In this document: piece by piece, positions 1 to 64,000 of the stretch
Position numbering within the stretch: position 1 is the first letter of the stretch
How the letters are laid out: each line of letters opens with the position of its first letter
Assembly: GCA_947259925.1 (NCBI GenBank)
Contig: CAMYOG010000026.1
Span: 24,196 to 88,195, forward strand
DNA from: Thermoanaerobaculia bacterium
GTDB lineage: Bacteria; Acidobacteriota; Thermoanaerobaculia; Multivoradales; JAHEKO01
Direction: 5' to 3'
Length of the DNA stretch: 64,000 bases
Notes under the pieces: generated by a model
The model's database searches: none
Told to the model about the DNA's origin: nothing
Seen by the model: only the letters and a program-made list of their open reading frames with translations
Program-made: the position numbers and the translations under genes

Positions 1-11
1 CGGCCACCGAG

Positions 12-1313
12 GTGGACGGGATCCTGGATCGAGTCGCGGCGGCTGCCGCTGCCTGGAGACTGACCGATTTCGCGCCCCGCTCCGCCGGCCTGCTCAAGGC
101 GGCCGAGCTCCTCCGCCAGGGCCGTGACGAGTACGCCGAGCTCATGGCCCGGGAGATGGGCAAGCCGCTCGAGCAGGGCCGCTCCGAAGTCGACAAGTGC
201 GCCTGGGTGTGCGAGTACTACACGCAGAACGCCGCCGACTTTCTCGAGGACGAGCATGTCGACCTCGCGGGCGACGCCGAGAGGAGCTTCGTCAGCTTCC
301 AGCCGCTCGGTGTGGTGCTGGCGGTCATGCCCTGGAACTTCCCGTTCTGGCAGGTCTTCCGGTTCGCCGCGCCCAGCCTCATGGCCGGCAACGGCGCCGT
401 CCTCAAGCATGCGAGCAACGTGCCCGGCTGTGCCCTGGCGATCGAGGACATCTTCGGGAAAGCGGGTCTCCCGAGCGACCTCTTTCGCACGCTCCTGATC
501 CCGTCCGGAGGTGTCGCCCGCGTGATCGAGCATCCGGCGGTCCGGGCGGTCACCCTGACCGGGTCGACGCCGGCGGGCAAAGCGGTGGCCGCGGCGGCCG
601 GCGCGGCGCTCAAGAAGTCCGTGCTCGAGCTCGGCGGCAGCGACCCGTACGTGGTGCTCGCGGACGCCGATCTCGACGGCGCGGTCGACGCCTGCGTGAC
701 CAGCCGGTTGATCAACAGCGGCCAGAGCTGCATCGCGGCCAAGCGCTTCATCGTGGTCGAGAGCGTGCGCGAGGAGTTCGAGCGGCGGTTCACCGAGGCG
801 ATGAAGACCAAACGAGTGGGTGACCCCGGCGATCCGCGCACCGACGTCGGTCCCCAGGCTCGGACCGACCTGCGCAACGAGCTCCACGCCCAGGTCGAGC
901 GCAGTATCGCCGCCGGCGCCCGCTGTCTGCTCGGCGGTGAGCTGCCCGACTCGACCGGCGCCTACTACCCGATCACCGTCCTGACGGACGTCGGGCCGGG
1001 GATGCCCGCCTACGACGAGGAACTCTTCGGCCCGGTCGCCGCGATCATCCCGGTGGCCGGCGAGGAGGAAGCGATCGCGACGGCCAACGACTCGCCGTTC
1101 GGCCTCGGCGCGGCGGTCTTTTCCGGTGACGTCGATCACGCCGAGGAGCTGGCGCGCGACCATCTGGAAGCGGGCTCGTGCTTCGTCAACGGCTTCGTCC
1201 GCTCGGATCCCAGGCTGCCGTTCGGCGGCATCAAGGAGTCGGGCTACGGCCGCGAGCTCGGGCCGTTCGGGATCCGGGAGTTCGTGAACGTCAAGACGGT
1301 CTGGGTCGAGTGA
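12..1313 (+). CDS. NAD(P)-dependent succinate-semialdehyde dehydrogenase-like aldehyde dehydrogenase (probably 5'-truncated by window edge)
   Basis: ALDH motifs MPWNFP, LKHASN, TGST, LELGGSDP, catalytic GQSCIAAKR, EELFGP, PFGGIKESGYGRE. Confidence 0.9.
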   Translation: MDGILDRVAAAAAAWRLTDFAPRSAGLLKAAELLRQGRDEYAELMAREMGKPLEQGRSEVDKCAWVCEYYTQNAADFLEDEHVDLAGDAERSFVSFQPLGVVLAVMPWNFPFWQVFRFAAPSLMAGNGAVLKHASNVPGCALAIEDIFGKAGLPSDLFRTLLIPSGGVARVIEHPAVRAVTLTGSTPAGKAVAAAAGAALKKSVLELGGSDPYVVLADADLDGAVDACVTSRLINSGQSCIAAKRFIVVESVREEFERRFTEAMKTKRVGDPGDPRTDVGPQARTDLRNELHAQVERSIAAGARCLLGGELPDSTGAYYPITVLTDVGPGMPAYDEELFGPVAAIIPVAGEEEAIATANDSPFGLGAAVFSGDVDHAEELARDHLEAGSCFVNGFVRSDPRLPFGGIKESGYGRELGPFGIREFVNVKTVWVE

Positions 1314-1320
1314 TGATCGG

Positions 1321-1455
1321 AGAAAGGGAGGTGTCGGAGAAAGGGAGTGCCCTTCCTTTTCATACCCTCCATCAGACCTTTTGGAGGAGGGTATGCCCTC
1401 CTTTCTCGCAGCCTCCCTTCTAGCACTGAGGGAAACGAGCAGCCTCTCCTTCTCG
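1321..1455. repeat. REP-like nested palindrome cluster
   Basis: AGAAAGGGAGG..CCTCCCTTCT, GAGAAAGGGAG..CTCCTTTCTC and CATACCCTCC..GGAGGGTATG are mutually reverse-complementary; GCAGCCTC(C/T)C occurs twice. Confidence 0.55.
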
Positions 1456-1618
1456 CGTCTTCCGTCGGAAACAGTTACCCGTAGGAGCTCCCAGTCGGCC
1501 GCCGTTTGCGGGCGTGGGTCGCGAACCGTGCGCCGGGGTGGTGCCCGGACGCCCCTCCCCGGGTAGCGTGGCACCGTTCGAAGGCGCTTCGGCCAGACCA
1601 ACAGACGGAGGTGCAGGG

Positions 1619-2752
1619 ATGAGCGGTGACAAGCAGGCGGACCTCGCCGGTCCGGGCATCGGCAACTACGACGACCTGGAGAAGATCCTGCCGAGCGACT
1701 ACCAGTCGCTGCTGAGTCCGCGCGAGACCCAGGAGGCGCTCTACGCCGTCAAGAGCTACATCGAAGAGAACCTCTGCCGCGAGCTCAACCTGATCATGGT
1801 CTCGGTACCGCTGCTGGTTACCGAGGAGAGCGGCATCAACGACATGCTCGATCGTGACGGATCGCGCACTCCTGTGTCGTTCCGGATCGAGAACGACTAC
1901 GGCCAGAACCCGGTCAACGCCCAGCTCGTCCAGGCGGCCACCAAGTGGAAGCGGATGGCGCTCCGGCAGTTCGACTGCAAGGTCGGTGAGGGCATCTGCA
2001 CCGACATGCGTGCCGTGCGCAAGGACTACTTCCTCGATCACGACCACAGCGCCTACGTCGACCAGTGGGACTGGGAGCTGGCGATCACCGCGGAGCAGCG
2101 CAACCTCGAGTTCCTGACCGAGGTCGTCCAGAAGCTCTGGAAGGTGATCCGGGGTGCCGACAAACACGTCCACACCCTCTATCCCAAGCTCGGCGAGGGC
2201 GGCTATCCGGACCTCCCGGACGAGCTGACCTTCCTGCACGCCGAGGAGATCCTGGAGCGCTTTCCCGACATGCCTCGCAAGGAGCGCGAGACCGCCATCC
2301 TGCAGGAGTACCCGGCGATCTTCATCTACGGCATCGGTTGGCCGCTGGAGGACGGCTACCCGCACGAGATGCGCGCCGCGGACTACGACGACTGGTCGAC
2401 CGAGGGCGTCTCCGCGGACGGCCGTCCCGTCCACGGCCTGAACGGCGACATCCTGGTCTGGAATCCGGTCACCCGCCGGCGGCACGAGCTGACCTCCATG
2501 GGAGTCCGGGTCGACGCCGAGTCGCTCCGCAGGCAGCTCGAGATGAGCGATCAGCTCGACAGTCTCGAGTTCCCCTACCATCGGGCGATCGTCGACAACG
2601 AGATTCCGCTCTCGATCGGCGGTGGGATCGGCCAATCACGTACCTACATGGCGATCCTCAAGAAGGCCCACCTCGGGGAAGTGAGCGTCACCGTCTGGCC
2701 GGAGATTCTCAAGGAGATGTGCCGCCGGAAGAACATCCACGTTCTCGAATAG
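1619..2752 (+). CDS. asnA: Aspartate--ammonia ligase (asparagine synthetase A)
   Basis: VQAATKWKR, GEGICTDMRAVR, HSAYVDQWDWE, RAADYDDW, GLNGDILVW, ELTSMGVRVD, PLSIGGGIGQSR; GGAGG SD before ATG 1619. Confidence 0.93.
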   Translation: MSGDKQADLAGPGIGNYDDLEKILPSDYQSLLSPRETQEALYAVKSYIEENLCRELNLIMVSVPLLVTEESGINDMLDRDGSRTPVSFRIENDYGQNPVNAQLVQAATKWKRMALRQFDCKVGEGICTDMRAVRKDYFLDHDHSAYVDQWDWELAITAEQRNLEFLTEVVQKLWKVIRGADKHVHTLYPKLGEGGYPDLPDELTFLHAEEILERFPDMPRKERETAILQEYPAIFIYGIGWPLEDGYPHEMRAADYDDWSTEGVSADGRPVHGLNGDILVWNPVTRRRHELTSMGVRVDAESLRRQLEMSDQLDSLEFPYHRAIVDNEIPLSIGGGIGQSRTYMAILKKAHLGEVSVTVWPEILKEMCRRKNIHVLE

Positions 2753-2931
2753 CCTGCCCTTCTCACCGGCTTCCGTTGCGAGCTGGCGTAGGCGCCTGAA
2801 GATGCGCGACTTACCGAGCGAGGGCGCCACAGGCGTACTGAAGTACGTCGAGGACGCCCGACCGAGGCAAGTCGTGCAGATTCAGGTGCCTACGTCAGCG
2901 CAGTAGGAAGCTGGTGAGAAGGGCAGGCTAG
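2750..2931. repeat. ~180 bp palindromic MITE/REPIN-like element
   Basis: Arms TAGCCTGCCCTTCTCACCGGCTTCC / GGAAGCTGGTGAGAAGGGCAGGCTA; inner arms TGGCGTAGGCGCCTGAA/TTCAGGTGCCTACGTCA; central CGTACTGAAGTACG; related copy at 19037-19117. Confidence 0.8.
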
Positions 2932-3005
2932 GGCGATCGAGCGGCAGCCGCGCGCGGTGGCGGCCTGCTAGGCTCGGACCTCCAATCAGGTCTAAGGAGG
3001 TAGGT

Positions 3006-3464
3006 ATGCTGCGCAACATCCTGGGGGCGGTGGTGGGCTACGTCTCGATGGTCGTGGTGGTGATGATCGGAATCGGCTTGGCCTGGCTGGTGGTCGGCGG
3101 CGGCTCGGGCGCCTTCGACGGCGAGAGTCCTCGGCCGTCGACGATCTGGATCGCGTTCAACATCGTCTTCGGCTTCGTGGCAGCCCTGGTCGGCGGCTCC
3201 ATAGCGCGCAGGATCGGGCGCTCGATGACCGCGGTGAAGATCCTGGTGGCCGTACTGCTGGTGCTGGGCGCCTTCTTTGCCATCACCGCCGAGAGCACCT
3301 ATGCCAAGCGCGAGCCGGTCGACAAGACGGTCGCGGAGATGAGCTTCACCGAGGCGGGTCAGCACGCCCGCAATCCGACCTGGTACCTGTTCTCGATTCC
3401 GCTGGTCGGCGTCGCCGGGGCGCTCGTCGGCGCCCGCGCCTGGGTCCCGGACGGGGTCGACTGA
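3006..3464 (+). CDS. Hypothetical 4-TM membrane protein
   Basis: Strong SD TAAGGAGGT, four hydrophobic segments, typical GC3 codon usage. Confidence 0.8.
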   Translation: MLRNILGAVVGYVSMVVVVMIGIGLAWLVVGGGSGAFDGESPRPSTIWIAFNIVFGFVAALVGGSIARRIGRSMTAVKILVAVLLVLGAFFAITAESTYAKREPVDKTVAEMSFTEAGQHARNPTWYLFSIPLVGVAGALVGARAWVPDGVD

Positions 3465-3494
3465 ACCGATATGATCGTGTGACCCGGTAGCTCC

Positions 3495-6146
3495 ATGATC
3501 GGTCGGACCATCGCCCACTACAAGATCCTCGAGAAGCTCGGCGAGGGGGGCATGGGCCACGTCTACCTGGCCGAGGACACCGAGCTGGGCCGCCGGGTCG
3601 CTCTCAAGGTGCTGCGCGCGGACACCGCCTCCGACGAGGAGATGCTCGGTCGCTTCCGGCGCGAGGCGCGGGCGGTCGCGGCCCTCAATCACCCGAATAT
3701 CGTCACCATCCATTCGGTAGAGGCGGCCAGCTTCGAGCACGGCGAGGACCAGGAGCCGGTGCACTTCCTGACCATGGAGCTGGTCGAAGGCGTCGGACTC
3801 GACCACAAGATCCCGGCCGAAGGGCTGCCGCAAGACCGGATCTTCGAGCTCGCGATTCCGCTCGCCGACGCGCTCAGTGCCGCCCACAAGGAAGGCATCA
3901 CCCACCGCGATCTGAAACCGGCCAACGTCATGCTGACCACCGACGATCGCGTGAAGATCCTCGACTTCGGCCTCGCGAAGCTCGCCAAGGACGACGCCTC
4001 GGATCAGGACACCACACAAGCCCTGACCCAGGCGGGTATGGTGATCGGCACCGTCCCCTACATGTCGCCCGAGCAGGTGAGCGGCCGGCCGGTCGATCAT
4101 CGCACCGACATCTTCGCGCTGGGGGTGATCCTGTACGAGATGGCCACCGGGCGGCGGCCGTTCGCGGGCGAGAGCTCGGGATTGCTGATCTCGTCGATCT
4201 TGCGCGACGACCCGCCGTCGGTAACCGAGCTCCGCCAGGAGCTGCCCTTTCACCTCGGACGGATCGTTCGCAGATGCCTGGAGAAAGAACCCGATCGGCG
4301 GTACCAGGCGGCCCTCGACGTTCGCAACGAGCTCGAGGCACTCAGAGAAGAGTTGCGCTCGGGGGTCGTCTCGGCGGTCAGCGAGGCCGTGCCGGCTGCC
4401 ACTCCCCCACCCGCAAAGCGGCCGGCCTGGCTGATCGCGGGAGTGCCGATCGTGCTCGTCGTGGTCGCCACCCTCGCCTGGCTCGGGCTTCGGACCCGCG
4501 ATGACGCCCCTGTAGGCCGGGGGGAGCCGGCCGCGGCCGCCGCCGTCAACAGCGTCGTCGTGCTGCCGTTCGAGAACCTCGGTCCGCCCGAAGACGAGTA
4601 CTTCGCGGCCGGGATCACCGACGAGATCACCAACCGGCTGGCGACGATCGAGGGCATGCGCGTGATCTCGCGCAACAGCGCCTCGCGCTACGCCAAGAGC
4701 GACAAGAGCCTGCAGCAGATCGGCACCGAGCTCGGGGTGGGGCACGTCCTCGAGGGGAGCGTCCGTTGGGCGAAGGGCGACGACAGCAGCCGGGTCCGCA
4801 TCACCCCGCGATTGACTCGGGTCGAGGACGACGCCCAGATCTGGTCGCAGTCGTACGACCGGGTCTTCGAGGACGTCTTCGAGGTCGAGTCGGAGATCGC
4901 CGACAGCGTGACCCAGAACCTGGGCTTGACCCTGCTCGAGCCGTCCGAGGAGGAGCGACCCACCCAGAGCGCCGAGGCGTACCAGGCGTACCTCAAGGCG
5001 CTCGACCATCGCGGCGGCGGCACCGTCGACGAGCGGCAGCTGTCGATCGACATGTTCGTCCGCGCCACCGAGCTCGACCCCGAGTTCGCCGAGGCCTGGG
5101 CCTATCTCGCCTGGACCTACGCGCAGCGCTACTTCAACGGCGACTTCCGCCAGGACTGGGGTCCGATGGCGGAGGAAGCGATCACCCAAGCCCGCACCCT
5201 CGATCCCGACAACCCGCTGGTCCAGCTCGCCGACGGCTTCTACTGGTACTACATGCACCGCGAGTTCGATCGCGCGCTCGAAATCTTCCGGCAGGTCGTG
5301 CGCGCGAACCCGAACGACGTCGACGCCCTGTCGGCGGTCGCTTACATCCATCGTCGCCAGGGGCGATTCGAGGAGACGATCCAGGAGCTCGAGAAGGCCT
5401 CGGCGCTCGATCCGCAGAACATCGACTTTCGTACCGCTATCGCGGAGACCTACGGTGCGATGAGGCGGTTCGACGAGGCGATCGAGGGACTCGACCGGGC
5501 GCTCGCGATCGCGCCCGATCGAGCCGACCTCTACTTCATGAAGTCGTCCGCCCTGATCACCTCGACCGGCGCCACGGCCGAGGCGCGCGCGGTTCTCGAG
5601 CGAGCGCCCGGCAGTCCCGATATCTACCAGCCCTGGATCGTGCTCGACTGGCTCGATCGCGACTTCGATGGGGCTCTGGAGCGCCTCGAGGCGCAGCAGC
5701 CCAAGAACGCCTTCGACCAGCTCAACATCCCGATCCAGATCGGTTTCAGCCTCCTGCTCAAGGGCGACGATGAGGCGGCGCGGCCCTACCTGGAGCAGTC
5801 CCTCGCTGCTCTCGAAGCGGTAGGCGACACCGGACAGGACTCGAGCGTTCGATCCGCTCGCGCGGTCCTGTACGCCGCCCTCGGCCAGCCGGAGGCGGCC
5901 CTCGAGGAGATCGACCAGGCGATCGAGCTGACTGCCAGCGACCGATTCTCGGGACCCCAGGCGGTGGAGAGCAAGGCCCTCGTCCACGCGATGGTCGGTC
6001 AATCCGACGCCGCGATCGACCTCCTCGAACAACTCCTGGAGCAGAGCTACTTGGAACCCATAACGCGTGCCGCTCTGCGCACACTCCCCTTCTGGGACCC
6101 GCTCCGCTCCAATCCGAGGTTCGAGGCACTGCTGCAGGAGAGCTGA
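3495..6146 (+). CDS. Hanks-type Ser/Thr protein kinase with TM helix, TolB_N-like domain and TPR repeats
   Basis: GEGGMGHVY, VALK, HRDLKPAN, KILDFGLAK, GTVPYMSPEQ; TM segment; VVVLPFEN..YFAAGITDEI; TPR helices; WDPLRSNPRF tail. Confidence 0.93.
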   Translation: MIGRTIAHYKILEKLGEGGMGHVYLAEDTELGRRVALKVLRADTASDEEMLGRFRREARAVAALNHPNIVTIHSVEAASFEHGEDQEPVHFLTMELVEGVGLDHKIPAEGLPQDRIFELAIPLADALSAAHKEGITHRDLKPANVMLTTDDRVKILDFGLAKLAKDDASDQDTTQALTQAGMVIGTVPYMSPEQVSGRPVDHRTDIFALGVILYEMATGRRPFAGESSGLLISSILRDDPPSVTELRQELPFHLGRIVRRCLEKEPDRRYQAALDVRNELEALREELRSGVVSAVSEAVPAATPPPAKRPAWLIAGVPIVLVVVATLAWLGLRTRDDAPVGRGEPAAAAAVNSVVVLPFENLGPPEDEYFAAGITDEITNRLATIEGMRVISRNSASRYAKSDKSLQQIGTELGVGHVLEGSVRWAKGDDSSRVRITPRLTRVEDDAQIWSQSYDRVFEDVFEVESEIADSVTQNLGLTLLEPSEEERPTQSAEAYQAYLKALDHRGGGTVDERQLSIDMFVRATELDPEFAEAWAYLAWTYAQRYFNGDFRQDWGPMAEEAITQARTLDPDNPLVQLADGFYWYYMHREFDRALEIFRQVVRANPNDVDALSAVAYIHRRQGRFEETIQELEKASALDPQNIDFRTAIAETYGAMRRFDEAIEGLDRALAIAPDRADLYFMKSSALITSTGATAEARAVLERAPGSPDIYQPWIVLDWLDRDFDGALERLEAQQPKNAFDQLNIPIQIGFSLLLKGDDEAARPYLEQSLAALEAVGDTGQDSSVRSARAVLYAALGQPEAALEEIDQAIELTASDRFSGPQAVESKALVHAMVGQSDAAIDLLEQLLEQSYLEPITRAALRTLPFWDPLRSNPRFEALLQES

Positions 6147-6187
6147 GTCCGGCGGGCTTCACAGGCCCGACGAGGACCGTCGCAGGG

Positions 6188-6216
6188 TTGTAACATCGTT
6201 GCCATACGCTGGCCAT
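6188..6216 (+). promoter_or_regulatory. Candidate Pho box (three 7-mers at 11-bp period)
   Basis: TTGTAAC-atcg-TTGCCAT-acgc-TGGCCAT resembles the PhoB CTGTCAT-N4 repeat; lies upstream of pstS. Confidence 0.5.
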
Positions 6217-6384
6217 GGGAGAGCGGCACGCTGGTCTTCGCCCACTGGAACGGGTGGGAGAGGCAACCGTGCGCTGGCGTGTACGGCCGGGAGGAAGCGG
6301 CTGCTACGTTTCAGCCATCGGGAGTGAAGACCCGGCACGGGCGTCGACGGGGCGCAGCGTGCTCCAACCAGAAGGAGGCTCGAT

Positions 6385-7266
6385 TTGAGAAACCGACTCG
6401 CACTCGGCGTGGTTGTGCTGTTGGTGCTCGCCTGTGGCAGGCCGTCCGGAGAGCGCGGCGGTCGCGCCCTGATCCAGAACAAGGGCTCGGACACCCTGGT
6501 CAACGTTGCCCAGGCGTGGGCCGAAGCGTACAAGGAAGTGAATCCGAACGTCGGCATCGCGGTCACCGGCGGCGGCTCCGGGACCGGCATCTCGGCGATG
6601 ATCAACGGCACGGTCGATCTTGCCAACGCCAGCCGCAAGATGAAGGACAAGGAGCTCGAGGCGGCTCGCGCCAACGGGATCGAGCCGGTCGAGTTCGTAG
6701 TCGGCTTCGACGCCCTGGCGGTGTTCGTTCATCCCGACAACCCGGTGGAGGGTTTCACGCGGGCGCAGCTGGCGGAGATCTACGGTGAGGGAGGCTCGGT
6801 CGAGGGCTGGGATCAGCTCGGCCTGGCGATACCCGGCTGCGACAGCAACGAGATCGTCCGGGTCAGTCGGCAGAACAACTCCGGCACCTACGTCTACTTC
6901 CAGGAAGCGGTGCTGGGCAAGGAGCGCGACTTCAAGCTGGGCTCGCGCGACATGCACGGCTCCAAGGACGTGGTCGATCTGGTCGAGAACACCCCGTGCG
7001 CGATCGGCTACAGCGGACTCGCCTACGCCAACGAGCACGTGAAGATGCCGTGCGTCTCGACCAGCGACAACGGCACCTGCGTCTTCCCGTCCTCGGAGAC
7101 CGCCATCGACGGCAGCTATCCCATCGCCCGGCCGCTGCTCATGTACAGTGCCGGCCAGCCTCAGGGGATCGTGAAGGTGTACCTGGACTGGATTCTGAGC
7201 GACGCCGCGCAGTGCATCATTCAGGACAAGGGTTACGCGCCCGTACGGGCGGTGAGCTGCGGCTGA
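6385..7266 (+). CDS. pstS: Phosphate ABC transporter substrate-binding lipoprotein PstS
   Basis: TTG start after AGGAGG; lipobox LVLAC; KGSDT, GGGSGTGI, ANASR, SRQNNSGT, YPIARPL. Confidence 0.92.
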   Translation: MRNRLALGVVVLLVLACGRPSGERGGRALIQNKGSDTLVNVAQAWAEAYKEVNPNVGIAVTGGGSGTGISAMINGTVDLANASRKMKDKELEAARANGIEPVEFVVGFDALAVFVHPDNPVEGFTRAQLAEIYGEGGSVEGWDQLGLAIPGCDSNEIVRVSRQNNSGTYVYFQEAVLGKERDFKLGSRDMHGSKDVVDLVENTPCAIGYSGLAYANEHVKMPCVSTSDNGTCVFPSSETAIDGSYPIARPLLMYSAGQPQGIVKVYLDWILSDAAQCIIQDKGYAPVRAVSCG

Positions 7267-7347
7267 TGTGAAAGTGCCAACCTTGGGCCGGCGGTCGGCC
7301 GGGTGGCGGTCGCCAGCCGGTCCTCGAGCAGCAGGCAGGAGAGGCCG

Positions 7348-8439
7348 ATGAGTCACTACGAAGAGCGCCTGGAACAGGATCTGAACACGATTCGGAGCCG
7401 TGTTCGCGAGGTCGGCAAGCAGATCGAGACCGCGCTCGAGCGCGCCGTGCACGCACTGCTGACCCACAACACGGCGTTGGCTGCCGAGGTCGTTCTGGGC
7501 GACCTCCCGATCAACCGGGAGGTGCGCGCCATAGACGCTCTCTGCCACGCGTTCGTCGCACGCCACCTGCCGAGTGCCGGTCACCTTCGGTTCGTCTCGT
7601 CGGTCCTGCGGCTGAACATCGAGCTCGAGCGGATCGGCGACTATGCCGTCGCGATCGCGCGCGAGGTGCAGCAGCTCTCTCAAGCTCCTCCCGATACCGT
7701 GCTGCGTGACATCGACCTGATCGCGGACCAGGCCAAGCTGATCCTCCACCAGGCGCTCCAGGCGTTCGACGAATCGAACGCCGACATGGCCCGGGCGACG
7801 AAGGCCATGGGCAAGCAGGTCGAGAGCACGTTCCAGAACGTCCTCTCCGATCTGCTGGACGAGGGCGAGAAGAGAGAACGGCCGCTGATGGACCTCTTCG
7901 CTCTGTTGGTGGTGATCAACCGGCTCGGGCGGGTCAGCGACCAGGCGAAGAACCTGTGTGAAGAGACGATCTTCGCGGTGACCGGCGAAACCAAGGAGCC
8001 CAAGATCTACCGGCTGCTGTTCGTCGACGAGACCAACGACTGCTACAGCCAGATGGCCGAGGCGTTCGCGCGCAAGGTCTTCCCCGAAAGCGGCCGCTAC
8101 GCGAGCGCCGGTTGGCAGCCGGTGGACGCCCTCCATCCGGGCTGCGCGCGGTTTCTCGACCGGAACGGGCTCGACGCGAGCGATCTGGCGCCGAGTCTCT
8201 TCGACCTGCCGACCGAGGAGTTGGCCGACTATCACGTGGTCGTCAACCTCGAGCACGGAGAGGAGCCGAAACTGCCCCCGATCCCGTTCCATACGGTGCT
8301 CCTCAACTGGGACGTCGGGCCCTCTCCGGCCGGACTCGACCAGCAGCGGGCGGACGCCCTGATCGAGGAGGCCTACAAGGAGATCTCGACCCGGGTTCGC
8401 GATCTCATGGAGCAGCTGCGCGGCGAGGGGGCCGGCTAG
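7348..8439 (+). CDS. phoU: PhoU fused to C-terminal LMW-PTP/ArsC-like domain with degenerate active site
   Basis: PhoU motifs ELERIGDYA, LGRVSDQAKNLCE; then LLFVDETNDCYSQMAEAF..ASAG matching the LMW-PTP LFVCxxNxCRSQMAEA pattern. Confidence 0.88.
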   Translation: MSHYEERLEQDLNTIRSRVREVGKQIETALERAVHALLTHNTALAAEVVLGDLPINREVRAIDALCHAFVARHLPSAGHLRFVSSVLRLNIELERIGDYAVAIAREVQQLSQAPPDTVLRDIDLIADQAKLILHQALQAFDESNADMARATKAMGKQVESTFQNVLSDLLDEGEKRERPLMDLFALLVVINRLGRVSDQAKNLCEETIFAVTGETKEPKIYRLLFVDETNDCYSQMAEAFARKVFPESGRYASAGWQPVDALHPGCARFLDRNGLDASDLAPSLFDLPTEELADYHVVVNLEHGEEPKLPPIPFHTVLLNWDVGPSPAGLDQQRADALIEEAYKEISTRVRDLMEQLRGEGAG

Positions 8440-9362
8440 TGCCGCAAGCCTCGCCTCGAGGCGGCGACGCGATCGATCGCCGCAACCTGGACTGGTACAT
8501 CGACAAGGGTGTCCAGGTCCTGGTCTTCATCGGCGGCGTGTCGGGCATCCTGTTCGTGATCAGCATCTTCGTGTTTATCACCAAGGAAGGCCTCGGGTTC
8601 CTCACCGAGCAGTTCAGCATCGGCGAGTTCTTCGGCTCGCCGCGCTGGGCCCCGACGTCGAGCCACAACCCGACCTACGGCGCCCTGGCCCTGATCGCCG
8701 GAACGGCGAGCGTGACCGGGCTGGCGATGGTCATCGCGGTTCCGTTCTCGCTGGGAGCCGCCATCTTCATCGGTGAGTTCGCGACCGGCAAGCCGCGCGA
8801 GTATCTGAAGGTCCTGGTCGAGCTTCTCGCCGCGATCCCTTCGGTGGTCTGGGGGTTTATCGGCCTGAGCATCATGAACCCCCTGATCATCAAGCTGTTC
8901 AATGTCCCGGTCGGGCTGAACGTGCTCAACTCGGGCTTCATTCTCGGCCTGATGGCGGCGCCGATCATGACCACCATCGCCGAAGACGCCCTCAAGGCGG
9001 TTCCGGATACCTATCGCGAAGCGGCGGAGGCGCTGGGTGCCACCCGCTGGCAGGTCATCCTCAGGGTGGTCATCCCGGCGGCCAAGCCCGGGCTGCTCGC
9101 CGCCGTGCTCCTGGGCGTCGGCAGGGGCTTCGGCGAGACCATGGCGGTCTTGATGGCGAGCGGCCACTCGATCAACCTGCCGACCAGCGTCTTCGACTCG
9201 GTGCGTGCGCTGACCGCGACCATCGCCGCCGAGCTGGGTGAGACGGCGGTCGGCTCCGATCACTACCGCGCCCTGTTCACCCTCGGCATCTTCCTCTTCG
9301 TCGTCACGTTCGTCATCAATTTGACCGCCGACCTAGTCGTCCGCGGGATCCGCAGGAAGTAG
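8439..9362 (+). CDS. pstC: Phosphate ABC transporter permease PstC
   Basis: ELLAAIPSVVWG, EAAEALGATRW, GRGFGETMAV; GTG overlaps phoU stop. Confidence 0.93.
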   Translation: MPQASPRGGDAIDRRNLDWYIDKGVQVLVFIGGVSGILFVISIFVFITKEGLGFLTEQFSIGEFFGSPRWAPTSSHNPTYGALALIAGTASVTGLAMVIAVPFSLGAAIFIGEFATGKPREYLKVLVELLAAIPSVVWGFIGLSIMNPLIIKLFNVPVGLNVLNSGFILGLMAAPIMTTIAEDALKAVPDTYREAAEALGATRWQVILRVVIPAAKPGLLAAVLLGVGRGFGETMAVLMASGHSINLPTSVFDSVRALTATIAAELGETAVGSDHYRALFTLGIFLFVVTFVINLTADLVVRGIRRK

Positions 9363-9366
9363 AGCC

Positions 9367-10236
9367 ATGTTCGAAGCCTCGGATCTCAACGAGAGGAATC
9401 GGCGGGTCGAGCGCCTGTGGCGCCTGCTCTTCCTGGTGATGACCGTGCTCCTGATCGTGCCGGTCGTCGTCATCCTGTCGGTCCTGATCCACAAGGGCGG
9501 CCCGGTCTTGTCGATCGATTTCCTCTTTACCGAGCCGGTCCAGGGGATGACGGCGGGCGGGATCTTTCCGGCTCTGGTCGGCACCGTCTGGCTGGTCACG
9601 GTCGCGCTGCTGGCGTCCGTCCCGATCGGCGTCGCCGCGGCTCTGTACCTGAGCGAGTACGCCCCCGACAACTGGCTCACCCGCGCCATCAACCTGGCGA
9701 TCATCAACCTCGCGGGCGTGCCGTCGATCGTCCACGCCCTCTTCGGCGTCGGCGCGTTCGTCCTCTTCTTCAGGTTCGGCACCAGCATCCTGGCGGCGAG
9801 CCTCACCCTCGCGATCATGACCCTGCCAGTGGTGATCGTCGCCACGCGCGAGTCGCTCCAGGCCGTGCCACAGGCATTCCGCGAGGCCTGCTGGAACATG
9901 GGCGCGACCCGCTGGCAGACCATCCGTCGCGTGGTCCTTCCCAACTCGATCAGCGGGATTCTGACCGGAGTGATCCTGGAGGTCTCGCGCACCGCTGGCG
10001 AGACCGCCCCGATCATGTTCACCGGTGCCGCGTTCTTCCTACCCTTTCTTCCGCAGAGCGTCTACGACCAGACCATGGCGATGTCGCTCCATCTGTTCGT
10101 CATTTCGACGCAGGTCCCCGGCGTTCCCGAGGCGTTGCCGTTCGGGGTCGCGCTGGTGCTGATCTCCATGGTCCTGGCGATGAACGCCATCTCGATCGCC
10201 TTCCGCATGCATCTGCGAAGTAAGAAGAAGTGGTAG
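9367..10236 (+). CDS. pstA: Phosphate ABC transporter permease PstA
   Basis: YLSEYA, NLAGVPSIV, GATRWQTI, SRTAGETAP. Confidence 0.93.
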   Translation: MFEASDLNERNRRVERLWRLLFLVMTVLLIVPVVVILSVLIHKGGPVLSIDFLFTEPVQGMTAGGIFPALVGTVWLVTVALLASVPIGVAAALYLSEYAPDNWLTRAINLAIINLAGVPSIVHALFGVGAFVLFFRFGTSILAASLTLAIMTLPVVIVATRESLQAVPQAFREACWNMGATRWQTIRRVVLPNSISGILTGVILEVSRTAGETAPIMFTGAAFFLPFLPQSVYDQTMAMSLHLFVISTQVPGVPEALPFGVALVLISMVLAMNAISIAFRMHLRSKKKW

Positions 10237-11006
10237 CCGCCGAGCCCCAGGCACGACCCCTGCTGGAAGTTCGGGATCTTGCGATCCGCTATGGCGACAC
10301 GCTCGCCCTCAGCGGCGTCACCCTCGAGGTCCAGAAGCACGAGATCTTCGGCATCATCGGTCCCGCCGGGAGCGGCAAGACCTCCTTTCTCCGCACTCTC
10401 AATCGGATGGACCAGTTCACGCCGTCGATGTCGGTGGACGGTGAGATCCGCTTCAACGGCCGCGACATTCGCCGCTGGCGCAACGTCTACTCGCTCCGCC
10501 GCAAGATCGGAGTCGTATTCCCGCTGCCAGTCGGCCTGCCGCTGAGCGTCTACGACAACGTCGCTCTCTCGCCTCGGCTGGGCGGCATCAAGAAGAAGGC
10601 CGATCTCGACGTGATCGTCGAGCGCTGCCTGCGCCGAGCCGCCCTCTGGGACGAGGTCAAGGACCGGCTCGACTCGCTGGGGAGTCTCCTGTCGGGTGGT
10701 CAACAGCAGCGTCTGACCATCGCCCGGGCGCTCTCCCAGGGCCCGGAGCTCCTGCTGCTCGACGAGTTCTCGATCGCGGTCGACCCGGTGACCACCATGC
10801 GGATCGAGGACGTGCTCAAGGAGCTGCGCCAGGAGATCACCATCGTCCTGGTCACCAACCTGGTGCAGCAGGCGCGCCGGCTGGCCGACCGGACCGCCTT
10901 CTTCCTGACCGGCGAGTGCGTCGAGATCGCCGAGACCGAGCGCATGTTCACCCGTGAGGTTCAGGACGAGCGCACGCGTGACTACGTGGAGGGTCGGTTT
11001 GGCTAG
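10230..11006 (+). CDS. pstB: PstB-like ABC ATPase 1 (intact signature; degenerate Q-loop, D-loop and H-switch)
   Basis: GPAGSGKT, LNRM, LSGGQQQRL, LLLDEFSIAVD, VTNLVQQARR, TRDYVEGRFG. Confidence 0.88.
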   Translation: MVAAEPQARPLLEVRDLAIRYGDTLALSGVTLEVQKHEIFGIIGPAGSGKTSFLRTLNRMDQFTPSMSVDGEIRFNGRDIRRWRNVYSLRRKIGVVFPLPVGLPLSVYDNVALSPRLGGIKKKADLDVIVERCLRRAALWDEVKDRLDSLGSLLSGGQQQRLTIARALSQGPELLLLDEFSIAVDPVTTMRIEDVLKELRQEITIVLVTNLVQQARRLADRTAFFLTGECVEIAETERMFTREVQDERTRDYVEGRFG

Positions 11007-11784
11007 CGCCGAGGCCGTCTCCGACATCGCGATCGAGACCCGGCAGGTCAACCTCTGGTACGGGACGTTCCAGGCGCTGTTCGACGTCGATCTCCAGATC
11101 CCGCGCGGCAGGATCACCTCGATGATCGGCCCGTCGGGGTGCGGTAAGACAACTTTCTTGCGCAGCGTGAATCGGATCAACGAACGGCTCGGCTATGTGC
11201 GCACGACCGGCTCGATCGAGGTGCTGGGCTACGACATCTACGCACCTGACGTCGAGCTGGTGCAGGTGCGCAAGCGGATCGGTATGGTCTTCCAGCGGCC
11301 GAACCCACTCCCTCTTTCAATCCGCGACAATGTGGTGTTCGGCTATCGGGTCCATTCGGGTCGCAGGAAGATCCCGCAAACGGAGCTGGACGAGCTGGTC
11401 GAGTCGGCGCTCCGTCAAGTGCTCTTGTGGGACACGGTGAAGGACCGCCTGGACCGGCAGGCTACCGAGCTGTCGCTCGAGGAGCAGCAGAAGCTGTGCA
11501 TCGCCCGCCTCCTGCCGGTGAAGCCGGCTGTGCTCCTGATGGACGAGCCGTGCTCGGCTCTCGACCCGAAGGGCACCGAGGCGGTCGAGGAGTTGATTTG
11601 GCAGCTCAGGGGCGACTACACGATCCTCATTGTGACGCACAACATGGCGCAGGCGCGGCGAGCGAGCGAAGAATGTATCTTCATGTTGCTGGGCAAGGTC
11701 GTCGAGCACGCTCCGACCGACGAGATCTTCGTGACCCCGCGCAACCAGGAGACCGCCGACTACATCGAGGGCCGCTACGGGTAG
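10999..11784 (+). CDS. pstB: PstB-like ABC ATPase 2 (degenerate signature LSLEEQQ)
   Basis: GPSGCGKT, GMVFQRPNP, LLMDEPCSALDP, VTHNMAQA, DYIEGRYG; TTG start after GGAGG. Confidence 0.9.
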   Translation: MASAEAVSDIAIETRQVNLWYGTFQALFDVDLQIPRGRITSMIGPSGCGKTTFLRSVNRINERLGYVRTTGSIEVLGYDIYAPDVELVQVRKRIGMVFQRPNPLPLSIRDNVVFGYRVHSGRRKIPQTELDELVESALRQVLLWDTVKDRLDRQATELSLEEQQKLCIARLLPVKPAVLLMDEPCSALDPKGTEAVEELIWQLRGDYTILIVTHNMAQARRASEECIFMLLGKVVEHAPTDEIFVTPRNQETADYIEGRYG

Positions 11785-11830
11785 AGTCGATCACGATGCC
11801 TACGTCGAGGGCTGGCCGAGGGAGGGGCGC

Positions 11831-12226
11831 ATGACCGAACCCAGACTGACCGACGTTCCTGGCGTGGGAGAGGCGACCGCGAAGGCCCTCGCCGCGGTGG
11901 GGATCGGTAACGCCGGCGATCTGGCCCGGGCCTCGACGGCCACGTTGACGGCGGTGCGGGGGCTCGGTCCCTCGAGAGCCGCCTCGATTCGAACGGCTGC
12001 CCGCTCGCTCCTCGAGACCGACTCGGACGGGTCCCACCCCGGACTCGACACGGTCCCAAGCAAGAAGAAGAAGAGAGACAAGAAGAAGGACAAGAAAAAG
12101 GACAAGCGGAAGCGCAAGAAGAAGCGCAAGGACAAGCGAAAGAAGAAGGACAAGAAGGGCGGGAAAGGCAAGAAGGACAAGAAGCGAGGCAAGGGAAAGA
12201 AGAAGAGGAAGAAGAACAAGAAGTAG
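11831..12226 (+). CDS. Helix-hairpin-helix protein with poly-Lys/Arg C-terminal tail
   Basis: Two HhH motifs (LTDVPGVGEATA, LTAVRGLGPSRA); last 54 aa contain 42 K/R; GGAGG SD. Confidence 0.85.
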   Translation: MTEPRLTDVPGVGEATAKALAAVGIGNAGDLARASTATLTAVRGLGPSRAASIRTAARSLLETDSDGSHPGLDTVPSKKKKRDKKKDKKKDKRKRKKKRKDKRKKKDKKGGKGKKDKKRGKGKKKRKKNKK

Positions 12227-12247
12227 CGATTCGCGCTACCCTACGGC

Positions 12248-13024
12248 ATGCTCGAAGCGCTCGATCTCAGCAAGAGCCTGGCCAAATCGGTCTACAAGCA
12301 GCAGCTACCCGCCCTCCAGATGCGGCTGCATCGCCTCCAGAGAGCGTGCTGGGAGGCGAAGGTGGCGACGGTGGTCGTCTTCGAAGGCTGGGATGCCGCC
12401 GGCAAGGGCACCACGATCCGCAAGCTCACCCAGCGCCTGGAGCCACGTGGCTTCTCCCTCTACGCCATCCAGGAGCCGAGGACGTTCGAGCGGCAGCTGC
12501 CCTGGATGTGGCGCTTCTGGGTCAACCTGCCGGAATGGGGAGAGATCGCTATCTTCGACCGCAGCTGGTACGGCCGGGTCTTGATCGAGCGCGTCGAGGC
12601 TCTGACCGAGGAAGAGCACTGGCGCAAGGCCTACGGAGACATCGTCTCCTTCGAGCGGGGCCTGGCGGACGACCGGTACCTAATCATCAAGTTCTTCTTC
12701 CACATCTCCAGGGAGGAGCAAGAGGCGCGCTTCCAGCAGCTCGAGAGCGACCCAGCGACCGCCTGGCAGGTCGAGCCGGAGGACTGGGAGCATCACCGGA
12801 ACTACGACCAGTACCTGGTCGCCATCGAGGAGATGCTCGAGCGCTCGGAGAGCGAGTGGGGGCCGTGGACGCTGGTCGAGGCGACCGACCACAGATGGGC
12901 TCGGGTCAAGGTGTTCGAGAAGCTCATCCAGCGGATGGAGGCGGGGCTGACCCACCACGGCTTGGCCGTGCCCGAGCCGCTGGAGGCCGAGCTGTTCTCG
13001 AGCGAGGAGGAGGACGAGGATTAG
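12248..13024 (+). CDS. ppk2: Polyphosphate kinase 2 family protein (copy A, acidic tail)
   Basis: VFEGWDAAGKG, LEPRG, WRFW, FDRSWYGRVLIERV, KFFFHIS. Confidence 0.9.
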   Translation: MLEALDLSKSLAKSVYKQQLPALQMRLHRLQRACWEAKVATVVVFEGWDAAGKGTTIRKLTQRLEPRGFSLYAIQEPRTFERQLPWMWRFWVNLPEWGEIAIFDRSWYGRVLIERVEALTEEEHWRKAYGDIVSFERGLADDRYLIIKFFFHISREEQEARFQQLESDPATAWQVEPEDWEHHRNYDQYLVAIEEMLERSESEWGPWTLVEATDHRWARVKVFEKLIQRMEAGLTHHGLAVPEPLEAELFSSEEEDED

Positions 13025-13025
13025 G

Positions 13026-13739
13026 ATGCTCTCCACCGTCGATCTCACTCTCAACCTGGACCGCGCTGACTACAAGAAGCAGCTGCTCGAGTGTCAGCTG
13101 GAGCTACGCAAGCTGGCGCTCGAGCTCTACCAGCAGAAGCGTTCGCTGGTGGTGGTGGCCGAGGGTTGGGACGCCGCCGGCAAGGGGGGCTCGATCCGCC
13201 GGGTTACGGAGAAGATCGACCCGCGTGGATACCAGGTCTACGCGATCAGTGCCCCGGGAGCCGAGGGCAAGAGCCATCACTACCTCTGGCGCTTCTGGCG
13301 ACGGTTGAAGGCGCCGGTCGAAAAGCAGATTCTGATCTTCGACCGCTCCTGGTACGGCCGCGTCCTGGTCGAGCGGGTCGAGGGCTTCGCCACCGAAGAG
13401 GAGTGGCGGCGTGCCTACCGCGAAATCAACGAGTTCGAGCGCCAGCTGACCGATCATGGGATGACCCTGGTCAAGCTCTGGTATCACATCAGTAAGGACG
13501 AGCAGCTGCGCCGGTTCGAAGCCCGGAGAGAGACGCCCCACAAGGCCTGGAAGCTGACCGACGAAGATTGGCGCAATCGAGACAAGTGGGAAGCCTACGA
13601 GGCGGCGGTCGACGACATGCTGGTCAAGACCTCGACCCTGACCGCCCCCTGGACCGTGATCGAGGGGAACGACAAGCTCTGGGCTCGCATCAAGACCCAG
13701 AGGACGTTGATAGAGGCGCTCACAGAGGCTCTTGCGTGA
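13026..13739 (+). CDS. ppk2: Polyphosphate kinase 2 family protein (copy B; like the C-terminal half of polyP:AMP phosphotransferase)
   Basis: EGWDAAGKG, DPRGY, HYLWRFW, FDRSWYGRVLVERVEG, WKLTDEDWRNR, APWTVIEGNDK. Confidence 0.92.
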   Translation: MLSTVDLTLNLDRADYKKQLLECQLELRKLALELYQQKRSLVVVAEGWDAAGKGGSIRRVTEKIDPRGYQVYAISAPGAEGKSHHYLWRFWRRLKAPVEKQILIFDRSWYGRVLVERVEGFATEEEWRRAYREINEFERQLTDHGMTLVKLWYHISKDEQLRRFEARRETPHKAWKLTDEDWRNRDKWEAYEAAVDDMLVKTSTLTAPWTVIEGNDKLWARIKTQRTLIEALTEALA

Positions 13740-13841
13740 GTCGCTTGTCGGCCCCCGCGATCAACGGGCCCGGTCGATTCGTCGTGCTACAGTTTTTTAC
13801 TCTCGCATGAGCTCTCCCCTGCCGATCGGCTCACCGCGGCC

Positions 13842-16322
13842 ATGACAGGCAAGCACGAAGCTCCCAGCACCAGCGACGACAAGGGCCGGCGGCGGCAGCT
13901 CATGGTGGTCTGCACCGGAGGCCTCCGGCAGCGCTTCCTGCGCGGAATGATCACCCGAGACCTGGTGCTGCGCGGCCTCGGTTTCGAGGACGCCTACGCC
14001 GTGGCGCGGGCGATTCGGGACGAGCTCTCAGACCGCGAGGAGGTGACGACCGACGAGATCCAGGATCTCATCTCCGCCCGGTTGGAGATGATGTTCGGCA
14101 GCGACATCCCGGATCGGCTCACCTTCCCCGGTCGGCCTCTCTCGGAGATCCGTGTCGTCTACGAGGGGCAGGAGCAGCCGTTCTCACGCGGCCTGCTCGC
14201 CCGCAGCGTCTATGCGGCGGGCATCGATCTGGACCGTGCCTACGGACTGCTGACCGAGCTCGAAGCCGAGCTTCGCCAGGAGGGGGTCGACCGGCTGGCC
14301 TCGGGCGAGATAGCCCGCCGGGTCGCCGATCTGTTGGAGCGCAAGGAGGGACCGGAAGCGGCTCGGCGATACCGTACCGTGCGCCGGATCGGTCGGCTGG
14401 CGAAGCCTCTGATCATCTACATCGGCGGTGCCAGCGGCACCGGCAAGTCGACCCTGGCGCTCGAGCTCGCACCGCTCCTCCGGATCTACCGGATCAACGC
14501 CACCGACACCATCCGCCAGGTCATGCGAATGGTCTTCACGCCGTCGATCTTGCCGGCTATTCACACCTCCAGCTTCGAGGTCGCGCACCTTCCCGAGCCC
14601 GCCTCCGGCCCGCCCGGCCCGACGAGGCCCGGTGATCCGGACTTCGGCTCCCGGGTCATTCAGAGCTACGAGGAGCAGACCATCCGGGTGATCGTCGGGA
14701 TCCGGGCGGTCGTCGAGCGCGCGATCGCCGAGAACCTGAGCCTGATCGTCGAAGGGGTGCATGTCCATCCGGGGCTGGTACCGTTCGCGGACTTGCAGGG
14801 CTCGGCCCACCAGGTCGCTCTGGTCCTCGCGACCCTGCACGAGGAGGACCACCGGGCGCGCTTCCTCGCCCGGTCGCGCGCCGGTGGCCGCAAGGCGGAG
14901 CGCTATCTAGAGAGCTTCGGGGCGATCCGCGAGATCCACGATCACATCCTGCAGGAGGCGGAGCGGCGTGAGGTGCCGCTCCTGGACAACCCGGCGGGAG
15001 AGTCCCCGGTCGGACCTACTCTGGGCCTGATCACCAGCATGCTGGAGCACACGACGCCCAGCCTCGGCCTGGGCGAATGGCCCGACCTGGCCCCCTCGGC
15101 CGCGACGCTGCTGCTGATCGTCGACGGGTTGGCCGATCGGCCGATCCGCGCACTCGGTGGACGGACGCCGCTGCAGGCCGCCGACACGCCGACGCTCGAC
15201 CGACTGGCGAAGGATGGCCAGTGCGGCCTGGCCGATCCGATCGCCCCGGGCGTGGTCGCCGACACCGCCGCGGGCTGTCTGGCACTCTTCGGACAGTCGC
15301 CGATGAGTCTCAAGCGGGGTCCGACCGAAGCGCTCGGAGCGAGCCTGCCGATGAGTCCCGGAGATGTCGCGCTGCGCGGCAACTTCGCCACCCTCGGCGA
15401 GAACGGGCAGATCATCGACCGCCGGGCCGGCCGGATCCGCGAAGGGGCCGCGGAACTGGCCGCAGCGATCGACCATCTGGCCCTGCCCGGCGGCCTCTCG
15501 CGCGAGGTCGAGGTCCGCGTGCGGGCGGGAACCGAGCACCGCCTGGGCGTCGTTCTCCGGGGCACCACCCTCTCACCCGCCATCCAGGGCAGCGACCCGG
15601 GCGAGGGAGCGCTGCCCAGCCCACCCCTGGTTCCGCGACCGGACGACCCCGATGACGCCCTGGCGGTCTACACCGCCAACGTCCTGGCGGTGTTCGAGCA
15701 GGAGGCTCGACGGGTGCTGGCGAATCACAAGATCAATCGCAAGCGCAAGAAGGACGGGCTCCCCCAGGCCAACGCCGTCCTGACCCGTGGTGCCGGGCGG
15801 ATCCACAGCCTGCTGCCGCTCGAGGAGGCGGGCGTTCCCCTACGGGTCTGCTGTATCAGCGGCGATCAGACCGTGTTGGGACTGGCCCGCTGGTCGGGAG
15901 CCAGGACCCGAACCACTCCGGAGATGACCGCCAACCTCGACACCGATCTGCGGCAGAAATTCGACATCGCCCGCGAGGAGCTCGAGCGGAGCGACCTGGT
16001 GCTGCTGCACGTCAAGGGAGCCGATATCGCCGCCCACGACCAGCGCCCCGACCTCAAGGCGTCGTTCATCGAGCAGATAGACAAGAACCTGAATCGCATG
16101 TTGAAGCGCGTCACCGGGCCGGTACGCATCGCGGTCGCGTCGGATCACGCCACCCTCTCGGAGAGCGGTCAGCACGCCGCCGATCCGCTGCCAGTCTTGA
16201 TCTGGGGAGAGGGCGTCGAGGCCGACGAGATCGAGACCTTCGACGAGCAGTCGGCCGGCGGCGGCAAGCTCGAGCGGTTTCCGCTCCAACTGCTGCTCAG
16301 CCGGCTCTACCGGCTCTCCTGA
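13842..16322 (+). CDS. Fusion: two ATP-cones + 2-phosphoglycerate kinase + ApgM-type (alkaline phosphatase superfamily) phosphoglycerate mutase
   Basis: ATP-cone-like repeats (FLRGMITRDL..AYAVA; PFSRGLLARS..AYGLL); 2PGK motifs GGASGTGKST, TDTIRQVMR, IHTSSF, VEGVH; ApgM motifs IVDGLADRP, TPLQAADTP, ALRGNFAT, DRRAGRI, HVKGADIAAHD, ASDHAT, HAADP. Confidence 0.85.
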   Translation: MTGKHEAPSTSDDKGRRRQLMVVCTGGLRQRFLRGMITRDLVLRGLGFEDAYAVARAIRDELSDREEVTTDEIQDLISARLEMMFGSDIPDRLTFPGRPLSEIRVVYEGQEQPFSRGLLARSVYAAGIDLDRAYGLLTELEAELRQEGVDRLASGEIARRVADLLERKEGPEAARRYRTVRRIGRLAKPLIIYIGGASGTGKSTLALELAPLLRIYRINATDTIRQVMRMVFTPSILPAIHTSSFEVAHLPEPASGPPGPTRPGDPDFGSRVIQSYEEQTIRVIVGIRAVVERAIAENLSLIVEGVHVHPGLVPFADLQGSAHQVALVLATLHEEDHRARFLARSRAGGRKAERYLESFGAIREIHDHILQEAERREVPLLDNPAGESPVGPTLGLITSMLEHTTPSLGLGEWPDLAPSAATLLLIVDGLADRPIRALGGRTPLQAADTPTLDRLAKDGQCGLADPIAPGVVADTAAGCLALFGQSPMSLKRGPTEALGASLPMSPGDVALRGNFATLGENGQIIDRRAGRIREGAAELAAAIDHLALPGGLSREVEVRVRAGTEHRLGVVLRGTTLSPAIQGSDPGEGALPSPPLVPRPDDPDDALAVYTANVLAVFEQEARRVLANHKINRKRKKDGLPQANAVLTRGAGRIHSLLPLEEAGVPLRVCCISGDQTVLGLARWSGARTRTTPEMTANLDTDLRQKFDIAREELERSDLVLLHVKGADIAAHDQRPDLKASFIEQIDKNLNRMLKRVTGPVRIAVASDHATLSESGQHAADPLPVLIWGEGVEADEIETFDEQSAGGGKLERFPLQLLLSRLYRLS

Positions 16323-16834
16323 GCAGCCCCGCCGCGCGCAAAGCGCGCCAGCGTCTTCGGCGTGCACAGCCACACCAGGGTACCGATCCCGAACTTGGCT
16401 TCCGACCACCGATCGATCGGTAGGTCGACGCGCGCTGTGGCCGCAGTGACCATCCTGACCTCGGCACAGCCGATCAGCCGCCCCACGCTCTCGGACCAGA
16501 CCGGTTCGTGACCGGCCAGCATCAGCCGTTCGATCGCGTCGTCCGCACCCTGGACAGCAGTCAGCAGCTCCTCGGGAGAGCCACCGTAGAGGCGATCGAC
16601 GACCTCGACGTCGCACGACCAGCTCCCCGCGTCGGCTGCGAGCTCGACCGTCGAGCGAGCTCGCACCGCCGGCGAGGTGAAGACCGCGTCCGGAGCCTGA
16701 CCGATCGCCCCCAGGAATCTACCGATGGTCGCCGCGGCCCGGCGCCCGCGCGGGGCGAGCCGTCGCTCGCGGTCGCTCGCGAACTCGCCCGACCAGTCGG
16801 ATTTGGCGTGTCTCAGGAGGTAGAGGTGTCGCAT
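16307..16834 (-). CDS. sixA: SixA-type phosphohistidine phosphatase
   Basis: LLRHAKSDW, SPAVRA, AGHEP; histidine phosphatase superfamily; 3' end overlaps convergent gene by 16 bp. Confidence 0.88.
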   Translation of the reverse strand: MRHLYLLRHAKSDWSGEFASDRERRLAPRGRRAAATIGRFLGAIGQAPDAVFTSPAVRARSTVELAADAGSWSCDVEVVDRLYGGSPEELLTAVQGADDAIERLMLAGHEPVWSESVGRLIGCAEVRMVTAATARVDLPIDRWSEAKFGIGTLVWLCTPKTLARFARGGAAQESR

Positions 16835-16864
16835 CGATCACTGAGGCGGCGGGACCACCGCCGG

Positions 16865-16890
16865 TATACTAAAGCTTCCAATCGCGGAGG
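16865..16890 (+). promoter_or_regulatory. Putative -10 box (TATACT) and SD (GGAGG) for ppk1
   Basis: TATACT 16865-16870; GGAGG 16886-16890, 5 nt before CTG 16896. Confidence 0.5.
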
Positions 16891-16895
16891 TCACA

Positions 16896-19040
16896 CTGGC
16901 TACACTCGAAGATCGTTCGGCACCGCTCGAAGACCAGGCGCTCGACCTGGGCGACAAGGCGTACTACATCAATCGGGAGCTCAGCTGGCTCGCCTTCAAC
17001 GCGCGCGTTCTGGAGGAAGCCCTCGACGAGGAGAACCCACTCCTCGAGCGCGTCAAGTTCCTGTCGATCTTCAGCAGCAACCTCGACGAGTTCTTCATGA
17101 TCCGGGTGGCGGGGCTGCGCCGGCAGCTCGAGGTCGGCGCCCTCGAGGCACCTCCCGACGGCATGACGCCCGCCGAGCAGCTGGCGGCGATTCGCGAGAC
17201 CCTGATGCCGATGCTCAAGCAGCGGTTCCGCTGTTGGCAGGACGACCTCAAGCCGAAGCTCGAGGAGCAGGGCATCCGGGTGCTCGACTACTCCGACCTC
17301 AAGCGCAAGCAGCGCAAGCTGCTCCGGCGCCACTTCGAGCGCGAGATCTTTCCGGTCCTGACGCCGCTCGCCTTCGACCCCGGGCACCCGTTTCCCCACA
17401 TTTCGAACCTGAGCATCAACCTCGCGGTCGAGATCAACGATCCGGGTCACGGCGAGCGCTTCGCGCGGCTCAAGGTTCCGAACGCCCTCGACCGGCTCCT
17501 GCGCATCCCGAGTGAGGAGAAGGCCGGCCGCTACGAGCATCTCGGTCTGGTCGGACCGAAGAGCAGCCACTTCGTCTGGCTCGAGGAAGTGGTCGCGGCC
17601 AATCTGGACCTGCTGTTCCCCGGGCTCGAGATCGTCACCGCGCATCCGTTCCGCATCACCCGGGACGTCGATCTCGAGATCGAGGAGGACGAAGCGGCCG
17701 ATCTGATCACCACTATGCAGGACTTCGTGGCCCAACGGCACTTCGGCTCGGCGATCCGGCTCGAGGTGGACGCCGGGATGCCGGAGCGCATCCGCTCGAT
17801 TCTGAGTCGGAATCTGCGCCTGTCGCCCTACCAGGTCTACGAGGTGGAGGGCCCCCTCGGTCTTTCGGACATGATGGAGCTGACCAGCATCGATCGTCCG
17901 GAGCTGAAGGACCCGCCCTTCCTGCCGCAGTCGCCGCCCGAGCTCACGGGTGAAGAGAGCATCTTCTCGGTGCTGCGCGACCGCGACGTGCTCCTCTATC
18001 ACCCCTACGACAGCTTCGCTTCGGTGGTCGACCTGATCCGCAAGGCGGCTCGCGATCCGAACGTGGTCGCCATCAAGCAGACGCTCTATCGCACCGGCCC
18101 CAACTCACCGATCGTGAAGGCCCTGCGCGAAGCGCGTGAGCAGGGCAAGCAGGTCGCGGCCATGGTCGAGCTCAAGGCGCGGTTCGACGAGGAGAACAAC
18201 ATCGTCTGGGCTCGGGCTCTGGAAGAGGCTGGCGTCCACGTCGTCTACGGCCTGGTCGGCCTCAAGGTGCACTGCAAGATCTGCCTGGTCGTCCGGCGCG
18301 AGGCCCACGGCATCCAGAGCTACGTTCATCTCGGAACCGGCAACTACAATCCGGTCACGGCACGGCTCTACACCGACCTGGGCTACTTCACCACCGATCC
18401 GGAGCTCGCGGCCGACGTCTCCGACCTGTTCAACGCCCTGACCGGCTACTCGAAGAAGACCCACTATCGCAAGCTGCTGGTTTCACCCCACTCGATGCGC
18501 GAGCAGCTGCTCGAGCGCATCGATCGCGAGATCTCGGCCCATCTGGAGGACGGCCAGGGCCATCTCGCCTTCAAGATGAACTCCCTGGTCGACAAGCGCT
18601 GCATCCGAAAGCTCTACGAGGCGTCGCAAGCCGGCGTCAAGGTCGAGCTGCAGGTCCGTGGCATCTGCTGCCTGCAGCCGGGGGTCAGCGGCGTCAGCGA
18701 CAACATCCGGGTCACTTCTGTAGTCGGCCGGTTCCTCGAGCACTCCCGGATCTACTACTTCCGCAACGGCGGCGACGAGGAGATCCTCCTCGGCAGCGCC
18801 GACCTGATGCCGCGCAACCTCGGCGGCAGGGTCGAGCTCCTGTTCCCGGTGCGCGACCCCGAGCTCCTGGCGTCGCTGCGCGACGACATCCTGTTCCTGC
18901 ACCTGCGCGACAACGTCCGCTCCCGCGAGCTGCAAGCCGATGGCACCTACAAGCGGGTGCAGCCGGCCGGCGGCGAGGAAGTCGTCGACTCGCAGGCGTA
19001 CCGCCTGGAGCATCGCGGCTCCTGGCACCCGGAAGACTAG
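16896..19040 (+). CDS. ppk1: Polyphosphate kinase 1 (CTG start; ORF track start 17097 is internal)
   Basis: In-frame upstream YYINRELSWLAFNARVLEEA..LERVKFLSIFSSNLDEFFMIRVAGL; HPFPHISN, YHPYDSF, IKQTLYR, ELKARFDEENN, KVHCK, GTGNYN, GRFLEHSR, GSADLMPRNL. Confidence 0.95.
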   Translation: MATLEDRSAPLEDQALDLGDKAYYINRELSWLAFNARVLEEALDEENPLLERVKFLSIFSSNLDEFFMIRVAGLRRQLEVGALEAPPDGMTPAEQLAAIRETLMPMLKQRFRCWQDDLKPKLEEQGIRVLDYSDLKRKQRKLLRRHFEREIFPVLTPLAFDPGHPFPHISNLSINLAVEINDPGHGERFARLKVPNALDRLLRIPSEEKAGRYEHLGLVGPKSSHFVWLEEVVAANLDLLFPGLEIVTAHPFRITRDVDLEIEEDEAADLITTMQDFVAQRHFGSAIRLEVDAGMPERIRSILSRNLRLSPYQVYEVEGPLGLSDMMELTSIDRPELKDPPFLPQSPPELTGEESIFSVLRDRDVLLYHPYDSFASVVDLIRKAARDPNVVAIKQTLYRTGPNSPIVKALREAREQGKQVAAMVELKARFDEENNIVWARALEEAGVHVVYGLVGLKVHCKICLVVRREAHGIQSYVHLGTGNYNPVTARLYTDLGYFTTDPELAADVSDLFNALTGYSKKTHYRKLLVSPHSMREQLLERIDREISAHLEDGQGHLAFKMNSLVDKRCIRKLYEASQAGVKVELQVRGICCLQPGVSGVSDNIRVTSVVGRFLEHSRIYYFRNGGDEEILLGSADLMPRNLGGRVELLFPVRDPELLASLRDDILFLHLRDNVRSRELQADGTYKRVQPAGGEEVVDSQAYRLEHRGSWHPED

Positions 19041-19117
19041 CCTGGCCTTCTCACCAGCTTCCTACTGCGCCGCCGTATGTTGGCTCGCTACGAAAGCCGG
19101 CGAGAAGGTCAGGCTAG
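19037..19117. repeat. Short copy of the 2750-2931 palindromic element between convergent stops
   Basis: CTAGCCTGGCCTTCTCACCAGCTTCCTACTGCGC..GCCGGCGAGAAGGTCAGGCTAG; left arm matches reverse complement of the 2898-2930 arm at 32/33 nt. Confidence 0.8.
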
Positions 19118-19863
19118 CCCGCCGGTACCCGCTCGCGAATCTCGGCCCAGAGCTGCTCGTAGGCCTTGGCCGGCGCGCTCCAACTCGCGAATCGGTTCAC
19201 CGGCGCCCGGTTGAGGGCCATCTTCTCGACCAGACTCGAGTAGGGCACCGACGTCTGGAGAAACTCGGGCTGCACTCCGACCCCGGCGGTGATCTCCCGA
19301 TGGAGCTTCTTTCGACAGTCGACCATGCAGAAGAACGGCAGGATCCGCGCGCGGCGGAACCGCCGACGTTTGACCAGGTGGCGCTCGAGCCGGTCGAGCA
19401 TCCGAAGTGACAGGGTGGTCGGTATGGTCGGCACGAGCAGCGCGTCGGCGGCCACGAAGACACTCTCCGACAGCAGCGAGATGCTCGGGGCGCAGTCCAG
19501 AAAGACCTCGTCGTACTCGTCGTCGAGCGCCTGCAGAAGCGACGCCAGCCGCCGTGCCGGCTTTTTCATGTCGGCCAGCGCCAGGTCCAGCTTCCGGTAC
19601 GAGAAGTCGGCCGGAAGCAGGTCGAGGTCCTCGAAATCGGTACCTTTGATCACCGCTTCGAGCCTCCGCCCGCCTTCGAGCAGCTTGCGGGCCCCGCCCT
19701 TGACCTTCGGCTTGACGCGGAACATGAAAGTCGCCGCCCCCTGCGGGTCGAGGTCCCAGAGCAGGGTTCGGCGGCCCTCCCGCGCGGCGAGATAGGCGAG
19801 GTTGGCCGCCGACGACGTCTTACCGACGCCGCCCTTGATGTTGTAGAGCGCCAGAACCCTCAC
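19114..19863 (-). CDS. ParA/MinD-family ATPase (orphan, CHAD-associated)
   Basis: Deviant Walker A YNIKGGVGKT, WDLDPQG, LLPAD, FLDCAPS, VPTIPTTLS. Confidence 0.9.
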   Translation of the reverse strand: MRVLALYNIKGGVGKTSSAANLAYLAAREGRRTLLWDLDPQGAATFMFRVKPKVKGGARKLLEGGRRLEAVIKGTDFEDLDLLPADFSYRKLDLALADMKKPARRLASLLQALDDEYDEVFLDCAPSISLLSESVFVAADALLVPTIPTTLSLRMLDRLERHLVKRRRFRRARILPFFCMVDCRKKLHREITAGVGVQPEFLQTSVPYSSLVEKMALNRAPVNRFASWSAPAKAYEQLWAEIRERVPAG

Positions 19864-21443
19864 TCGCTCCCCCCGTCCACGAACATCACTCGGAATCGTT
19901 CGACGGTCTTGGCGGAGCTGAACTTCCCGAACGCTTCGGCGAACCTGCTGCGCTCTCGCGCCTCACCCTGTTCGAGCTCACCGACGAGCCGTCCCAGGGC
20001 CATCACCGCCGTGGTCCCTCCCGAGTCCGCGTCGATCAGCTCCTCGGCCAGGCCAACCAGCATCCGCTTCTGGATTCCGTAGTCGTTGAAGGCGCCCAGA
20101 TTGTCCTGCAGTCGCTTGAGTGCCCGCACCGGGCGATCGATCTCCTCCGGCGGGTAGAGCGTCCGGAACAGCTCGAGGGCGTAGCGGAGCTTCTTACAGT
20201 CGATCCGCAGACGATGAAGATCCTCCGGCGGACTGTCGTCGCTGATCTTCCGGCCCCGCTTCAGCACCTTGCGATGGGCTTTCCGGATCAGGCGGCTCGC
20301 AACCGTACCGATCGGCTCCCTGGCCGCCTCGGGTCGTTCTTCGTCGGCCGGCGGATGTTCCAGGAACGCGCGCCAGGCCTCGATCAGCTCTCGATACCGG
20401 GCGCTCTCGAGCTCTGTCGCCATCCGGCGCTGCGCGCCCTGCTGTCTCGCCTCCAAGAGCTCGCGCAATGGCTCCAGGTCCCGACGGACCGACTCGGCCA
20501 GCTTTGCCGTCGACCCCGGTAGCTCGAGCAGGTAGACGTCGAGATCACGAGTCGGACCGGTCAGCTTACCGAGCCACGAGAACTCCCGGCGGAGAGGCTC
20601 GATCCGTGCCTCCGGCCAGAGCTTCCTGGTCAGACTGAGCGCCGAGCGCGTACGTCGCACCGCTACCCGGAAGTCATGGAGAAATTCGCTGTCCAGGTCG
20701 GCCACAGTGCCGGCGTGGTTCTTTTCGATCGCCCCGAGCAGGGCCCTCAACACCTGGCGGACCGCCTCGTCGGCAGGTGTCGCGACATCGAGCGGTACGT
20801 TCGGCTTCGAAGTGTACTCACCCGCTCGCCCGAAACCCCCCAGGGCCGAGCCCGCCTCGAACTCGTCCGCGTCCCACTCCTCGAGGCCGAGCTCCTTTCC
20901 CAGGAACCGGACCAGCTTGCGGAAGTCGTCCGGGTAGCCCCGGACTCCTCTGACAATCAGGATCGGGGCGAGCGGCCTCCTCCGCTGCCGCGATCCCGGA
21001 GCCCGAGCGGCGGGAACTTCCGCGACCAGACGCACGACGGTCTTGCGGCGGCGGTCGAGAACCCGTAGAAGCCGTCCTTCGGCCTTCACCTCCACGATCG
21101 GCAGCAGGCGACGCATCGTGATGACCGACGCGAGCTTCTGCCGGAAGGGGCTCGCCGGCAGGTCGGCCGCAAACCCGATCGTCTGGAGGTCGTCGGAGCG
21201 GAGATCCAGGCGCTCGGCCCGCGCCCGGCCTTCCGACTGCCATCTCAACTGAGGCCCGCTGGCCGAGGGCTGCAGCCAGAGTCGCGACTTCCTACGCCAC
21301 AGGCGCCAGTCGAAGGTGTCGAAGTAGGTTCGCTGCCGCACCGCCTTCTCGCTCTCGAGGGCGTACCGATCGCCGAGCGCCTCGACCACACGGTCGAGAC
21401 CGGCTTCGTCGGCGACGGTGAAGGCGACCTCGGTCTGGACCAT
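19860..21443 (-). CDS. CHAD-domain polyphosphate-binding protein with N-terminal CYTH-like region
   Basis: TYFDTFDWRL; CHAD motifs EFLHDFRVAVRRTRS, TGPTRDLDV, LHRLRIDCKKLRYALE, LQDNLGAFND. Confidence 0.9.
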   Translation of the reverse strand: MVQTEVAFTVADEAGLDRVVEALGDRYALESEKAVRQRTYFDTFDWRLWRRKSRLWLQPSASGPQLRWQSEGRARAERLDLRSDDLQTIGFAADLPASPFRQKLASVITMRRLLPIVEVKAEGRLLRVLDRRRKTVVRLVAEVPAARAPGSRQRRRPLAPILIVRGVRGYPDDFRKLVRFLGKELGLEEWDADEFEAGSALGGFGRAGEYTSKPNVPLDVATPADEAVRQVLRALLGAIEKNHAGTVADLDSEFLHDFRVAVRRTRSALSLTRKLWPEARIEPLRREFSWLGKLTGPTRDLDVYLLELPGSTAKLAESVRRDLEPLRELLEARQQGAQRRMATELESARYRELIEAWRAFLEHPPADEERPEAAREPIGTVASRLIRKAHRKVLKRGRKISDDSPPEDLHRLRIDCKKLRYALELFRTLYPPEEIDRPVRALKRLQDNLGAFNDYGIQKRMLVGLAEELIDADSGGTTAVMALGRLVGELEQGEARERSRFAEAFGKFSSAKTVERFRVMFVDGGSE

Positions 21444-21470
21444 GGCGCGCCAGTATAGCCACCGGCACCG

Positions 21471-22169
21471 TCATTCCTCAGCCCAGTCCGTCACAAGCAG
21501 ACAGACGGGCACCCATAGCCAGCAGGACCGGCCGGTCTCGGCGTCGGTAGCTCCTATGGAGAAGGCTCCGGCGCCGAATCTGCAGCCCGCCGGGTGGAGC
21601 TCGGCGGCGAGCGCCTCGGCAAGCTGCACCCGGACCTCCTGCGGGCAGGCCGGCGCGCCGTCACTGGCATCGCCCAACGCCGCCACCGTACCCGGGGCCG
21701 GCCACGGCTGCACGGTCAGGACCGCCCGGACGGCGGTCCGAGCGAGCGTCCTCACGCCGGCCGGATGCTCCAGCTGGCGCAGGCCGACCGTCGAGATCTC
21801 GTAGCTCGCTCTGGTCCACTCGCCTGCCGGCTCGCAGAGGGAGCACGGTTCTCGAGCGATCTCGACCGGCGCCTCGACCTGAGCCCGACTCGAGCGCGTC
21901 CAGTCCTCCAGGCGAGTCAGTCCGAACGAGAGGTCCAGTTCCTCGGGCTCGGCGCCCGCGAGCAGCCGGGCAGCGGCGAGAGCGAGTCCGGACTCGGCGG
22001 CATTCAACGCTTGCAGGGTCTCGTGATCGACGGTTCCGAGCCGCCTTTCGGACAACGCCATCTCCGAGATCACGATACCGAGACCGGTCAAGACCAGGAT
22101 CACCGCGAGCGCCAACAGATAGGCGCTGCCTCGCTGCGTCGAGCCCCCCGGCCTGCGCACCGTGCTCAT
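21471..22169 (-). CDS. PilX-like minor pilin / type IV pilus assembly protein
   Basis: QRGSAYLLALAVILVLTGLG, ALNAAESGL; ATGA overlap with upstream gene. Confidence 0.7.
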   Translation of the reverse strand: MSTVRRPGGSTQRGSAYLLALAVILVLTGLGIVISEMALSERRLGTVDHETLQALNAAESGLALAAARLLAGAEPEELDLSFGLTRLEDWTRSSRAQVEAPVEIAREPCSLCEPAGEWTRASYEISTVGLRQLEHPAGVRTLARTAVRAVLTVQPWPAPGTVAALGDASDGAPACPQEVRVQLAEALAAELHPAGCRFGAGAFSIGATDAETGRSCWLWVPVCLLVTDWAEE

Positions 22170-23269
22170 CGACTCCGGACCGCGATCTGGGCGCTCGACC
22201 GCGCCCGTAGGAAGGAGCGGCCCACCGACGTGGCGGCACCCACCTCTCCGTACCACCTGTCCTCGATGCGAGCCAGCGGCGGTGAGACGTAGTGGCGCAG
22301 CGGGCGCGCGCCCCGCAGCAGAATCGACAGACCTACGAGCTCGAGCGGACCCTCCGGCGGAACCGGCGCCACCGGCAGCTCGGGACCACCGAAGTGCCAG
22401 CGGCGAGCCCCGGGATCGTCCGGTTGCGAAAAGGCCAGCGCGACCTGGAGGTCGAGCGCGTTGTCGACCAGCGGCACTCCGGCGCGGGGAGCCTCGGCGT
22501 GCGGCCGTTCCGACCCCGGATAGAACCGCGAACGAGCGAGCTGATGGCGCGCCCAACCACCGGGCTGCCGCTCATCGCTGCGCACGAAGTACCGCATTTC
22601 TACGAGGACGCCGACGTAGCGCATCCAGTCCGAGCCGCGCGCACGAGTACACGCCGCGCTCAGCCTCCGGTAGCCGTCGGCCAACGCGGTACCACTCGTC
22701 CGGTATTCGACGGCCAGCTCCGTCACCTCACCCGAGACCCCACGCCCCCTCGCTACAGCGCTCACCAGCTCGACGATCGAGCAGCTCGCCGACCCTCGCG
22801 CGCCGGTCACCAGCAGAGCTTCTCCGGGAACGTCTCCGGCGGCGGCTAGCAGGCCCTCGAGCGGCTGCTCCGCGCCTCCCTCCGTGCGGCGCGAGAGGAT
22901 CAGCGTCTCGGGCGCGAGCGCCGAGATCTCGAGCATCGAGCCCTCGACCACCCCACGCACGATCAGGACGTCGGTCTCCGGAACCACGGCCGGGCTCCGG
23001 GGGTCACCGATACGCTCTCCGGGAGCGGCATTGTTGCGAACCTCGATCGCCAGGCTGGCAGGGAGGCCACCCCACCCTGCCACGCGACAGGCGCGGGTCA
23101 GCGCATGCCGGGCGATGCGGAGCGACTGTTCCAGGTCTACGGTGAGCGACTGCCGCCGGGTGACCCCGGAGTGGGTCTCGAAGAGCACCAGCAGTCCGAC
23201 CAGCAGACTGGTCGCCAGTGCCATCGCGACCATCAGCTCCAGCAGCGAGAAGCCCCTAGCGCGTCTCAT
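22166..23269 (-). CDS. PilW-like minor pilin
   Basis: Prepilin motif RGFSLLELMVAM; ATGA overlap with upstream gene. Confidence 0.75.
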   Translation of the reverse strand: MRRARGFSLLELMVAMALATSLLVGLLVLFETHSGVTRRQSLTVDLEQSLRIARHALTRACRVAGWGGLPASLAIEVRNNAAPGERIGDPRSPAVVPETDVLIVRGVVEGSMLEISALAPETLILSRRTEGGAEQPLEGLLAAAGDVPGEALLVTGARGSASCSIVELVSAVARGRGVSGEVTELAVEYRTSGTALADGYRRLSAACTRARGSDWMRYVGVLVEMRYFVRSDERQPGGWARHQLARSRFYPGSERPHAEAPRAGVPLVDNALDLQVALAFSQPDDPGARRWHFGGPELPVAPVPPEGPLELVGLSILLRGARPLRHYVSPPLARIEDRWYGEVGAATSVGRSFLRARSSAQIAVRSR

Positions 23270-23754
23270 CGTCGGATCCACTCCAGGCGTACCAGGTGTG
23301 CGATCGGGCGCTCTCCGAGGCCCGTCGACACGCTGATCTCGACCGCGCGCAGACCGATCCCGGGGATCTCGTCATCGGTCGGCACCGCTTCGGCGGCGCC
23401 GAGCCACCCGTCGTCGACGGCGCTCAGCGGGTAGTATCGAACACTCGTCCGGCGGAGCCAGCCGGCCGGGGAGGACGGCTCCGGCGGGCCCTCTGCCCAG
23501 CGCCCATCTCCGAGCGCACGGTGCTCGATCCGCGGAGCTCCAGCGAAGCCCTCCAGTCCGTTCTGTGCGTGAACCGCCGCTCGGGAGCGGAGCGCCCCGG
23601 TCCGAACGTCTCGGACAGCCCGCGCGAACAGGGCGGCCGTGACCAGGAGCACCACCCCGAGAATCGTCGCAGCGAGCAGTAGCTCGAGCAGCGAGAAGCC
23701 GCTCGCTCTCGGGGCGGCCCGGCGCGCGTCCGAAGCTATCCAGGCAGTAGTCAT
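23266..23754 (-). CDS. PilV-like minor pilin
   Basis: Prepilin motif SGFSLLELLLA followed by hydrophobic helix. Confidence 0.72.
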   Translation of the reverse strand: MTTAWIASDARRAAPRASGFSLLELLLAATILGVVLLVTAALFARAVRDVRTGALRSRAAVHAQNGLEGFAGAPRIEHRALGDGRWAEGPPEPSSPAGWLRRTSVRYYPLSAVDDGWLGAAEAVPTDDEIPGIGLRAVEISVSTGLGERPIAHLVRLEWIRR

Positions 23755-23796
23755 CGTTCCCGTCTAGGGGTGACGGGAACGCCCGCTCGGGTCTTT

Positions 23797-23813
23797 CGCA
23801 ACGTTCGGGCCGA
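23797..23813 (-). promoter_or_regulatory. Candidate sigma-54 promoter for the pilV/W/X-like operon
   Basis: Minus strand TCGGCCCGAACGTTGCG = GG-N10-GC (-24/-12). Confidence 0.5.
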
Positions 23814-24162
23814 CGTCACGAACCCGAGCGCCAGCTAGCCATATAGCCGCGCCGAGATCTCGCGTAGACTAGGTAGGGCGGATCGTCTAGAATCCGCTTA
23901 GGGATTCAAACCCAGTGGCTTGAATCGAGTATGGTTTGGGGGAGGCGCCCGCTCGCCATACTTATCCCATCCCTCTCTTAGGAGAGATAAAAGCATCACC
24001 CGCTTTCTCCATCCGCATTCCGCTCTTACAGCGGTAAACCGATGATGCCCAACCGCGTTCGGAGCCTCCCCCACACCACCAAACGCACACTCAGGCTGCC
24101 GCTATAGAACATGTTGCCGGTCGCCATCGATTTCTGACACCAGTACTCCCGCGTCTTCTCCC

Positions 24163-24705
24163 ATGTACAGCCGCGAGCCAGCGACCCTTACCCGCGACGT
24201 GGAGGTCGTCCAGATCCCGGACGGCCTGCCCGCTGTGCTCGCCAAGGGCTCCCGCGTGATGATCACCCAGGAGTTGGGCGGTACGTTCACGGTGATGAAC
24301 GACTACGGCGCGATGTTCCGCATCGACGAGGAGAATGCGGACGCCCTCGGCAAGGAGGCGACCACCGCTGACGACGCCCTCGACGAGGATGCTCCTCTGG
24401 AGGAGCGCGTCTGGGCGCAGCTGCGCAGGTGCTACGACCCCGAGATCCCGGTCAACATCGTCGACCTCGGGCTGATCTACGACTGCACGATCGACGAGCA
24501 GCCGGCTGACGGCGCCCGGGTGCAGGTCAAGATGACGCTCACGGCGCCCGGCTGCGGGATGGGACCGGTGCTCGCCGACGACGTCAAGCGTCGGGTCGAG
24601 TCGCTGGCCGCAGTGGCAGAGACCGAGGTCGAGATCGTGTTCGACCCACCGTGGGGTCCGAACATGATGACCGAGGCCGCCAAGCTCGAGCTCGGCTTGA
24701 TGTAG
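24163..24705 (+). CDS. sufT: Fe-S cluster assembly protein SufT (DUF59/PaaD family)
   Basis: ITQELGGTFTV, CYDPEIPVNIVDLGLIY, MTLTAPGCGMG, VFDPPW..MMTEAAKLELG. Confidence 0.9.
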   Translation: MYSREPATLTRDVEVVQIPDGLPAVLAKGSRVMITQELGGTFTVMNDYGAMFRIDEENADALGKEATTADDALDEDAPLEERVWAQLRRCYDPEIPVNIVDLGLIYDCTIDEQPADGARVQVKMTLTAPGCGMGPVLADDVKRRVESLAAVAETEVEIVFDPPWGPNMMTEAAKLELGLM

Positions 24706-24714
24706 CCGGCGCGG

Positions 24715-27123
24715 CTAGAAGATCTGCGGGAACCGACCGGGCTCGCGCTCGCGCGCCAGCTCGTACACCGCGCGGAAGATCGACTCGCGATTCGGCTTCG
24801 ACGAGTAGTCGCCGTCCGAGCCGTAGGCCGGGCGATGCTCTCTGGAGGTCACGGTCACCGGCGGCGCGTCCAACCAGGCGAAGGCTCCCTGCCCTTCCAC
24901 CACCTGCTGCGCCATGAAAGCCGAGGTGCCGCCCGGCACGTCTTCGTCGACGAACACGACCCTGTTGGTCTTCTTGATCGAGTCGGTAATTCGCCCGCCG
25001 AGATCGAACGGCAGCAGGGTCTGGACATCGATCACCTCGACGTTAATCCCAACGGCCGCCAGAAGCTCTGCCGCCTGCAGGCTGATCTTGCAGAGAGCGC
25101 CGTAGGTGACCAGGGTGACGTCGTCGCCGGGGCGCAATACCTCGGGCACACCGAGCGGAACGGTCAGCTCGCCGATGTTCGACGGCAACCGCTCCTTGGC
25201 CCGGTATCCGTTGAGCACCTCGATCACCAGCCCCGCGTCGTCGGAGGCGAGCAACGTGTTGTAGAAGCCGGCCGCTCGGGTCATGTCGCGGGGGACGCAG
25301 ACGTAGATACCGCGGAGCAGGTGGATCAAGCCGCCGAGCAGCGATCCGGCGTGCCAGACGCCCTCGAGGCGATGGCCCCGGGTCCGGATGATCACCGGCG
25401 CCTTCTGTCCGCCGACCGATCGCCACCGCAGGGTAGCCAGATCGTCCGACATGATCTGCAGGCAGTAGAGCAGGTAGTCGAGGTACTGGACCTCGGCGAT
25501 CGGGCGCCAGCCACGCAGGGCCATGCCGATCGCCTGACCGACGATGGTCGCCTCCCGGATGCCGGTATCCGAGACCCGCAGGTCGCCGTACTTCTCCTGC
25601 AGGCCGGAGAAGCCCTGATTGACGTCGCCCAGCCGCCCAACGTCCTCGCCGAACGCGATCAGATTGGGGGCGCGGGCCAGCGCCCGATCGAAGCAGGCGT
25701 TGAGCACCTCGAAGCCGGGCACTTCGGGAGCGTCGGCGTCGAAGCGCGGCGGCACCACCGGCACCGTCAGCGCGGACTCGTCGGTCTCACTGTAGAGGTG
25801 CGTCCCGTAGCGTTCTTCCTGCTCTCCCTCGAGCGAGCGCAGCCAGCTTTGCAGTCGCTCCCTCGGCTGGTGTGATTCGTCACGGATCGCGACCAGGATC
25901 TCGGCCGCGGTCGCTTGCAGGTCCCGGCGCAAGGGGTGCGGCAGCTTGGCGAGCTTCTGGCGTCGCTCGCCGATCTCCGCGCGCGCCGCCGACTCGCGCT
26001 CGACCTCCTCCAGGATCTCGAGCAGCTGCGATCGGTCGTCGTCAAGCTCGCGCCGGAAGTCGCTCCAGGCCTCGCGCTGCATCAGGCGAACGTACTCGCG
26101 GTCCTCCGCCTCCGCGGCGTCCAGCTCGTCGCCCTCGGCGATCCCCTGGCGCTCCATCCACGCCCGCATCCGCGAGATGCAGTCGTGCTCGGCCTCCCAG
26201 GCCAGCCGATCGGCCGTCTTGTAGCGCTCGTGACTTCCGGAGGTGGAATGTCCCTGCGGTTGGGTCACCTCTTGCACGTGGATGATCGCCGGCACGTGCT
26301 CGATGCGCACGATCTCGGACGCCGTCAGGTAGGTCTCGCACAGGCCCGGGTAGTCCCAGCCCTTGGCGGTGTAGATGTCGTAACCCCGCCTGTCGCCGGG
26401 CTGCCGCTGAAAGCCGCGCACCAGCTGCGAGATGTCCCCCTTGGTCACCTGATACTCGGTCGGCACCGAGATGCCGAAACCGTCGTCCCAGATCGACAGC
26501 AGCATCGGGGCGCCCAGAACGCCGGCGGCGTTGACCGACTCCCAGAACAGGCCCTCCGCGCAACTGGCGTCACCGATGGTGCCGAACGCGATCTCGTTGC
26601 CGTTGCGCGAGAACGGGCCGAGCTCCTCCAGCCCGTCGAGCTCGCGGTAGAGACGCGACGCGTAGGCCAGCCCGACCAGCTTGGGCATCTGGGATCCGGT
26701 GGGCGAGAGATCGGCAGCCACATTGAAGCGATCGTGCTGACTTCGCCAGCCGCCCTCCTCGTCCAACAGCCGGGTGGCGAAGTGAGCGGTCATCTGGCGC
26801 CCCCCGGAGGCCGGCTCGCGCTCGAGATCGGAGTCGGCGTAGAGCTGGGCGAAGAACTCCTTCACGGTCAGCAGGTCGAGCGCGAACATGAAGGTCTGGT
26901 CGCGGTAGTAGCCGGCCCGGTAGTCACCTTCTCGGAACGAGCGCGCCATGGCGACCTGTGCCACCTCCTTGCCGTCGCCGAAGATGCCGAACTTGGCCTT
27001 CCCGGTCAGTACCTCACGCCGTCCGAGCAGGCTCACCTCCCGGCTCTGGAAGGCGATCCGGTAGTCGCGCAGGATCGTCTCCCGCGTGAACTGGAGCTGA
27101 CTCTTCTCGGTACCGCTCCGCAC
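24715..27123 (-). CDS. 2-oxoacid (probably branched-chain) dehydrogenase E1, alpha+beta fusion
   Basis: GKAKFGIFGDGKE, GYYRDQT, TPP motif GDASCAEG, GHSTSGSHERY, FGEDVG, DTGIREATI, AEVQYLDY, DVQTLLPFD. Confidence 0.9.
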   Translation of the reverse strand: MRSGTEKSQLQFTRETILRDYRIAFQSREVSLLGRREVLTGKAKFGIFGDGKEVAQVAMARSFREGDYRAGYYRDQTFMFALDLLTVKEFFAQLYADSDLEREPASGGRQMTAHFATRLLDEEGGWRSQHDRFNVAADLSPTGSQMPKLVGLAYASRLYRELDGLEELGPFSRNGNEIAFGTIGDASCAEGLFWESVNAAGVLGAPMLLSIWDDGFGISVPTEYQVTKGDISQLVRGFQRQPGDRRGYDIYTAKGWDYPGLCETYLTASEIVRIEHVPAIIHVQEVTQPQGHSTSGSHERYKTADRLAWEAEHDCISRMRAWMERQGIAEGDELDAAEAEDREYVRLMQREAWSDFRRELDDDRSQLLEILEEVERESAARAEIGERRQKLAKLPHPLRRDLQATAAEILVAIRDESHQPRERLQSWLRSLEGEQEERYGTHLYSETDESALTVPVVPPRFDADAPEVPGFEVLNACFDRALARAPNLIAFGEDVGRLGDVNQGFSGLQEKYGDLRVSDTGIREATIVGQAIGMALRGWRPIAEVQYLDYLLYCLQIMSDDLATLRWRSVGGQKAPVIIRTRGHRLEGVWHAGSLLGGLIHLLRGIYVCVPRDMTRAAGFYNTLLASDDAGLVIEVLNGYRAKERLPSNIGELTVPLGVPEVLRPGDDVTLVTYGALCKISLQAAELLAAVGINVEVIDVQTLLPFDLGGRITDSIKKTNRVVFVDEDVPGGTSAFMAQQVVEGQGAFAWLDAPPVTVTSREHRPAYGSDGDYSSKPNRESIFRAVYELAREREPGRFPQIF

Positions 27124-28955
27124 TACCCCGCCCTCCCACTGATCGTGATCTTCAGCGCGTCGCCATCGGAGATCTCCAGTCCGGCGGCGCGGCAGTCCCA
27201 CGACTCCCCCACCGCCGGCCGAATCGTCCGCTTGCCGCCCCCCGTCTGGTTCTTGCAGATCACCTTGGCGCCAGTAACGCCCTGGAGCGTGCCACCGGCC
27301 TCCGCGGCGGCGCCCGCCTCGGCGGTCAGCTGGATCTTGAGACGATCGCCGCCGATGGCGCTCATCCCGGCGGCCGTGCAGCTCCAGGCGTCCGCTCCGG
27401 AGAGGCGCGAGGTCACCTTCTGTCGCGGCCTCGTGCCGCGGTTACGGCAGACCATCTTCTTGAGCGCCATACCGCTCACCTCGCCGGAGACGCCGTCGCC
27501 GCAGGCCGGCAGCACCGAGCGGATCGCACCGTAGCCGTACACCCCGTTCGGTATCTCCGAGCCGGGGCCACCACAGCTCTGATCGGCCGTGACCGGCAGC
27601 GCCGTGCCGGTGATGTGCCGCTCGATGGCATCGACGTTGCCTCGCAGGCAGCTACCGGACGAGATCAGCAGCGCCGCGAGGCCGGCGACATGAGGCGCCG
27701 CCATGCTGGTGCCGTTGAAGCTCTCGTAGTGTCCGCCGCGTACGCTCGACCGGATCCGGAAGCCCGGCGCCGCCACGTCGGGCTTGAGCCGGCCGCTGCC
27801 GTCGACCGAGACCGGCCCACGACTCGAGAAACCGGTGATGCCGTCGCTCAAGGTCGTCGCCCCGACCGTGAACGAGGCGTCGTAGATGCCGGCGGGAGCG
27901 TCGATCGTCTCGCACTCCGGGCCCTCGTTGCCGGCCGAGACCACCACCAGGATGCCCGCGCGACGGGTGTTCTCGACCACCGTGCGCAGGACGTTCGGAT
28001 CGGTGCAGCCCTCGGAGGCCGGGCACGACCACGAGTTGTTGATGATGTCCGGCGCTTTGGCCGGATCGGCGTTCCGGTCTTCGAGATCGGTCGGCGCGAT
28101 GAACCACTGGAAGCATTCGGCGTAGCTCGCCGGGGTGCCGATACCACCGTCCATGTTCCGACATCCGATCCAGGTCGCGCCCGGCGCCATCCCGATCCGA
28201 TTGCCGCCACCGTCGTCCCCCACCATCGTCCCCATGGTGTGGGTGCCGTGGTCGTCGTCGTCACAAGGCTCGGGCGAATCCGCGCCGCAGAAACCGCGAC
28301 TCTCGTGGATCGCGTCGTGCCAGTTGTAGTTGTGGTCGACGCCACCGCCAGCGGCGCCACGGTACTTCGAGCGCAGCGCCGGGTGGTCCCAGTCGTAGCC
28401 GGTGTCCTGCCCGCCGATGACCACCCCACGGCCGTCGAAGCCCCGCGCCCAGAAGACATCCGGCGCGAGCGTGTGCTCGAGGCTCGGCTCCACTGCCCGG
28501 TCGCCGCCGCCACGCGCGGTCAGGTCCCGCTCGGGGCGGTCGAGCTCGACGCGCGGATTCGCGTGGATGCGCGCCACGTCATGACGCCCGGCCAGCTCGG
28601 CCACCAGCTCGGAGGTGCCCCGTACCCAGATCATGTTGGCGGCCCAGAACGGGCGATGCTCGACGCCCTCGGCGCGCAGGCGCGCGAGCACCGGACCCTG
28701 AGTAGCCATCGCCACCCGTCTCAGCTGCTCGTAGACGTACCGGCCCTTCGCTTCCTTCGTCGCCAGGTGCTCGGCGGCAGCCAGATCCGCCTGCGCCGTC
28801 AAGAGGACGAGGAACTCCCCCTCGGTCCGCTCCGCCGTCTCTCTCAGCACCCAGGAATCGACCTTCGCCTGCCAGTCACGAGACTCCTGCCCGGCGGCGA
28901 GGCTCGAAAGAGCCGCCATCAAACAGAGCGGGACGATCCACCGGCTAGCGCGCAT
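27123..28955 (-). CDS. Secreted S8 subtilisin-like peptidase (bacillopeptidase F-like) with tandem Cys-containing C-terminal repeats
   Basis: Signal peptide; triad DTG, HGTHTMGT, GTSMAAPHVAG; INNSW, SAGNEG, FSSRGP. Confidence 0.9.
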   Translation of the reverse strand: MRASRWIVPLCLMAALSSLAAGQESRDWQAKVDSWVLRETAERTEGEFLVLLTAQADLAAAEHLATKEAKGRYVYEQLRRVAMATQGPVLARLRAEGVEHRPFWAANMIWVRGTSELVAELAGRHDVARIHANPRVELDRPERDLTARGGGDRAVEPSLEHTLAPDVFWARGFDGRGVVIGGQDTGYDWDHPALRSKYRGAAGGGVDHNYNWHDAIHESRGFCGADSPEPCDDDDHGTHTMGTMVGDDGGGNRIGMAPGATWIGCRNMDGGIGTPASYAECFQWFIAPTDLEDRNADPAKAPDIINNSWSCPASEGCTDPNVLRTVVENTRRAGILVVVSAGNEGPECETIDAPAGIYDASFTVGATTLSDGITGFSSRGPVSVDGSGRLKPDVAAPGFRIRSSVRGGHYESFNGTSMAAPHVAGLAALLISSGSCLRGNVDAIERHITGTALPVTADQSCGGPGSEIPNGVYGYGAIRSVLPACGDGVSGEVSGMALKKMVCRNRGTRPRQKVTSRLSGADAWSCTAAGMSAIGGDRLKIQLTAEAGAAAEAGGTLQGVTGAKVICKNQTGGGKRTIRPAVGESWDCRAAGLEISDGDALKITISGRAG

Positions 28956-29006
28956 GCCGGCCAAGGATACCAGCGTCGGGCGTGCCGATCAGGAGCCTCG
29001 AGCGGG

Positions 29007-30635
29007 CTATCTGATGCCCGACTCGCGGGTGATTCGCCAGCCGTCGTCTTCGCGGATCAGGTCGAATCTCTTGCGCACCCGATCCGAGAGACTGTCAGAA
29101 ACGTAGGTCTGCTCGAACACCGCACTGGCCGAAGTGTCCGAGTCGAGCTCGATCTCGAGGTCGCTGACTCGGACCGAGACGTCGCCGGGCTTTACGATCC
29201 GCGCTTGTCGCTGCTGACGCCAGTCTTGGCCCGACAGTCCGTCCTCGGAGACGAAGGCGGACGAGTAGTGTGCGGCATAACGCTCCACATCCTTTTCCGA
29301 CCAGGCCTTCGCCCAGCTCAGGACCATGTTCCGGATCTCCGCCCGCGCCGCTTCGGCCGGCGAGACCGCGACCACCGGCTCAACCGGCTCGAGCCGGGGT
29401 GCGACCTGGTCGTCGCGCGGATCGAACATGTAGAGCATGAGCCCTGCCAGCAGACCGGCCGCCCAGATGAGTCCGTGACTCGCCACTCGTTTCAGCTTGG
29501 ACCGCTCTCGCCGCGGCCAGGGCTCCTCCAGGCCCCCTTCCTCGTCCTTGACCGAAGCGGCCTCGAACAGGCGCGCCAGACGCTTGCGGTTGCTCTCGGA
29601 CTCGGCCAGTGCGTCCTCCAGCTCGCCCAGCTTGACCTCCGCCAGCTCGCTCTTCTGCTCGGCTGTGTTGACCGCCTTGCGCAAGCGCACGACTTCGCCC
29701 TTGGCCTTGCGGACGCTCTTCTCGAGAATCGCGCGCACCTCCTCGAGCTCTTCGAGTCGCCGCTCGGTGTCCTCCGGCGTTTCGCCGGCCTTCTCCGCGG
29801 CGCGCTTGACCCGGCGCAGCTTGAACTCGGCGCTGACCACCAGCTCGGAGGCGGGCCAGCTCAGCTCGGACGGCGAGATCTTCGGTCGACCGAGGAAGAA
29901 ACCCTGGCAGTAGTCGATCCCGGCGGCGCTCACCGCCTCGAGCTCCTCGGGGTTCTCGACCCCCTCGGCGACGACCCGTGCGTTCACCTCGCTACAGAGA
30001 CGCGCAATGGAGCGCAGGAGCTCGTACTGATGGCCGTCCATGGTGCAACCGGCAACCAGCTCCCGATCCAGCTTGACAATGTCGGGTGCCAGGTCCGCGA
30101 TGTACTTGAGGTTGGAGTAGCCGGCCCCCAGGTCGTCGATCGCCAGGCGCGCTCCCTTGCGCCGCAGCTCGGCCAGCACGCTGTGACACTGCTCGAAGAA
30201 GACCAGCGGCACCGACTCGGTGATCTCGACGTATACCGGCTTGCGATGACCGAAGATCGCGTCGTCCGGTCGCACCAGGTAGCTCTCGTCGAATTCGTTG
30301 GGCGAGATGTTGACAAAAATCGGCCAGTCCGGACAGTTTCTGGAAGCCAGGGACCGCTGCAAGCGCCCGAGCTCGCCGATCCTGCCGGCGGCCGTCGCAG
30401 CCTCGATCAGCGCCGGAGGATTGTCGAATTGCGGGACCCGGCTGCGACAGAGCGCTTCGTAGGCGAAGATCTGACCGGTCTTCATGTCCACAATCGGCTG
30501 AAAAACCATGCTGATCAGGCACTGGTCGATCACCCGATGGACAATCTCAGAGGCGTCCGCGCTCCGGCTGGTCTGCGCCAGCTCCAGGACCCTGGCCAGA
30601 TTGCTGTTCGCCTCGTTCTCTAACCCGCTCGACAT
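29007..30635 (-). CDS. EAL c-di-GMP phosphodiesterase with coiled coil, TM helix and C-terminal NTF2-like domain
   Basis: FQPIV, YEALCR, VNISP, EITE, AIDDLGAGYS, KLDR, AEGVE, QGFFLGRP; C-term WAKAWSEKDVERYAAHYS..WRITRE; GGAGG SD. Confidence 0.85.
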   Translation of the reverse strand: MSSGLENEANSNLARVLELAQTSRSADASEIVHRVIDQCLISMVFQPIVDMKTGQIFAYEALCRSRVPQFDNPPALIEAATAAGRIGELGRLQRSLASRNCPDWPIFVNISPNEFDESYLVRPDDAIFGHRKPVYVEITESVPLVFFEQCHSVLAELRRKGARLAIDDLGAGYSNLKYIADLAPDIVKLDRELVAGCTMDGHQYELLRSIARLCSEVNARVVAEGVENPEELEAVSAAGIDYCQGFFLGRPKISPSELSWPASELVVSAEFKLRRVKRAAEKAGETPEDTERRLEELEEVRAILEKSVRKAKGEVVRLRKAVNTAEQKSELAEVKLGELEDALAESESNRKRLARLFEAASVKDEEGGLEEPWPRRERSKLKRVASHGLIWAAGLLAGLMLYMFDPRDDQVAPRLEPVEPVVAVSPAEAARAEIRNMVLSWAKAWSEKDVERYAAHYSSAFVSEDGLSGQDWRQQRQARIVKPGDVSVRVSDLEIELDSDTSASAVFEQTYVSDSLSDRVRKRFDLIREDDGWRITRESGIR

Positions 30636-30662
30636 GCCAGACGCCTCCCGTGCGTCTGCTTG

Positions 30663-30679
30663 TGCAAGGCATGGGCCGA
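30663..30679 (-). promoter_or_regulatory. Candidate sigma-54 promoter for the EAL gene
   Basis: Minus strand TCGGCCCATGCCTTGCA = GG-N10-GC; AT-rich upstream stretch; SD just downstream. Confidence 0.55.
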
Positions 30680-30825
30680 TTGCATATGGCGATATGTCTA
30701 TGTGAATTTGCTGCAATCGATTACGGATTTCGCAAGTCGAAGGGCAATAGAAATGGCGTGCAGCGGAAGAATCGGTGCCCGTGCCGCCACTTTTTCGGGG
30801 TGATTCTCCCCAACTGCGCGGCCGG

Positions 30826-32148
30826 TCACCAATCGTCGCCGGGGGCCGCGTTCTCTTCCAGCACCCGCCGGAGGATCGAGATGTTGTCGCGATGGCCGGT
30901 GAGACGGGCCGTCACCTTGCCCCGAATCGGGAAGCCGAGCAGGTAGAGATCGCCGATGATGTCCAGGATCTTGTGGCGCACGAATTCGTCCGGAAAGCGC
31001 AGCGCCGTGTTGATCACGTTGTCCTCGCCGACCAGGATGCAGTTGTCGAGCCGCCCACCGGAGCCGAGACCCAGCTCCGACATCATCTTGAGGTCGCGCA
31101 TGAAGCCGAAGGTGCGGGCGGGCGCGATCTGCTCCTTGTAGGCCGCGAAGTTCGACAGCCTGAACTCGTACCGCTGCTCGCCGATCGGCGACGGGTAGCG
31201 CAAGAGATAGGAGACCGCGAAGCCGTCGTCCGGCTCGAGGGTCAGTCGCTTCTCGCCGTCGCCCACTTCGTAACGGCGGTCGATCACGACTTCGCGCCGG
31301 CGCTCCGGCTGCAGGTCGACTCCGACCTCCTCCAGCGTCTTGCAGAACTCGAGCGCCGACCCGTCGAGAACCGGCAGCTCGCCGTGCACCTTGATCAGCA
31401 GGTTGGTGATCCCGAGCGCGTGTACCGCGGAGAGGAAATGCTCGACCGTCTGGATGCTCTCGCCGTTGTTGGCCAGGGTGGTCGCATAGTCGGTCTCGGC
31501 CACCGCGCCGACATGGGCCGCGACATGGGTGTTGGTCGGCAGGATCATGAAGTGAATGCCGGTATCCGCCGGCAGCGGCTGGATCGCCATGCCGGTTCTA
31601 CTGCCCGAGTGCAGACCGAGTCCGTAGATCACCGCGCTTTCGGCGATCGTCTTCTGCGGGTGATCAGTCCGCTCGACCAGGCCGAACGTCGGCGGTCCGC
31701 TCAGATCCGGAGGGGTCTCGAGCCGGTCCTTGGTCTTCTCCAGCGATGTGAGTAGCGCGCGGTCGGACGCCACCGACCGCCGGTACTCGAGCGCCCCTTC
31801 GACGGCTTCCACCGTCCGGCTGTACGAGAGCGGCTTCTCGACGTAGTCGTAGGCGCCCATCTTGATCGCCTTGACCGCCGTCGAGGCGGTGCCGTGACCC
31901 GACATCATGATGACCGCCGCGGTCGGGTCGACCTCACGCAGTGCCTGGAGGGTTTCGAGACCGTCGTGGTCGGGCAGCCAGACGTCGAGCAGCACCACGT
32001 CCGGCCGGTTGCTCCCGTACAGATCGAGCGCCTCGCCGCCGCTGCCGGTGCAGACCGTCGCATAGCCCTCGTCCGAGAGCACTCCGGACAGGGTGCTCAG
32101 AATGCCCGGCTCATCGTCGACGATCAGTACCAGTTTCTTGTCCGCCAT
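30826..32148 (-). CDS. lpxC: Response regulator receiver domain fused to UDP-3-O-acyl-GlcNAc deacetylase LpxC
   Basis: REC: VLIVDDE, LLDVWLP..DG, MMSGHG, YVEKP; LpxC: QKTI..GLGLHSG, TVEHFLSA, ELPVLDGSA, IAPARTFGF, HKILDIIGDL, GHRDN. Confidence 0.9.
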   Translation of the reverse strand: MADKKLVLIVDDEPGILSTLSGVLSDEGYATVCTGSGGEALDLYGSNRPDVVLLDVWLPDHDGLETLQALREVDPTAAVIMMSGHGTASTAVKAIKMGAYDYVEKPLSYSRTVEAVEGALEYRRSVASDRALLTSLEKTKDRLETPPDLSGPPTFGLVERTDHPQKTIAESAVIYGLGLHSGSRTGMAIQPLPADTGIHFMILPTNTHVAAHVGAVAETDYATTLANNGESIQTVEHFLSAVHALGITNLLIKVHGELPVLDGSALEFCKTLEEVGVDLQPERRREVVIDRRYEVGDGEKRLTLEPDDGFAVSYLLRYPSPIGEQRYEFRLSNFAAYKEQIAPARTFGFMRDLKMMSELGLGSGGRLDNCILVGEDNVINTALRFPDEFVRHKILDIIGDLYLLGFPIRGKVTARLTGHRDNISILRRVLEENAAPGDDW

Positions 32149-32214
32149 ACTCCCTTCCAGACCCCGGTAGCCTACCCTAGAACCGCCGGAGCGCATGCTA
32201 GACTTCGCCCCGTC

Positions 32215-33537
32215 GTGCCCACGGTGGTCTTGCCCTCTCCGCTCCTCCGTCACACCGACGGCGCGGACCGGATCGGCGTCGAGGGGACCACCGCACTGGA
32301 CGCGATCCGGGCGCTAGAAGCTCGTCGACCGAGTCTCAAGGGCTGGGTGCTGGACGAGCGTGGGCACCTGCGCGAGCACGTCAGCCTGTTCGTCAACGAC
32401 GAGAGCGCCGCGCTCGATCGACCGCTGGTCGATGGCGACGAACTCTACATCGTACATGCCATCTCCGGAGGCGCGCCCGAGACCGAGATCCTGGTGGCGA
32501 CCCGCAAGGGTCTGTTCGTCCTGCGCGGCGACACCGACACCGGCTTCGCGGTGAGCCAGCGCCACTTCGCCGGCGAAGCAGCGGAGTTCGCGATCCGTGA
32601 TACCCGCAGCGGCCGCTACTTCACTGGTGTCACCCACGGCCAGTTCGGCCCCAGACTCTGCTGGACCGACGATCTGTCGCAAGAGTGGCAGCAGGCGGAC
32701 GGCCCGATCTTCCCCGAGGGGACCGAGGCGGCGGTCGACCGCATCTGGGTGATTCAACCGGGCGAGGCTGACGGTGAGATCTGGGCGGGTGTCGCGCCCG
32801 CGGCGCTCTTCCACAGCACCGACAACGGCGAAAGTTGGAGCCTGAGTCGGGCGCTCTGGGACCAGCCCAGCCGTCCCGAGTGGCAGGGCGGCATGGGCGG
32901 GCTCTGTCTGCACTCGATCTGCCCCTGGCCGGGCGATCCGAACCGTCTCACCGTGGCCGTTTCGGCGGCGGGTGTCTGGCACACCACGGACGGCGGAGCC
33001 AGCTGGTCGCACGGCGTCGACGGCCTGGTCCCGAGATACCTGCCCGAGGAGGTCCGAGCCGACACCCACCAGCATTGCGTCCACCACGTCGAGCGCTCAC
33101 CCGTCGAGCCGACGACGCTCTACCTCCAGTTTCACGGCGGCGTCTACCGCTCCGACGACGGCGGTTCCACCTGGATCGACATCGGTGCCGGACTACCGTC
33201 CGACTTCGGTTTTCCTCTGGTCGCCGACCCGTCCGATCCGGACCGCGCCTGGGTCATCCCGCTGGTGGCCGACGTCGATCGGGTCACTCCCGAGGGCCGA
33301 ATCACCGTCTACGAGACGCGCGACCGGGGAGCCACCTGGGCCGCCCGGACCGATGGCCTGCCCGCCAGCGCCTACGCGACGGTGCTCCGCCAGGCGTTCG
33401 CGCACGACGGCCGCCAGCCCTTGGGCCTCTATTTCGGCAGCGAGCAGGGTGCCGTCTACGCGTCGCCCGACAGCGGTGCAAGCTGGGTGACCGCGGCCGA
33501 GAACCTGCCGCCCGTCCTGGCGCTACGCGTCAGCTGA
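32215..33537 (+). CDS. MoaD/ThiS ubiquitin-like domain fused to BNR/Asp-box beta-propeller (sialidase-like)
   Basis: N-term VLDERGHLREHVSLFVN..DGDELYIVHAISGG then ILVATRKGLF; Asp-boxes STDNGESW, TTDGGASW, SDDGGSTW, TRDRGATW, SPDSGASW; extended -10 TGcTAGACT upstream; start inferred. Confidence 0.82.
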   Translation: MPTVVLPSPLLRHTDGADRIGVEGTTALDAIRALEARRPSLKGWVLDERGHLREHVSLFVNDESAALDRPLVDGDELYIVHAISGGAPETEILVATRKGLFVLRGDTDTGFAVSQRHFAGEAAEFAIRDTRSGRYFTGVTHGQFGPRLCWTDDLSQEWQQADGPIFPEGTEAAVDRIWVIQPGEADGEIWAGVAPAALFHSTDNGESWSLSRALWDQPSRPEWQGGMGGLCLHSICPWPGDPNRLTVAVSAAGVWHTTDGGASWSHGVDGLVPRYLPEEVRADTHQHCVHHVERSPVEPTTLYLQFHGGVYRSDDGGSTWIDIGAGLPSDFGFPLVADPSDPDRAWVIPLVADVDRVTPEGRITVYETRDRGATWAARTDGLPASAYATVLRQAFAHDGRQPLGLYFGSEQGAVYASPDSGASWVTAAENLPPVLALRVS

Positions 33538-33541
33538 GCGC

Positions 33542-35419
33542 GTGGCCACCGCCGTCGATCTTCTTCTCCCGCGGCCCCGAGAGGCTCGCGTTCTCGAGGG
33601 CGAGCTGGAGCTCGCTCGGAGCTGCCGGATCGTCTCGTCGACCGCCGCGGCCGATGCCGCCGAGGGACTTCGCCGAGGCCTGGAGCGGCTCGGTATGGAG
33701 CCGTCGCTCGGGGCGAGCGGTGTCGGCCGCGCCCTGCTCAGGCTGGCTCTCGACGCCGAGGAGCCGCTCGGAGCACAGGGCTACCGCCTGAGCATCGAGT
33801 CTGACGGCGTCGACCTGGTGGCAGCCGACGCCGCCGGCCTGTTCTACGGTGCAGTGACCCTGCTCCAATGGCTGTCGCTCGCCGGCCGCCGCGCCGGCGA
33901 CGAGCTGCACGCACCTTGCGTCGAGATCGCGGACGCTCCCGACCTGGCGGTCCGCGGCTTCATGCTCGATATCAGTCGCAACCGCGTACCTCGGCTCGAC
34001 ACCCTGTTCGAGCTGGTCGACCTGCTCGCGGCCCTCAAGTTCAATCAGCTTCAGCTCTATACCGAACATACCTTCGCCTACCGCGGCCACGAGGCCGTCT
34101 GGCGCGACGCCAGCCCGATGACCGAGAGCGAGATTCGCGAGCTCGACGCCTTCTGTCGCAGGCGGTTCATCGAGCTGGTGCCGAATCAGAACAGCTTCGG
34201 ACACTTCCACCGCTGGCTGATCCACGATGCCTATCGGCCGCTCGCCGAGTGCCCCGAGGGCATCGACCACCCGTTCAGCTCCGGTAAGGAGCCGTTCAGC
34301 CTCTGTCCGGTCGATCCGAGAAGCCTACAGCTACTCGAGGATCTCTTCGACCAGCTGCTGCCCAACTTCAACAGCCAGCAGGTGAACGTCGGCCTCGACG
34401 AGACCTGGGATCTCGGCTCGGGCCGCTCGGCCGACGCCTGTGCCGCCAGCAGTCGCGAGGAGGTCTACCTCGACTTCCTGACCCGGATTCACGGCCTGGT
34501 CGACGCCTGGGGCCATCGCATGCAGTTCTGGGGTGACATCATTCTGCGCCGACCCGATCTGATCGGCCGGCTGCCGAGCGACGTCATCGCCCTCGACTGG
34601 GGCTACGAGGCCGATCACCCGTTCGACGAAGAGGCGACGGCGTTCGCCGACGCCGGAGTCGAGTTCTACCTCTGCCCGGGCACCAGCAGCTGGCGGAGCC
34701 TGGGCGGCAGGGTCGACAACGCGCTCGCCAACCTCGCGAACGCAGCCCGGGCCGCCCGGCGCCACGGCGCGACCGGTTACCTGGTCACCGATTGGGGCGA
34801 TTCGGGCCACCTACAGCCGTTGCCGATCAGCTACGTCGGGATCGTCGCCGGCGCGGCGTTCTCGTGGAATACCGCCCAGGCGAGCGATCCGTCCGAGCTC
34901 CCGCTTCGCGATCTACTCCGCCACCACGTGCCAGAGCTCTCGGACCCAGCGCTGGTCGCGGCGACCTTGACCGTCGGCGAGGCACATCACGAGACCGGTG
35001 TCGAGCTCAAGAACTCGACCGTCCTCTTCCACCTGCTCTTCGGCGCGGAGGGGACTCTCGACCACGAGCGCTACGACGGCCTCGATCGCGAGGGGCTGGA
35101 GCGAGCCTTCGATCGCCTGGAGAGCATCGATCTCCCGCGGGCGGAAAGCCGCTCACTGGTCACTCGGGAGCTGGCGTGGGTGCGGCAGGCGCTCGAGCTC
35201 GCGTGCCGCCTGGGCATCGAGCGCCTCGAGGCGGGCCGAGAGCGCCGGGCGACCCAGCTACCGGCCACCGCGCGCCGCGCGCTGGTAGAGCCGCTCGAGG
35301 CTCTGATCGAAGCGTTGCCGGAGCTCTGGCTCGCCCGCAGCCGTCCGGGAGGACTCGAGGACTCACGCGCCTATCTGATCCGGCTGCGTGATCTCTTGAC
35401 GAGGGGACACAAACCCTAA
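33542..35419 (+). CDS. Glycoside hydrolase family 20 (beta-N-acetylhexosaminidase-like)
   Basis: RGFMLDISR, NQLQLYTEH, PNQNSFGH, NVGLDET catalytic pair, WGYE, CPGTSSW, TDWGD. Confidence 0.88.
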   Translation: MATAVDLLLPRPREARVLEGELELARSCRIVSSTAAADAAEGLRRGLERLGMEPSLGASGVGRALLRLALDAEEPLGAQGYRLSIESDGVDLVAADAAGLFYGAVTLLQWLSLAGRRAGDELHAPCVEIADAPDLAVRGFMLDISRNRVPRLDTLFELVDLLAALKFNQLQLYTEHTFAYRGHEAVWRDASPMTESEIRELDAFCRRRFIELVPNQNSFGHFHRWLIHDAYRPLAECPEGIDHPFSSGKEPFSLCPVDPRSLQLLEDLFDQLLPNFNSQQVNVGLDETWDLGSGRSADACAASSREEVYLDFLTRIHGLVDAWGHRMQFWGDIILRRPDLIGRLPSDVIALDWGYEADHPFDEEATAFADAGVEFYLCPGTSSWRSLGGRVDNALANLANAARAARRHGATGYLVTDWGDSGHLQPLPISYVGIVAGAAFSWNTAQASDPSELPLRDLLRHHVPELSDPALVAATLTVGEAHHETGVELKNSTVLFHLLFGAEGTLDHERYDGLDREGLERAFDRLESIDLPRAESRSLVTRELAWVRQALELACRLGIERLEAGRERRATQLPATARRALVEPLEALIEALPELWLARSRPGGLEDSRAYLIRLRDLLTRGHKP

Positions 35420-35479
35420 TTCGGTTGGAGAAGTGCTCGAACTCAGTACCTCTCCAGCTGAATTGCGTCTTGCGTCCCC
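35403..35479. repeat. REP-like long hairpin between convergent genes (possible bidirectional terminator)
   Basis: GGGGACACAA..AATTCGGTTGGAGA pairs with TCTCCAGCTGAATT..TTGCGTCCCC. Confidence 0.65.
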
Positions 35480-35488
35480 CCAACCAGC

Positions 35489-36688
35489 CTACTGCTCGCG
35501 GAGCGCCGCCGAGATCGGTAGCCGCGCGGCCCGGATCGCCGGGAACAGGCCTCCGATCAGTCCAAGCAGCGCCGCGTAGAGCACTCCTTGCAGCATCAGG
35601 CCGGGGGTCACGTCGAACGCGAACGCGATCTGGCTGAAGCTCGAGTAGTTGATCGTCGCCGCCCGAAAGCCATCGAACGCCAGGTACGCCAGACCGCCCC
35701 CCACCAGGCCGCCGACGAGCGCCAGGACCATCGATTCGCAGAGCACCGAGAGCACCACCGGTCCGCCCCGGAATCCGAGCGCCCGCAGGGTGGCGATCTC
35801 GCGGGTCCGGCTCGAGACCGCGTTGTACATCGTGTTGAGTGCACCGAACACCGCCCCGAGCCCCATCAGGATCGCGATCACGGTGCCGATCCCGGTGATC
35901 AGAGTGGTCAGCATCTGGGACTGCCCCTGGTAGAACTCGGCCTCCCGGACCACTCGGACGTTGAGCCGCGGGTCGGTCGTCAGTGCGTCCTTGAAGCCTT
36001 GAAAGGAGCCGGCGGTCTCGAGCTTGGTGTAGACCGCCTGGTAGCTGTTGCCCCGGCGGTAGGCCGATTGGAGAATCGCCGCGTCCGCCCACACCTCGGA
36101 CTCCGCGATACCGCCACCGGCCTCGAACAGACCGACCACCGGCCACTGCTCCCCCGCCACCTCGATCGTCTCGCCGACCGCGAGCCCAGCGAACTCCTCG
36201 GAGGCGCCGCGTCCGACGATCACCTCGTTGAGTCCCCACTCGAACGACCGGCCTTCGACGATCTCGAAGCGGTCACGTACGTGAAACGCAGCCGGCGCCA
36301 CCCCGCGGAGCGGCACGTTGGCGTCGGTTCCGGTCGAGCGCTTGGGCAGATTGATGATCAGGAAGAGCTCGGGCGACGAGGCCGGGCCGTCGTCGAACCG
36401 CCGGATGCCCGGGGCCTCGGCGATGACCTCGGTGTCGGTGCCGGCAAGTCCGCTCACCAGCTCGCTGCTCGAGCCGCTGCGCAGGACGACCGCGTTCTCC
36501 GGCACGGACGACTGCTTGACCATGTAGAGAATCCCCTGCGAGATCGACAGCACACCGACCATCACCGCCACCACACCGGCGATGCCAAACGCCGCGGAAG
36601 CCGACGAGCCGAGCCGCTCGGGGATCGTCTTGAGACTGAAACGCGTGACCGAAACGACCTGCTCGATCCAATTGACCAGTCCAAGCAT
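35489..36688 (-). CDS. MacB/FtsX-type ABC transporter permease
   Basis: GALNTMYNAV..RTREIATLRALGF, GGLFPAIRAAR. Confidence 0.9.
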   Translation of the reverse strand: MLGLVNWIEQVVSVTRFSLKTIPERLGSSASAAFGIAGVVAVMVGVLSISQGILYMVKQSSVPENAVVLRSGSSSELVSGLAGTDTEVIAEAPGIRRFDDGPASSPELFLIINLPKRSTGTDANVPLRGVAPAAFHVRDRFEIVEGRSFEWGLNEVIVGRGASEEFAGLAVGETIEVAGEQWPVVGLFEAGGGIAESEVWADAAILQSAYRRGNSYQAVYTKLETAGSFQGFKDALTTDPRLNVRVVREAEFYQGQSQMLTTLITGIGTVIAILMGLGAVFGALNTMYNAVSSRTREIATLRALGFRGGPVVLSVLCESMVLALVGGLVGGGLAYLAFDGFRAATINYSSFSQIAFAFDVTPGLMLQGVLYAALLGLIGGLFPAIRAARLPISAALREQ

Positions 36689-36691
36689 CTC

Positions 36692-37843
36692 TTATCTCCT
36701 CATCGCGTCGGCGATGCGAAGCCGCTGTGCCTGCCACGCCGGCCAGGTGCCGGCGATCACGCCCAGGAGCAGCGCCACGACGACGCCGAGCAGCCGGTCT
36801 TTCGGCGAGAAGTAGAAGAACGGCAGCATGCCGCCGGACGGATCACCCTTGGAGATCAGGAACCAGGCGAGACCGAGTCCCAGCAGCCCCCCGAGCAGGG
36901 TGATCAGCAGCGACTCCCCGAGCACCAGCATCGAGACGCCTCGATGGGTGAAGCCGAGCGCTTTGAGCGTGCCGAGCTCCTCGGTCCGCTCTCGCACCGC
37001 CTGGGCCATGGTGTTGCCGGCAACCAGCAGGATGGTGAAGAAGACCGCGGCCAGAATCGCGGTGATGATGGCGCCGACGTTGCCTGCTTGATTCGCGAAG
37101 CCCTGCGCGAAGGCGCCCTCAGGCTCGGTCTTGGTCTCGGCCGGCGAGTTCGCGAACTCCTCATCGACAAGCTGGGCGATCTCGGCGGCCCGCTCCGGCT
37201 CGGCGATCTGCACCCAGTACCAGCCGACCGATCCGGTGCCGTACCGGCGACTCTCGTGGAAGTAGTCGTGCCGGAAGAACATCTGCGTCGTGTCGGTGTT
37301 CTTTTCGGCGCCCTCGTAGATGCCGACGATGTCGAACTCCCACGCCCCTTCGCCGTCCTTGAGCCGCCAGATGTCGGGCTCGATCGGAATCCGGTCTCCG
37401 ATCTGCCAGCCGAAGCGGTCCGCGAGCGCCCGCCCGACGACCGCGCCGGTCCGGGTCTCCCCCCAGGCGGCCCGCTCCTCGTCGGTGAGGACGTACTCCG
37501 GAAACATGGCGAGGAACTCCTCGGGCTTGACCGGCATCTTGGCGAAGAAGTTGCGTGGATCCTGGTAGGTGCCGCCGAACCAGGTGGCGAAGGTGGCGTC
37601 CTCGACCCCTTCGATCCGCTCCATCCGCTCCTCGTAGGCCTCGGGCAGGAGCTGGATGATCGACACCTTGTGACGGACCACGAGCCGATCGAGCCCCGCC
37701 AGCTCGACGCCCTGGCTGAACGCCATCCTGAGGGCCGCCATATAGCCGAAGAGCACGAAGGCGACGAAGATCGACAGGACCGTCAGGACGGTCCGCAACT
37801 TCTTGCGCTTCAGGTTGCTCCAGATCAGGCCGAGGTACTTCAT
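36692..37843 (-). CDS. MacB/FtsX-type ABC transporter permease
   Basis: NLKRKKLRT, GNTMAQAVRERTEELGTLKALGF. Confidence 0.9.
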   Translation of the reverse strand: MKYLGLIWSNLKRKKLRTVLTVLSIFVAFVLFGYMAALRMAFSQGVELAGLDRLVVRHKVSIIQLLPEAYEERMERIEGVEDATFATWFGGTYQDPRNFFAKMPVKPEEFLAMFPEYVLTDEERAAWGETRTGAVVGRALADRFGWQIGDRIPIEPDIWRLKDGEGAWEFDIVGIYEGAEKNTDTTQMFFRHDYFHESRRYGTGSVGWYWVQIAEPERAAEIAQLVDEEFANSPAETKTEPEGAFAQGFANQAGNVGAIITAILAAVFFTILLVAGNTMAQAVRERTEELGTLKALGFTHRGVSMLVLGESLLITLLGGLLGLGLAWFLISKGDPSGGMLPFFYFSPKDRLLGVVVALLLGVIAGTWPAWQAQRLRIADAMRR

Positions 37844-38538
37844 GCCACTGGCTCCGTCGTCAGCTGCCCCTTGTCGAGATAGAGCGTACGGGTTGCGCGG
37901 GCCGCGGCGTGCGGATCGTGGGTCACCATGACGATCGTCTTGCCCTGTACCCGGTTGAGGGTATCGAGCAGGTCGAGCACCCCGTCGCTCGACTTACGGT
38001 CGAGGTCACCGGTCGGCTCGTCGCACAGCAAGAGCGTCGGATCGGTGACCAGCGCCCGGGCGATCCCGACCCGCTGCTGCTCTCCACCCGAGAGCTGGCG
38101 CGGATAGTGCCGGCTGCGATCGGTCAGCCCGACCACCGACAGGGCGGTGTCGACGTGCTTGCGGCGCTCCTTCTTGGACAGCCGGGTCAGCAGGAGCGGT
38201 AGCTCGACGTTGCGCGCCGCGTTGAGCACCGGCAGCAGGTTGTAGAACTGGAAGACCAGGCCGACGTGACGCGCGCGCCAGGCCGCCAGCTTGCGCTCCG
38301 AGAGACCGTCGATGCGCTGCCCTCCGACCTCGACCGTCCCCTTGGTCGGCCGATCCAGACCCCCGATCAGGTTGAGCAGCGTGCTCTTACCCGACCCCGA
38401 CGGACCCATCAGCGCCAGAAACTCACTCTGGGGCACGGTCAGGTCGAGGCCGCCGAGGACGTGAATCTTCTCGGATCCACGCTTGAACACCTTGTCGACC
38501 CCGCGCACCTGAACGAGCGCTCCGTTGTCCGAGCTCAT
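37840..38538 (-). CDS. LolD/MacB-type ABC ATP-binding protein
   Basis: [35 protein letters not shown]. Confidence 0.93.
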
Positions 38539-39740
38539 GAGATCACCTTCACTTCGTCACCCTCCTGCAGAGTTTCAGGCGCGTTCACCACGACCTGCTC
38601 ACCCGGACGGACTCCCGCCGAGAGCAGTGCTTCCTGGCCGCGCACCTCTTCGACCACGACCGCCCGGCGCTCGATCGTGTCGCCGGCCACGACCCAGACG
38701 ACGTCGGCGCCGTCGTTCCAGAGCGCTCCGGCCGGCACCGCGACGCGGGTCTGCGCCGCGTCGGCAACCGTCGTCTCCTGGAACCCGACCTTGACGCCCA
38801 TGTCGGGCAGGATCCGGGGATCGAGCTCGTCAAAGCCGACCCTGACGCGCACGGTAGCTCGCTGGCGATCGGCGGTCGGCACGATCGCGATCACCCGGGC
38901 TGGGATCTTCCAATCGGGATAGGCATCGAGGGTCGCCACCACCGGCTGGCCGGCGGCCACGCGGTTGATGTACGCCTCGTTGACGTCGACCTCGATCTCG
39001 AGCGAACTCATGTCCACGACTGTGCAGATCCCGGTGCGGGTGAAGCCACCGCCCGCGGACACCGGCGAGATCATCTCTCCCGGCTGGGCGTTCTTCGAGA
39101 CCACGACGCCGTCGAACGGGGCGCGGATGATCCGGTCCTCCATCTCCTGGCGCCAGAAGGCCACCTGGCGCTCGGCGACCGCCGCCTCGTCCGCCTGGCG
39201 TGCCAGGCGCGCCTCGAACGAGTCGCGCTGCGCTTCGGCGCGGTCGAGATCCGCCTGGCTGGCGACCTGATTCGCCACCAGGTCACGGGTCCGCTGCAGC
39301 TCGAGCTCCGACTCGTGCACACGGACTCGGGTCTCATCGAGGGCGGTCCTGGCGGCATCGCGTTGGGCCTCGGCCAGCCGCAGACTGACGTTGGTGTTGG
39401 AGAGGTCGAGCCGCGCCAACACCTGCCCCTCCTCGACGATCATCCCCTCCTCGATCCGGACCTCGACGACCTTGCCGGTCACCTTGGAAGAGACCGTCGC
39501 CTGCCGACGGGCGGTCACGTAGCCCGAGGCGTTGAGGACCGTCTGCTGGCCGCCGACCTCCAGCTCGCGGGCGACCGCGGTCTGCACCTCGGCGGCCCCC
39601 GGCCGGGAGAGCCACCACCCGGAGAGAGCCAGTAGCAGCAGGATCGCGATGGCTATCGGTAGCCACTTCGGCAACCGTGCGGCCGGCTCGTCATCCCGGT
39701 CGATGCGCAGGCCGTCCAGCTTCGATTGCAGATCGCTCAT
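38535..39740 (-). CDS. Efflux periplasmic adaptor (MacA/HlyD-like MFP)
   Basis: TM anchor, ASGYVTARRQATVSSKVTG, helical hairpin, RAPFDGVV, EVDVNE. Confidence 0.9.
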   Translation of the reverse strand: MSDLQSKLDGLRIDRDDEPAARLPKWLPIAIAILLLLALSGWWLSRPGAAEVQTAVARELEVGGQQTVLNASGYVTARRQATVSSKVTGKVVEVRIEEGMIVEEGQVLARLDLSNTNVSLRLAEAQRDAARTALDETRVRVHESELELQRTRDLVANQVASQADLDRAEAQRDSFEARLARQADEAAVAERQVAFWRQEMEDRIIRAPFDGVVVSKNAQPGEMISPVSAGGGFTRTGICTVVDMSSLEIEVDVNEAYINRVAAGQPVVATLDAYPDWKIPARVIAIVPTADRQRATVRVRVGFDELDPRILPDMGVKVGFQETTVADAAQTRVAVPAGALWNDGADVVWVVAGDTIERRAVVVEEVRGQEALLSAGVRPGEQVVVNAPETLQEGDEVKVIS

Positions 39741-39939
39741 CCGCCCTCCATGGAGTGCGCTTGCACGGTCATCCTCGCGCAGATCCTGACACGACGTCTT
39801 TCGTCCACGCTCCCGAGTCCGTTGCGCCTAGGGTATCCGGTCATCGTCGCCAGCTTACGGAGAGTGAGACCCGAAGCAATACCTCGGTCGGCCAACGGCG
39901 GCGCACGGTCGGTGAGTGGCGGTAACATCCTCTCGCTGG

Positions 39940-42900
39940 ATGTCCGAAACCCCCTCCACTGCGATCGGGCGACCCGCTCGCCTCCGATTCGGGGCTGGTG
40001 CGCTTGCCACCGAGAAGCTGCTGCTCGAGGAGATCTCGAGCCACCTCGAAAGACTCGGACCGGAGGTCCTCGAGCGGCCGATTCGGCTGGTCGTCCCCTC
40101 CGGGAGCCTGCGCGCTCACCTGCTGGCGCGACTGGTCGAGGCTAGGGGCCGCGCCGTGGCCGGGCTGCAGTGCACCACCCTTTTCGGCCTGGCGATGGCT
40201 ATCGTCGAGCGGTGTGACGGCCCTCCGAATCTGCACGACGAGCTCTCTCTCCTCTTCGCCCGGAGATACGCTCAGGACGAGCCGACGTTGCAGCGGGCGC
40301 TCGCGCACCTGCGAGACGGATTCCACGCCGTCGACGGCACCGTCCGAGATCTGCGCGAAGCGGGTCTCGATCCCGCGCACGTCGAGGCGTTCGAAGAGGC
40401 GCTGGCGGTCGACGGCAAGGAGAGTGACGCCTCGCCGGCCGAGATCGAGCGCGCGCAGGCCCTGGTGCGGGTCACCGGGCGCACGCTGACCGCGCTCGGT
40501 CGGCTCGACGTGCTCTCGACTTCCGGCCTGCTGCAACGCGCGACTGAGCTCGTGCGCGACCTATCCGACGAGGTACTGCCCACGTCCTGGCTCGCCGTCT
40601 ACGGGTTCAGCGATGCGATCGGCGTCGCTACCGACCTGCTGATGGCGCTCCTCCAGCGTCATGGCGGTGTCGTGTTCGTCGATCGCCCTCCGGATCCGGC
40701 GGCGCCCGAGCAGCCGGACGCCGGCAACGTCTTCTCGGCCCGCTTTACCGAGCGGATCTCGGACGTCGCGCGCGCCGACGAAGCGGTCGCCAGGAGCGAT
40801 CCCGCCCGGCTCTCGATCTTCCAGGCGGTCGGCGGCGAGGCGGAGGCGCGCGAGGTCGCGGCCCGGATCCGTGAGCTGATCGACCGGAGTGTCCGGCCCG
40901 AGCGGATCGCGATCGTCGCCCGACACCTCGACGCGCATCGCACCGCTCTGCGCACCCACCTGCGCCGGTTGGCGGTGCCGTTCTCCTCGGTCGGGGCACC
41001 CGGCCCTCCGGGCCCGGACGGCCGCAAGGCGCAGGCGCTCCTCCACCTGCTCGAGCGCCGGGGCGCGGCTCCGGTCGAGCGCTGGCTCGACGCCCGCGCG
41101 GAGCCTTTTCCACAGATCAACGACTTCGATCTGCATCTGGCGCTCTCGGCCGTCGGCGCGGGTCGGCTCGAGGAGATCCCGGGGCGGCCGCTCGAGGACG
41201 TCGCCTACAAGGGACGATATGCCCTGCCGGTCCGGCGAGGCTTCGCAGGAGCGGACGAGGAGGTCTACGCCCACCGCCGCCAGGTGCCGCTGTCGGCGCT
41301 CAAGAGCGCTACCGACGCGGCCCAGAGGCTGTGTGACCACTTCGCCGTCTGGCGGAAGGAAGTCGGGCTCGGGCGCCACGCCGCCCGCTTGCGCGAGCTG
41401 CTCCGCCGGGATCTGGCCTGGAGCCCGTCGAGCGATCTCGGCCGCCAGGTCGCCGCGATTCTGGATGAGCTGTCGCGCGGCGTTCGGCTCGAGCTCGAGG
41501 TGACGTTCGACGAGTTCGTCGACCTGATTCGTAGCCCCCTCGAACGGGTCTGCGAGACCCGCTTCGGCGGGCGCGGCGCCGGCATCCGCATCCTGGACGT
41601 GATCGAGGCACGCGGACTGACCTTCGAGCACCTGTTCGTGATCGGCCTCAATCGTGGCGTCTTTCCGCGGGTCGTGAACGAGGACCCGCTACTCCCCGAC
41701 GCCTTGCGAGCGGTGCTCTCACGGCGCGGATTCGGCGTCCTCCAGGACCTGCCACAGAAGCTGGCTGGCTACGACGAAGAGCGCTACCTCTTCAGCCAGC
41801 TCCTGTCGGCCGCCGCCGAAGTCACGCTCTCGTGGCAGGACGTCGACGAGGACAACCACCAGCAGACCGCCTCGCCGCTGGTCGAGCGGCTGCGCTGGGC
41901 GCCGCTCGAGCGGCTCTCCGCCTGGCGTGAGCCGCCAACCGCGCGCCATCTCTACTCGGCCGCCACCGCGCAGATCGAGCGGCCGGGCTGGCGCCACCGG
42001 CCGGTCCACGAGGCCGCGGTGCTGGCGGGAATCCACGGCGACCGAGCGCACTTCGGCAAGATCATGGCGGTCGCGTGTGAGTCGACCGGAGCCGGAGACG
42101 CACCGCCCAGGCTACCGCGCGGCCTGCACACGGCACGCCTGCGCGTCCTGGACGAGATCGATCCGGAGCGCGGCCGGGTGCGGGGAGAGCGCACGCGAGC
42201 CCGCCTGGGACCCTACTACGGCTTCATCGGACCGATCGCGGCTGAGGGCGATCCGAGAGGTCGCGATCGGCTCTTCGTGACCACGCTCGAGGCCGTCAGC
42301 GCGTGCTCCTGGCGCGCGTTCCTCGAACGGATCCTGCGCCTCCAGCCGATCCCAGACCCGCTCGAGGCGCTGCCGGCGGTCGAGCCGCTGTTCATAGGCA
42401 ACCTGGTCCATCGGGTCCTCGAGCGGATCGTCAAGGGCCAGCTGCGGACTCCCGCGGAGACTCTCGATCAGGCGCGCGAGCGGACGTCCCGCGTCCTCTG
42501 GCCCGACGAGGGCGAGCTCGCCCGGATGCTCGACGAGGAAGCGACCACACTGGTCCTGAAGGAAGGCTTCGCCTTCCCCGGCTTCGCACGGCTGATGGCC
42601 GAGGTCGTCGGCCCCTATCTGACCACGGCGCGCGAGGTCGAGTGGCACGAGACCCTCGCCCTCTCGTCGTCGGCGACCGAGCTGTTCGGCAGCGTCGAGG
42701 TCGCGGGTCCGTCGGGCGAGCCACGCGAGATCTGGCTCAAGGCCGATCGAGTCGACGGCGGCGCCGAGCTCACGCTGACCGACTACAAGACCGGTCGCCC
42801 GATCAGCGACAAGAAGACCGAGGCGACACGCCGCAAGCGCTTCCTCGACAGCGTCCGGGCGGGTCAGAACCTGCAGGCGGTCGCCTACGCCCTGGCCGGA

Positions 42901-43293
42901 GGCGAGCCCGCGGACGTCGGACGGTACATCTATCTCCGCCCGGAGATCGGCATCGAGCTCCAGCACCGGACCGCCGAGGTCGCGGCGGGTGACGAGGACT
43001 TCGCCGAGGCGTTCCGGACGGCGGTTCGTGCCGGTCTGGCAGCGTGGGATCAGGGCACCTTCCTCCCCCGGCTGATCGAGCCGGCCGGTGACCGGGAGTT
43101 CAGATTCTGCGCCAGCTGTCGCGTCGCCGAAGCGTGCCTGCGCGGCGACTCGGGATCGCGCGGGCGGCTCCGCGAGTGGATCGACTCGCGCGCCGCGAGT
43201 CCGACCGTCGATCCGCACGAGCGGGCGCTCCTGGGTGTCTGGCGCCTGCGCGAGGAGCGCACTGAAGACGAGCCGAAGAGGTTCTCCCGATGA
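39940..43293 (+). CDS. addB: AddB-like helicase/nuclease subunit (PD-(D/E)xK)
   Basis: EAREVA, ARGLTFEHLFVIGLNRGVFP, EERYLF, GNLVHRVLE, ADRVD, DYKTG; Fe-S Cys pattern C...CxxCx5C. Confidence 0.85.
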   Translation: MSETPSTAIGRPARLRFGAGALATEKLLLEEISSHLERLGPEVLERPIRLVVPSGSLRAHLLARLVEARGRAVAGLQCTTLFGLAMAIVERCDGPPNLHDELSLLFARRYAQDEPTLQRALAHLRDGFHAVDGTVRDLREAGLDPAHVEAFEEALAVDGKESDASPAEIERAQALVRVTGRTLTALGRLDVLSTSGLLQRATELVRDLSDEVLPTSWLAVYGFSDAIGVATDLLMALLQRHGGVVFVDRPPDPAAPEQPDAGNVFSARFTERISDVARADEAVARSDPARLSIFQAVGGEAEAREVAARIRELIDRSVRPERIAIVARHLDAHRTALRTHLRRLAVPFSSVGAPGPPGPDGRKAQALLHLLERRGAAPVERWLDARAEPFPQINDFDLHLALSAVGAGRLEEIPGRPLEDVAYKGRYALPVRRGFAGADEEVYAHRRQVPLSALKSATDAAQRLCDHFAVWRKEVGLGRHAARLRELLRRDLAWSPSSDLGRQVAAILDELSRGVRLELEVTFDEFVDLIRSPLERVCETRFGGRGAGIRILDVIEARGLTFEHLFVIGLNRGVFPRVVNEDPLLPDALRAVLSRRGFGVLQDLPQKLAGYDEERYLFSQLLSAAAEVTLSWQDVDEDNHQQTASPLVERLRWAPLERLSAWREPPTARHLYSAATAQIERPGWRHRPVHEAAVLAGIHGDRAHFGKIMAVACESTGAGDAPPRLPRGLHTARLRVLDEIDPERGRVRGERTRARLGPYYGFIGPIAAEGDPRGRDRLFVTTLEAVSACSWRAFLERILRLQPIPDPLEALPAVEPLFIGNLVHRVLERIVKGQLRTPAETLDQARERTSRVLWPDEGELARMLDEEATTLVLKEGFAFPGFARLMAEVVGPYLTTAREVEWHETLALSSSATELFGSVEVAGPSGEPREIWLKADRVDGGAELTLTDYKTGRPISDKKTEATRRKRFLDSVRAGQNLQAVAYALAGGEPADVGRYIYLRPEIGIELQHRTAEVAAGDEDFAEAFRTAVRAGLAAWDQGTFLPRLIEPAGDREFRFCASCRVAEACLRGDSGSRGRLREWIDSRAASPTVDPHERALLGVWRLREERTEDEPKRFSR

Positions 43294-46200
43294 GCTCTCA
43301 GGCCGATCGAGCCGATCCGCTCGCCCGGGACCGGAGCGCGCGGCTCGCCGCCCAGACCGAGTTCGTCTCCCCGGTCGTCCTGGAAGCGGGTGCGGGCACC
43401 GGCAAAACCACGACCCTGGTCGCCCGGGTTCTGGCCTGGGCGCTCTCGTCCGGCTGGGAAACAGCCGTCAAGGAGCTCGCGAGCCGCGAACCGGAGCAGC
43501 CGCCCACGCCGGAGCGGATCGCGGTCAACGTCCTGGAGGGGATCGTCTCGATCACGTTCACCGAGGCCGCGGCCGCGGAGATGGAGGCCCGGATCGCCGA
43601 GGCGCTGTCGCGGGTCGCCGCCGGTGAGGCGGACGAGATCGTCGGCTTCCAGCTCCCGGAGATCGAGACCGAAGACTCCGGGGCCGAGCTCCGATCGCGC
43701 GCGCACGCGCTCCTCGCCGGCCTCGATCATCTGACCGTACGGACCATCCACGCCTACTGCCTCAGCCTGCTCAAGCGCTACCCGCTCGAGGCCGGGCTGC
43801 ACCCGGAACTGGTCGTCGACGCCGACGGGCGGATCCTCGAAGAGCTGGTCGCCGAGGTGGTCGAGAGCGGCCTGCGGGGCGCCTATACCGCCGACGGCCA
43901 GGGCCCTTTGATCCATCTCGCCCGCCATCGCATCGGACCGAGGCTGATCGCCGAAGCGCTGCGCAATCTCGTCGAGCGCGGCGTCTCGTCGCGGCAGCTC
44001 GAGATGGATCCCTTCCGGCCCGAGGTCGTGACCGGGATGTTCCAGCGGCTGCGTGGGCCGCTCGAGCGATTCCAGCAGCTGGTCGGTGACCGTTTCGATC
44101 GCCTGCCCCGCAACCAGAACGCTCCGAAGATCGCGCTTGCGGTCGCCGCTACGCTCCAGGGACTGGACGAGCTCGAGCGCGCCGAGAGCTCAGACCTCGA
44201 GGCCCTGGCCGGATTGCGCGCCCTTCTGGAGCCGATCTGGCCCCAGAACCTGGTGCGCGCTCACCTCGGCAAGTGGAAGCGTGGCGACCTGAGCAAGGCC
44301 GAGCTGGGCGCCCTCGGCGACGCCGACCGGCTGCGGCCGATCGCCGAGGAGCTGAGAGCGACCCTGCGGCAGCTGCAGAAGCTGGAGCCGCGCCTGCTCG
44401 ATCAGGCCCGGCGGGCGCTGGCGGGGCTGCTGGCCGAGATCGAGCGCGAGATGAGGGCTCGTGGGGTCATCACCTTCTTCGGCCTGCTCTACGAGGCCCG
44501 TGAGCTCCTCGCCAACAACCCTGCGGTCCGTCGGCGTGAGCGCAGCCGCCTGCGACAGCTGCTGGTGGACGAGTTCCAGGACACCGATCGACTGCAGTGC
44601 GAGCTCGTACGCTTGCTGGCGCTGAGCGGCCCGATCGACGCCCGGCCCGGCCTGTTCGTGGTCGGCGACCCGAAGCAGTCAATCTACGGCTGGCGCAACG
44701 CCGACCTGGTGGCGTACGAGACCTTCCTCGCCAGCGCCGCCGCCGAAGGTGGCCGGCGCTACTCGCTGGTGCAGAACTTCCGCTCGGCGGCCCCGATCCT
44801 GACCGAGGTCGACCGCGCCGTGTCGCCGGTCATGCGGCAAAGGACCGGCCTCCAACCCGTCTACGAGCGACTGCTCCCGAGCGCGGCCCTCGCCGACCAA
44901 CGAGGATTCGATCAGGTCGGACGGGCGGCGATCGAGTACTGGGTCTCCTGGGAGCCGCCCGGAGGCCATGAGCCGTCGGAGGACCAGACGCACGTCGACG
45001 TGGCGGCGAGGTTGGAGGCAGAGGCGGTCGCTAGCGACATCTTCGATCTCCAGCGTCAGGCGGGCGCCGCCTGGAGCGACTTCGCCGTCCTCCTGCGCAG
45101 CAGCAACCGACTCGACACCTTCCTGAGCGCCTTCCGGGACGCCGGCGTCCCGTTCGCGGTGGCGCGGGACAAGAGCTACTTCCGGCGCCGTGAGGTGATC
45201 GAGGCCGCGGCACTGGTGCGCACCGTGGTGAATCCGGTCGATCACCTGGCACTGCTCACCTTCCTGCGCTCACCGGCCGTCGGTCTACCCGACGCGGCGA
45301 TCATCCCGCTCTGGAGCCGCCAGTTCCCGGACCTGATGAGCGAGAGCGATCGGCCGACCAAGGAGGTTCTGGCGAGTATGCGTCAGATCGTCCGCTCGGT
45401 CGCCACCGAGCTGCCCACGGACATCCCGGGCATAGGAGCGATCAAGGGATGGGAGAGGAGCCTGCTCGCGGGTATCGAGGTCCTGCTCCACCTGCGCGCC
45501 TCGTTCGCAAGCGATCCCGCCGACCGGTTCATCGAGCACATCCGGTCCTGGCTGCTGCTCGAGGCGACCGAGGCCGCCAGATACCTCGGCTCGTTCCGCG
45601 TGGCGAACCTCGAACGCTTCCTGCGCAACCTCGAGACCGCCCTCGACCGGAGCGGCGGCGACGTGCAGGCTGTCCTACGGTCGTTGCGGCGCAGCGTCGC
45701 CCAGGCCCGAGAGGCCGAGGAGGCGGTGCCCAAGGAGGCGGCTCTGGACGCGGTGCAGATCCTGACCATCCACGCCGCGAAGGGGCTCGAGTTCAAGCAC
45801 GTCTATCTCGCTCAGCTCCACGCCGGCTCGCGCGACTCGGACGACGCACTCATCGACACCGATGAGCGCTGGGCACCGGACGAGCCGTTCGAGTTCCGGC
45901 TGTTCGGTGCTCCGACCCCGAGCTTCGATCGGGTGCTCGAGCGCCGACGCCGGATCGAACAAGCCGAGCGGGTGCGCCTGCTCTACGTGGCCATGACCCG
46001 TGCTCGAGAGCGGCTCGTCCTGCTGGGCAAATGGCCTGCCCGGCCGGGACCGGTCCACGAGGAGCGGCAGCGGACATTCATCGACCTGCTCGGGTCGAGA
46101 AACCCCCTGCCGCCGTCGGTGCTCGAGCTGGCGCCGCAACCCGGTGACGACCTGGACGGGGCGGCCGCTGCCGAAGCGCTCTGGCGATTCCCGGGTTACG

Positions 46201-46961
46201 AGCCGTCCGCCCGAGACGTCCGAGCCGCCGCGGAGATCCCGGCCTGGCTGTCGACTCCCGACTCGGTGCGGTCCTCGGCGCACCACCTGCGCGAGCTGGG
46301 CGAGGCCTCCGACCAACGAATGAGCCGGCCGTTCCACCTGGCCGCCACCCACGAGGCGGGACTGCGGCTCGATTCCCTGGCCCGCGAGTCCGGTCTGCGA
46401 CAGGGGGCGCCGGCCGGGGCCCGTGAGACCGCGATGCAGGTCGGGACCGCGGTCCACCGTCTGTTCGAGACCTGGCGCCTGGACGCCGACCCGGACGCCG
46501 AGCTCGCCCGCCAGCGTGCTCGGATCGACGACTACCTGCGGGCGTCCCTCGCCGCTCAGTTTCACGAGGACGCGCTGGCGAGAGCCCACGAGCTGCTCGA
46601 CCGGATCGAGTCCGGAGAGCTGCTCCAGAGGTTCCTCGGCCTGCGGCAGCGGATCGTCGCCCGCGAGCTCGCGGTGGCGCTGCCACCGACCGGCGACGAC
46701 GACGGCCCGGTCGGTTTTCTCTCCGGCGCGATCGACCTCGTCTACCGGACCGAGGCCGGCGAGCTGGTGGTCGTCGACTACAAGACCGACGCCCTCGGCA
46801 TGGAGCTCGAGATCGAGACCCGGGCCAGCGAGTACGCCGCCCAGGAGCTGATCTATGCGCGTGCGGTCCGGTCCGCTCTCGACCTGCCGAGCCTCCCCGC
46901 CTGCGAGCTCTGGTTTCTGTGGCCCGACCACCTGCATCGGGTCCGCACCGAGGGGCCGTAG
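43290..46961 (+). CDS. addA: AddA-like UvrD helicase/nuclease subunit
   Basis: EAGAGTGKT, ITFTEAAAAEM, TIHAYC, VDEFQDT, VGDPKQSIYGWR, NFRS, TIHAAKGLEF, LLYVAMTRA, GAIDL..VDYKT. Confidence 0.92.
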   Translation: MSSQADRADPLARDRSARLAAQTEFVSPVVLEAGAGTGKTTTLVARVLAWALSSGWETAVKELASREPEQPPTPERIAVNVLEGIVSITFTEAAAAEMEARIAEALSRVAAGEADEIVGFQLPEIETEDSGAELRSRAHALLAGLDHLTVRTIHAYCLSLLKRYPLEAGLHPELVVDADGRILEELVAEVVESGLRGAYTADGQGPLIHLARHRIGPRLIAEALRNLVERGVSSRQLEMDPFRPEVVTGMFQRLRGPLERFQQLVGDRFDRLPRNQNAPKIALAVAATLQGLDELERAESSDLEALAGLRALLEPIWPQNLVRAHLGKWKRGDLSKAELGALGDADRLRPIAEELRATLRQLQKLEPRLLDQARRALAGLLAEIEREMRARGVITFFGLLYEARELLANNPAVRRRERSRLRQLLVDEFQDTDRLQCELVRLLALSGPIDARPGLFVVGDPKQSIYGWRNADLVAYETFLASAAAEGGRRYSLVQNFRSAAPILTEVDRAVSPVMRQRTGLQPVYERLLPSAALADQRGFDQVGRAAIEYWVSWEPPGGHEPSEDQTHVDVAARLEAEAVASDIFDLQRQAGAAWSDFAVLLRSSNRLDTFLSAFRDAGVPFAVARDKSYFRRREVIEAAALVRTVVNPVDHLALLTFLRSPAVGLPDAAIIPLWSRQFPDLMSESDRPTKEVLASMRQIVRSVATELPTDIPGIGAIKGWERSLLAGIEVLLHLRASFASDPADRFIEHIRSWLLLEATEAARYLGSFRVANLERFLRNLETALDRSGGDVQAVLRSLRRSVAQAREAEEAVPKEAALDAVQILTIHAAKGLEFKHVYLAQLHAGSRDSDDALIDTDERWAPDEPFEFRLFGAPTPSFDRVLERRRRIEQAERVRLLYVAMTRARERLVLLGKWPARPGPVHEERQRTFIDLLGSRNPLPPSVLELAPQPGDDLDGAAAAEALWRFPGYEPSARDVRAAAEIPAWLSTPDSVRSSAHHLRELGEASDQRMSRPFHLAATHEAGLRLDSLARESGLRQGAPAGARETAMQVGTAVHRLFETWRLDADPDAELARQRARIDDYLRASLAAQFHEDALARAHELLDRIESGELLQRFLGLRQRIVARELAVALPPTGDDDGPVGFLSGAIDLVYRTEAGELVVVDYKTDALGMELEIETRASEYAAQELIYARAVRSALDLPSLPACELWFLWPDHLHRVRTEGP

Positions 46962-46962
46962 G

Positions 46963-48063
46963 ATGGAGCTCGCGATGGAGACCCTGCCGACCCCCGCTCT
47001 GCTCCTCGACCTCGATCGGGCGGAGCGCAACATCCGGCGCATGGCGGAACGGGCACGATCCCTGCGCGTCGCCCTGCGTCCGCACATCAAGACCCACAAG
47101 TGCCTCGAGCTGGGGAGGCTGCAGCTCGAAGCGGGCGCGGTCGGAGTCACCGTGTCGACGCTCGACGAGGCACGTGTCTTCGCCGACGCCGGCTTCGAGG
47201 ATCTGACCTGGGCGTTCCCGGTGATCCCCTCGCGCCTTCCCGAGTGTGTCGACCTGGGGCGCCGGGTCACGTTGCGCCTGGTCGTCGACTCGGACGTAGC
47301 CGTCGACGCGGTCGCGTCGACCGGAGTGGCCTTTCCCCTCCTGCTCAAAGTCGACTGCGGCTATCACCGGGCCGGTGTCGATCCCACCGACCCCGCCTCG
47401 ATCCGCCTGGTCGAGCGGATCGTCGACTCCCCCACCCTGGAGTTCGACGGTCTTCTGAGCCACTCCGGACACGCCTACCGGTGCGCTTCGATCGAAGAGG
47501 TTCGAGCCGTGGCGGCCGAGGAGTGTGCCGCGACCGCCGGCTTCGCCGACCTTGTGCGCTCGCGCGGCATCGAGGTGCCGACGGTGTCGATCGGGTCGAC
47601 ACCCGCCTGCTCCGTTGCCGAAGAGCTCCCCGGTGCGACCGAGATCCGGCCCGGCAACTACGCCTTCTTCGACTACTCGCAGGTGGTCTTCGGAGCGTGT
47701 GCCGTGACCGAGACCGCGGTCAGTGTCGCGGCCGAGGTGGTCTCGAGCCGCCCCGACCTCGGCCACTCGGTCGTCGACGCCGGGGCACTCGCGCTCTCCA
47801 GAGATCCCGGTCCGGAGCAGGCGCCCCAATCGACGATGGGCGAGGTGTTCGAGAGCTACGACGCCGGCAGCTTGAGCTCGGACCTCCGTCTCGTCTCGCT
47901 GTCGCAAGAGCACGGGATCCTGAGTCGGGCCCTGCCGGTCGGCGAGCGGATCCGGATTTTGCCCAACCACTCCTGCCTTACCGTCGCATGCTTCGACGAG
48001 TATCAGGTCGTGCGCGGCGATCGGGTGGTCGACCGCTGGCGCATCCACCGCGTCAGGAGCTGA
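46963..48063 (+). CDS. Fold-type III PLP enzyme, D-serine dehydratase / D-threonine aldolase (DSD1) family
   Basis: TPALLLD, RPHIKTHK, GYHRAG, HSGH, GSTP, EIRPGNY, SQEHG, PNHSC. Confidence 0.88.
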   Translation: MELAMETLPTPALLLDLDRAERNIRRMAERARSLRVALRPHIKTHKCLELGRLQLEAGAVGVTVSTLDEARVFADAGFEDLTWAFPVIPSRLPECVDLGRRVTLRLVVDSDVAVDAVASTGVAFPLLLKVDCGYHRAGVDPTDPASIRLVERIVDSPTLEFDGLLSHSGHAYRCASIEEVRAVAAEECAATAGFADLVRSRGIEVPTVSIGSTPACSVAEELPGATEIRPGNYAFFDYSQVVFGACAVTETAVSVAAEVVSSRPDLGHSVVDAGALALSRDPGPEQAPQSTMGEVFESYDAGSLSSDLRLVSLSQEHGILSRALPVGERIRILPNHSCLTVACFDEYQVVRGDRVVDRWRIHRVRS

Positions 48064-48070
48064 CTACGGC

Positions 48071-50536
48071 TCAGTACGACCGCCGGACTTCCCGCGCCCG
48101 GAACCCGGACCGGAGCACTTCCACCTCCACGGCCGGCATCTCGAGATCGATCGGGCCGGCCGGTTGGTAGACCAGGAGATACTGGGCGCGCAGCTCCGCC
48201 TCGATCTGACGGTAGACGTCCGGGAGTCTTTGCGGACCCTCGACCCGGAAGGCACGGCCGCCCGTGGTCGCCGCCAGGCGCTCCAGGCCGGCGACTCCCT
48301 CCTCTTCGAAACGCCCGAGCGAGATCGGGTAGACGGCAACGCCCGCCCGGACCGCGAAGCGAGAGACCTGCTCGAGCGGGAAGTCGCTGCCGACGTCGGC
48401 GCCGTCCGAGAGCACGATCAGGGCGCGCCGGCTGGTCCGCCCGGTGAACTGGAAGAGCGCGTAGGCCATCGCGTCGTGTAGCCGGGTCGCACCCCACGCC
48501 CTGAGGCCGGTGGCACCGTAGCGCAGCGCCTCCGAGTCGCCGCTGAACGGCACCAGCAGGTGGAGATCGTGGTTGAACGCGAGCAGGCTGGCGACGTCGC
48601 CTTCGTTCAAGACTCGCTCGAAGAAGTCCTGGGCGCTGTCGGCCGCGACCTTCAGTCCCCGCCCCATCGAGCTCGAGATGTCCATGAGCACGGCGACATT
48701 GAGGGGCAGCTTGTCGACCGGCTCGACCCGGACGACCGGCCGCTCCTCGCCCCCTTCCCAGACCCGCAGGTCGGCCAGCCCGAGGCCACGAGCCGGCCGG
48801 CCGTTACGATCGAGGATCGACAGGTAGAGCTCGGCGAGCTGCACCTCCACCTGCTCCGGCACGCGCGAGCCCAGGAAGAGCACGTCCTCGTGCAAATCGC
48901 CGCCCGCCAGCACGACCCTCGCCGTCAGGTAGTCCGCTCCGGGGCCGGCGGCCGCGGGCAGCGGACAGTCGAACGGCGGTTGCGTCGCCGTGTGGATCAG
49001 GCGGCGACCGTGCCGACATTCGAGGCCCGCGATCCGCTCGCCCTTGGGCAGGCTGACGACCACCCGGACTCTGCCGCCCCCATCCCGGACCCGGTCGAAC
49101 CGCACGTCGAACGGGCGATCTGGAGGCTCTAGCGTGCGCTGGTCCTCGGCCAGGCTGCGATGCCCCGGATCGAGCGCTACGGCGACCAGAGACGCGGCCT
49201 CGACCACCGGATCCATCTCCAGCACGTAGGGTGGCGCGTCGTCGATCTCGACGCTCGCACCGTCGAGGCGGAAGTCGACCGCCGCGATCGGCCCCCCGGT
49301 GGTGATCGCCCGGATCACCATCCGGCCGCTCGCGTTCAGCGACGGCGGCAGCAGCTCCACGCTCGGGAATGTATTCAGCTGGACCAGCTCGGACCGCGTC
49401 AGGCGGGACAGGCCCTCGGAGTGCCCGGCCGGCTCCGGAGCCGGCTCCGCGAGCTCGGGAACCTCGATCTCGAGCTCCTCGCGCAAGAGCGCGACTCCGT
49501 TACGGTCCGCGACCCGGAGCATCAACCGGTGATGTCCGGGTAACAGACGCCGGTAGAGATCGAGCTTGACGCTCTCGCCGGGAGCCGCGCCGGCCACGTG
49601 GTGGACGATCTCGAACGAGTCCGCGAGCCGGCCGCGATGGTAGGCGTCGCCGGTCAGCGTGACCCGATCGAAGATCTGCCCCGGCATCAGCTGGCTCAAG
49701 CGCGCCGTGGGGACCTCGATCCGGCCGTGCAGGATGCTGTAGCGGGTGAACGCCCCGGGGAAGGCCAGCTCCAACGAAGCGTGTCGGCCGGCACGCGATC
49801 CACCGCCGTCTCGGAGCTCGTGTAACCACGCCGATCCCGGCTCCGGCCAGGGGGTCAACCCGCGCAACTGGTCGAACGAGATCGCTTGCTCGAGCGCGTA
49901 GCGCAGTCGACCGAGCGCTCCGCCGTCGATACAGGTGGTCGCTTCGAGCGCTTCGGTCAGACCGTCCAACGTCGAGTAGCGCACCTGGCCCCGGAGCAAC
50001 CCTTCGACGTCGCCCGGGGTCCAGGGCTCGAACGAGCTCATCTTGAGCGTGGTCGCCTCGACGAAGAGGAGGTAGAGGGACTCCGTCGACCGGGCGCTCT
50101 GTTGGCGCACGTGCCAGGGGTCCCACCGCCAGATCTCGAGCCTCCGGAGCGGGCCGCAGCGCTGTACGGCGTCGATCGAGCCCGGTTTGCCGGCCAGTCG
50201 CACCACCAGCTCGCGCGCCCGCGAGCGTGAACGCAGGCGGCGGGCGTCCTCGGAGTTGCGCCGCCATCGCTCCTGGGCGTCGGGGCCGCGGCTCTGCCAG
50301 AACGCCTCGAGGAACGCCTCGCGCGACCGATCGTCCTCGAGAATCCCGAAGTAGAGCCGCTCCTCCTCGCTCAGCAACGGCCCGGTCCGCTCGAGCCAGC
50401 CCTTCCAGAACTCCGAGAGCCGCGGTCCGGGCGGAGCGGGCTGCGCCCAGAGCGAGCCCCCGTCGAGGAGCACCCCGAGCGCCAGCGCGCCCGCCAACAG
50501 GATCTGATGCCGGTTCACCTGCCCCGATCTAAGCAT
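48071..50536 (-). CDS. Exported Acidobacteria-type VWA-domain protein (GWxTD-like N-terminus, Ig-like middle)
   Basis: Signal peptide; FLEAFW; MIDAS DISSSM, T(RLHDA), LSDG; ELRAQYLLVY; start may be 50518. Confidence 0.78.
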   Translation of the reverse strand: MLRSGQVNRHQILLAGALALGVLLDGGSLWAQPAPPGPRLSEFWKGWLERTGPLLSEEERLYFGILEDDRSREAFLEAFWQSRGPDAQERWRRNSEDARRLRSRSRARELVVRLAGKPGSIDAVQRCGPLRRLEIWRWDPWHVRQQSARSTESLYLLFVEATTLKMSSFEPWTPGDVEGLLRGQVRYSTLDGLTEALEATTCIDGGALGRLRYALEQAISFDQLRGLTPWPEPGSAWLHELRDGGGSRAGRHASLELAFPGAFTRYSILHGRIEVPTARLSQLMPGQIFDRVTLTGDAYHRGRLADSFEIVHHVAGAAPGESVKLDLYRRLLPGHHRLMLRVADRNGVALLREELEIEVPELAEPAPEPAGHSEGLSRLTRSELVQLNTFPSVELLPPSLNASGRMVIRAITTGGPIAAVDFRLDGASVEIDDAPPYVLEMDPVVEAASLVAVALDPGHRSLAEDQRTLEPPDRPFDVRFDRVRDGGGRVRVVVSLPKGERIAGLECRHGRRLIHTATQPPFDCPLPAAAGPGADYLTARVVLAGGDLHEDVLFLGSRVPEQVEVQLAELYLSILDRNGRPARGLGLADLRVWEGGEERPVVRVEPVDKLPLNVAVLMDISSSMGRGLKVAADSAQDFFERVLNEGDVASLLAFNHDLHLLVPFSGDSEALRYGATGLRAWGATRLHDAMAYALFQFTGRTSRRALIVLSDGADVGSDFPLEQVSRFAVRAGVAVYPISLGRFEEEGVAGLERLAATTGGRAFRVEGPQRLPDVYRQIEAELRAQYLLVYQPAGPIDLEMPAVEVEVLRSGFRAREVRRSY

Positions 50537-50631
50537 TTCCAATGCCACGGAGGCGCCAGCGCGCGCTTCATCCACCTGGGAGACGGCCGTCGCACGCGCC
50601 GGACCCCGTCCTCCACCGGTGACGAGGCCGG

Positions 50632-51975
50632 TCAGTCGATGTACCCGAGCGCCCGGAGGGCGTCGAGGTCCTCGTCGGTCAGGTTGGGCGGCGGCAGATC
50701 GTCGGCGACGGCCAGCCCGCTCCGGACCGTCTCCAGCCACTCCTGGAGCTCGGCCGACGGCCGCGCATTCTGCGCCGAAACGTCGCGTTTCTCCGCCGGG
50801 TCGGCCTCCAGGTCGAACAACCAGTGACGGTCGTTGACCACCCTGTGGACCTCCTTGCGAGCGTCGGCGACCCGCCCGACCTCCAGCAGGCCACGGGCCC
50901 TGAGCCGAGTCTGCTCCTCCTGAGCCCCAACCGAGCTCCGGTGCGCTTGATGCAGGGTGACGCGCCCGGCCGGGCCGTCCTCGCCCCGCAGCAGCACTCC
51001 GGTCCAGTCGAAGCCCTCGATGAAATCGGGCGGCTCGATGCCGACCAGGCCGAGCACCGTCGGACCGATGTCGCCGATCAGCGCCGGCTCGTCCACGACC
51101 CGCGGCTCGATGGTCCCCGACCAGGTAATGCCGAGAGGTATGCGCAGCGAGAACTCGTAGAGGTGCCGACCGTGCCCCCAGTAGCCGTGCTCGCCGAGAC
51201 TCTCACCGTGGTCCGAGAAGAAGACCACGACAATCTGCTCGCGCGGGACACGCTCGTAGACCTCCGAGAGCAGCCGACCGACGCGATCGTCGGCGAAGGC
51301 GATCTCCGAGTCGTAGCGCCTGGTCGGCGACAGCAGCGAGCCGGCGCGCTTGACCCCGATCTGTTTCAGATAGGCGCCACGCAGACGGTACGGGGCATGG
51401 GGCTCGATCATGTGCACCCACATCAGAAACGGCTTGTCACTCGCGCCGAGGTGGGCATCGAGCCACGACAGCGACAGGTCGACCAGGTCGTCGGCGGTCG
51501 CCTCGCTCTTGGCGAGTCCAAACCAGCGCTTGCGATTGAGGAGGACCTCGTAGGTGTCGAAGTGCTCGGCGAGGCCCGAGAGCTTGTCCTTGAGGGTCCA
51601 GTTGCCGAGAAACGCGCCGGTGGCATAGCCGCGGCGGCCGAGCGCCTTGGTGAAGGAGAACAGGTTGGGGCGGACACGCAGGCCGTTGCGGGTCGAGCCA
51701 TGCTCGTGCGGATGGAGCGACGTCAGCATCGACGCCAGCGCGGGCGCCGTCAGCGGCTCCACCGTACGCGCGTCGTCGAACTTCGCCCCAGCCGCCAGCA
51801 GCTCGTCGAGGTGTGGACTGGTATCTCGCCGGTAACCGTAGCTGCCCATGTTCATCGTCCGCAGCGTGTCGATCGAGATCAGGAGCACGTGCGGCGGCGA
51901 GGATGCGGCACGCGGCGATCCTGGCGACAGGATCGCGAAGACGACGACAGCACAGAGCACCTTCCAAAGCGCCAT
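50632..51975 (-). CDS. Exported sulfatase / alkaline phosphatase superfamily protein (Thr at nucleophile position)
   Basis: LLISIDTLR, PLTAPALASMLT, WVHMIEPHAPY, YDSEI, SDHGESLGEHG, DPAE, LRALGY. Confidence 0.88.
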   Translation of the reverse strand: MALWKVLCAVVVFAILSPGSPRAASSPPHVLLISIDTLRTMNMGSYGYRRDTSPHLDELLAAGAKFDDARTVEPLTAPALASMLTSLHPHEHGSTRNGLRVRPNLFSFTKALGRRGYATGAFLGNWTLKDKLSGLAEHFDTYEVLLNRKRWFGLAKSEATADDLVDLSLSWLDAHLGASDKPFLMWVHMIEPHAPYRLRGAYLKQIGVKRAGSLLSPTRRYDSEIAFADDRVGRLLSEVYERVPREQIVVVFFSDHGESLGEHGYWGHGRHLYEFSLRIPLGITWSGTIEPRVVDEPALIGDIGPTVLGLVGIEPPDFIEGFDWTGVLLRGEDGPAGRVTLHQAHRSSVGAQEEQTRLRARGLLEVGRVADARKEVHRVVNDRHWLFDLEADPAEKRDVSAQNARPSAELQEWLETVRSGLAVADDLPPPNLTDEDLDALRALGYID

Positions 51976-52049
51976 GGCGGGCGGAATCTACCAGACACCG
52001 GCGCCTCGGACCGCTAGAATCGCGCGGTTCGATGACGATTGACTCAGGG

Positions 52050-53057
52050 ATGACACGGCGGCGCACGATCAAGCGCTGGCTGAAGGTGGGGTTCGGCCTG
52101 GCGATCCTCGCCCTGATCGTCCGTTTCGCCATCGGGCTCGACTGGCGGCTGCTGGCGTTGCGCATGCGGACCGCCGATCCGCCGATGGTCGCCGCCACCG
52201 CAGTGCTGCTCTTCATGCGCCTGCTGAGCTGGCACTTCCGGTGGTCGGTCACGCTCCATCAGGCGGGCGACACCACGCCCCCGGTGCGCCGATTTGCGAT
52301 CCTGCTCGCCTCGGTGATGGCCAATCACGTCCTGCCATCGATGCGGCTGGCGGGGGGACTCCTGCGTGCCCGCTACGTCGCGCGCGGCGTCCTCGGCTTC
52401 GGCCAGTCGTACGCTACCGTGCTCTTCGATACCACTCTGCATCACGCCACCAGCGGGATCTTCACCTGGCTCACCCTGGTCGGAGCCACCTGGGTGCTCG
52501 GTTACCATCTCCCGGCTCTGGGCGTGCTGACGGCCGGCATCGTAGTCCTGGCCTACGTCGTCCGGCGACTGCGCCGTGACGACCCGCTCGAAGGGATCGT
52601 CGCGCGCTACCTCCGACGCCTGCAGCGACCCGGCGGCCGGCTCGGCTCGCTGGTCCATCGCGGGCGGGGGCTGGTGTCGATGATCCGGCTGCTGGCCGGG
52701 CGCCGGGTGCTCTGGTGGCAGGTGCCGGCCTACAGCGTGCTCTGGATGGTTACCTCGGTCGGTGCGCAGTGGGCCATCTTCTACGCCCTCGACGTCGAGG
52801 TCGGCTTCTGGGTGGCGGCCGCTTCGATCGGCCTCGGAGTCCTGGCGACCGTGCTCACCCAGACCCCCGGCGGCGTCGGCTCCACCGAGGCGGCGATGGT
52901 CGCCGCCTACGCGGCGTTCGGCATCGATCAGGTGGACGCGCTGGCCGGCACCCTCCTCTACCGGGGCTTGCACTATCTCCTGGTGCTCTTCCTCGGTGCG
53001 CCCAGCCTGCTCTGGTGCGAGCTCGCGTCCCATCGGTCAGCGCCTGCCGGCGAATAG
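52050..53057 (+). CDS. Lysylphosphatidylglycerol-synthase TM domain / flippase-like membrane protein (UPF0104)
   Basis: RW..NHVLPS..GG..RA, TPGGVGSTEAAM, LLYRG; multiple TM helices; start could be 52032. Confidence 0.82.
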   Translation: MTRRRTIKRWLKVGFGLAILALIVRFAIGLDWRLLALRMRTADPPMVAATAVLLFMRLLSWHFRWSVTLHQAGDTTPPVRRFAILLASVMANHVLPSMRLAGGLLRARYVARGVLGFGQSYATVLFDTTLHHATSGIFTWLTLVGATWVLGYHLPALGVLTAGIVVLAYVVRRLRRDDPLEGIVARYLRRLQRPGGRLGSLVHRGRGLVSMIRLLAGRRVLWWQVPAYSVLWMVTSVGAQWAIFYALDVEVGFWVAAASIGLGVLATVLTQTPGGVGSTEAAMVAAYAAFGIDQVDALAGTLLYRGLHYLLVLFLGAPSLLWCELASHRSAPAGE

Positions 53058-53075
53058 CGATTACAATCGCCCCCG

Positions 53076-54120
53076 ATGGCACTCTTTCGGAAGAAGTTCC
53101 GCCTGACCGCCTGCGCCACCACCGGTGGTTGAGCGGCCAAGGTAGGTCCGGGGGACCTCTCAGAGCTGGTGGCTCCGTTGAGCCGTCTCGCCGCCGCCGA
53201 CGATCGCGTCCTGGTCGGCCCCGAGACCGGCGACGATGCCGGTGTCTTCCTGCTCGACGGCACGGCGCTGGTGGCGACCGCCGATTTCATCACCCCGGTG
53301 TGCGACGACGCCCGGCGCTATGGGAGGGTCGCTGCCGCCAACTCGATCTCCGACGTCTACGCGATGGGAGGGACCCCGCTCTTCGCGCTCAATCTGTGTT
53401 GCTTCCCGGACCGAGACGTACCCGAGGGTGTGCTGGCCGACATTCTGCTCGGCGCCAGCGACGCGGTCACCGAAGCCGGGGCGGCGACGCTCGGCGGGCA
53501 CTCGGTGCGCGACAACGAGCTGAAGTTCGGACTGGCCGTGGTCGGCCGCGCCGATCCCGAGCGGGTACTGACCAACGCGGCCGCACGCGCCGGCGAGGAG
53601 CTGGTCCTCACCAAGCCGCTCGGGACCGGAGTGATCGCCACGGCCCACAAGGCCGACGAGGTGCCCGACGCCGTGCTCGCGGAGGCAGTCCGCTGGATGA
53701 CCACGCTCAACAAGGAAGCCGCAGACGCACTCGCGGGACTGGACGTGCACGCGGTGACCGATGTCACCGGGTACGGACTCCTCGGTCATTTGCGGAACAT
53801 CCTTCGCAGCTGTGGCCATCGAGATCGTTTTCGAGCATCTCCCGGTACACGACGGCTTCTACGCCGCCCTGCGCAAGGGAGTCTCCACCGGCAGCACCGA
53901 CTGCAACCAGGAGAACACCACCGGCTTCTTCGAAGACCGCGCCGGCCTCGACCGCGAGCGGCTGGAGGTGCTGTTCGACCCCCAGACCTCGGGCGGGCTG
54001 CTCCTTTCGGTCGCGCCCGAGAAGACGGCGGCGTTGCTCGAGGCACTGATCGCATCGGGCCACCGGGCCGCCCACATCGGTCGGGTCGTCGACAGCCCGG
54101 TCGCGGTCAGGGTTCTGTGA
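53076..54120 (+). CDS. selD: Selenide, water dikinase SelD; selenoprotein (UGA=Sec at 53130) with a frameshift near 53805-53812 as sequenced
   Basis: RLTACATTGG-U-AAKVGP; DDAGV, TADFITP, ANSISDVYAMGG, GGHS, LTKPLGTG, TDVTGYGLLGHL; C-terminal DPQTSGGLL lies in the +1 frame (53761-54120 ORF). Confidence 0.88.
53130..53158 (+). promoter_or_regulatory. Bacterial SECIS-like hairpin
   Basis: UGA, 11 nt spacer, then AGGTCC-GGG-GGACCT stem-loop with G-containing loop. Confidence 0.7.
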
Positions 54121-55181
54121 GCTGGCTGATCTACGGCGCCAACGGCTATACCGGGGAGCTGTGCGCACGTGAGGCCGCCCGGCGCGGCCTCACGCCCGTG
54201 CTCGCCGGTCGCAGCGCCGACGCCGTACGGGCGCTCGCCGAAGAGCTCGGTCTCTCCCATCGGTCGTTCGGGCTCGACGACGAGACCGGCCTGCGGCAGG
54301 AACTGGCCGACGTCGACGCCGTCCTCCATTGCGCGGGACCATTCGTCCGCACCAGCCGGCCGATGGTCGAGGCCTGCCTCGCCACCTCGACGCACTATCT
54401 CGACATCACCGGCGAGATCGCGGTCTTCGAGGCATGCGCCCGGCTCGATCCGAAAGCGGAAGCCGCTGGGGTGGCACTGCTCCCCGGAGTCGGTTTCGAC
54501 GTCGTCCCCAGCGATTGCCTCGCCGCCCGCCTGGCCGAGAGCTTGCCCGGCGCGACCCACCTCGAGCTGGCCTTCCACTCCGAGGGCGGCTCGATGAGCC
54601 GTGGCACCCTCAAGACGATGATCGAGGCGCTTCCCTACGCCGGCGCGATCCGCGAGAACGGCAAGATCCGACCGGTACCGGCAGCGTTCGACTCCAAGAA
54701 GATCGAGTTTTCGTGTGGTCCGAGATGGGCGATGACCATCGCCTGGGGTGACGTCTCGACCGCCTACCGCTCGACCGGGATCCCGAACATCCGGGTCTAC
54801 AACGGAGCGCCGCCCGCAGCCATTCAGCGGATGAAGCGCATGCGGCCCCTGCTCCCGGTTGCCGGTCTGAAGCCGGTCAAGCGCTTGCTGCAGTGGTGGA
54901 TCGGGCGAACGGTCACCGGCCCCGACGCCACGGCTCGTAGCCGTGCACGGGCTTTTCTGTGGGGCGAGGCGCGGGCGGAAGATGGCACCACCGCGACCGC
55001 CACGCTCGAGACTCCCGAGGGGTACGCCTTCACCGCGGTCGCGGCGATCGAGTCGGTCACCCGCGTGCTGTCCGGCGAGACCCGGGCGGGCTGTCTGACG
55101 CCGTCGCTGGCTTTCGGAGCGGGCTTCGCGGAGTCGATCGAGGGGGTCGGCGAGCTGGCCGTGACCGTCGACCGCCGGTAG
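54117..55181 (+). CDS. Saccharopine dehydrogenase NADP-binding family oxidoreductase
   Basis: GTG overlapping selD stop; IYGANGYTG, AGRS, HCAGPF, YLDITGE, GFDVVPSD, WGDVSTA. Confidence 0.88.
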   Translation: MSWLIYGANGYTGELCAREAARRGLTPVLAGRSADAVRALAEELGLSHRSFGLDDETGLRQELADVDAVLHCAGPFVRTSRPMVEACLATSTHYLDITGEIAVFEACARLDPKAEAAGVALLPGVGFDVVPSDCLAARLAESLPGATHLELAFHSEGGSMSRGTLKTMIEALPYAGAIRENGKIRPVPAAFDSKKIEFSCGPRWAMTIAWGDVSTAYRSTGIPNIRVYNGAPPAAIQRMKRMRPLLPVAGLKPVKRLLQWWIGRTVTGPDATARSRARAFLWGEARAEDGTTATATLETPEGYAFTAVAAIESVTRVLSGETRAGCLTPSLAFGAGFAESIEGVGELAVTVDRR

Positions 55182-55198
55182 GTCGGAGCGTCATCGAG

Positions 55199-56350
55199 AT
55201 GTCGAAGCCGCTCGAGCTGGTCGCCACCTGCGCCCTCGGCCTGGAGGGATTGCTCGAAGAGGAGCTCGCCCGGCTGGGAGTCGCAGATCGGGCTCGCCAC
55301 AAGGGAGCGATCGGCTTCCACGGCGACTGGCGGGACGTCTGGCGCGCGAACTGGCGGCTGCGGACCGCCAATCGGGTTCTCGTGACTCTCGACAGCTGGC
55401 CGGCGGAGGACGGCGATGCGCTCGCCGCCGGTGCCGGCCGCCTGGTAGCGCGGCGCGAGCGCTCCTGGGGCGGCCTGGACTGCACGACGCTCTTTCAGCC
55501 ACACCGGACGCTCGCCGTCCGGGCGACGTCGAGCGCCTCGGTGCTGCGCGACGTGCGCTGGATCAACCTGCGGGTCAAGGACGGACTGGTCGATGCCCAG
55601 CGCCAGGCCTACGGCCGCCGTTCGTCGGTCGACAAGTCGTCACCCGACCTGCCGCTCCGAATCTGGCTGCACAAGGACCGGGCCACGCTCCTCCTCGACA
55701 CCTCGGGAGAGCCGCTCGATCGCCGCGGCTACCGTGTCCAGAGCACCGAGGCCCCGGTGCGCGAGACCATCGCGGCGGCTTGCGTCCTGGCCAGTCGCTG
55801 GGATGGCAGCGGCCCGGTCGTCGACCCGATGTGCGGCTCCGGGAGCCTGCTCGCCGAAGCCGGAAGCCTCGTCCTCGGTCGCGCACCCGGTTGGCTCCGC
55901 ACCGGCTGGAGCTTCCAGCGTCTCCCGAACTACGACCAGGAGCGATTTCAAGCGATCCGGCGCGAGCCGATTCCGGCCGGTGCGGACGGTCTGGAGCTAC
56001 ACGGGGTCGATCGATCACCCGAGGCGATCGAAGCCGCGCGCGCGAATCTCGCCCAGGCGCAGCTCGGCGAGCACGCCCGGCTCGTCTGCGGCGACGCGTT
56101 CGAGTTCCAGCCGCCGGCGACCGCCGGCCTCTTGCTGGTCAATCCCCCCTACGGCACCCGACTCGAGGGCGGGCGTGACCAGTGGCGCCGGCTCGGCGAT
56201 CTGATGAAGCAGCGCTATCCCGGGTGGCGTGCGGTAGTGCTCGCGGGCGACACCGATCGCGGCAAGCACATCGGCCTTCGCCCCTCGCAGCGAATGCCGG
56301 TCCGCAACGGCCCACTCGACGCACGCATCCTGGTGTTCGATCTCTACTGA
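55199..56350 (+). CDS. THUMP-domain class I SAM-dependent RNA methyltransferase (RlmL/YpsC-like)
   Basis: ATCALGLE, LRTANRV, DTSGEPLDRRGYR, APVRETIAA, DPMCGSG, NPPYG. Confidence 0.9.
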   Translation: MSKPLELVATCALGLEGLLEEELARLGVADRARHKGAIGFHGDWRDVWRANWRLRTANRVLVTLDSWPAEDGDALAAGAGRLVARRERSWGGLDCTTLFQPHRTLAVRATSSASVLRDVRWINLRVKDGLVDAQRQAYGRRSSVDKSSPDLPLRIWLHKDRATLLLDTSGEPLDRRGYRVQSTEAPVRETIAAACVLASRWDGSGPVVDPMCGSGSLLAEAGSLVLGRAPGWLRTGWSFQRLPNYDQERFQAIRREPIPAGADGLELHGVDRSPEAIEAARANLAQAQLGEHARLVCGDAFEFQPPATAGLLLVNPPYGTRLEGGRDQWRRLGDLMKQRYPGWRAVVLAGDTDRGKHIGLRPSQRMPVRNGPLDARILVFDLY

Positions 56351-56445
56351 GTTGAACGGGTCGCTATACTGCGGCCGAACTTCACCGATCAGCGGCCTGC
56401 CGCGTCTCGCTCGCCAGGCCAACGCCCGTACACGAGAGGGTCGAG

Positions 56446-56946
56446 ATGGAAGACCACGCCTTCGAGGACTTCAAGCTGAAGCTGGACTACCTGCAGGCGC
56501 AGTACCAGCGCCTCCTCGGTCGCTTCAACTTCTTCTTGACCGTGGAGATGGCGTTGTTCGGCGTCGTCGGTTGGCTGCTCTTCGAGAAGCTGAACGTCTC
56601 GGGCGCGCGCCTAGCGGCACTCCTGGGTCTGCCGGTGTCGATCCTGTGGTACGTCGTTGCCGCCGAGGACCGTGAGCTGGTCAGGCAGTACCGGGGCCGG
56701 GTCGAGAGGTCCGCGGAGAGAGTCGGCCAGGGTTTCGCCGTTGATCACGCCGCAAGGGAGCCGCAGTCGCGGTGGACGAGCATCGTCTCGTGGTATTCGG
56801 GTCGACTGAGCGTGACCCGCATCCCGGTCTACGCGGCGATTCTTGCGCTAGTGGCCTGGCTGTTCTTGCTGGCCGCCAGGACGAGCTGGCTCGAAGCCTT
56901 CCTGCCCCAGGTTCCGCCCGTCGTGAACCCGAATCCCGGCCCCTGA
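56446..56946 (+). CDS. Hypothetical 3-TM membrane protein
   Basis: GAGG SD; N-terminal helix followed by RFNFFLTVE and three hydrophobic segments. Confidence 0.7.
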   Translation: MEDHAFEDFKLKLDYLQAQYQRLLGRFNFFLTVEMALFGVVGWLLFEKLNVSGARLAALLGLPVSILWYVVAAEDRELVRQYRGRVERSAERVGQGFAVDHAAREPQSRWTSIVSWYSGRLSVTRIPVYAAILALVAWLFLLAARTSWLEAFLPQVPPVVNPNPGP

Positions 56947-56954
56947 TCTCTCGG

Positions 56955-58727
56955 CTACTCGGGCTCGAAGGTCACCCGCAGGTCGTCGATCACCGCCTGA
57001 TCGCGCCCGCGACGAAAGACCAGCGCCGCTTCGACCACCAGCCAGATCGCCATTACCAGCAGGATCGAGCCGACGACCAGAAGCGCGCCGGTGCCCTCGT
57101 CGAGCCGCCGCCAGAAGTCGGCCAGGTTCGAGACCATCGCGGTGATCGTCGACACCAGCATGAAGAGCATCGGCAGACCGGTGAACCAGATGCTCCGGCC
57201 GCGCTGCCGCAAGTAGAGGGTGACGGTCAGCAGCGCCAGGCCCGCGAGGAGCTGATTGATGGTGCCGAAGAGGGTCCAGAGGGCGAGGCCGGCCGGCCGG
57301 CCACCGACCTTGTAGAACGCGAAAAAGGCGATGACGCCCACCGCCAGCGCAGAGGCGAGGTAGCGGTTGTCGAGGACCTTGAGTCCTAGCGTCTCGCCGA
57401 TCTCAGAGATGTTGAAGCGCAGGAGACGGGTCGCCGAATCGAGGGTGGTGAGCGCGAACGAGACCACCACCACCGCTACGAAGGCCGTCGCCAGCTTCTG
57501 GTCGGCGATGCCGAGCCGCTCGATGAAATGACCGGCCCCGGTGATGAAGACTCCGAGCTGGCGGCCCAGCCCCTGCATCGAGCCCCAGTCGGCGTAGGTC
57601 GACCTCCAGACGTCGGCGGCGGGAATGCCCTGGGCACCGAGCACGCCCGCGGTGCATGCGAGCACGGCCAGAAGACCGAGCAGCGACTCGCCGAGCATGC
57701 CGCCGTAGCCGATGAAACGGGCGTCGCGCTCGTTGGCGATCTGCTTCGCGGTGGTGCCCGAAGAGACCAGCGAATGGAACCCGCTCGCCGCTCCGCAGGC
57801 GATGATGATGAAGACGAACGGGTAGAAGGCCGGCGCGCCCTCGGGCTCCGGCCGGAACGCCGGCGCCACGAACTCGGGTCGCGACAGGAAGATGCCGGCG
57901 TAGGCCAGAAGCAGACCCAGATAGAGCAACAGCGAGTTGAGGAAGTCGCGCGCCTGGAGCAGGCTCCAGACCGGCAGCACCGAGGCAACGAACGAGTAGG
58001 CGAGCAGGATCGAGATCCAGCCGGACATCTCCGGCCAGGCCGCGCGCTCGAGCCCGAGCAGTGGCCACTCGACGCCAGCCCAGACCGCGAGCAGCATCAG
58101 GGCGAAGCCGACCGCGGTGGTCGGAATGAGGGGGAACTTCCTTCGATAGAGCAGATACCCCATCACCAGCGCCATCGCGATCAGCGCGCCCGACGGCAGC
58201 ACCGCGGTCGGGAACGAGGCGGTATCTGCGAGCGGCTGCTGCGGATCCCATTCGGGCGAGATGCTAAACAGGACGGCGATGACGTAGACGAAGACGCCCA
58301 TCGCCAGTGCCACACCGAAGAAGATCACCAGATGGAAGAGGGTCTTGGCGCGGTGGCCGATGATTCCCTCGGCGACCTTGCCGATCGACATACCGCGGGC
58401 GCGCATCGACACCACCAGGGCGCTGAAGTCGTGAACGCAGCCGACCAGGAGCGCTCCGAGGACCACCCAGAGCATCGCCGGCACCCAGCCCCAGATGACC
58501 GCGACCGCCGGGCCGAGCATCGGCGACAGCCCGGTGATCGACGCCCAGTGATGGCCGAACAGGACGAAGCGGTTGGTCGGCACGTAGTCGATGCCGTCCT
58601 CGAGCTCGTGCGCCGGGGTGCGGGCGCCCGGGTCGAGAGAAAAGACCTTCTCCGACAGGTACTTCGAGTAGAACCGAAAGCCGACGAAGTAGGCGAGCAG
58701 GCAGACGGCGGTGACGAGAGCTGCCAT
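56955..58727 (-). CDS. cstA: Carbon starvation protein A family transporter
   Basis: TPAHELEDGIDYVPT, LFGHHWASITG, VHDF, IACGAASGFHSL, GYGGMLGE, TTLDSATRL, LWTLFGTINQL. Confidence 0.92.
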   Translation of the reverse strand: MAALVTAVCLLAYFVGFRFYSKYLSEKVFSLDPGARTPAHELEDGIDYVPTNRFVLFGHHWASITGLSPMLGPAVAVIWGWVPAMLWVVLGALLVGCVHDFSALVVSMRARGMSIGKVAEGIIGHRAKTLFHLVIFFGVALAMGVFVYVIAVLFSISPEWDPQQPLADTASFPTAVLPSGALIAMALVMGYLLYRRKFPLIPTTAVGFALMLLAVWAGVEWPLLGLERAAWPEMSGWISILLAYSFVASVLPVWSLLQARDFLNSLLLYLGLLLAYAGIFLSRPEFVAPAFRPEPEGAPAFYPFVFIIIACGAASGFHSLVSSGTTAKQIANERDARFIGYGGMLGESLLGLLAVLACTAGVLGAQGIPAADVWRSTYADWGSMQGLGRQLGVFITGAGHFIERLGIADQKLATAFVAVVVVSFALTTLDSATRLLRFNISEIGETLGLKVLDNRYLASALAVGVIAFFAFYKVGGRPAGLALWTLFGTINQLLAGLALLTVTLYLRQRGRSIWFTGLPMLFMLVSTITAMVSNLADFWRRLDEGTGALLVVGSILLVMAIWLVVEAALVFRRGRDQAVIDDLRVTFEPE

Positions 58728-58751
58728 CGAGACCTGGGAGGATACCCTCCC

Positions 58752-60059
58752 CTACCTGATCACGAGAATCCGCTCGTTGGCCGGGTAGAGCCACTCGACG
58801 CCACGGGCGGTCACGACCGCGTCGTCTTCGAGCGGGATGCGTACCTTCTTGCCGCCCCAATCGGGGTTGGCGGTGTAGGCGAAGAGCTCGATCGACAGCA
58901 GATTCGTCGGGTGGAGCGTGTAGCCCATCCGGGTCGGATTGAAAGAGGCGATCGACGGACCGATACCGTGGCCGGAGTTGCCGACCGAGTGGCAGCCGAT
59001 CACCACGTCGGTGACCGCCGAATCGTCACTCGGCTGGTTGAACTCGATCCGGTTGAATCCCGCGGCCTCGAGCGCGGCGTAGATCTCCGCTTCGGCCTCG
59101 GCGGCGGTGACTCCCGGCCGGATGGTGCGTGTGATCACCTCGCGGGCCTCCGTACCGCGGTCGAACGCCAGCTGCAGACTCTCCGGAACCCCGTCCTCGC
59201 CCTCGCGGAGGACGTAGGCGATCCGCTTCATGTCGGTGTAGTAGTTGAGGAAGCCGACGCCCCAGTCGATCATCAGCAGATCACCTCGGCGGATGATCCG
59301 ATCGTTCGACAGCGCCTCGATCCCTTCAGGCCCGGTGACGTAGATCGACGGCAGCCCGAACGAGGTGTCGAGACCGAGCTCCAGCAGCCGGTCCATCAGC
59401 CACCAGGCGACGTCTTCGAGCGTCGTCACCCCCGGGGCGATCACCTCGTTCGAGAAGGCCCGCTCGGCCAGACGACGCGAAAGCTCGCCGGCCTCGGCGA
59501 ATGCCGCCAGCTCGCTCGCCACCCGCCGGGAGCGAAAGTCGGAGACCAGCCTCTCGGCAGCGACCATCCGCGACGCGTACGGCTCGCCGAGAGTCTCGGC
59601 GATCTGTTCATAGCCCGAGTGCGAGAGCAGGTCGGCCGGGCCGATCGTGCGCGAGATGTTGAGACCGATCCGCTGCGGGTCGCGCTCGGTCACGAACGCC
59701 CTGAACCGGTCGACGGGCAGAAAGTGGTCGTAGGCGCCACTCCGCTCGAGCCGCGGCCCGTCGATGCCGATCACCGCGCGCTCGATCCGGTCGCCGCCCA
59801 GGTCAGTAAAGACATAGTACCCGTGGTCCATCGTGTAGCCGTGGCCGAAGTCGGGATGGAGCGTGCCGTAGTTGGCCTCGCGGATCATCGTGATCCACAT
59901 GTCGATGCCGTTCTCCCGCATCACCTCGGGCAGGACCAGATCGAACTTCTGCCGCCGGATCTCGTTCATCCGCTCCCACCGCTTGCGCGCCTCCTGCGCC
60001 TGGATCGACGGCGTGAGGAGCGCACAGGTGACGATCAGACCGATCAGCTTCGACATCAT
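58752..60059 (-). CDS. Exported M24 (Xaa-Pro aminopeptidase-like) peptidase
   Basis: Signal peptide; GDLLMIDWG, YTDMKR, HSVGNSGHG, SIE, LEDD metal ligands. Confidence 0.85.
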   Translation of the reverse strand: MMSKLIGLIVTCALLTPSIQAQEARKRWERMNEIRRQKFDLVLPEVMRENGIDMWITMIREANYGTLHPDFGHGYTMDHGYYVFTDLGGDRIERAVIGIDGPRLERSGAYDHFLPVDRFRAFVTERDPQRIGLNISRTIGPADLLSHSGYEQIAETLGEPYASRMVAAERLVSDFRSRRVASELAAFAEAGELSRRLAERAFSNEVIAPGVTTLEDVAWWLMDRLLELGLDTSFGLPSIYVTGPEGIEALSNDRIIRRGDLLMIDWGVGFLNYYTDMKRIAYVLREGEDGVPESLQLAFDRGTEAREVITRTIRPGVTAAEAEAEIYAALEAAGFNRIEFNQPSDDSAVTDVVIGCHSVGNSGHGIGPSIASFNPTRMGYTLHPTNLLSIELFAYTANPDWGGKKVRIPLEDDAVVTARGVEWLYPANERILVIR

Positions 60060-60198
60060 TGGCTCTCCGCGAGTGGCTTGTACTGCAGGCGTCCGAACCG
60101 GGCGATGTCGCCGATGATAGTGGAACCGTCCAGGGCCGTGTAACAACTCGGGAGCTGCGGAGTCCTAGTCTCTGAAAGCACTCGAAGGGAGATCTCCG

Positions 60199-61947
60199 AT
60201 GCCGCGATCACTCAGGCGCCCGGCCGCCCTGTTCCTGCTGACCTTCGGGCTCGGCTCCGTTCTCGCTCTGGCCCAGCACGTTCCGCCGGCGGCCGACGCC
60301 CCGCAACGACCCGACCCCGAGAGCCTGACGGCGGCCGACTGGCAGGCCGACCTCGAGTTCCTGGCCGCGGCGATCGAGCGCCAGCATCCACGTCCCTACC
60401 ATTCGATCTCCAGGCAGGATTTCCAGGCAGAGGTCCGTGCTCTGCACGACCGCCTGCCCGAGCTCGACACCGACCAGACCCTGGTCGAGCTCGCCCGCTT
60501 GGTGGCCCGCCTCGGCCCCGGCGACGGGCACAGCCGGGTGCGGCTCGAGCGTGGCTTCATCCGCAGCCAGCTGCCGCTCCGCTTCTACCTGTTCGAGGAC
60601 CAGCTCTACATCACCTCGGCGGCCCCGGCGTACGGCCACCTGGCCGGTAGTCGCGTCCTGTCACTCAGCGGCGTCGCGGCGGACACCGCCGTCGCCAAGG
60701 TGGGCGAGATCGTCGCCGCCGACAACGCCTTTCACCGGCGACTCAACGCGGCTCTCTATCTGGCGGCGCCAGAGGTACTGCGTGGACTCGGCCTTGCCGA
60801 CCCGGACGGTGTCACGCTCGGGGTCGAAGGCTCCGACACGCCTCAGAAGGTCGCGTTCGCCCCTTGGCCCGAGGACCCGGAGGAGCTCTTCTCGAAGCCC
60901 GCCTACGACCCCGCCCGGTTGGGCTCACCCCCCGGGTGGGTGACCATGCGACCCGCAGAGACACCGGTGCCGCTCTACCTCAGCCGACCGAGCGACCGCT
61001 ACTGGCACCAGGAGCTGTCATCCGACGCCGGCCGCGTTCTCTACGCACAGGTCAACGTGGTCGGTAATCAGGAGGGCGAGCCGTCGCTCGCCGACTTCTA
61101 CGGCGAGCTCCTCGCCAGGGCCGAGTCTGGATCGTACGAGAAGCTGGTAATCGACGTGCGCCTCAACGGCGGCGGCAACAACTTCCTGAACCGGGCCCTG
61201 ATTCACGGTCTGATCCGGAGCGACGTGATGAACGTCCGCGGTCGCACCTATGTACTTCTCGGACGCACGACGTTCTCGGCTGCCGGCAACCTGGTCACCA
61301 AGCTCAGTCACGAGACCGACGTCGTCTTCGCCGGCGAGCCTTCCGGCGCCTCGCCAAATCACTTTGGCGATGCGCGGCCCGTCACGCTGCCTCGCAGCGG
61401 CCTACAGGTGTCGATCTCGACCCTCTACTGGCAGGACGGCGGGCCGATGGACGAGCGGCCCTGGGTGGCGCCCGACATCGCGGTCGATCTCGCCGCCGCC
61501 GACTTCGCCGCTGGTCGCGATCCGGTGCTGGAGGCCGTCCTCGCTCTCGACCCCGCGACGGTCGGCGCCTCCTTCGATGACCTGCTGACCCAGGCGTACA
61601 CCGAGGGTGGAATCGAGGCGGCCATCGCTGCCTACCGTGCGTACCGGGCTGATCCCTTCCATCGCTACGCCGAGACCGAGCGCTACATGAACCGAGCGGG
61701 GTACTTTCTGCTTCGGGACGGTCGGCTCGAAGACGCGATTCGGATCTTCGAGCTCAATGTCGAGGCGTATCCCGAGAGCTTCAACGTCTGGGACAGCCTG
61801 GGCGAGGCGCTACTGGAGGCTGGCCGCTACCACGAGGCGGCCCAGAACTACGCCAGGTCCCTCGAGCTCAACCCGGCCAACAGCAACGCCGAGCGGATGC
61901 TGGAGCGGATCCGCGCAGCAGCGAACGCGCACCGGCAGGACGGCTGA
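60199..61947 (+). CDS. Exported S41-like peptidase with C-terminal TPR
   Basis: Signal peptide; DGHS, IDVRLNGGG, TFSAA, GEPSG, PDI; TPR FNVWDSLGEA. Confidence 0.8.
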   Translation: MPRSLRRPAALFLLTFGLGSVLALAQHVPPAADAPQRPDPESLTAADWQADLEFLAAAIERQHPRPYHSISRQDFQAEVRALHDRLPELDTDQTLVELARLVARLGPGDGHSRVRLERGFIRSQLPLRFYLFEDQLYITSAAPAYGHLAGSRVLSLSGVAADTAVAKVGEIVAADNAFHRRLNAALYLAAPEVLRGLGLADPDGVTLGVEGSDTPQKVAFAPWPEDPEELFSKPAYDPARLGSPPGWVTMRPAETPVPLYLSRPSDRYWHQELSSDAGRVLYAQVNVVGNQEGEPSLADFYGELLARAESGSYEKLVIDVRLNGGGNNFLNRALIHGLIRSDVMNVRGRTYVLLGRTTFSAAGNLVTKLSHETDVVFAGEPSGASPNHFGDARPVTLPRSGLQVSISTLYWQDGGPMDERPWVAPDIAVDLAAADFAAGRDPVLEAVLALDPATVGASFDDLLTQAYTEGGIEAAIAAYRAYRADPFHRYAETERYMNRAGYFLLRDGRLEDAIRIFELNVEAYPESFNVWDSLGEALLEAGRYHEAAQNYARSLELNPANSNAERMLERIRAAANAHRQDG

Positions 61948-61950
61948 GAT

Positions 61951-62628
61951 CTAGATCGACAACGACCCGCCGTTGTCTGCCGGGCCGAGGCGCAACAGGA
62001 ACGGTATCGACCTCTTCGCCCACTCCTCGGCTGTGGGATGCGCCGCGGCGCCGTCGCCCCAGGCCGTCTGCAGCATGTCGGTGTTGATGATGCCGGGATT
62101 GAGTGCGATCGCCGCCATCCCGTCAGGCAGCTCCTGCGCCAGCGCCTGGGTCATCCCCTCGACCGCGAACTTGGTTGCGCAGTAGGGCGCCACTCCCGGG
62201 GCGGTCGAGCGCCCCCAGCCCGAGCTGAAGTTGACCACCACCCCGCTGCCGCGCTCGACCATGGCCGGCAGGAAGGCCCGGAGCACCCGATAGACACCGC
62301 CGATGTTCACCGCCATGAGCCGGTCGAACTCCTCCGCCGGCACTCTCCAGAGCTCGGTCACCCGGTTGATCAGGCCGGCGTTGTTGATCAGAAGATCCGG
62401 GGCGCCGTAGTGACCGAGCAGATCCTCGGCCCAGAGGTTGACGTCGTCGCCGGCGACATCGACGGCCTGGAAATCGTGCGGCTCGCCGAGCGCAGCGGCG
62501 AGCTCGGCCTGATCTCCCGCGTCTCGGCCGCAGCCGAGCACCGTGTGGCCGGCGTGCGCGAAGCCGTGTGCCATCGCCCGGCCGAGGCCACGGCTGGCAC
62601 CGGTGATGACGACGGTCGAGCTCGCCAT
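61951..62628 (-). CDS. Short-chain dehydrogenase/reductase
   Basis: TGASRGLG, NNAG, SSGWG, YCATK, NPG. Confidence 0.92.
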   Translation of the reverse strand: MASSTVVITGASRGLGRAMAHGFAHAGHTVLGCGRDAGDQAELAAALGEPHDFQAVDVAGDDVNLWAEDLLGHYGAPDLLINNAGLINRVTELWRVPAEEFDRLMAVNIGGVYRVLRAFLPAMVERGSGVVVNFSSGWGRSTAPGVAPYCATKFAVEGMTQALAQELPDGMAAIALNPGIINTDMLQTAWGDGAAAHPTAEEWAKRSIPFLLRLGPADNGGSLSI

Positions 62629-62633
62629 CGGGC

Positions 62634-63137
62634 TCAAGACGGCCGGGTCAGGCTCTTCGAGTCCCGCAGGACCTTCTCGGCGCGCGAAGCCCGGTAGCGC
62701 ACGACCGCGTCCCGTATCTGGTCGTCCGCCACGCCGAGGATCTGGGCGGCCAGGATCGCGGCGTTGATCGCCCCGGCCTTGCCGATCGCCAGCGTTCCGA
62801 CCGGTACACCGGCCGGCATTTGCACCATCGACAGGAGCGAGTCCATCCCCTTGAGTGCCTTCGACTCGATCGGTATCCCGAGCACCGGACGGTCGGTGTG
62901 TGCGGCGACCACCCCCGCCAGATGCGCCGCTCCACCGGCGGCGGCGATGAAGACTTCGACGCCATGGGCGTCGGCCTCCTCGACGAACTCTTGCAGCGCG
63001 GCGGGCGTCCGATGCGCCGAGAGGGCGCGCACCTCGCTGTCGATACCGAGCTGATCGAGCGTCGCGACACAGTGCTCCATGGTCGTCCAGTCCGACGTCG
63101 AGCCCATCACTACAACGACACGTGCGGTCTCTTTCAC
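62634..63137 (-). CDS. purE: N5-carboxyaminoimidazole ribonucleotide mutase
   Basis: MGSTSD, SAHRTP, AGGAAHLAG, DSLLSMVQMPAGVPV, NAAILA. Confidence 0.95.
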   Translation of the reverse strand: MKETARVVVVMGSTSDWTTMEHCVATLDQLGIDSEVRALSAHRTPAALQEFVEEADAHGVEVFIAAAGGAAHLAGVVAAHTDRPVLGIPIESKALKGMDSLLSMVQMPAGVPVGTLAIGKAGAINAAILAAQILGVADDQIRDAVVRYRASRAEKVLRDSKSLTRPS

Positions 63138-63165
63138 GGCGCGGAGGCTAGCACAGGGGTGCCCG

Positions 63166-63537
63166 CTATGGCTTGCTCGAATGACCGCGCAGCACGATCC
63201 AGCCGTAGAGCGACAGGTTCACCAGTACGACCAGGGCGCCGAGGGTCACCTGGACTCCTCGAGTGAGGCCGCCAGGATAGAGCACCGGCAGCACGTAGTG
63301 CTCGATGAAGCCGCCGCTGTAGCCGGCCTCTCCCGCCAGCCGCCGGAGCCGGATCTCGAGCGGCGTGAGCGGGCAGATGCCAGCCAGAAACTCGATTCCG
63401 GCGCCCCAGATCGCTGCCGGCAGATGGATCCAGGCGAGCCGTGGCCAGCGCATCACCAGGAGAGCGCCGAACACGACGAAGAGCACGAAGCCCAGGTGGA
63501 GGGTGACGGTCACGTCGGCGAGGATTCGGAACAGCAT
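63166..63537 (-). CDS. DUF2784-family membrane protein
   Basis: LAD..LHLGFVLFVVFG, HLPA..WG, CPLTPLE, GFIEHY..LYP. Confidence 0.85.
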   Translation of the reverse strand: MLFRILADVTVTLHLGFVLFVVFGALLVMRWPRLAWIHLPAAIWGAGIEFLAGICPLTPLEIRLRRLAGEAGYSGGFIEHYVLPVLYPGGLTRGVQVTLGALVVLVNLSLYGWIVLRGHSSKP

Positions 63538-63554
63538 CGAGCGACCTTCCCCGG

Positions 63555-63977
63555 CTAGAAATCGAACAGATCGTCGAACGCCGACCTGGCGTCGCTCGGG
63601 GATCCGCCTTCACTGTCGGAGGCGAACTCCTGCACCGTCCTGGCCTGATAGAGGCCACACTCGTTGCGTTTCGACTTGCTGGCGATCCGCTCCTCGACCG
63701 GCTGCCGGCACTCGTTGGGGGCCGAGCTGTCGAAGTAGGCGCAGTTGGTGCAGGTGTGGAGGTCGGAGCCGCAGTCGGCGCAGACGGCATCTGAAGCCAC
63801 GTCGACGTCCACGACCCGTGCACCACAGCGCGCGCACTTGAATCGGGTCGCCGTCGGCTTCCCGAGCCCGCGACCGCGCGGTCCCTGGCGCTCGGGTCGG
63901 GGCCCGCGCGGACCGCGCGCGCGCCCGCTCTCCCGGTCATCGTCCTGGTAGCCTTTTTGCCGGTACTTGCGCGACAC
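63555..63977 (-). CDS. Hypothetical Cys-rich (double zinc-ribbon-like) protein
   Basis: Basic N-terminus; CARC, CADC, CTNC plus two further Cys; FDDLF tail. Confidence 0.75.
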   Translation of the reverse strand: MSRKYRQKGYQDDDRESGRARGPRGPRPERQGPRGRGLGKPTATRFKCARCGARVVDVDVASDAVCADCGSDLHTCTNCAYFDSSAPNECRQPVEERIASKSKRNECGLYQARTVQEFASDSEGGSPSDARSAFDDLFDF

Positions 63978-64000
63978 GTCCTGGGTATCCTACCCGTCGC

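Follow-up and report, generated by a model that had tools for sequence, protein, structure and literature searches.

The window, a stretch of 64,000 nucleotides from a Thermoanaerobaculia bacterium, contains a phosphate island composed of separable modules: a pstS-phoU*-pstCAB1B2 uptake operon (phoU* being a fused phoU), PPK1 and two PPK2 kinases, a SixA-like phosphatase with a 2PGK-ApgM fusion, and a pseudo-TTM plus CHAD protein followed by a ParA-family ATPase. Most of these modules (pstSCAB, PPK1 and the two PPK2) are ordinary. Pfam and NCBIfam profile matches bear out every gene in the order given by an earlier note on this DNA, and also its remark that ppx is missing: the window has no Ppx-GppA match, and contig C5 carries the genome's single one. 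A scan for promoter and terminator consensus sequences gave a result at chance level. The features of the island are the following.

About 6188-6220, no strand assigned: Pho-box-like threefold 11-bp direct repeat, TTGTAACATCG TTGCCATACGC TGGCCATGG, upstream of pstS, read directly from the sequence
6385-7266, plus strand: pstS, phosphate-binding protein (PF12849 PBP_like_2, E 3.5e-39)
7303-8439, plus strand: PhoU fused to a degenerate LMW-phosphatase/ArsC-like domain (TIGR02135, PF01451)
8439-9362, plus strand: pstC permease (PF00528), start inferred
9367-10236, plus strand: pstA permease (PF00528)
10230-11006, plus strand: pstB1 ATPase (best NCBIfam match TIGR00972 PstB, 285.9 bits, below the cut-off of 343.2)
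10954-11784, plus strand: pstB2 ATPase (TIGR00972 PstB, 323.4 bits, below the cut-off of 343.2; match begins at residue 27)
11831-12226, plus strand: HhH-polyK, (HhH)2 DNA-binding domain (PF14520 HHH_5, residues 5-58) with a Lys-rich tail of about 55 aa
12248-13024, plus strand: PPK2a, single-domain polyphosphate kinase 2 (PF03976, E 1.4e-69)
13026-13739, plus strand: PPK2b, single-domain polyphosphate kinase 2 (PF03976, E 9.3e-89)
13842-16322, plus strand: fusion of ATP-cone, 2-phosphoglycerate kinase and ApgM-type mutase, 826 aa (PF03477, PF10143, PF01676)
16307-16834, minus strand: SixA-like histidine phosphatase (PF00300 His_Phos_1, over cut-off)
16896-19040, plus strand: PPK1 (four PPK1 Pfam domains; ATG-defined reading frame from 17097)
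19114-19863, minus strand: ParA-family ATPase of a CHAD-linked clade, 249 aa (PF13614/PF01656)
19860-21443, minus strand: pseudo-TTM plus CHAD protein, proposed granule adaptor, 527 aa (PF05235 CHAD)

The uptake operon is probably under Pho control. The repeat in front of pstS is a candidate site for PhoB binding, and similar TGTAAC repeats lie 5' of pstS in the related loci L058, L019 and L048. All components of a PstSCAB-PhoU system are represented, with PF12849 once, PF00528 twice, PF00005 twice and a PhoU part that scores 135 bits with TIGR02135 phoU_full, over the cut-off of 130.25. The start of pstC is probably the GTG at 8439, overlapping the stop of the phoU fusion, and the true start of pstB2 is probably later than 10954; the tandem pstB pair recurs in L006, L007, L010, L019, L048 and L058. 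Residues 239-337 of the PhoU fusion are covered by PF01451 LMWPc (25.7 versus a cut-off of 23.2). The P-loop of LMW phosphotyrosine phosphatases and ArsC proteins has the motif CX5R(S/T); that of the fusion reads D-E-x-N-x-x-x-S, with neither the Cys nucleophile nor the Arg, in six of six homologues.

The two PPK2 proteins score 234.6 and 297.4 bits with PF03976 (cut-off 22.3), and both match the C-terminal half of PAP (TIGR03708) in NCBIfam, which for PPK2a is the best match. The identity of PPK1 stands as the earlier note had it, but not the start at ATG 17097: the frame and its N-domain extend upstream into a segment devoid of ATG, GTG or TTG, and translation probably begins at CTG 16896 behind a GGAGGT, an arrangement (GGAGGT-N5-CTG) that is kept in L003. 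The SixA-like phosphatase reaches 47.7 with TIGR00249 sixA against a cut-off of 74.5. The 2PGK-ApgM fusion likewise falls below its NCBIfam cut-offs (NF003259 2PGK, 265 versus 343; TIGR00306 apgM, 319.8 versus 320; NF003104, 353 versus 489); among the matches listed, the identity to it is at least 62% in all 120 of the 90%-identity clusters.

Rather than the island as a whole, the core unit is a two-gene cassette, CHAD then ParA, in which the stop of the first gene overlaps the start of the second. We compared 80 genome loci with ParA orthologues 54-78% identical to that of the window; their record titles mention Acidobacteriota/Thermoanaerobaculia, Gamma- and Betaproteobacteria, a 'Deltaproteobacteria' MAG, Actinomycetota, Chloroflexia and Dormiibacterota. 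In 77 of these loci, across several phyla, the ParA orthologue is immediately preceded by a CHAD gene in the same orientation, and a separate, gammaproteobacterial sample showed this arrangement in 28 of its 30 loci. The overlap of the CHAD stop with the ParA start is 4 bp in 51 of the 74 loci where it was measurable and 1 bp in 10 more, and only ParA (79) and CHAD (75) are gene families common to nearly all 80 loci. In a sample of 301 Acidobacteriota genomes, CHAD occurs in 181 and the CHAD-linked ParA in 17, the two being adjacent in 14 of these 17. Thus the linkage of ParA to polyphosphate genes that the earlier note had proposed extends well beyond this genome. The pair is not invariable: ParA orthologues lack an adjacent CHAD in L008/G093, L060, G256, G065, L207, L199 and L087, and also in L026, but there ParA is at the start of the contig. 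Genes of ppk1, ppk2, pst or sixA are also near the cassette in a minority of related loci. In Acidithiobacillus, adjacency of ppk, parA and CYTH-CHAD in a folD-ppk-parA-CHAD cluster has been drawn and termed highly conserved within the genus (PMC10892726, section 3.3; PMC6416229, figure legend). The ParA is labelled there as a plasmid or chromosome partition protein, with no role assigned, and the passages and figure legends cited here compare loci within the genus only, with no interaction model or link to granule positioning (PMC10892726; PMC6416229).

The CHAD identity of the 527-residue protein, already claimed in the earlier note, is secure: PF05235 covers residues 231-462 (E 2.3e-62, 211.4 bits versus a cut-off of 25.6), and the helical CHAD fold of the AF2 model (pLDDT 94.6) superposes on the polyphosphate-bound CHAD structure of C. 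tepidum, 6qva (Foldseek; TMt 0.92, rmsd 2.0, 38% identity). What that note had missed is the TTM fold of the N-terminal domain, for which Foldseek finds 2gfg, 7ns8 and 5a60 (probability 1.00, TMt 0.36-0.69, 10-16% identity). Catalytic CYTH/TTM domains carry an N-terminal ExExK motif. In our protein, residues 1-224 give no match to PF01928 CYTH even at E<=10, and the ExExK positions 5, 7 and 9 show no conservation across 48 sequences; the domain is a divergent TTM/CYTH fold without the catalytic motif. The architecture, TTM then CHAD, is that of E. coli YgiF, other TTM-CHAD proteins and the phosins (PptA), as reflected in the Foldseek matches 5a60, 6qva and 6rn5. The cassette protein departs from them in this degenerate TTM domain and in a surface motif, KT..R...[RK]GY, found only in the ParA-linked members.

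The ATPase itself looks, from its residues, catalytically competent and belongs to a distinct clade. It matches PF13614 and PF01656, and the KGGVGKT segment (K10-T16, including the deviant Walker A residues K10, K15 and T16) is invariant in 48 sequences, as are D37, D39 and D123; the four ParA paralogues of this genome share only some 30% identity with it. Also invariant is R184; its aligned counterpart in T. thermophilus Soj is the Arg of 'YDGR', which we take to be the DNA-binding Arg of that protein. DNA binding by the cassette's ParA is suggested by this one aligned residue and by data on Soj. Among solved structures, M. xanthus ParA (8ray, E 7e-34 in a profile search) and T. thermophilus Soj (1wcv) are nearest, with McdA (6noo, E 6.5e-12) much further away. 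The two neighbors of ParA, PPK1 and the CHAD protein, have no ParB or RHH domain by Pfam, and across the 80 loci CHAD is the only family with a conserved place beside ParA; a small RHH-like reading frame upstream of CHAD in Paracoccus has no homologue in them. Matches to this ParA at E<=1e-40 are found in only 8 of 72,556 plasmid records, and these eight are plasmid or chromid records.

Complex prediction docks the N-terminal TTM domain onto ParA with an ipSAE of 0.73, 0.73 and 0.74, compared with 0.01 for the best of three controls; 83% or more of the contacts are common to the runs, and the pLDDT of the partner does not fall below 87. When the tool was calibrated, 58 of 80 solved complexes and 2 of 110 mismatched pairs attained the mark, a yardstick that holds only roughly because a single ParA chain and alignments that we built ourselves went into the model. 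The predicted interface includes residues that are invariant in the family on both sides: K134, T135, R138, R/K168, G169 and Y170 of the CHAD protein, and G30, R49, K73, D76, D81 and R219 of ParA. The [RK]GY part of the contact motif is present in 47 of 48 ParA-linked CHAD proteins and in four of four further linked ones, and in none of 17 TTM-CHAD proteins from genomes without this ParA; among the unlinked exceptions, the CHAD of G065 has no [RK]GY and that of G256 has no TTM domain. The contact residues of ParA are kept across its clade and not in the four paralogues of this genome.

We interpret the CHAD-ParA pair as a previously undescribed system of the ParA type that acts on polyphosphate granules, a function that we infer, and consider it somewhat probable (roughly 0.6) that the cassette handles these granules as cargo in the manner of ParA/MinD systems. 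Since CHAD domains bind polyphosphate and locate to granules (PMC6537752), the CHAD domain would coat the granule, leaving the catalytically degenerate TTM domain, as the structural model predicts, to bind the ATPase. ATP-bound ParA dimers would associate with the nucleoid, as family behavior and the conserved Arg suggest, and contact with the granule-bound adaptor would trigger ATP hydrolysis, so that granules might be spaced and inherited by the diffusion-ratchet principle in the manner of plasmids and carboxysomes. The cassette recurs in many phyla and may supply what has been missing, an energy-driven machinery for the placement of polyphosphate granules in the cell. It cannot be the general mechanism of granule placement, since most CHAD-bearing genomes do without such a ParA, and the report that polyphosphate spacing in S. 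elongatus is independent of ParA-family proteins (PMC13556221) counts against the cargo reading.

The nearest functional parallel is McdA/McdB, in which a small ParA-type ATPase gene also stands beside the gene of an adaptor, there placed on the carboxysome, a cargo that is not DNA, has no membrane and travels on the nucleoid (PMC13052382, PMC13556221). The differences are the proposed cargo, polyphosphate granules, the adaptor, a folded pseudo-TTM plus CHAD protein unrelated to McdB, and the ATPase, far closer to the Soj-type ParA 8ray than to McdA. With ParABS and ParFG the cassette shares a deviant Walker A ATPase, its nearest structures and the Soj-aligned Arg, and it differs in having no ParB or ParG gene beside ParA, in its near absence from plasmid records, and in the predicted contact through a folded beta-barrel domain, where the known partners described in the source use an N-terminal peptide (10.1101/2025.03.14.642875).

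An alternative that we regard as unlikely, and yet as deserving discussion, is that the ParA-like ATPase is not a spatial positioning motor but a nucleotide-dependent regulator of polyphosphate metabolism or binding, which might control the access of TTM/CHAD to polyphosphate or the activity of PPK1 or a CYTH enzyme. Of ten long representatives that we tested, five proved to be ParA+CYTH fusions, with both domains in a single chain, and some of them retain ExExK; one is directly behind a CHAD gene (L088). These fusions count for the cargo reading as well, as do the order TTM-CHAD, ParA, CYTH in L096 and the annotated order CHAD, AAA ATPase, CYTH in cultured Paracoccus; in such fusions, however, ParA could have an intramolecular regulatory role in place of cargo tethering. 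Additional CYTH and NUDIX genes stand behind ParA in Paracoccus, and one ParA is fused to an S6PP phosphatase (P0045). The predicted contacts R49-K51, moreover, flank the D37-L-D39 motif of ParA. Against regulation, the linked partner's TTM domain offers no obvious enzyme activity to regulate because its ExExK is lost, and ParA has an intact deviant Walker A as well as the Soj-aligned Arg. Well-known members of the ParA/MinD family, moreover, act by surface patterning.

It is very improbable that we are dealing with a Pho-regulon cluster of the usual kind, with ParA, HhH-polyK and 2PGK-ApgM as unrelated chance neighbors. The neighborhood outside the CHAD-ParA pair does differ between lineages, but for ParA itself chance is excluded by the adjacency to CHAD in 77/80 and 28/30 loci across phyla together with the co-occurrence of the motif. 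For the other two the case is mixed, and they are tied to polyphosphate genes in some lineages only. The polycationic HhH protein, which the earlier note had linked to these genes, has homologues in just 6 of the 80 loci (L005, L006, L007, L010, L048 and L069), all of them inside polyP/Pho islands, and adjoins ParA in 1 of the 30 gammaproteobacterial loci; the link spans two phyla and is lineage-limited. Similarly, the suggested link of 2PGK-ApgM is upheld in part: among 29 other acidobacterial loci it adjoins SixA/PPK1 in eight, which repeat the order SixA then fusion, divergent from PPK1, and pstB in two, but is apart in the rest, 18 loci showing no queried polyP or pst gene inside 1.5 kb and a 19th only a weak pstS-like match of 24%.

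Least credible of all is a DNA partition system in which ParA segregates a replicon and CHAD, with an affinity for DNA as a polyanion, takes the place of ParB: the chromosomal nature of the nearest solved relatives, the 'chromosome segregation' tag in the public annotation of the Paracoccus gene and the eight plasmid or chromid records speak for it, but the rarity of plasmid matches, the proximity to ppk1 in the window and to ppk1, ppk2, pst or sixA in a minority of the related loci, the ParB-less neighbors, the fit of the partner's helical domain to a polyphosphate-bound CHAD crystal structure and the four other ParA paralogues of the genome speak against it.

The HhH-polyK protein has a two-part logic comparable to that of AlgP of Pseudomonas aeruginosa, described as a polycationic, histone H1-like DNA-binding protein that is associated with polyphosphate granules and affects their spacing (PMC9239181), and entered in Table 1 of PMC13052382 with no known ATPase. 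The AlgP tail consists of KPAA repeats (PMC9239181); the tail of HhH-polyK is K/D/G/R-rich with no such AlgP-type C-terminal domain, and follows a DNA-binding part that is an (HhH)2 domain. In this lineage, HhH-polyK may add a passive DNA-to-polyphosphate tether comparable to AlgP.

Profile searches of the window bore out the gene order, from pstS through to the CHAD and ParA genes, that the earlier note had read from the sequence when it proposed a candidate complete 'polyP organelle' system in this phosphate island (6188-21443). The features discussed here are the following:

3495-6146, Ser/Thr kinase with TPR repeats, upstream flank of the island
6385-11784, pst genes
7303-8439, PhoU fused to an LMW-phosphatase/ArsC-like domain
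12248-13739, two single-domain PPK2 genes
16845-17099, sequence coding for the N-terminal domain of PPK1
19114-19863, minus strand, ParA, an ATPase of 249 aa
19860-21443, minus strand, CHAD protein of 527 aa with an N-terminal triphosphate-tunnel (TTM/CYTH) domain
21471-23281, PilX_N / N-methyl pseudopilin-like genes, downstream flank

The CHAD stop and the ParA start overlap by 4 bp, both on the minus strand. Behind pstS and the PhoU fusion come, in order, pstC, pstA, two pstB genes, a gene for an HhH_5 protein with a Lys-rich tail (HhH-polyK), the PPK2 pair and an 826-aa ATP-cone/2-phosphoglycerate-kinase/ApgM (2PGK-ApgM) fusion. A SixA-like histidine phosphatase gene is convergent with the 2PGK-ApgM fusion, and PPK1 comes next on the plus strand. 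The window belongs to contig C26. The source assembly (4.72 Mb, 60 contigs, 92% complete; window G+C about 63-71%) has only the window's CHAD gene and a single Ppx-GppA match, on another contig; elsewhere it carries two more PPK2 genes, two more pstS-like genes and four ParA paralogues at about 30% identity. A PhoB family search of the genome returned OmpR-type matches only, all below the cut-off, one of which adjoins a second pst-phoU cluster on contig C37. The promoter and terminator scan of the sequence remained at chance level (promoter-like sites, one versus a mean of 1.2; terminator-like sites, seven versus 6.2), and no link of the kinase/TPR and pseudopilin flanks to the phosphate genes was seen in the window. 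For 17000-21500, a look-up of sequencing runs listed none of RNA and one of DNA, the latter matching 0.06 of the sampled words.

Computation establishes that the synteny of CHAD and ParA is wide and strong, with start/stop overlap, that the CHAD protein joins a CHAD fold to a degenerate TTM domain, that domain fusions occur, and that the window ParA is an intact ATPase. When ParA relatives were sought in species-representative genomes with back-translated ParA motifs, at least 564 matches were listed, and among these the closest are records titled Thermoanaerobaculia or Acidobacteriota. The best 80 loci, 54-78% identical to the window ParA, were analysed; their titles name Thermoanaerobaculia, Gamma- and Betaproteobacteria, Actinomycetota, Chloroflexia, Dormiibacterota and a deltaproteobacterial MAG. 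By tblastn, a CHAD gene lies directly upstream of ParA on the same strand in 77 of the 80, a count that, like the other locus counts, is a measure of spread and not a statistic because related genomes are not independent; the exceptions are L008, L060 and L026, in the last of which ParA stands at the contig start. Of the 74 loci with both ends readable, 51 have a 4-bp and 10 a 1-bp overlap between CHAD and ParA. ORF clustering within 6 kb yielded only two common families, ParA (79 loci) and CHAD (75 loci), all other neighbors among the 80 loci being lineage-specific.

Two independent, evenly drawn genome samples gave a concordant picture. Among 301 Acidobacteriota, ParA (E<=1e-45) was found in 17 and a CHAD domain in 181 (G152, G049 and G024 of these being flagged unpublished); 14 of the 17 ParA-positive genomes have the pair side by side, and in G093, G256 and G065 it is apart. 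Among 301 genomes from the gammaproteobacterial class of Methylomonas lenta, ParA occurs in 45, including the unpublished-flagged G444, and CHAD is directly upstream in 28 of the 30 best loci, the misses being L199 (which is G444) and L207. Claims other than these counts of 181, 45 and 28, and that of 2PGK-ApgM genomes below, are independent of unpublished-flagged genomes; G551 is flagged limited. About one ParA orthologue in ten is without an adjoining CHAD gene, and ParA is absent from most genomes that bear CHAD. Eight of 72,556 plasmid records carry ParA. The annotated order on the Paracoccus plasmid records is CHAD, AAA family ATPase, CYTH, NUDIX, and in P. marcusii this run comes straight after pstCAB-phoU-phoB. 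Cultured carriers of the cassette include Paracoccus marcusii CP157, P. aestuarii DSM 19484 and Methylomonas lenta R-45370.

Among 1.84 billion representative proteins, a search with ParA found 441 clusters at E<=1e-30; the best 150 all score at least 190 bits, and many are 494-561 aa long. Among ten long representatives scanned, five (P0004, P0005, P0012, P0029 and P0108) are ParA+CYTH fusions and one of the ParA clade, P0045, has S6PP, a sucrose-6-phosphate-phosphohydrolase-type HAD domain, in place of CYTH; three more (P0021, P0049 and the 388-aa P0006) bear an extension without a domain match, which in P0021 and P0049 has a CYTH-like look in the A3 alignment or by eye. The CYTH part of the fusions found 36 metagenome loci, three of them with ParA: in L088 the P0005 fusion stands directly 3' of a CHAD gene, the order in L096 is TTM-CHAD, ParA, CYTH, and L087 has ParA+CYTH with no CHAD in 8 kb. 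In other metagenome loci this type of CYTH adjoins CHAD, SixA or PPK1. The ParA, CHAD and CYTH/TTM domains thus keep company in several arrangements, fused or as permuted genes. The tenth of the long representatives scanned, the 710-aa P0141, with an apparent single chain of possible TTM, CHAD and ParA, was rejected as a true fusion; its truncated CHAD match is followed by garbled sequence, and it is a probable frameshift artefact.

The AlphaFold2 model of the CHAD protein, built on a 48-orthologue alignment, scores 94.6 in pLDDT and 0.91 in pTM. Residues 225-527 or so superpose on the Chlorobium tepidum CHAD-polyphosphate (polyP) crystal 6qva (TMt 0.92, 38% identity), and in the structure search residues 1-205 or so share, at 10-16% identity, the TTM/CYTH fold seen in YgiF and SaTTM, a domain that the Pfam CYTH model did not detect even at E<=10. 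The catalytic motif known for TTM/CYTH enzymes is ExExK; the positions expected for it are not conserved here, and we take the N-terminal domain to be catalytically dead. Modeled with one ParA chain (a monomer), ATP and Mg, on a 48-row alignment per protein, the complex reached ipSAE values of 0.73, 0.73 and 0.74, whereas the three controls gave 0.00, 0.00 and 0.01; the runs agree in at least 83% of contacts, with partner pLDDT of at least 87. In the calibration of the tool, 58 of 80 solved complexes attained that ipSAE mark, as did 2 of 110 mismatched pairs, counts that apply here only roughly because the complex runs had their own alignments and riding ligands. Recall of a solved structure seems unlikely, since the structure searches run listed no complex pairing ParA with a TTM or CHAD protein and none is known to us.

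The predicted contact involves residues 61-62, 75, 78, 127, 132-135, 138 and 167-170 on the TTM side and 28-30, 32, 49-51, 72-76, 78, 81 and 219 of ParA. Across the 48 TTM-side sequences the invariant contacts are those of the core (K134, G169 and R/K168 in 48/48, Y170 in 47/48, T135 and R138 in 45/48), and the peripheral ones (61-62, 75, 78, 127, 132-133) vary; on ParA, G30, R49, D76, D81 and R219 are invariant across the alignment. When the interface was compared, by sequence alignment, with the ParB pocket described for M. xanthus ParA, residues Y81/E82 of the latter aligned with R59/K60 of the window ParA, near the predicted contacts and outside them. By eye, the ParA C-terminus has no obvious MinD-like membrane anchor.

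By computation the TTM-ParA interface is a confident prediction, made of residues that co-occur with ParA. For comparison, 17 long TTM-CHAD proteins of acidobacterial genomes without ParA were drawn from high-scoring CHAD search rows with open frames 510 aa or longer; similar rows (G264, G283, G102, G078, G055 and G002, among others) were left out. In the alignment none of the 17 has K134 or Y170, a column comparison that is weak for ten of them, where BLASTP aligned none of the window protein's first 200 residues, and that an alignment-free motif count was used to cover. By that count, [RK]GY occurs within the first 300 residues of 47 of 48 ParA-linked CHAD proteins versus 0 of 17 ParA-less ones, and the composite KT..R...[RK]GY in 42 of 48 versus 0 of 17. 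All four further ParA-linked proteins (two from Paracoccus, metagenome locus L096 and genome G020) have the motif. K134, T135 and RGY are retained in the CHAD protein of G093, where it is encoded 1.2 Mb from ParA, and are lacking from that of G065. Paracoccus retains R49, G74, D76 and R219 of ParA, and so, apart from few substitutions at 74, do the fusion proteins; the source genome's four paralogues do not retain them.

Homologues of the window's HhH-polyK protein, in which a K/G/D-rich tail follows an (HhH)2 domain, were found by local HMM searches in six of the 80 loci (four acidobacterial, two gammaproteobacterial), every time inside a polyP/Pho island. A further homologue adjoins ParA in one of 30 gammaproteobacterial loci, and a word-based search for homologues of the HhH domain recovered the query alone. 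Equally Lys-rich ORFs number five in the 4.72 Mb of the source genome. Two Methylococcaceae/Methylomonas loci (L024, 7956-8156; L064, 8000-8200) have, instead of HhH-polyK, a 66-aa K/A-rich, histone H1-like ORF just 5' of CHAD-ParA. On two Paracoccus plasmids (L152, 5299-5487; L153, 5288-5476) a 62-aa ORF overlaps the CHAD start; inspected by eye, it resembles a ribbon-helix-helix (RHH) DNA-binding protein whose N-terminal tail is Lys-rich and brings to mind the ParG-type partners of small ParA proteins, and phmmer found no homologues of it in the 80 loci. We infer that the HhH-polyK, H1-like and RHH-like proteins are optional, non-homologous polycationic DNA-binding partners.

The placement and inheritance of bacterial polyP granules is the unresolved question addressed here. 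CHAD domains bind polyP and localize to granules (PMC6537752, PMC9239181). Table 1 of a 2025 review gives the granule spacing factor as 'AlgP/?' and its ATP dependence as 'Unknown' (PMC13052382), and a 2026 study (PMC13556221) says of E. coli, Caulobacter and Synechococcus that the localization mechanism is undefined. In the literature searched, with subscription journals and supplements outside its scope, CHAD domain, ParA and polyphosphate come together only in two Acidithiobacillus papers, which draw ppk-parA-CHAD, call it conserved and, in the portions consulted, give ParA no role (PMC10892726, PMC6416229; figures S3/S4 of the former may hold further neighborhoods). The words 'polyphosphate' and 'CHAD' have 0 occurrences in a ParA/MinD review (PMC11407121), and the consulted parts of ParA/MinD and organelle-positioning reviews (including PMC13052382 and PMC11407121) list no polyP-dedicated ParA; a proposal of a CHAD-ParA granule system was likewise not found in the literature searched.

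We put at about one in two the probability of the following reading, taken jointly: that the pseudoTTM-CHAD protein and ParA form a dedicated ATP-driven partition machine for polyP granules, that the dead triphosphate-tunnel domain serves as a ParA-activating adaptor, that the cassette reached at least six phyla by descent and transfer, and that HhH-polyK, H1-like and RHH/Lys-tail proteins were recruited in some lineages as a third, tethering part. ATP-bound ParA would bind the nucleoid, the granule-bound CHAD adaptor would stimulate ATP hydrolysis by ParA, and through that hydrolysis the granules would be spaced and inherited. The main rival would make ParA a regulatory switch instead of a positioning motor. 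The partition machine, if real, would be the first of this type for polyP granules; a subset of the CHAD 'phosins', whose reported deletion phenotypes are weak, would gain a function, and a TTM enzyme fold would prove to have been reused as a ParA adaptor. The conserved CHAD-ParA operon, with its predicted interface and named contact residues, supplies a concrete candidate that can be tested in cultured carriers.

The window's pst genes are 62-82% identical (pstC/pstA alone, 71-82%) to those of the gammaproteobacterial MAG loci L019, L048 and L058, which also have CHAD-ParA and the PhoU fusion; L058 adds the PPK2 pair, and an ApgM-like gene is present in L019 and L058. This acidobacterial-type island in gammaproteobacterial MAGs would reflect either transfer between phyla or mis-binned contigs. 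Homologues of the PhoU fusion occur in those three loci and in L007 and L010, in two phyla, and the P-loop D-E-x-N-x-x-x-S, without Cys and without Arg, is found in 6/6 homologues. The LMW-phosphatase-like part is probably a binding or sensing domain and not a phosphatase, and the fusion looks like a conserved pseudo-phosphatase carried on a phosphate-signaling protein.

For the ATP-cone-2PGK-ApgM fusion 120 clusters were listed, all at least 62% identical, and matches occur in 38 of the 301 acidobacterial genomes (split adjacent genes counted; G049 flagged unpublished). The two halves are separate neighboring genes in G015, G012 and G136. Among 29 other acidobacterial loci, the fusion lies beside SixA and PPK1 in eight (L123-L126, L129, L133, L136, L137), where SixA immediately precedes it on the same strand and diverges from PPK1; two loci have it next to pstB, one (L146) has only a weak (24%) pstS-like match nearby, and 18 have no queried polyP or pst gene within 1.5 kb. 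The window differs in that SixA and the fusion converge, with a 16-bp overlap of their 3' ends. Our best guess is that the fusion converts 3-phosphoglycerate to 2,3-bisphosphoglycerate, with the SixA-like enzyme in the same branch.

Both PPK2 proteins of the window best match the C-terminal catalytic half of TIGR03708, the two-domain polyphosphate:AMP phosphotransferase; the tandem pair is retained in L004, L006, L007, L010, L043 and L058, and in the gammaproteobacterial loci L196, L203 and L204. The N-terminal domain of PPK1 is coded 5' of its first ATG, at 17097, and the frame there is without ATG, GTG or TTG. Because GGAGGT-N5-CTG is also kept in the relative L003, a start at the CTG at 16896 is suggested; in L006 and L123 PPK1 starts with ATG instead.

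Follow-up and report, generated by a model that had tools for sequence, protein, structure and literature searches.

A helix-hairpin-helix protein with a lysine-rich tail, encoded among phosphate-import and polyphosphate genes, is a candidate tether between nucleoid and polyphosphate granule

The window, by which we mean the whole 64,000-nucleotide stretch of DNA analysed here, contains an island of ∼15 kb (∼6385-21443) in which genes for phosphate import and polyphosphate (polyP) metabolism surround a small gene that we call HhH-K. The island opens with pstS, a phoU-LMW-phosphatase-like fusion, pstC, pstA, pstB1, and pstB2 (6385-11784, + strand), assigned from Pfam matches and synteny. The products of pstB1 and pstB2 (10230-11784, + strand) are paralogues that are ∼40% identical, and this tandem pair is found in all relatives’ islands; the PhoU-LMWPc/ArsC-like fusion (7303-8439, + strand; Pfam PhoU and LMWPc) is also kept in relatives. 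Downstream of HhH-K are two single-domain PPK2 genes in tandem, PPK2a (12248-13024, + strand) and PPK2b (13026-13739, + strand), which match Pfam PPK2 with E-values of 1e-69 and 9e-89, respectively. These two genes lie 2 nt apart, and each product aligns to positions 260-493 of the 493-position NCBIfam model for polyphosphate:AMP phosphotransferase. They are followed by a gene (13842-16322, + strand) encoding an 826-aa fusion of an ATP-cone, a 2-phosphoglycerate-kinase-like domain, and an apgM-type mutase-like domain (Pfam, NCBIfam), and by a gene for a histidine phosphatase (16307-16834, - strand; Pfam His_Phos_1), which we take to be SixA-like. Both the fusion and the histidine phosphatase accompany the polyP island in many relatives. 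PPK1 (17097-19040, + strand), the sole PP_kinase match in the genome, probably has its true start upstream of position 17097. The island closes on the - strand with a ParA/MinD-like ATPase gene (19114-19863), which overlaps by 4 nt the gene for a 527-aa CHAD protein (19860-21443), the sole CHAD match in the genome. The N-terminal domain of the CHAD protein has no Pfam match; in CHAD proteins of this ∼525-aa type (19114-21443 with the ATPase gene, - strand), the domain is conserved and carries the motif TYxDTFDWRL. CHAD domains are described, in the available text of two papers, as polyP-binding modules located on granules (PMC6537752; PMC13556221). All start codons given for the neighbours of HhH-K are the defaults of the ORF list, and those of pstC, pstB2, and PPK1 are probably inexact.

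The HhH-K gene occupies positions 11831-12226 on the + strand, including the stop codon (12224-12226), and encodes a protein of 131 aa. Inspection of the ORF showed that it begins with ATG and that its frame holds no earlier start codon. A Shine-Dalgarno-like sequence, GGGAGGGG (11820-11827, + strand), was read directly upstream, with a GGAGG core that ends 5 nt before the ATG. The stop codon of pstB2 and the ATG of HhH-K are separated by 46 nt, the stop codon of HhH-K and the ATG of PPK2a by 21 nt, and all three genes are on the + strand, confirming a preliminary description that placed the ORF between pstB and ppk2 and co-directional with the latter. To judge how unusual the frame is, we surveyed all stop-to-stop frames of at least 60 aa in the genome for Lys content in any 40-aa window. 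Frames with at least 14 Lys per window were rare (5 of 41,209), and the frame of HhH-K was the most extreme of them, with 26 Lys in 40 residues, in a genome where Lys has a frequency of 1.3% in frames of at least 400 aa. The Lys-rich frame of HhH-K thus exceeds chance, and its head-plus-tail design recurs in relatives. A spurious ORF arising from a purine-rich tract was ruled out, because the HhH head and the Lys frame are kept together across dozens of genomes. A scan for promoters and terminators returned nothing exceeding shuffled controls, and no terminator-like site was detected on the + strand between pstB2, HhH-K, and PPK2a. The scan did report, on the - strand only, an inverted repeat of 21 nt (12221-12241) that spans the HhH-K stop codon and sits in the 21-nt gap before PPK2a. 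It is not followed by a T-run on the + strand, and could be an element for mRNA processing or stability.

The preliminary description had divided the protein into a tandem HhH domain, a linker, and a Lys/Arg tail, and Pfam, AF2, and residue counts all agree with this division. The (HhH)2 domain covers aa 5-58 (11843-12004, + strand) and matches Pfam HHH_5 with an E-value of 5.2e-13 and a score of 49.7 bits, compared with a cut-off of 27; the Pfam families HHH and HHH_2 likewise exceed their cut-offs. The head carries two G-h-G hairpins, GVG at residues 11-13 and GLG at residues 44-46, and when 12 relatives were aligned, G11, G13, G44, and R49 were invariant, and F45 and G46 nearly invariant. 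AF2 predicted helices at residues 14-22, 28-33, 36-40, and 47-66, with a mean pLDDT of 87 for the head when 12 relatives were supplied, and block means of 95-96 over residues 11-60 when 16 full-length relatives were used. In Foldseek searches with the predicted head, the N-terminal (HhH)2 domain of RadA/Rad51 ranked at the top (TMq 0.74-0.76, 36% identity, E from 1.3e-3), and NusA AR2 matched with a TMq of 0.80. A profile of the head matched PolX, eL32, Topo V, NusA, and RadA in the PDB at E-values of 1e-11 to 1e-9. (HhH)2 domains of the RadA/Rad51 N-terminal type bind the phosphate backbone of dsDNA without sequence preference, and HhH hairpins in general make their contacts to backbone phosphates.

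No NCBIfam model specific to HhH-K was found, and in Pfam searches at E≤0.01, only HhH-type families matched, with no match to linker histone H1, Hc1, or HC2 profiles; Pfam also gave no match to the CHAD domain (PF05235), and neither Pfam nor AF2 indicated a folded domain besides the HhH head. Two other identities for the head were considered and rejected. A ComEA-type competence protein does not fit, with HHH_3 below its cut-off and no hydrophobic N-terminal anchor seen in HhH-K. Nor does a fragment of NusA, UvrC, or RadC: the pattern matches that we take, from their motifs, to be of NusA/UvrC/RadC type (L048, L049, L051-L053, L091-L097) are larger proteins that carry no Lys tail.

The head is joined to the tail by a 19-aa linker (aa 59-77; 12005-12061, + strand) that is acidic to neutral, and whose length and sequence vary across aligned relatives. 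The tail itself (12062-12223, + strand) is 54 aa long and is encoded by degenerate AAGAAGAAGGAC-type repeats. It contains 35 K, 7 R, 6 D, 5 G, and 1 N, so that the count of 42 K/R among the last 54 residues, with interspersed Asp and Gly, is exactly as first described; it contains no Pro and none of the tandem KPAA (AAKP) repeats that mark the H1-like tails of AlgP and PhaF. The net charge of the tail is approximately +30 (42 K/R versus 6 D), and that of the whole protein is +35. At the DNA level, 33 of the Lys codons are AAG and 2 are AAA, the repeats are degenerate with 12- and 24-nt units that are K/D/G-based in the protein, and the GC content is 46.9%, compared with 67.9% for the window. 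AF2 drew the tail as a single helix with pLDDT block means of 50-62, and we read this low-confidence prediction as disorder or as a shape that would be induced by a partner. Four further Lys-rich proteins (L112-L115) are encoded in the window’s genome: a PhaR-like PHB regulator with a Lys-rich tail (G000:C16:44736-45809), a MerR-family protein with a KKAAP-type tail (C30:24249-24710), and two almost pure Lys/Ala/Thr repeat proteins (G000:C53:168897-169481 and C48:11051-11515), one of which has a weak HC2 match. Since the PhaR-like and MerR-family DNA binders of this genome bear Lys-rich tails, such a tail can be nothing more than a means of raising affinity for DNA.

Small proteins with an N-terminal (HhH)2, a variable linker, and a Lys-rich tail were treated as one family, which, judged by sequence, is a widespread and unnamed one of ∼110-240-aa proteins. 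A HMMER search with aa 1-77 over 1.84 billion representatives returned 257 proteins at E≤1e-3. Among the best 150 of these, 89 were small proteins with a single N-terminal HhH. A K/R-rich tail was present in 73 of the 89, which have a median length of 133 aa and a median net charge of +24; several of the other 16 look like fragments. Beyond the head, the family alignment keeps only composition (40% Lys) and not sequence. Ten clusters were looked up and were nameless except for one labelled ‘NAD-dependent DNA ligase’, and the ESM Atlas neighbours of HhH-K were clusters whose HHH_5 proteins measure 113-144 aa and bear the label ‘helix-hairpin-helix domain-containing’ or ‘hypothetical’, mostly from Pseudomonadota where a phylum was recorded. 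We found no paper on a family of proteins with an HhH domain and a Lys tail, or on such a protein at polyP granules, in a literature search that covered journals other than subscription titles.

Among 41 relatives (a count that takes in G005), 12 genomes, including that of the window, carry the HhH-K gene at 13 loci. The three-part architecture is present at all 12 of these loci that have a complete frame; the thirteenth (L030) ends at a contig edge. The same architecture is seen in gammaproteobacterial loci, two of which are cut at contig ends, and when 401 genomes were drawn from the class to which a gammaproteobacterial carrier belongs, 12 had the gene. A word-index protein search with aa 1-77 recovered only HhH-K itself, as 1 of 27 candidates. 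A phylum-wide profile search of 401 genomes (taking in G063, G088, and G189) matched 208, mainly with frames of 420-1160 aa that we attribute to C-terminal repeats of NusA type and to further HhH proteins, and because these frames dominate, the search adds little on the HhH-K family. Two frames have odd ends, one that follows pstB2 and has no Lys tail (L090:5347-5652, identical to P0041), and one that continues for ∼100 aa beyond the tail (L104:3116-3823); either could reflect an assembly error or a frameshift within the AAG-rich tract.

The location of the gene among phosphate and polyP genes raised the question of whether homologues share these neighbours. A locus was scored as linked when a pst/phoU, PPK1, PPK2, or CHAD gene, or a homologue of the island’s histidine phosphatase or 2PGK-apgM fusion, was found in the flanking sequence analysed, which reached 10 kb at most. 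Duplicates of one contig were merged, and both near-identical copies and contigs of at most 3.8 kb (L079, L081, L082, and L084) were excluded. Of 24 Acidobacteriota-type loci, 19 were linked to polyP or phosphate genes, often in operon-like arrangements with CHAD (the window, L022, L023, L024, L027, L028, L029, L031, L032, L036, L039, L043, L050, L083, L085, L086, L088, L089, and L090). Two of these cases are weak, with only a 2PGK-apgM homologue ∼7 kb away in L088, and a frame that has no Lys tail in L090. The unlinked Acidobacteriota-type loci are those of G002 (same genus), G033, and L037, where both flanks are visible, and those of G006 and G007, where only one flank is visible.

Several gene orders recur among the linked loci. 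The run pstB2, HhH-K, CHAD, ParA-like, PPK2a, PPK2b is found in L024, L027, L028, and L039, and as far as the ParA-like gene in L029, while pstB2, HhH-K, PPK2a is the order in the window, L050, and L031. In the Holophagae-type loci L036 and L086, HhH-K is followed by CHAD and the ParA-like gene and is divergent from PPK1, and in L023 the run is HhH-K, CHAD, ParA-like, histidine phosphatase, 2PGK fusion. Altogether, HhH-K heads a run of HhH-K, CHAD, and ParA-like genes in at least 10 loci, and in 7 loci HhH-K is separated from CHAD by 4-60 nt. The expectation, implicit in the preliminary description, that homologues should lie near polyP genes is therefore borne out for the Acidobacteriota type (19 of 24) but not elsewhere, where only 4 of 20 loci from other phyla and unplaced contigs were linked. 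These four are L038 (a Multivoradales MAG), with PPK2 directly upstream of HhH-K; L046 (a Pseudomonadota MAG), with a CHAD gene 1.6 kb from HhH-K; and L102 and L104, from two gammaproteobacterial genomes, with the order CHAD, ParA-like, HhH-K, followed in L102 by pstS. In the locus of a Desulfobulbaceae MAG, CHAD, ParA-like, and histidine phosphatase genes follow one another 15 kb downstream, and this locus was counted as unlinked; the other 15 non-acidobacterial or unplaced loci have neighbours unrelated to polyP. In two gammaproteobacterial loci (L103 in G463 and L105 in G823), HhH-K is located between metH and ridA-spoT, beside a (p)ppGpp enzyme. We estimate that a random gene would fall within 10 kb of the island with a chance of ∼0.7% (35 kb of 4.72 Mb), and give no test statistic because the loci are not mutually independent. 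With just 4 of 20 loci linked outside the Acidobacteriota, the HhH-K family is not exclusively a neighbour of polyP genes.

Since CHAD and ParA-like genes accompany HhH-K so often, their own association was evaluated. Among 25 CHAD loci in relatives, an adjacent ParA-like gene was present in 14, and HhH-K was directly upstream in 6, which makes CHAD and the ParA-like ATPase a module of their own, to which HhH-K is a frequent accessory. It is not obligatory there, because 9 of the 14 pairs (L060-L064, L067-L069, and L074) have no HhH-K nearby. The CHAD gene either overlaps the ParA-like gene by 4 nt or abuts it, and the pair was also found in L023, L024, L027-L029, L060-L064, L067-L069, L074, L098, L099, L102, and L104. 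Its occurrence extends to Desulfobulbaceae, to Ectothiorhodospiraceae (beside phoR), and to two gammaproteobacterial genomes. We regard CHAD and the ParA-like ATPase as a candidate pair for positioning polyP granules. Prediction of a complex between the HhH head and the CHAD protein gave no support, a result that carries no weight in either direction.

What might HhH-K do in this setting? The reading that we favour, with moderate confidence, is that it serves as an AlgP/PhaM-like tether or organiser between the nucleoid and the polyP granule, with a new architecture. HhH-K would be a small protein that carries two modules for binding polyanions and does its work at polyP granules. Its (HhH)2 head would grip the phosphate backbone of dsDNA with no sequence preference, and its flexible tail would hold polyP electrostatically and could also hold DNA. 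Synthesis of HhH-K probably goes along with that of the phosphate importer and the PPK2 enzymes. HhH-K might anchor granules to the nucleoid, or else cover them and so limit their fusion, working alongside the island’s CHAD polyP-binding protein and ParA-like ATPase. HhH-K may bridge DNA and polyP, and may nucleate condensates, as was proposed at the outset. A tether is the most economical reading because a backbone-binding type of head and a polycationic tail occur in one protein that travels with phosphate-import and polyP genes. Precedents exist: in E. coli, YihI and RNase R bind polyP through Lys-rich stretches (PMC12345225), and PHB granules have their link to DNA in PhaM, PhaF, and PhaH (review, PMC13052382). 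The comparison with PhaM and PhaF made in the preliminary description is apt as an analogy, but AlgP of Pseudomonas aeruginosa is the closer precedent, since in the available text of PMC9239181 it has a Lys-rich tail with a net charge of +55, is found on polyP granules, and is required for their even spacing. Several findings weigh against a tether: the loci of G002 and G033 and 16 of the 20 beyond the Acidobacteriota are unlinked, the distribution of the gene is patchy (12 of 41 relatives), HhH-K is missing near 9 of the 14 CHAD and ParA-like pairs, and two other DNA binders of the genome bear Lys-rich tails.

The strongest competitor, which we consider possible but clearly less probable than a tether, is that HhH-K is a general histone-H1-like nucleoid protein, in which the head binds DNA as well as the tail does, and the two compact or bridge the chromosome. 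The placement of HhH-K in the polyP island of Acidobacteriota would then result from co-regulation with starvation genes or from history, rather than from action at granules. This explanation fits the 16 of 20 non-acidobacterial loci that are unlinked, with neighbours such as ridA-spoT-metH, MacB-type ABC systems, SecA, and CorA, and with the unlinked loci of G002 and G033, in which both flanks are visible, but a housekeeping nucleoid protein would be expected throughout the clade, and HhH-K is found in just 12 of 41 relatives. It also draws on the properties of Lys-rich tails, which the same genome puts on its PhaR-like and MerR-family DNA binders, and which bind DNA in H1, Hc1/Hc2, AlgP, and PhaF according to the available text of PMC9239181, although the two almost pure Lys-rich proteins (C53 and C48) could already fill such a role. 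A general nucleoid function is also at odds with the repeated proximity of CHAD, PPK, and pst genes, which is seen in two gene orders and in at least two phyla, far above the ∼0.7% expected by chance.

A less probable alternative, to which we assign little weight, is that HhH-K is the ParB/McdB-like partner of the ParA-like ATPase, with the tail on the granule and CHAD as a second cargo factor, and that it stimulates the nucleoid-bound ATPase so that granules become spaced and inherited. The parB position, directly after the ParA-like gene, is the one taken by HhH-K in L102 and L104, and HhH-K is first in the run with CHAD and ParA-like genes at the 10 or more loci described above, but in the window it lies ∼7 kb from the ParA-like gene and on the opposite strand. 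Known partners such as McdB are often small, charged, and partly disordered (review, PMC13052382), as HhH-K appears to be, but the residues ahead of its first helix are not consistently basic. Because the CHAD and ParA-like genes overlap or abut, and 9 of 14 pairs have no HhH-K nearby, the CHAD protein is the likelier partner of the ATPase. Least probable of all, and in our judgement very unlikely, is that HhH-K is a polycationic scaffold or chaperone of polyP metabolism with no part in granule position, presenting polyP chains to PPK2 and PPK1 or protecting them, and using its HhH head to read the phosphate chain: HhH-K does directly precede PPK2 in three loci (the window, L050, and L031) and directly follow it in L038, and HhH hairpins do touch backbone phosphates, but we know of no HhH domain that binds polyP, and CHAD rather than PPK2 is the nearest neighbour in most loci.

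A further, tentative possibility, which we think doubtful as it stands, is that HhH-K, the CHAD protein, and the ParA-like ATPase form a dedicated partition system for polyP granules. The CHAD protein would label the cargo, and ParA would set up a gradient on the nucleoid. HhH-K, as a protein ‘centromere clamp’ for an inorganic polymer, would link DNA to the surface of the polyP. If this were true, granules would be spaced and inherited like plasmids or carboxysomes, and the system would be the first of ParA type for polyP granules. We found no paper on a ParA system that positions polyP granules in a search of literature other than subscription journals, and a term search of the available text of a 2024 review on ParA/MinD cargos (PMC11407121) did not find the word ‘polyphosphate’. 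How bacteria place, size, and pass on their polyP granules is largely unsolved. The available text of a 2026 paper calls the basis of polyP spatial organisation unclear in S. elongatus, finds polyP positioning in E. coli and Caulobacter crescentus still undefined, and names AlgP as the sole link so far (PMC13556221). In what is available of that paper and of PMC9239181, no protein besides AlgP, studied in one Pseudomonas species, has been shown to influence polyP granule spacing, and CHAD proteins bind granules in a role that is not known. HhH-K is a short and easily purified candidate from a widespread unnamed family, and provides a handle on whether a Lys tail selects polyP over DNA, whether such a protein works with a ParA system, and whether a head-plus-tail protein bridges two polyanions or tunes polyP-DNA condensates. 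Even if it were merely a nucleoid protein, HhH-K would still represent a new and common H1-like type in bacterial chromatin.

HhH-K can be compared with known systems at the level of its head, its tail, its neighbourhood, and its proposed function. The fold of the head is like the N-terminal (HhH)2 of RadA/Rad51 and the AR2 of NusA, with 30-36% identity over ∼56-61 residues, but in those proteins (HhH)2 is an appendage on large enzymes or factors, whereas in HhH-K it is the sole folded domain of a 131-aa protein. The tail resembles the low-complexity, Lys-rich, polyanion-binding regions of Hc1/Hc2 in Chlamydia and DdbA in Streptomyces; these proteins, as described in the parts of the literature available, are global nucleoid condensers, and HhH-K has no Pfam match to Hc1, Hc2, or linker histone. 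The neighbourhood has a counterpart in Acidithiobacillus, where genes for CHAD, ParA, and PPK1 lie together much as in the window, in an arrangement (ppk-parA-CHAD) described as conserved (available text of PMC10892726 and PMC6416229). In the same portions of those accounts, no HhH/Lys-rich gene is mentioned, ParA is assigned to plasmid or chromosome partition, and granule positioning is not proposed.

The closest functional comparison is with AlgP. Both proteins are small, and HhH-K likewise has a long, strongly positive, Lys-rich C-terminal tail with predicted disorder. According to the available text of PMC9239181, the AlgP tail is needed for even granule spacing, and nucleoid tethering has been proposed for AlgP, as we propose it for HhH-K. 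The two differ in architecture, since AlgP pairs KPAA repeats with an N-domain of 124 aa that is alpha-helical, whereas HhH-K combines an (HhH)2 head with a Pro-free K/R/D/G tail. They may also differ in genomic context: the HhH-K gene is inside a polyP island, and the gene neighbours of algP are not mentioned in that portion of the paper.

PhaM, PhaF, and PhaH share with our reading of HhH-K the logic of two modules, a granule end and a DNA end that is independent of sequence (PMC13052382). Compared by description, PhaH of Caulobacter is an HhH phasin whose HhH domain recalls the head of HhH-K (PMC13052382), but a granule-binding phasin region of the PhaH type is absent from HhH-K, in which Pfam and AF2 detect the HhH head only. 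The cargo of PhaM, PhaF, and PhaH is a hydrophobic polyester held through a phasin-type N-terminus, whereas HhH-K lacks a third domain and is encoded among polyP genes. Relative to these proteins, the polarity of HhH-K may be reversed, with the head on DNA and the tail on the cargo.

Follow-up and report, generated by a model that had tools for sequence, protein, structure and literature searches.

The 2-phosphoglycerate kinase (2PGK; EC 2.7.2.16; NCBIfam PRK04220) of the archaeon Methanothermus fervidus catalyses the first step in the pathway to cyclic 2,3-DPG (cDPG). Outside the cDPG pathway, 2,3-BPG is familiar as a red-cell metabolite and as a mutase cofactor. Phosphopentomutase, in turn, is primed by a sugar bisphosphate. 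That 2PGK opens the cDPG pathway as its first enzyme is also given in a passage of PMC10690619, where cDPG is described as exclusive to hyperthermophilic methanogens. The plant protein LPA1, a weak homologue of 2PGK, affects phytate according to a passage of PMC6417671.

Here we describe a bacterial gene that joins a 2PGK-type kinase to an ApgM-type mutase and that lies within the window, the 64,000-nucleotide stretch of Thermoanaerobaculia DNA analysed here. Similar to M. fervidus 2PGK, the encoded protein combines an ATP-cone with a P-loop kinase. This contrasts with archaeal 2PGK in that the fused protein bears an extra, degenerate ATP-cone and an attached mutase, and is found in a bacterium, in a Pst/polyphosphate setting and in a genome with no detected cDPG synthetase (cDPGS). 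LPA1, as described, resembles the present system in being related, if weakly, to the 2PGK family and in having a tie to phosphorus, there to a phosphorus-storage compound, but is eukaryotic and has neither ATP-cone nor mutase. We lean towards the interpretation that the fusion is an ATP-gated bifunctional 2,3-BPG synthase linked to the turnover of phosphate and polyphosphate.

Domain architecture of the fused protein

The gene spans positions 13842..16322 of the forward strand, where the ORF list gives a single frame with an ATG start and 826 codons followed by a stop. The initial annotation, which had proposed exactly this 826-aa ORF with two ATP-cone-like repeats, a P-loop kinase with 2PGK motifs and an ApgM-type mutase with its metal ligands intact and a Thr at the usual phospho-Ser position, is borne out in these respects, with the first of the two repeats weakly recognised. 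All domains discussed below lie on the forward strand.

The second ATP-cone repeat (aa ~103–185; 14148..14396) is clear, with PF03477 matching aa 109–182 at 39.9 bits (E 6e-10; cut-off 25.8). The first (aa ~19–100; 13896..14141) is weak and degenerate, since aa 1–105 alone yield 15.3 bits in Pfam (E 0.03), below the 25.8-bit cut-off. Its assignment is one on which repeat similarity, the 2PGK model and the predicted fold agree: BLASTP aligns aa 23–94 with aa 105–179 of repeat 2 (25% identity, E 5e-4), a six-frame search pairs the segment with the ATP-cone region of the 2PGK model (E 1.7e-5), and both repeats adopt a common strand-strand-helix-helix-strand-helix order in the AlphaFold model.

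The kinase domain (aa ~186–410; 14397..15071) is assigned to the 2PGK family on the basis of NCBIfam models, conserved columns and an adenylate-kinase-like fold. The 2PGK models span aa 21–384 and 102–400, and Pfam places the P-loop at aa 192–226, with the Walker A motif at G196–T204 (14427–14453). The scores lie below the equivalog cut-offs, both for PRK12337 (267.1 bits versus 603) and for PRK04220 (265.1 bits versus 343; 244 bits in the six-frame search), the latter being a further difference from archaeal 2PGK. The model for mevalonate-3-phosphate 5-kinase reaches 30 bits against a cut-off of 250. Among 39 near-invariant columns of the kinase, 33 are identical and six conservatively replaced in the 2PGK of a Poribacteria cDPGS operon, and most are common to 40 further homologues; residues shared family-wide with 2PGK include T221, D222, R225, R229, H241, Q279, R293, E297, H307, R344, R350 and Y355.

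A short linker (aa 411–417; 15072..15092), with pLDDT below 50 in the AlphaFold model, leads from the kinase into the ApgM-type mutase (aa 421–826; 15102..16319), which is supported by Pfam, NCBIfam, alignment and fold. Pfam detects PhosphMutase at aa 456–632 (E 2e-29) and Metalloenzyme at aa 422–808 (E 3e-27), and the NCBIfam apgM model covers aa 423–817. TIGR00306, with a cut-off of 320, scores 319.8 bits on the protein and reaches 322.5 when all six frames are searched, PRK04024 scores 353 bits (cut-off 489), and the rival models PhpG and homoserine kinase score 224 and 189 bits against cut-offs of 545 and 446, respectively. The AlphaFold model has an overall pLDDT of 85.3, and its ApgM part superimposes on 2zkt with a TM-score of 0.85 (Foldseek). 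D428, D728, H732, D768, H769 and H778, which we take to be the metal sites by analogy with iPGM, are invariant in 51 fused proteins.

The scores below the equivalog cut-offs count against a 2,3-BPG synthase and would also fit a pair that scavenges or stores phosphate by way of a different phosphorylated substrate, such as a phospho-hydroxy acid other than phosphoglycerate or the phosphate of a sugar or inositol, with the names 2PGK and ApgM being misleading. We regard this as unlikely. Its appeal lies in the breadth of the two families: the PhpG transferase belongs to that of ApgM, as does a proposed homoserine kinase, and that of 2PGK takes in mevalonate-3-phosphate 5-kinase and, as a weak homologue described as affecting phytate, plant LPA1 (PMC6417671); such members with other substrates count against a 2,3-BPG synthase. 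In addition, the fused clade is 33–43% identical to the cDPGS-operon proteins. Against a different substrate stand the conserved cores of both domains, which are almost wholly kept, including the Arg cluster of ApgM that is retained in the fused protein, as well as the wide margin by which 2PGK and ApgM outscore PhpG, homoserine kinase and mevalonate-3-phosphate 5-kinase.

A threonine-type subfamily of ApgM

The Thr at the phospho-Ser position is Thr475 (codon ACC, 15264–15266). In an alignment with the solved ApgMs 3idd, 3kd8 and 2zkt it takes the place of their GSD-motif Ser, the Ser nucleophile itself being absent. Thr occupies the nucleophile position in all 35 ApgMs linked to a 2PGK (28/28 fused, 6/6 adjacent and 1/1 in a cDPGS operon), whereas Ser is found in 49 of 49 stand-alone, unlinked ApgMs. 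The split between Ser and Thr corresponds to one change on the ApgM tree, and the link with 2PGK is therefore the property of one clade rather than a repeated correlation. Thus, while the initial annotation was right about the anatomy, the Thr and the polyphosphate setting, this residue is not peculiar to a single protein, but rather the mark of the entire 2PGK-linked ApgM subfamily.

Otherwise, of 64 columns whose conservation among 52 Ser-type ApgMs is 90% or more, the derived Thr group retains 61, the three changed columns being 475 (S to T), 476 (D to A, H or S) and 815. The fused mutase is therefore similar to archaeal ApgM (2zkt, 3idd, 3kd8; TIGR00306) in its fold, in these 61 of 64 positions and in the positions of the metal ligands, but distinct in having a Thr nucleophile, followed by Ala instead of Asp, and an attached kinase. 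The S-to-T and D-to-A replacements at the nucleophile pair could alter the chemistry, which counts against the synthase. A Thr at the nucleophile position, together with a binuclear-metal fold, is also seen in phosphopentomutase (DeoB) of the alkaline-phosphatase superfamily, although DeoB resembles the mutase fold only distantly (TM about 0.45) and its substrate differs. The fold matches include phosphopentomutase entries named as T85 variants and as a "phosphorylated" form.

These entries, together with the restriction of Thr to 2PGK-linked ApgMs (35/35 versus 0/49 in unlinked ones) and the altered residue that follows it, raise the alternative that the Thr-type ApgM acts on 2,3-BPG itself, whether as a bisphosphate-primed mutase or by removing or transferring a phosphate of 2,3-BPG. 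In that case, the kinase would supply the primer or intermediate, and the protein would operate as a mutase gated by ATP or as a cycle of kinase and phosphatase with no net production of 2,3-BPG. Four loci have an adjacent SixA-like histidine phosphatase, whose superfamily contains 2,3-BPG-dependent mutases, and this points the same way. However, in the cDPGS operon the Thr-type ApgM scores above the equivalog threshold of ordinary ApgMs (507 versus 489 bits) and is most simply read as plain supply of 2PG from 3PG, the 61 retained positions are those of ordinary ApgMs, and a futile kinase/phosphatase cycle within one polypeptide is hard to justify. We therefore consider action on 2,3-BPG quite improbable.

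The genome that contains the window encodes a second ApgM, which is of the Ser type and the PRK04135 type, lies on another contig and is split by an apparent frameshift; neither GpmI nor GpmA was found in this genome. The presence of the Ser-type ApgM rules out the fused mutase as the sole PGM of the genome. A second ApgM-like match is present in 24 of 29 other genomes with the fusion, a count of matches irrespective of the residue at the nucleophile position. The fused domain therefore gives the impression of a dedicated paralogue.

Search for cDPG synthetase

At locus L081, from a MAG of Candidatus Poribacteria, both families are physically linked with cDPGS in the order 2PGK, cDPGS, Thr-type ApgM. 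The 2PGK scores 374 bits (cut-off 343), the cDPGS matches PDB 8oru with an E-value of 3e-131 and the ApgM scores 507 bits (cut-off 489). The operon thus contains the same two families and the same nucleophile Thr as the fusion, but as separate genes with cDPGS between them and with both proteins above the equivalog cut-offs, whereas the genome of the fused gene has no detected cDPGS. Proteins of the fused clade and of cDPGS operons share 33–43% identity.

The initial annotation had seen no cDPGS in the window, and this absence extends further. Searches with one cDPGS protein and then with a 16-row profile, which gave 789 bits in a control genome, found none in the 92%-complete genome, either inside the window or outside it, and nothing above 37 bits in 33 further genome entries with the fusion, several of them closed chromosomes. 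The genuine cDPGS gave no NCBIfam or Pfam family match; PF27272 is seen for cDPGS in precomputed annotations. Many uncultured bacterial phyla have named homologues of cDPGS. In 11 acidobacterial genomes, ORFs some 450 aa long contain weak cDPGS-like stretches (at most 37 bits, positions 226–350 of 457); one such ORF (L093) matched no NCBIfam family, and the weak family is absent from the window's genome.

It is accordingly very unlikely that the fusion feeds synthesis of cDPG as in methanogens, with a cyclase that was missed or is of an unrecognised type. The Poribacteria operon, the spread of cDPGS homologues across numerous uncultured phyla and the weak acidobacterial stretches would be in line with such a pathway, but neither the protein nor the profile finds cDPGS in the window's genome, the 33 further entries remain at or below 37 bits where the control reaches 789, and even the weak family is missing from this genome. 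Irrespective of the fusion, the cDPGS operons in uncultured bacteria put in question the restriction of cDPG to methanogens, as it is worded in the passage of PMC10690619.

Distribution and integrity of the fusion

The fusion is a genuine gene, and it is not rare, being borne in number by database entries under generic names. At least 120 homologues are listed, every one of them 784–865 aa long and 62–100% identical, from independent assemblies, and a single uninterrupted frame extends over the entire query in 30 of 301 genomes sampled from the phylum, including closed chromosomes. Fused or directly adjacent 2PGK and ApgM are found in Acidobacteriota, Myxococcota, Gammaproteobacteria, Planctomycetota and Poribacteria. 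The state, fused or separate, changes three times on the ApgM tree, with one locus (L041) classed as a pair solely from a 524-aa stop-to-stop frame that contains the mutase part. In L076 and L090, a 2PGK-like protein and an ApgM are encoded near PPK2 or phosphate genes; these are the same two families as in the window, but as two polypeptides from separate genes rather than one. Matches to both families were also returned for Thermus thermophilus and Deinococcus radiodurans in control searches.

That an assembly error or frameshift fused neighbouring genes, the caveat attached to the initial annotation, would be compatible with lineages in which both genes are separate, overlapping or abutting, and with the junction (14974–15155) being bridged by no contig of one public run that holds 0.10 of the sampled words and whose contigs contain scattered pieces of the gene, mostly 90–95% alike, but this is refuted for practical purposes because the full-length copies are independent, and the intact frames in the phylum and an AlphaFold model that is confident on either side of the short linker likewise speak against it. 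Titles, abstracts and matched passages of the literature contained no paper on the fusion or its polyphosphate link; the earlier statement that no description was known stands to that extent, while the fusion is itself not rare in databases.

Phosphate and polyphosphate gene neighbourhood

The polyphosphate setting noted in the initial annotation is evident on both sides of the gene. Upstream on the same strand, pstS, phoU with a LMW-phosphatase-like tail, pstC, pstA and two copies of pstB occupy 6385..11784, followed by two tandem, single-domain PPK2 genes (12248..13739) that directly precede the fusion with a gap of 102 bp. Downstream, a SixA-like histidine phosphatase (16307..16834, reverse strand) is convergent with the fusion and overlaps its 3′ end by 16 bp, and is followed by polyphosphate kinase 1 (PPK1; 17097..19040, forward strand) and by a ParA-like ATPase and a CHAD-domain protein (19114..21443, reverse strand). 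A promoter and terminator scan of 6000–17300 returned sites no more numerous than in shuffled sequence.

Overall, Pst, PPK2, PPK1, PPX, PhoU or SixA-like genes lie within 10 kb of 11 of 26 fused or paired loci from several phyla, compared with 0 of 51 loci of stand-alone ApgM. A Thiotrichales MAG has a tight row of PPX, PPK2, 2PGK and ApgM, and a SixA-like homologue adjoins the fusion in L012, L027 and L033. Phosphate genes are lacking around the remaining 15 of the 26 loci, which include all six from a group (L020–L029) that comprises Holophagales, Ca. Multivorans and related MAGs, and these count against a link with phosphate.

Proposed function

As a 2,3-BPG synthase, the fused protein would convert 3-phosphoglycerate to 2-phosphoglycerate in its C-terminal Thr-type ApgM domain, and the 2PGK-type P-loop kinase would use ATP to phosphorylate 2-phosphoglycerate to 2,3-BPG. 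Adenylate status probably controls the kinase through the pair of ATP-cone-like repeats at the N terminus, although the degenerate state of the first repeat counts against this. The route from 3PG via 2PG to 2,3-DPG had been suggested in the initial annotation, together with possible channelling, nucleotide regulation and a second phosphate or energy store, and at the level of sequence the route gains support from the 2PGK-cDPGS-ApgM(Thr) operon and from the nearly complete conserved cores. The pathway probably ends at 2,3-BPG, because cDPGS is undetected in this genome and in the other carriers of the fusion. The gene is probably co-expressed with pst, phoU, both PPK2 genes and PPK1, which suggests that 2,3-BPG may serve as a soluble organophosphate pool or as a regulator linked to polyphosphate turnover. 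These bacteria are not known to use 2,3-BPG, which counts against the synthase.

More tentatively, and with some doubt, we can envisage that several phyla run an undescribed 2,3-BPG branch, in which polyphosphate (via PPX and PPK2) or Pst-derived phosphate would pass through ATP into 2,3-BPG by means of a cone-gated kinase with its own Thr-type mutase. Here, 2,3-BPG would act as a soluble buffer of phosphate and energy or as a signal that controls polyphosphate turnover, possibly removed by the adjacent SixA-like phosphatase, and Thr-type ApgMs would be functionally distinct by virtue of their partnership. For annotators, the Ser/Thr rule offers a simple split between housekeeping and 2PGK-partnered ApgMs, which are now named alike in databases. 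If the branch exists, bacterial phosphate homeostasis in several phyla would gain a new soluble metabolite, and polyphosphate research a testable partner.

Domain architecture of the fused protein

Within the window, which has a G+C content of 68%, an 826-aa open reading frame at 13842–16322 (+), with coordinates identical to those of the initial annotation, joins ATP-cone-like repeats to a 2-phosphoglycerate kinase (2PGK)-type kinase and a cofactor-independent phosphoglycerate mutase (ApgM). Residues 21–400 are matched by two NCBIfam 2PGK models with 265 and 267 bits, below the equivalog cut-offs of 343 and 603, and residues 423–817 by apgM with 319.8 bits (cut-off 320). Pfam places an ATP-cone at residues 109–182 (E 6e-10), a P-loop at 192–226, PhosphMutase at 456–632 (2e-29) and Metalloenzyme at 422–808 (3e-27), and the ApgM part resembles the fold of 2zkt with a TM score of 0.85. 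Two ATP-cone repeats had been claimed from the sequence; the second is the clear Pfam match, whereas the first is degenerate and scores 15.3 bits (E 0.03) when taken alone. It nevertheless has support from 25% identity to the second repeat (E 5e-4), from a six-frame match to the section of the 2PGK model that covers the cone (E 1.7e-5) and from the AlphaFold model (mean pLDDT 85.3), in which it follows the secondary-structure order of the second cone.

Link to the 2,3-DPG pathway

In a Candidatus Poribacteria MAG (locus L081, 7323–11230), genes for a 2PGK, a synthetase of cyclic 2,3-diphosphoglycerate (cDPGS) and a Thr-type ApgM stand in a row. With 374 bits, the 405-aa kinase exceeds the equivalog cut-off of 343 for 2PGK, the ApgM exceeds its own (507 against 489), and the 457-aa cDPGS matches the solved enzyme 8oru/8ork (E 3e-131). 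The two enzymes are separate in L081 and accompanied by cDPGS, whereas in the window they are fused and no cDPGS was found. Across 39 near-invariant columns, the window's kinase domain is identical to the L081 kinase in 33 and conservatively substituted in 6, and it is this common core that speaks most strongly for 3PG, 2PG and 2,3-DPG (2,3-BPG) as the compounds on which the pair acts. The route from 3PG through 2PG to 2,3-DPG proposed in the initial annotation is thus supported by the L081 row and the kinase core, while the accompanying nucleotide regulation would be a task for the ATP-cones. The channelling between the domains that was also proposed there may occur. Members of both families with other activities exist, as NCBIfam models indicate, and plant LPA1, a weak homologue of 2PGK, likewise counts for a different substrate of the pair; given the shared kinase core, we consider a different substrate rather unlikely.

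MAGs named as Hydrogenedentota, Abyssubacteria, Planctomycetota, Coatesbacteria, Actinomycetota and Cloacimonetes carry cDPGS homologues with 49–77% identity. The abstract of PMC10690619 states that cDPG occurs exclusively in hyperthermophilic methanogens, and a 2005 study (PMC1274311) reports that the archaeal COGs for ApgM and 2PGK are shared by Thermus and Deinococcus.

A threonine subfamily of ApgM

As initially proposed, the usual ApgM Ser is replaced: Thr475 (codon ACC, 15264–15266) aligns with the GSD-motif Ser of the solved ApgMs 3idd, 3kd8 and 2zkt. Among 102 aligned ApgM domains, from which L028, L077 and L091 had been dropped beforehand as incomplete loci, Thr occupies this position in all 28 domains fused to a 2PGK-like kinase, all six adjacent to a 2PGK-like gene and the one from the L081 cDPGS operon, and Ser in all 49 stand-alone ApgMs with flanks of up to 10 kb per side free of a 2PGK-like gene; 18 cluster representatives without assigned context comprise 15 Thr and 3 Ser. 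After exclusion of 16 near-duplicate rows, a tree was computed for 86 ApgM domains with a short IQ-TREE search under LG+G4 from 415 columns, the nucleophile column among them; the Ser/Thr label changes once on it (SH-aLRT 94). Thr at the nucleophile is a subfamily mark; as it arose in a single event, its association with 2PGK characterises one clade and does not amount to a repeated correlation. Of the 64 columns with conservation of 90% or more among 52 Ser-type rows, the derived Thr group departs in only three, namely 475 (S to T), 476 (D to A, H or S) and 815; the nucleophile position aside, the Thr-type domain is a conservative ApgM. A Thr-using phosphopentomutase, a primed enzyme, is found among the fold matches, and by analogy the mutase domain could act on 2,3-BPG itself, either primed or as a phosphatase, which we regard as improbable.

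Neither GpmI nor GpmA was found in the window's genome. A second ApgM, Ser-type (PGSGPGH) and of the PRK04135 kind, lies on another contig (G000:C1:16363–17423, −; ORFs 1414–1950 and 803–1531 of locus L003), where an apparent frameshift in the assembly splits the gene into two overlapping frames (185 + 273 bits, cut-off 468); the gene is either misassembled here or a pseudogene. Because GpmI and GpmA were not found, this split gene matters for the glycolysis of the organism. Of the 29 other fusion genomes in a 301-genome sample, 24 contain a second ApgM-like match, and the fused mutase domain looks like a dedicated paralogue.

Search for a cyclase

No cDPGS had been visible in the window, and none was found genome-wide. 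A search with the Poribacteria cDPGS, its source genome serving as positive control, detected no counterpart in the 92%-complete genome of the window or in four other carriers, and 42 further genomes with a fusion, a pair or a lone kinase yield only stretches of at most 29 bits. A 16-row cDPGS profile likewise detected none in the genome of the window. Among 33 other fusion-bearing handles, some possibly one genome counted twice, 11 show stretches of at most 37 bits over positions 226–350 of 457, compared with 789 bits in the control. With these searches, a hidden cyclase appears very improbable. As no cyclase was found, the pathway in these organisms most likely ends at 2,3-BPG.

Weakly cDPGS-like ORFs of about 443–466 aa (L093:874–2223 (+) and alike in 11 acidobacterial genomes) score at most 37 bits at profile positions 226–350, belong to no NCBIfam family and were not found in the window's genome.

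Distribution of fused and separate forms

Among the matches listed (at least 120), all homologues are 784–865 aa long and 62–100% identical, come from many independent assemblies, are assigned, where named, to Acidobacteriota or Thermoanaerobaculia MAGs, and carry the labels 'phosphoglycerate mutase', 'ATP cone domain-containing protein' or 'hypothetical'; further full-length fusions with 38–40% identity occur among cluster representatives. One open frame matches the whole query in 30 of the 301 phylum genomes sampled, which include the window's genome and one unpublished genome (G054) on which no claim rests, and in four more the two halves are neighbouring genes. These full-length copies effectively rule out the assembly or frameshift artefact against which the initial annotation had cautioned; public reads do not bridge the junction, which has no bearing either way.

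In ORF maps of related loci (one genome per species), true fusions are seen in Acidobacteriota and Myxococcota (L030 and L043, 820 aa), and separate genes, adjacent or overlapping, in L031, L076, L090, L073 and L034, a set from Arenicellales, Lysobacterales, Thiotrichales, a 'delta proteobacterium' MAG and one Acidobacteriota MAG; L041 (Planctomycetota) is provisionally taken as a pair, its mutase part lying in a stop-to-stop frame of 524 aa. On the 86-domain tree the fused or separate state requires three changes; fusion or separation of the genes thus happened repeatedly, and this speaks for a function common to kinase and mutase.

Phosphate and polyphosphate genes around the fusion

The polyphosphate setting noted initially is confirmed. 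The genes upstream of the fusion on its own strand (+) are pstS, phoU with a tail resembling a low-molecular-weight phosphatase (7303–8439, over the equivalog cut-off), pstC, pstA, two pstB, a gene for a small helix-hairpin-helix protein and two tandem single-domain PPK2 genes (12248–13739), the last separated from the fusion by 102 bp. Downstream come a convergent gene for a SixA-like histidine phosphatase, PPK1, and genes for a ParA-like ATPase and a CHAD protein (19114–21443, −). A simple promoter/terminator scan of 6000–17300 found sites no more numerous than in shuffled sequence.

The PhoU tail is a low-molecular-weight phosphatase/ArsC-like domain (aa 239–365). Both PPK2 are closest to the C-terminal half of the two-domain polyphosphate:AMP phosphotransferase (TIGR03708), as if two like halves stood in for one two-domain enzyme. 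Next to PPK1, the gene for the ParA-like ATPase extends into the end of that for the 527-aa CHAD protein, a protein with no Pfam match in its first 230 residues. Elsewhere in the window, a response-regulator receiver domain is joined to LpxC, the UDP-3-O-acyl-GlcNAc deacetylase (30826–32253, −).

Using tblastn with the window's neighbour proteins and Pfam on further neighbours, we find phosphate genes within 10 kb at 11 of the 26 loci with a fusion or a pair, related genomes being non-independent samples: Pst operons (L013, L027, L030, L031, L043, L073), PPK2 (L027, L033, L076, L090), PPK1 with a SixA-like gene (L027, L033), a SixA-like gene without PPK1 (L012), CHAD (L033), PPX (L090, and L033 by cluster membership) and a PhoU protein immediately upstream (L016). 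The clearest operon-like tie of the pair to polyphosphate breakdown is found in a Thiotrichales MAG (L090:2553–8320), where PPX, a two-domain PPK2, the 2PGK-like kinase and a Thr-type ApgM form a tight co-directional row, neighbours being separated by a few bases or overlapping by as many. The other 15 loci have no phosphate genes nearby, including all six of the L020–L029 group (Holophagales, Ca. Multivorans and related MAGs), whose neighbours are ApbE, Nqr/Rnf, SpoU, BirA and ValRS. In the same tblastn test, none of 51 stand-alone ApgM loci has such genes, three giving generic ABC-ATPase matches only (25–30% identity).

A putative ATP-gated 2,3-BPG synthase

Both enzyme families are already known. 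We found no description in the literature of the fusion, as the initial annotation had supposed, nor of the Thr subfamily or the polyphosphate link; new here are the fusion, the Ser/Thr rule, the link to a cDPGS operon and the negative cDPGS searches in carriers. With architecture, conservation and gene linkage established, we infer the substrates, the cone gating and the physiological role of the fusion, and lean towards an ATP-gated 2,3-BPG synthase. The mutase domain would convert 3PG to 2PG, the kinase domain would use ATP to convert 2PG to 2,3-BPG, the ATP-cones would sense adenylates, and the gene would be co-expressed with those for phosphate uptake and polyphosphate enzymes. A phosphorus link has a precedent in Methanothermobacter, where cDPG is described in PMC4302986 as a major solute containing carbon and phosphorus and is related to phosphate limitation.
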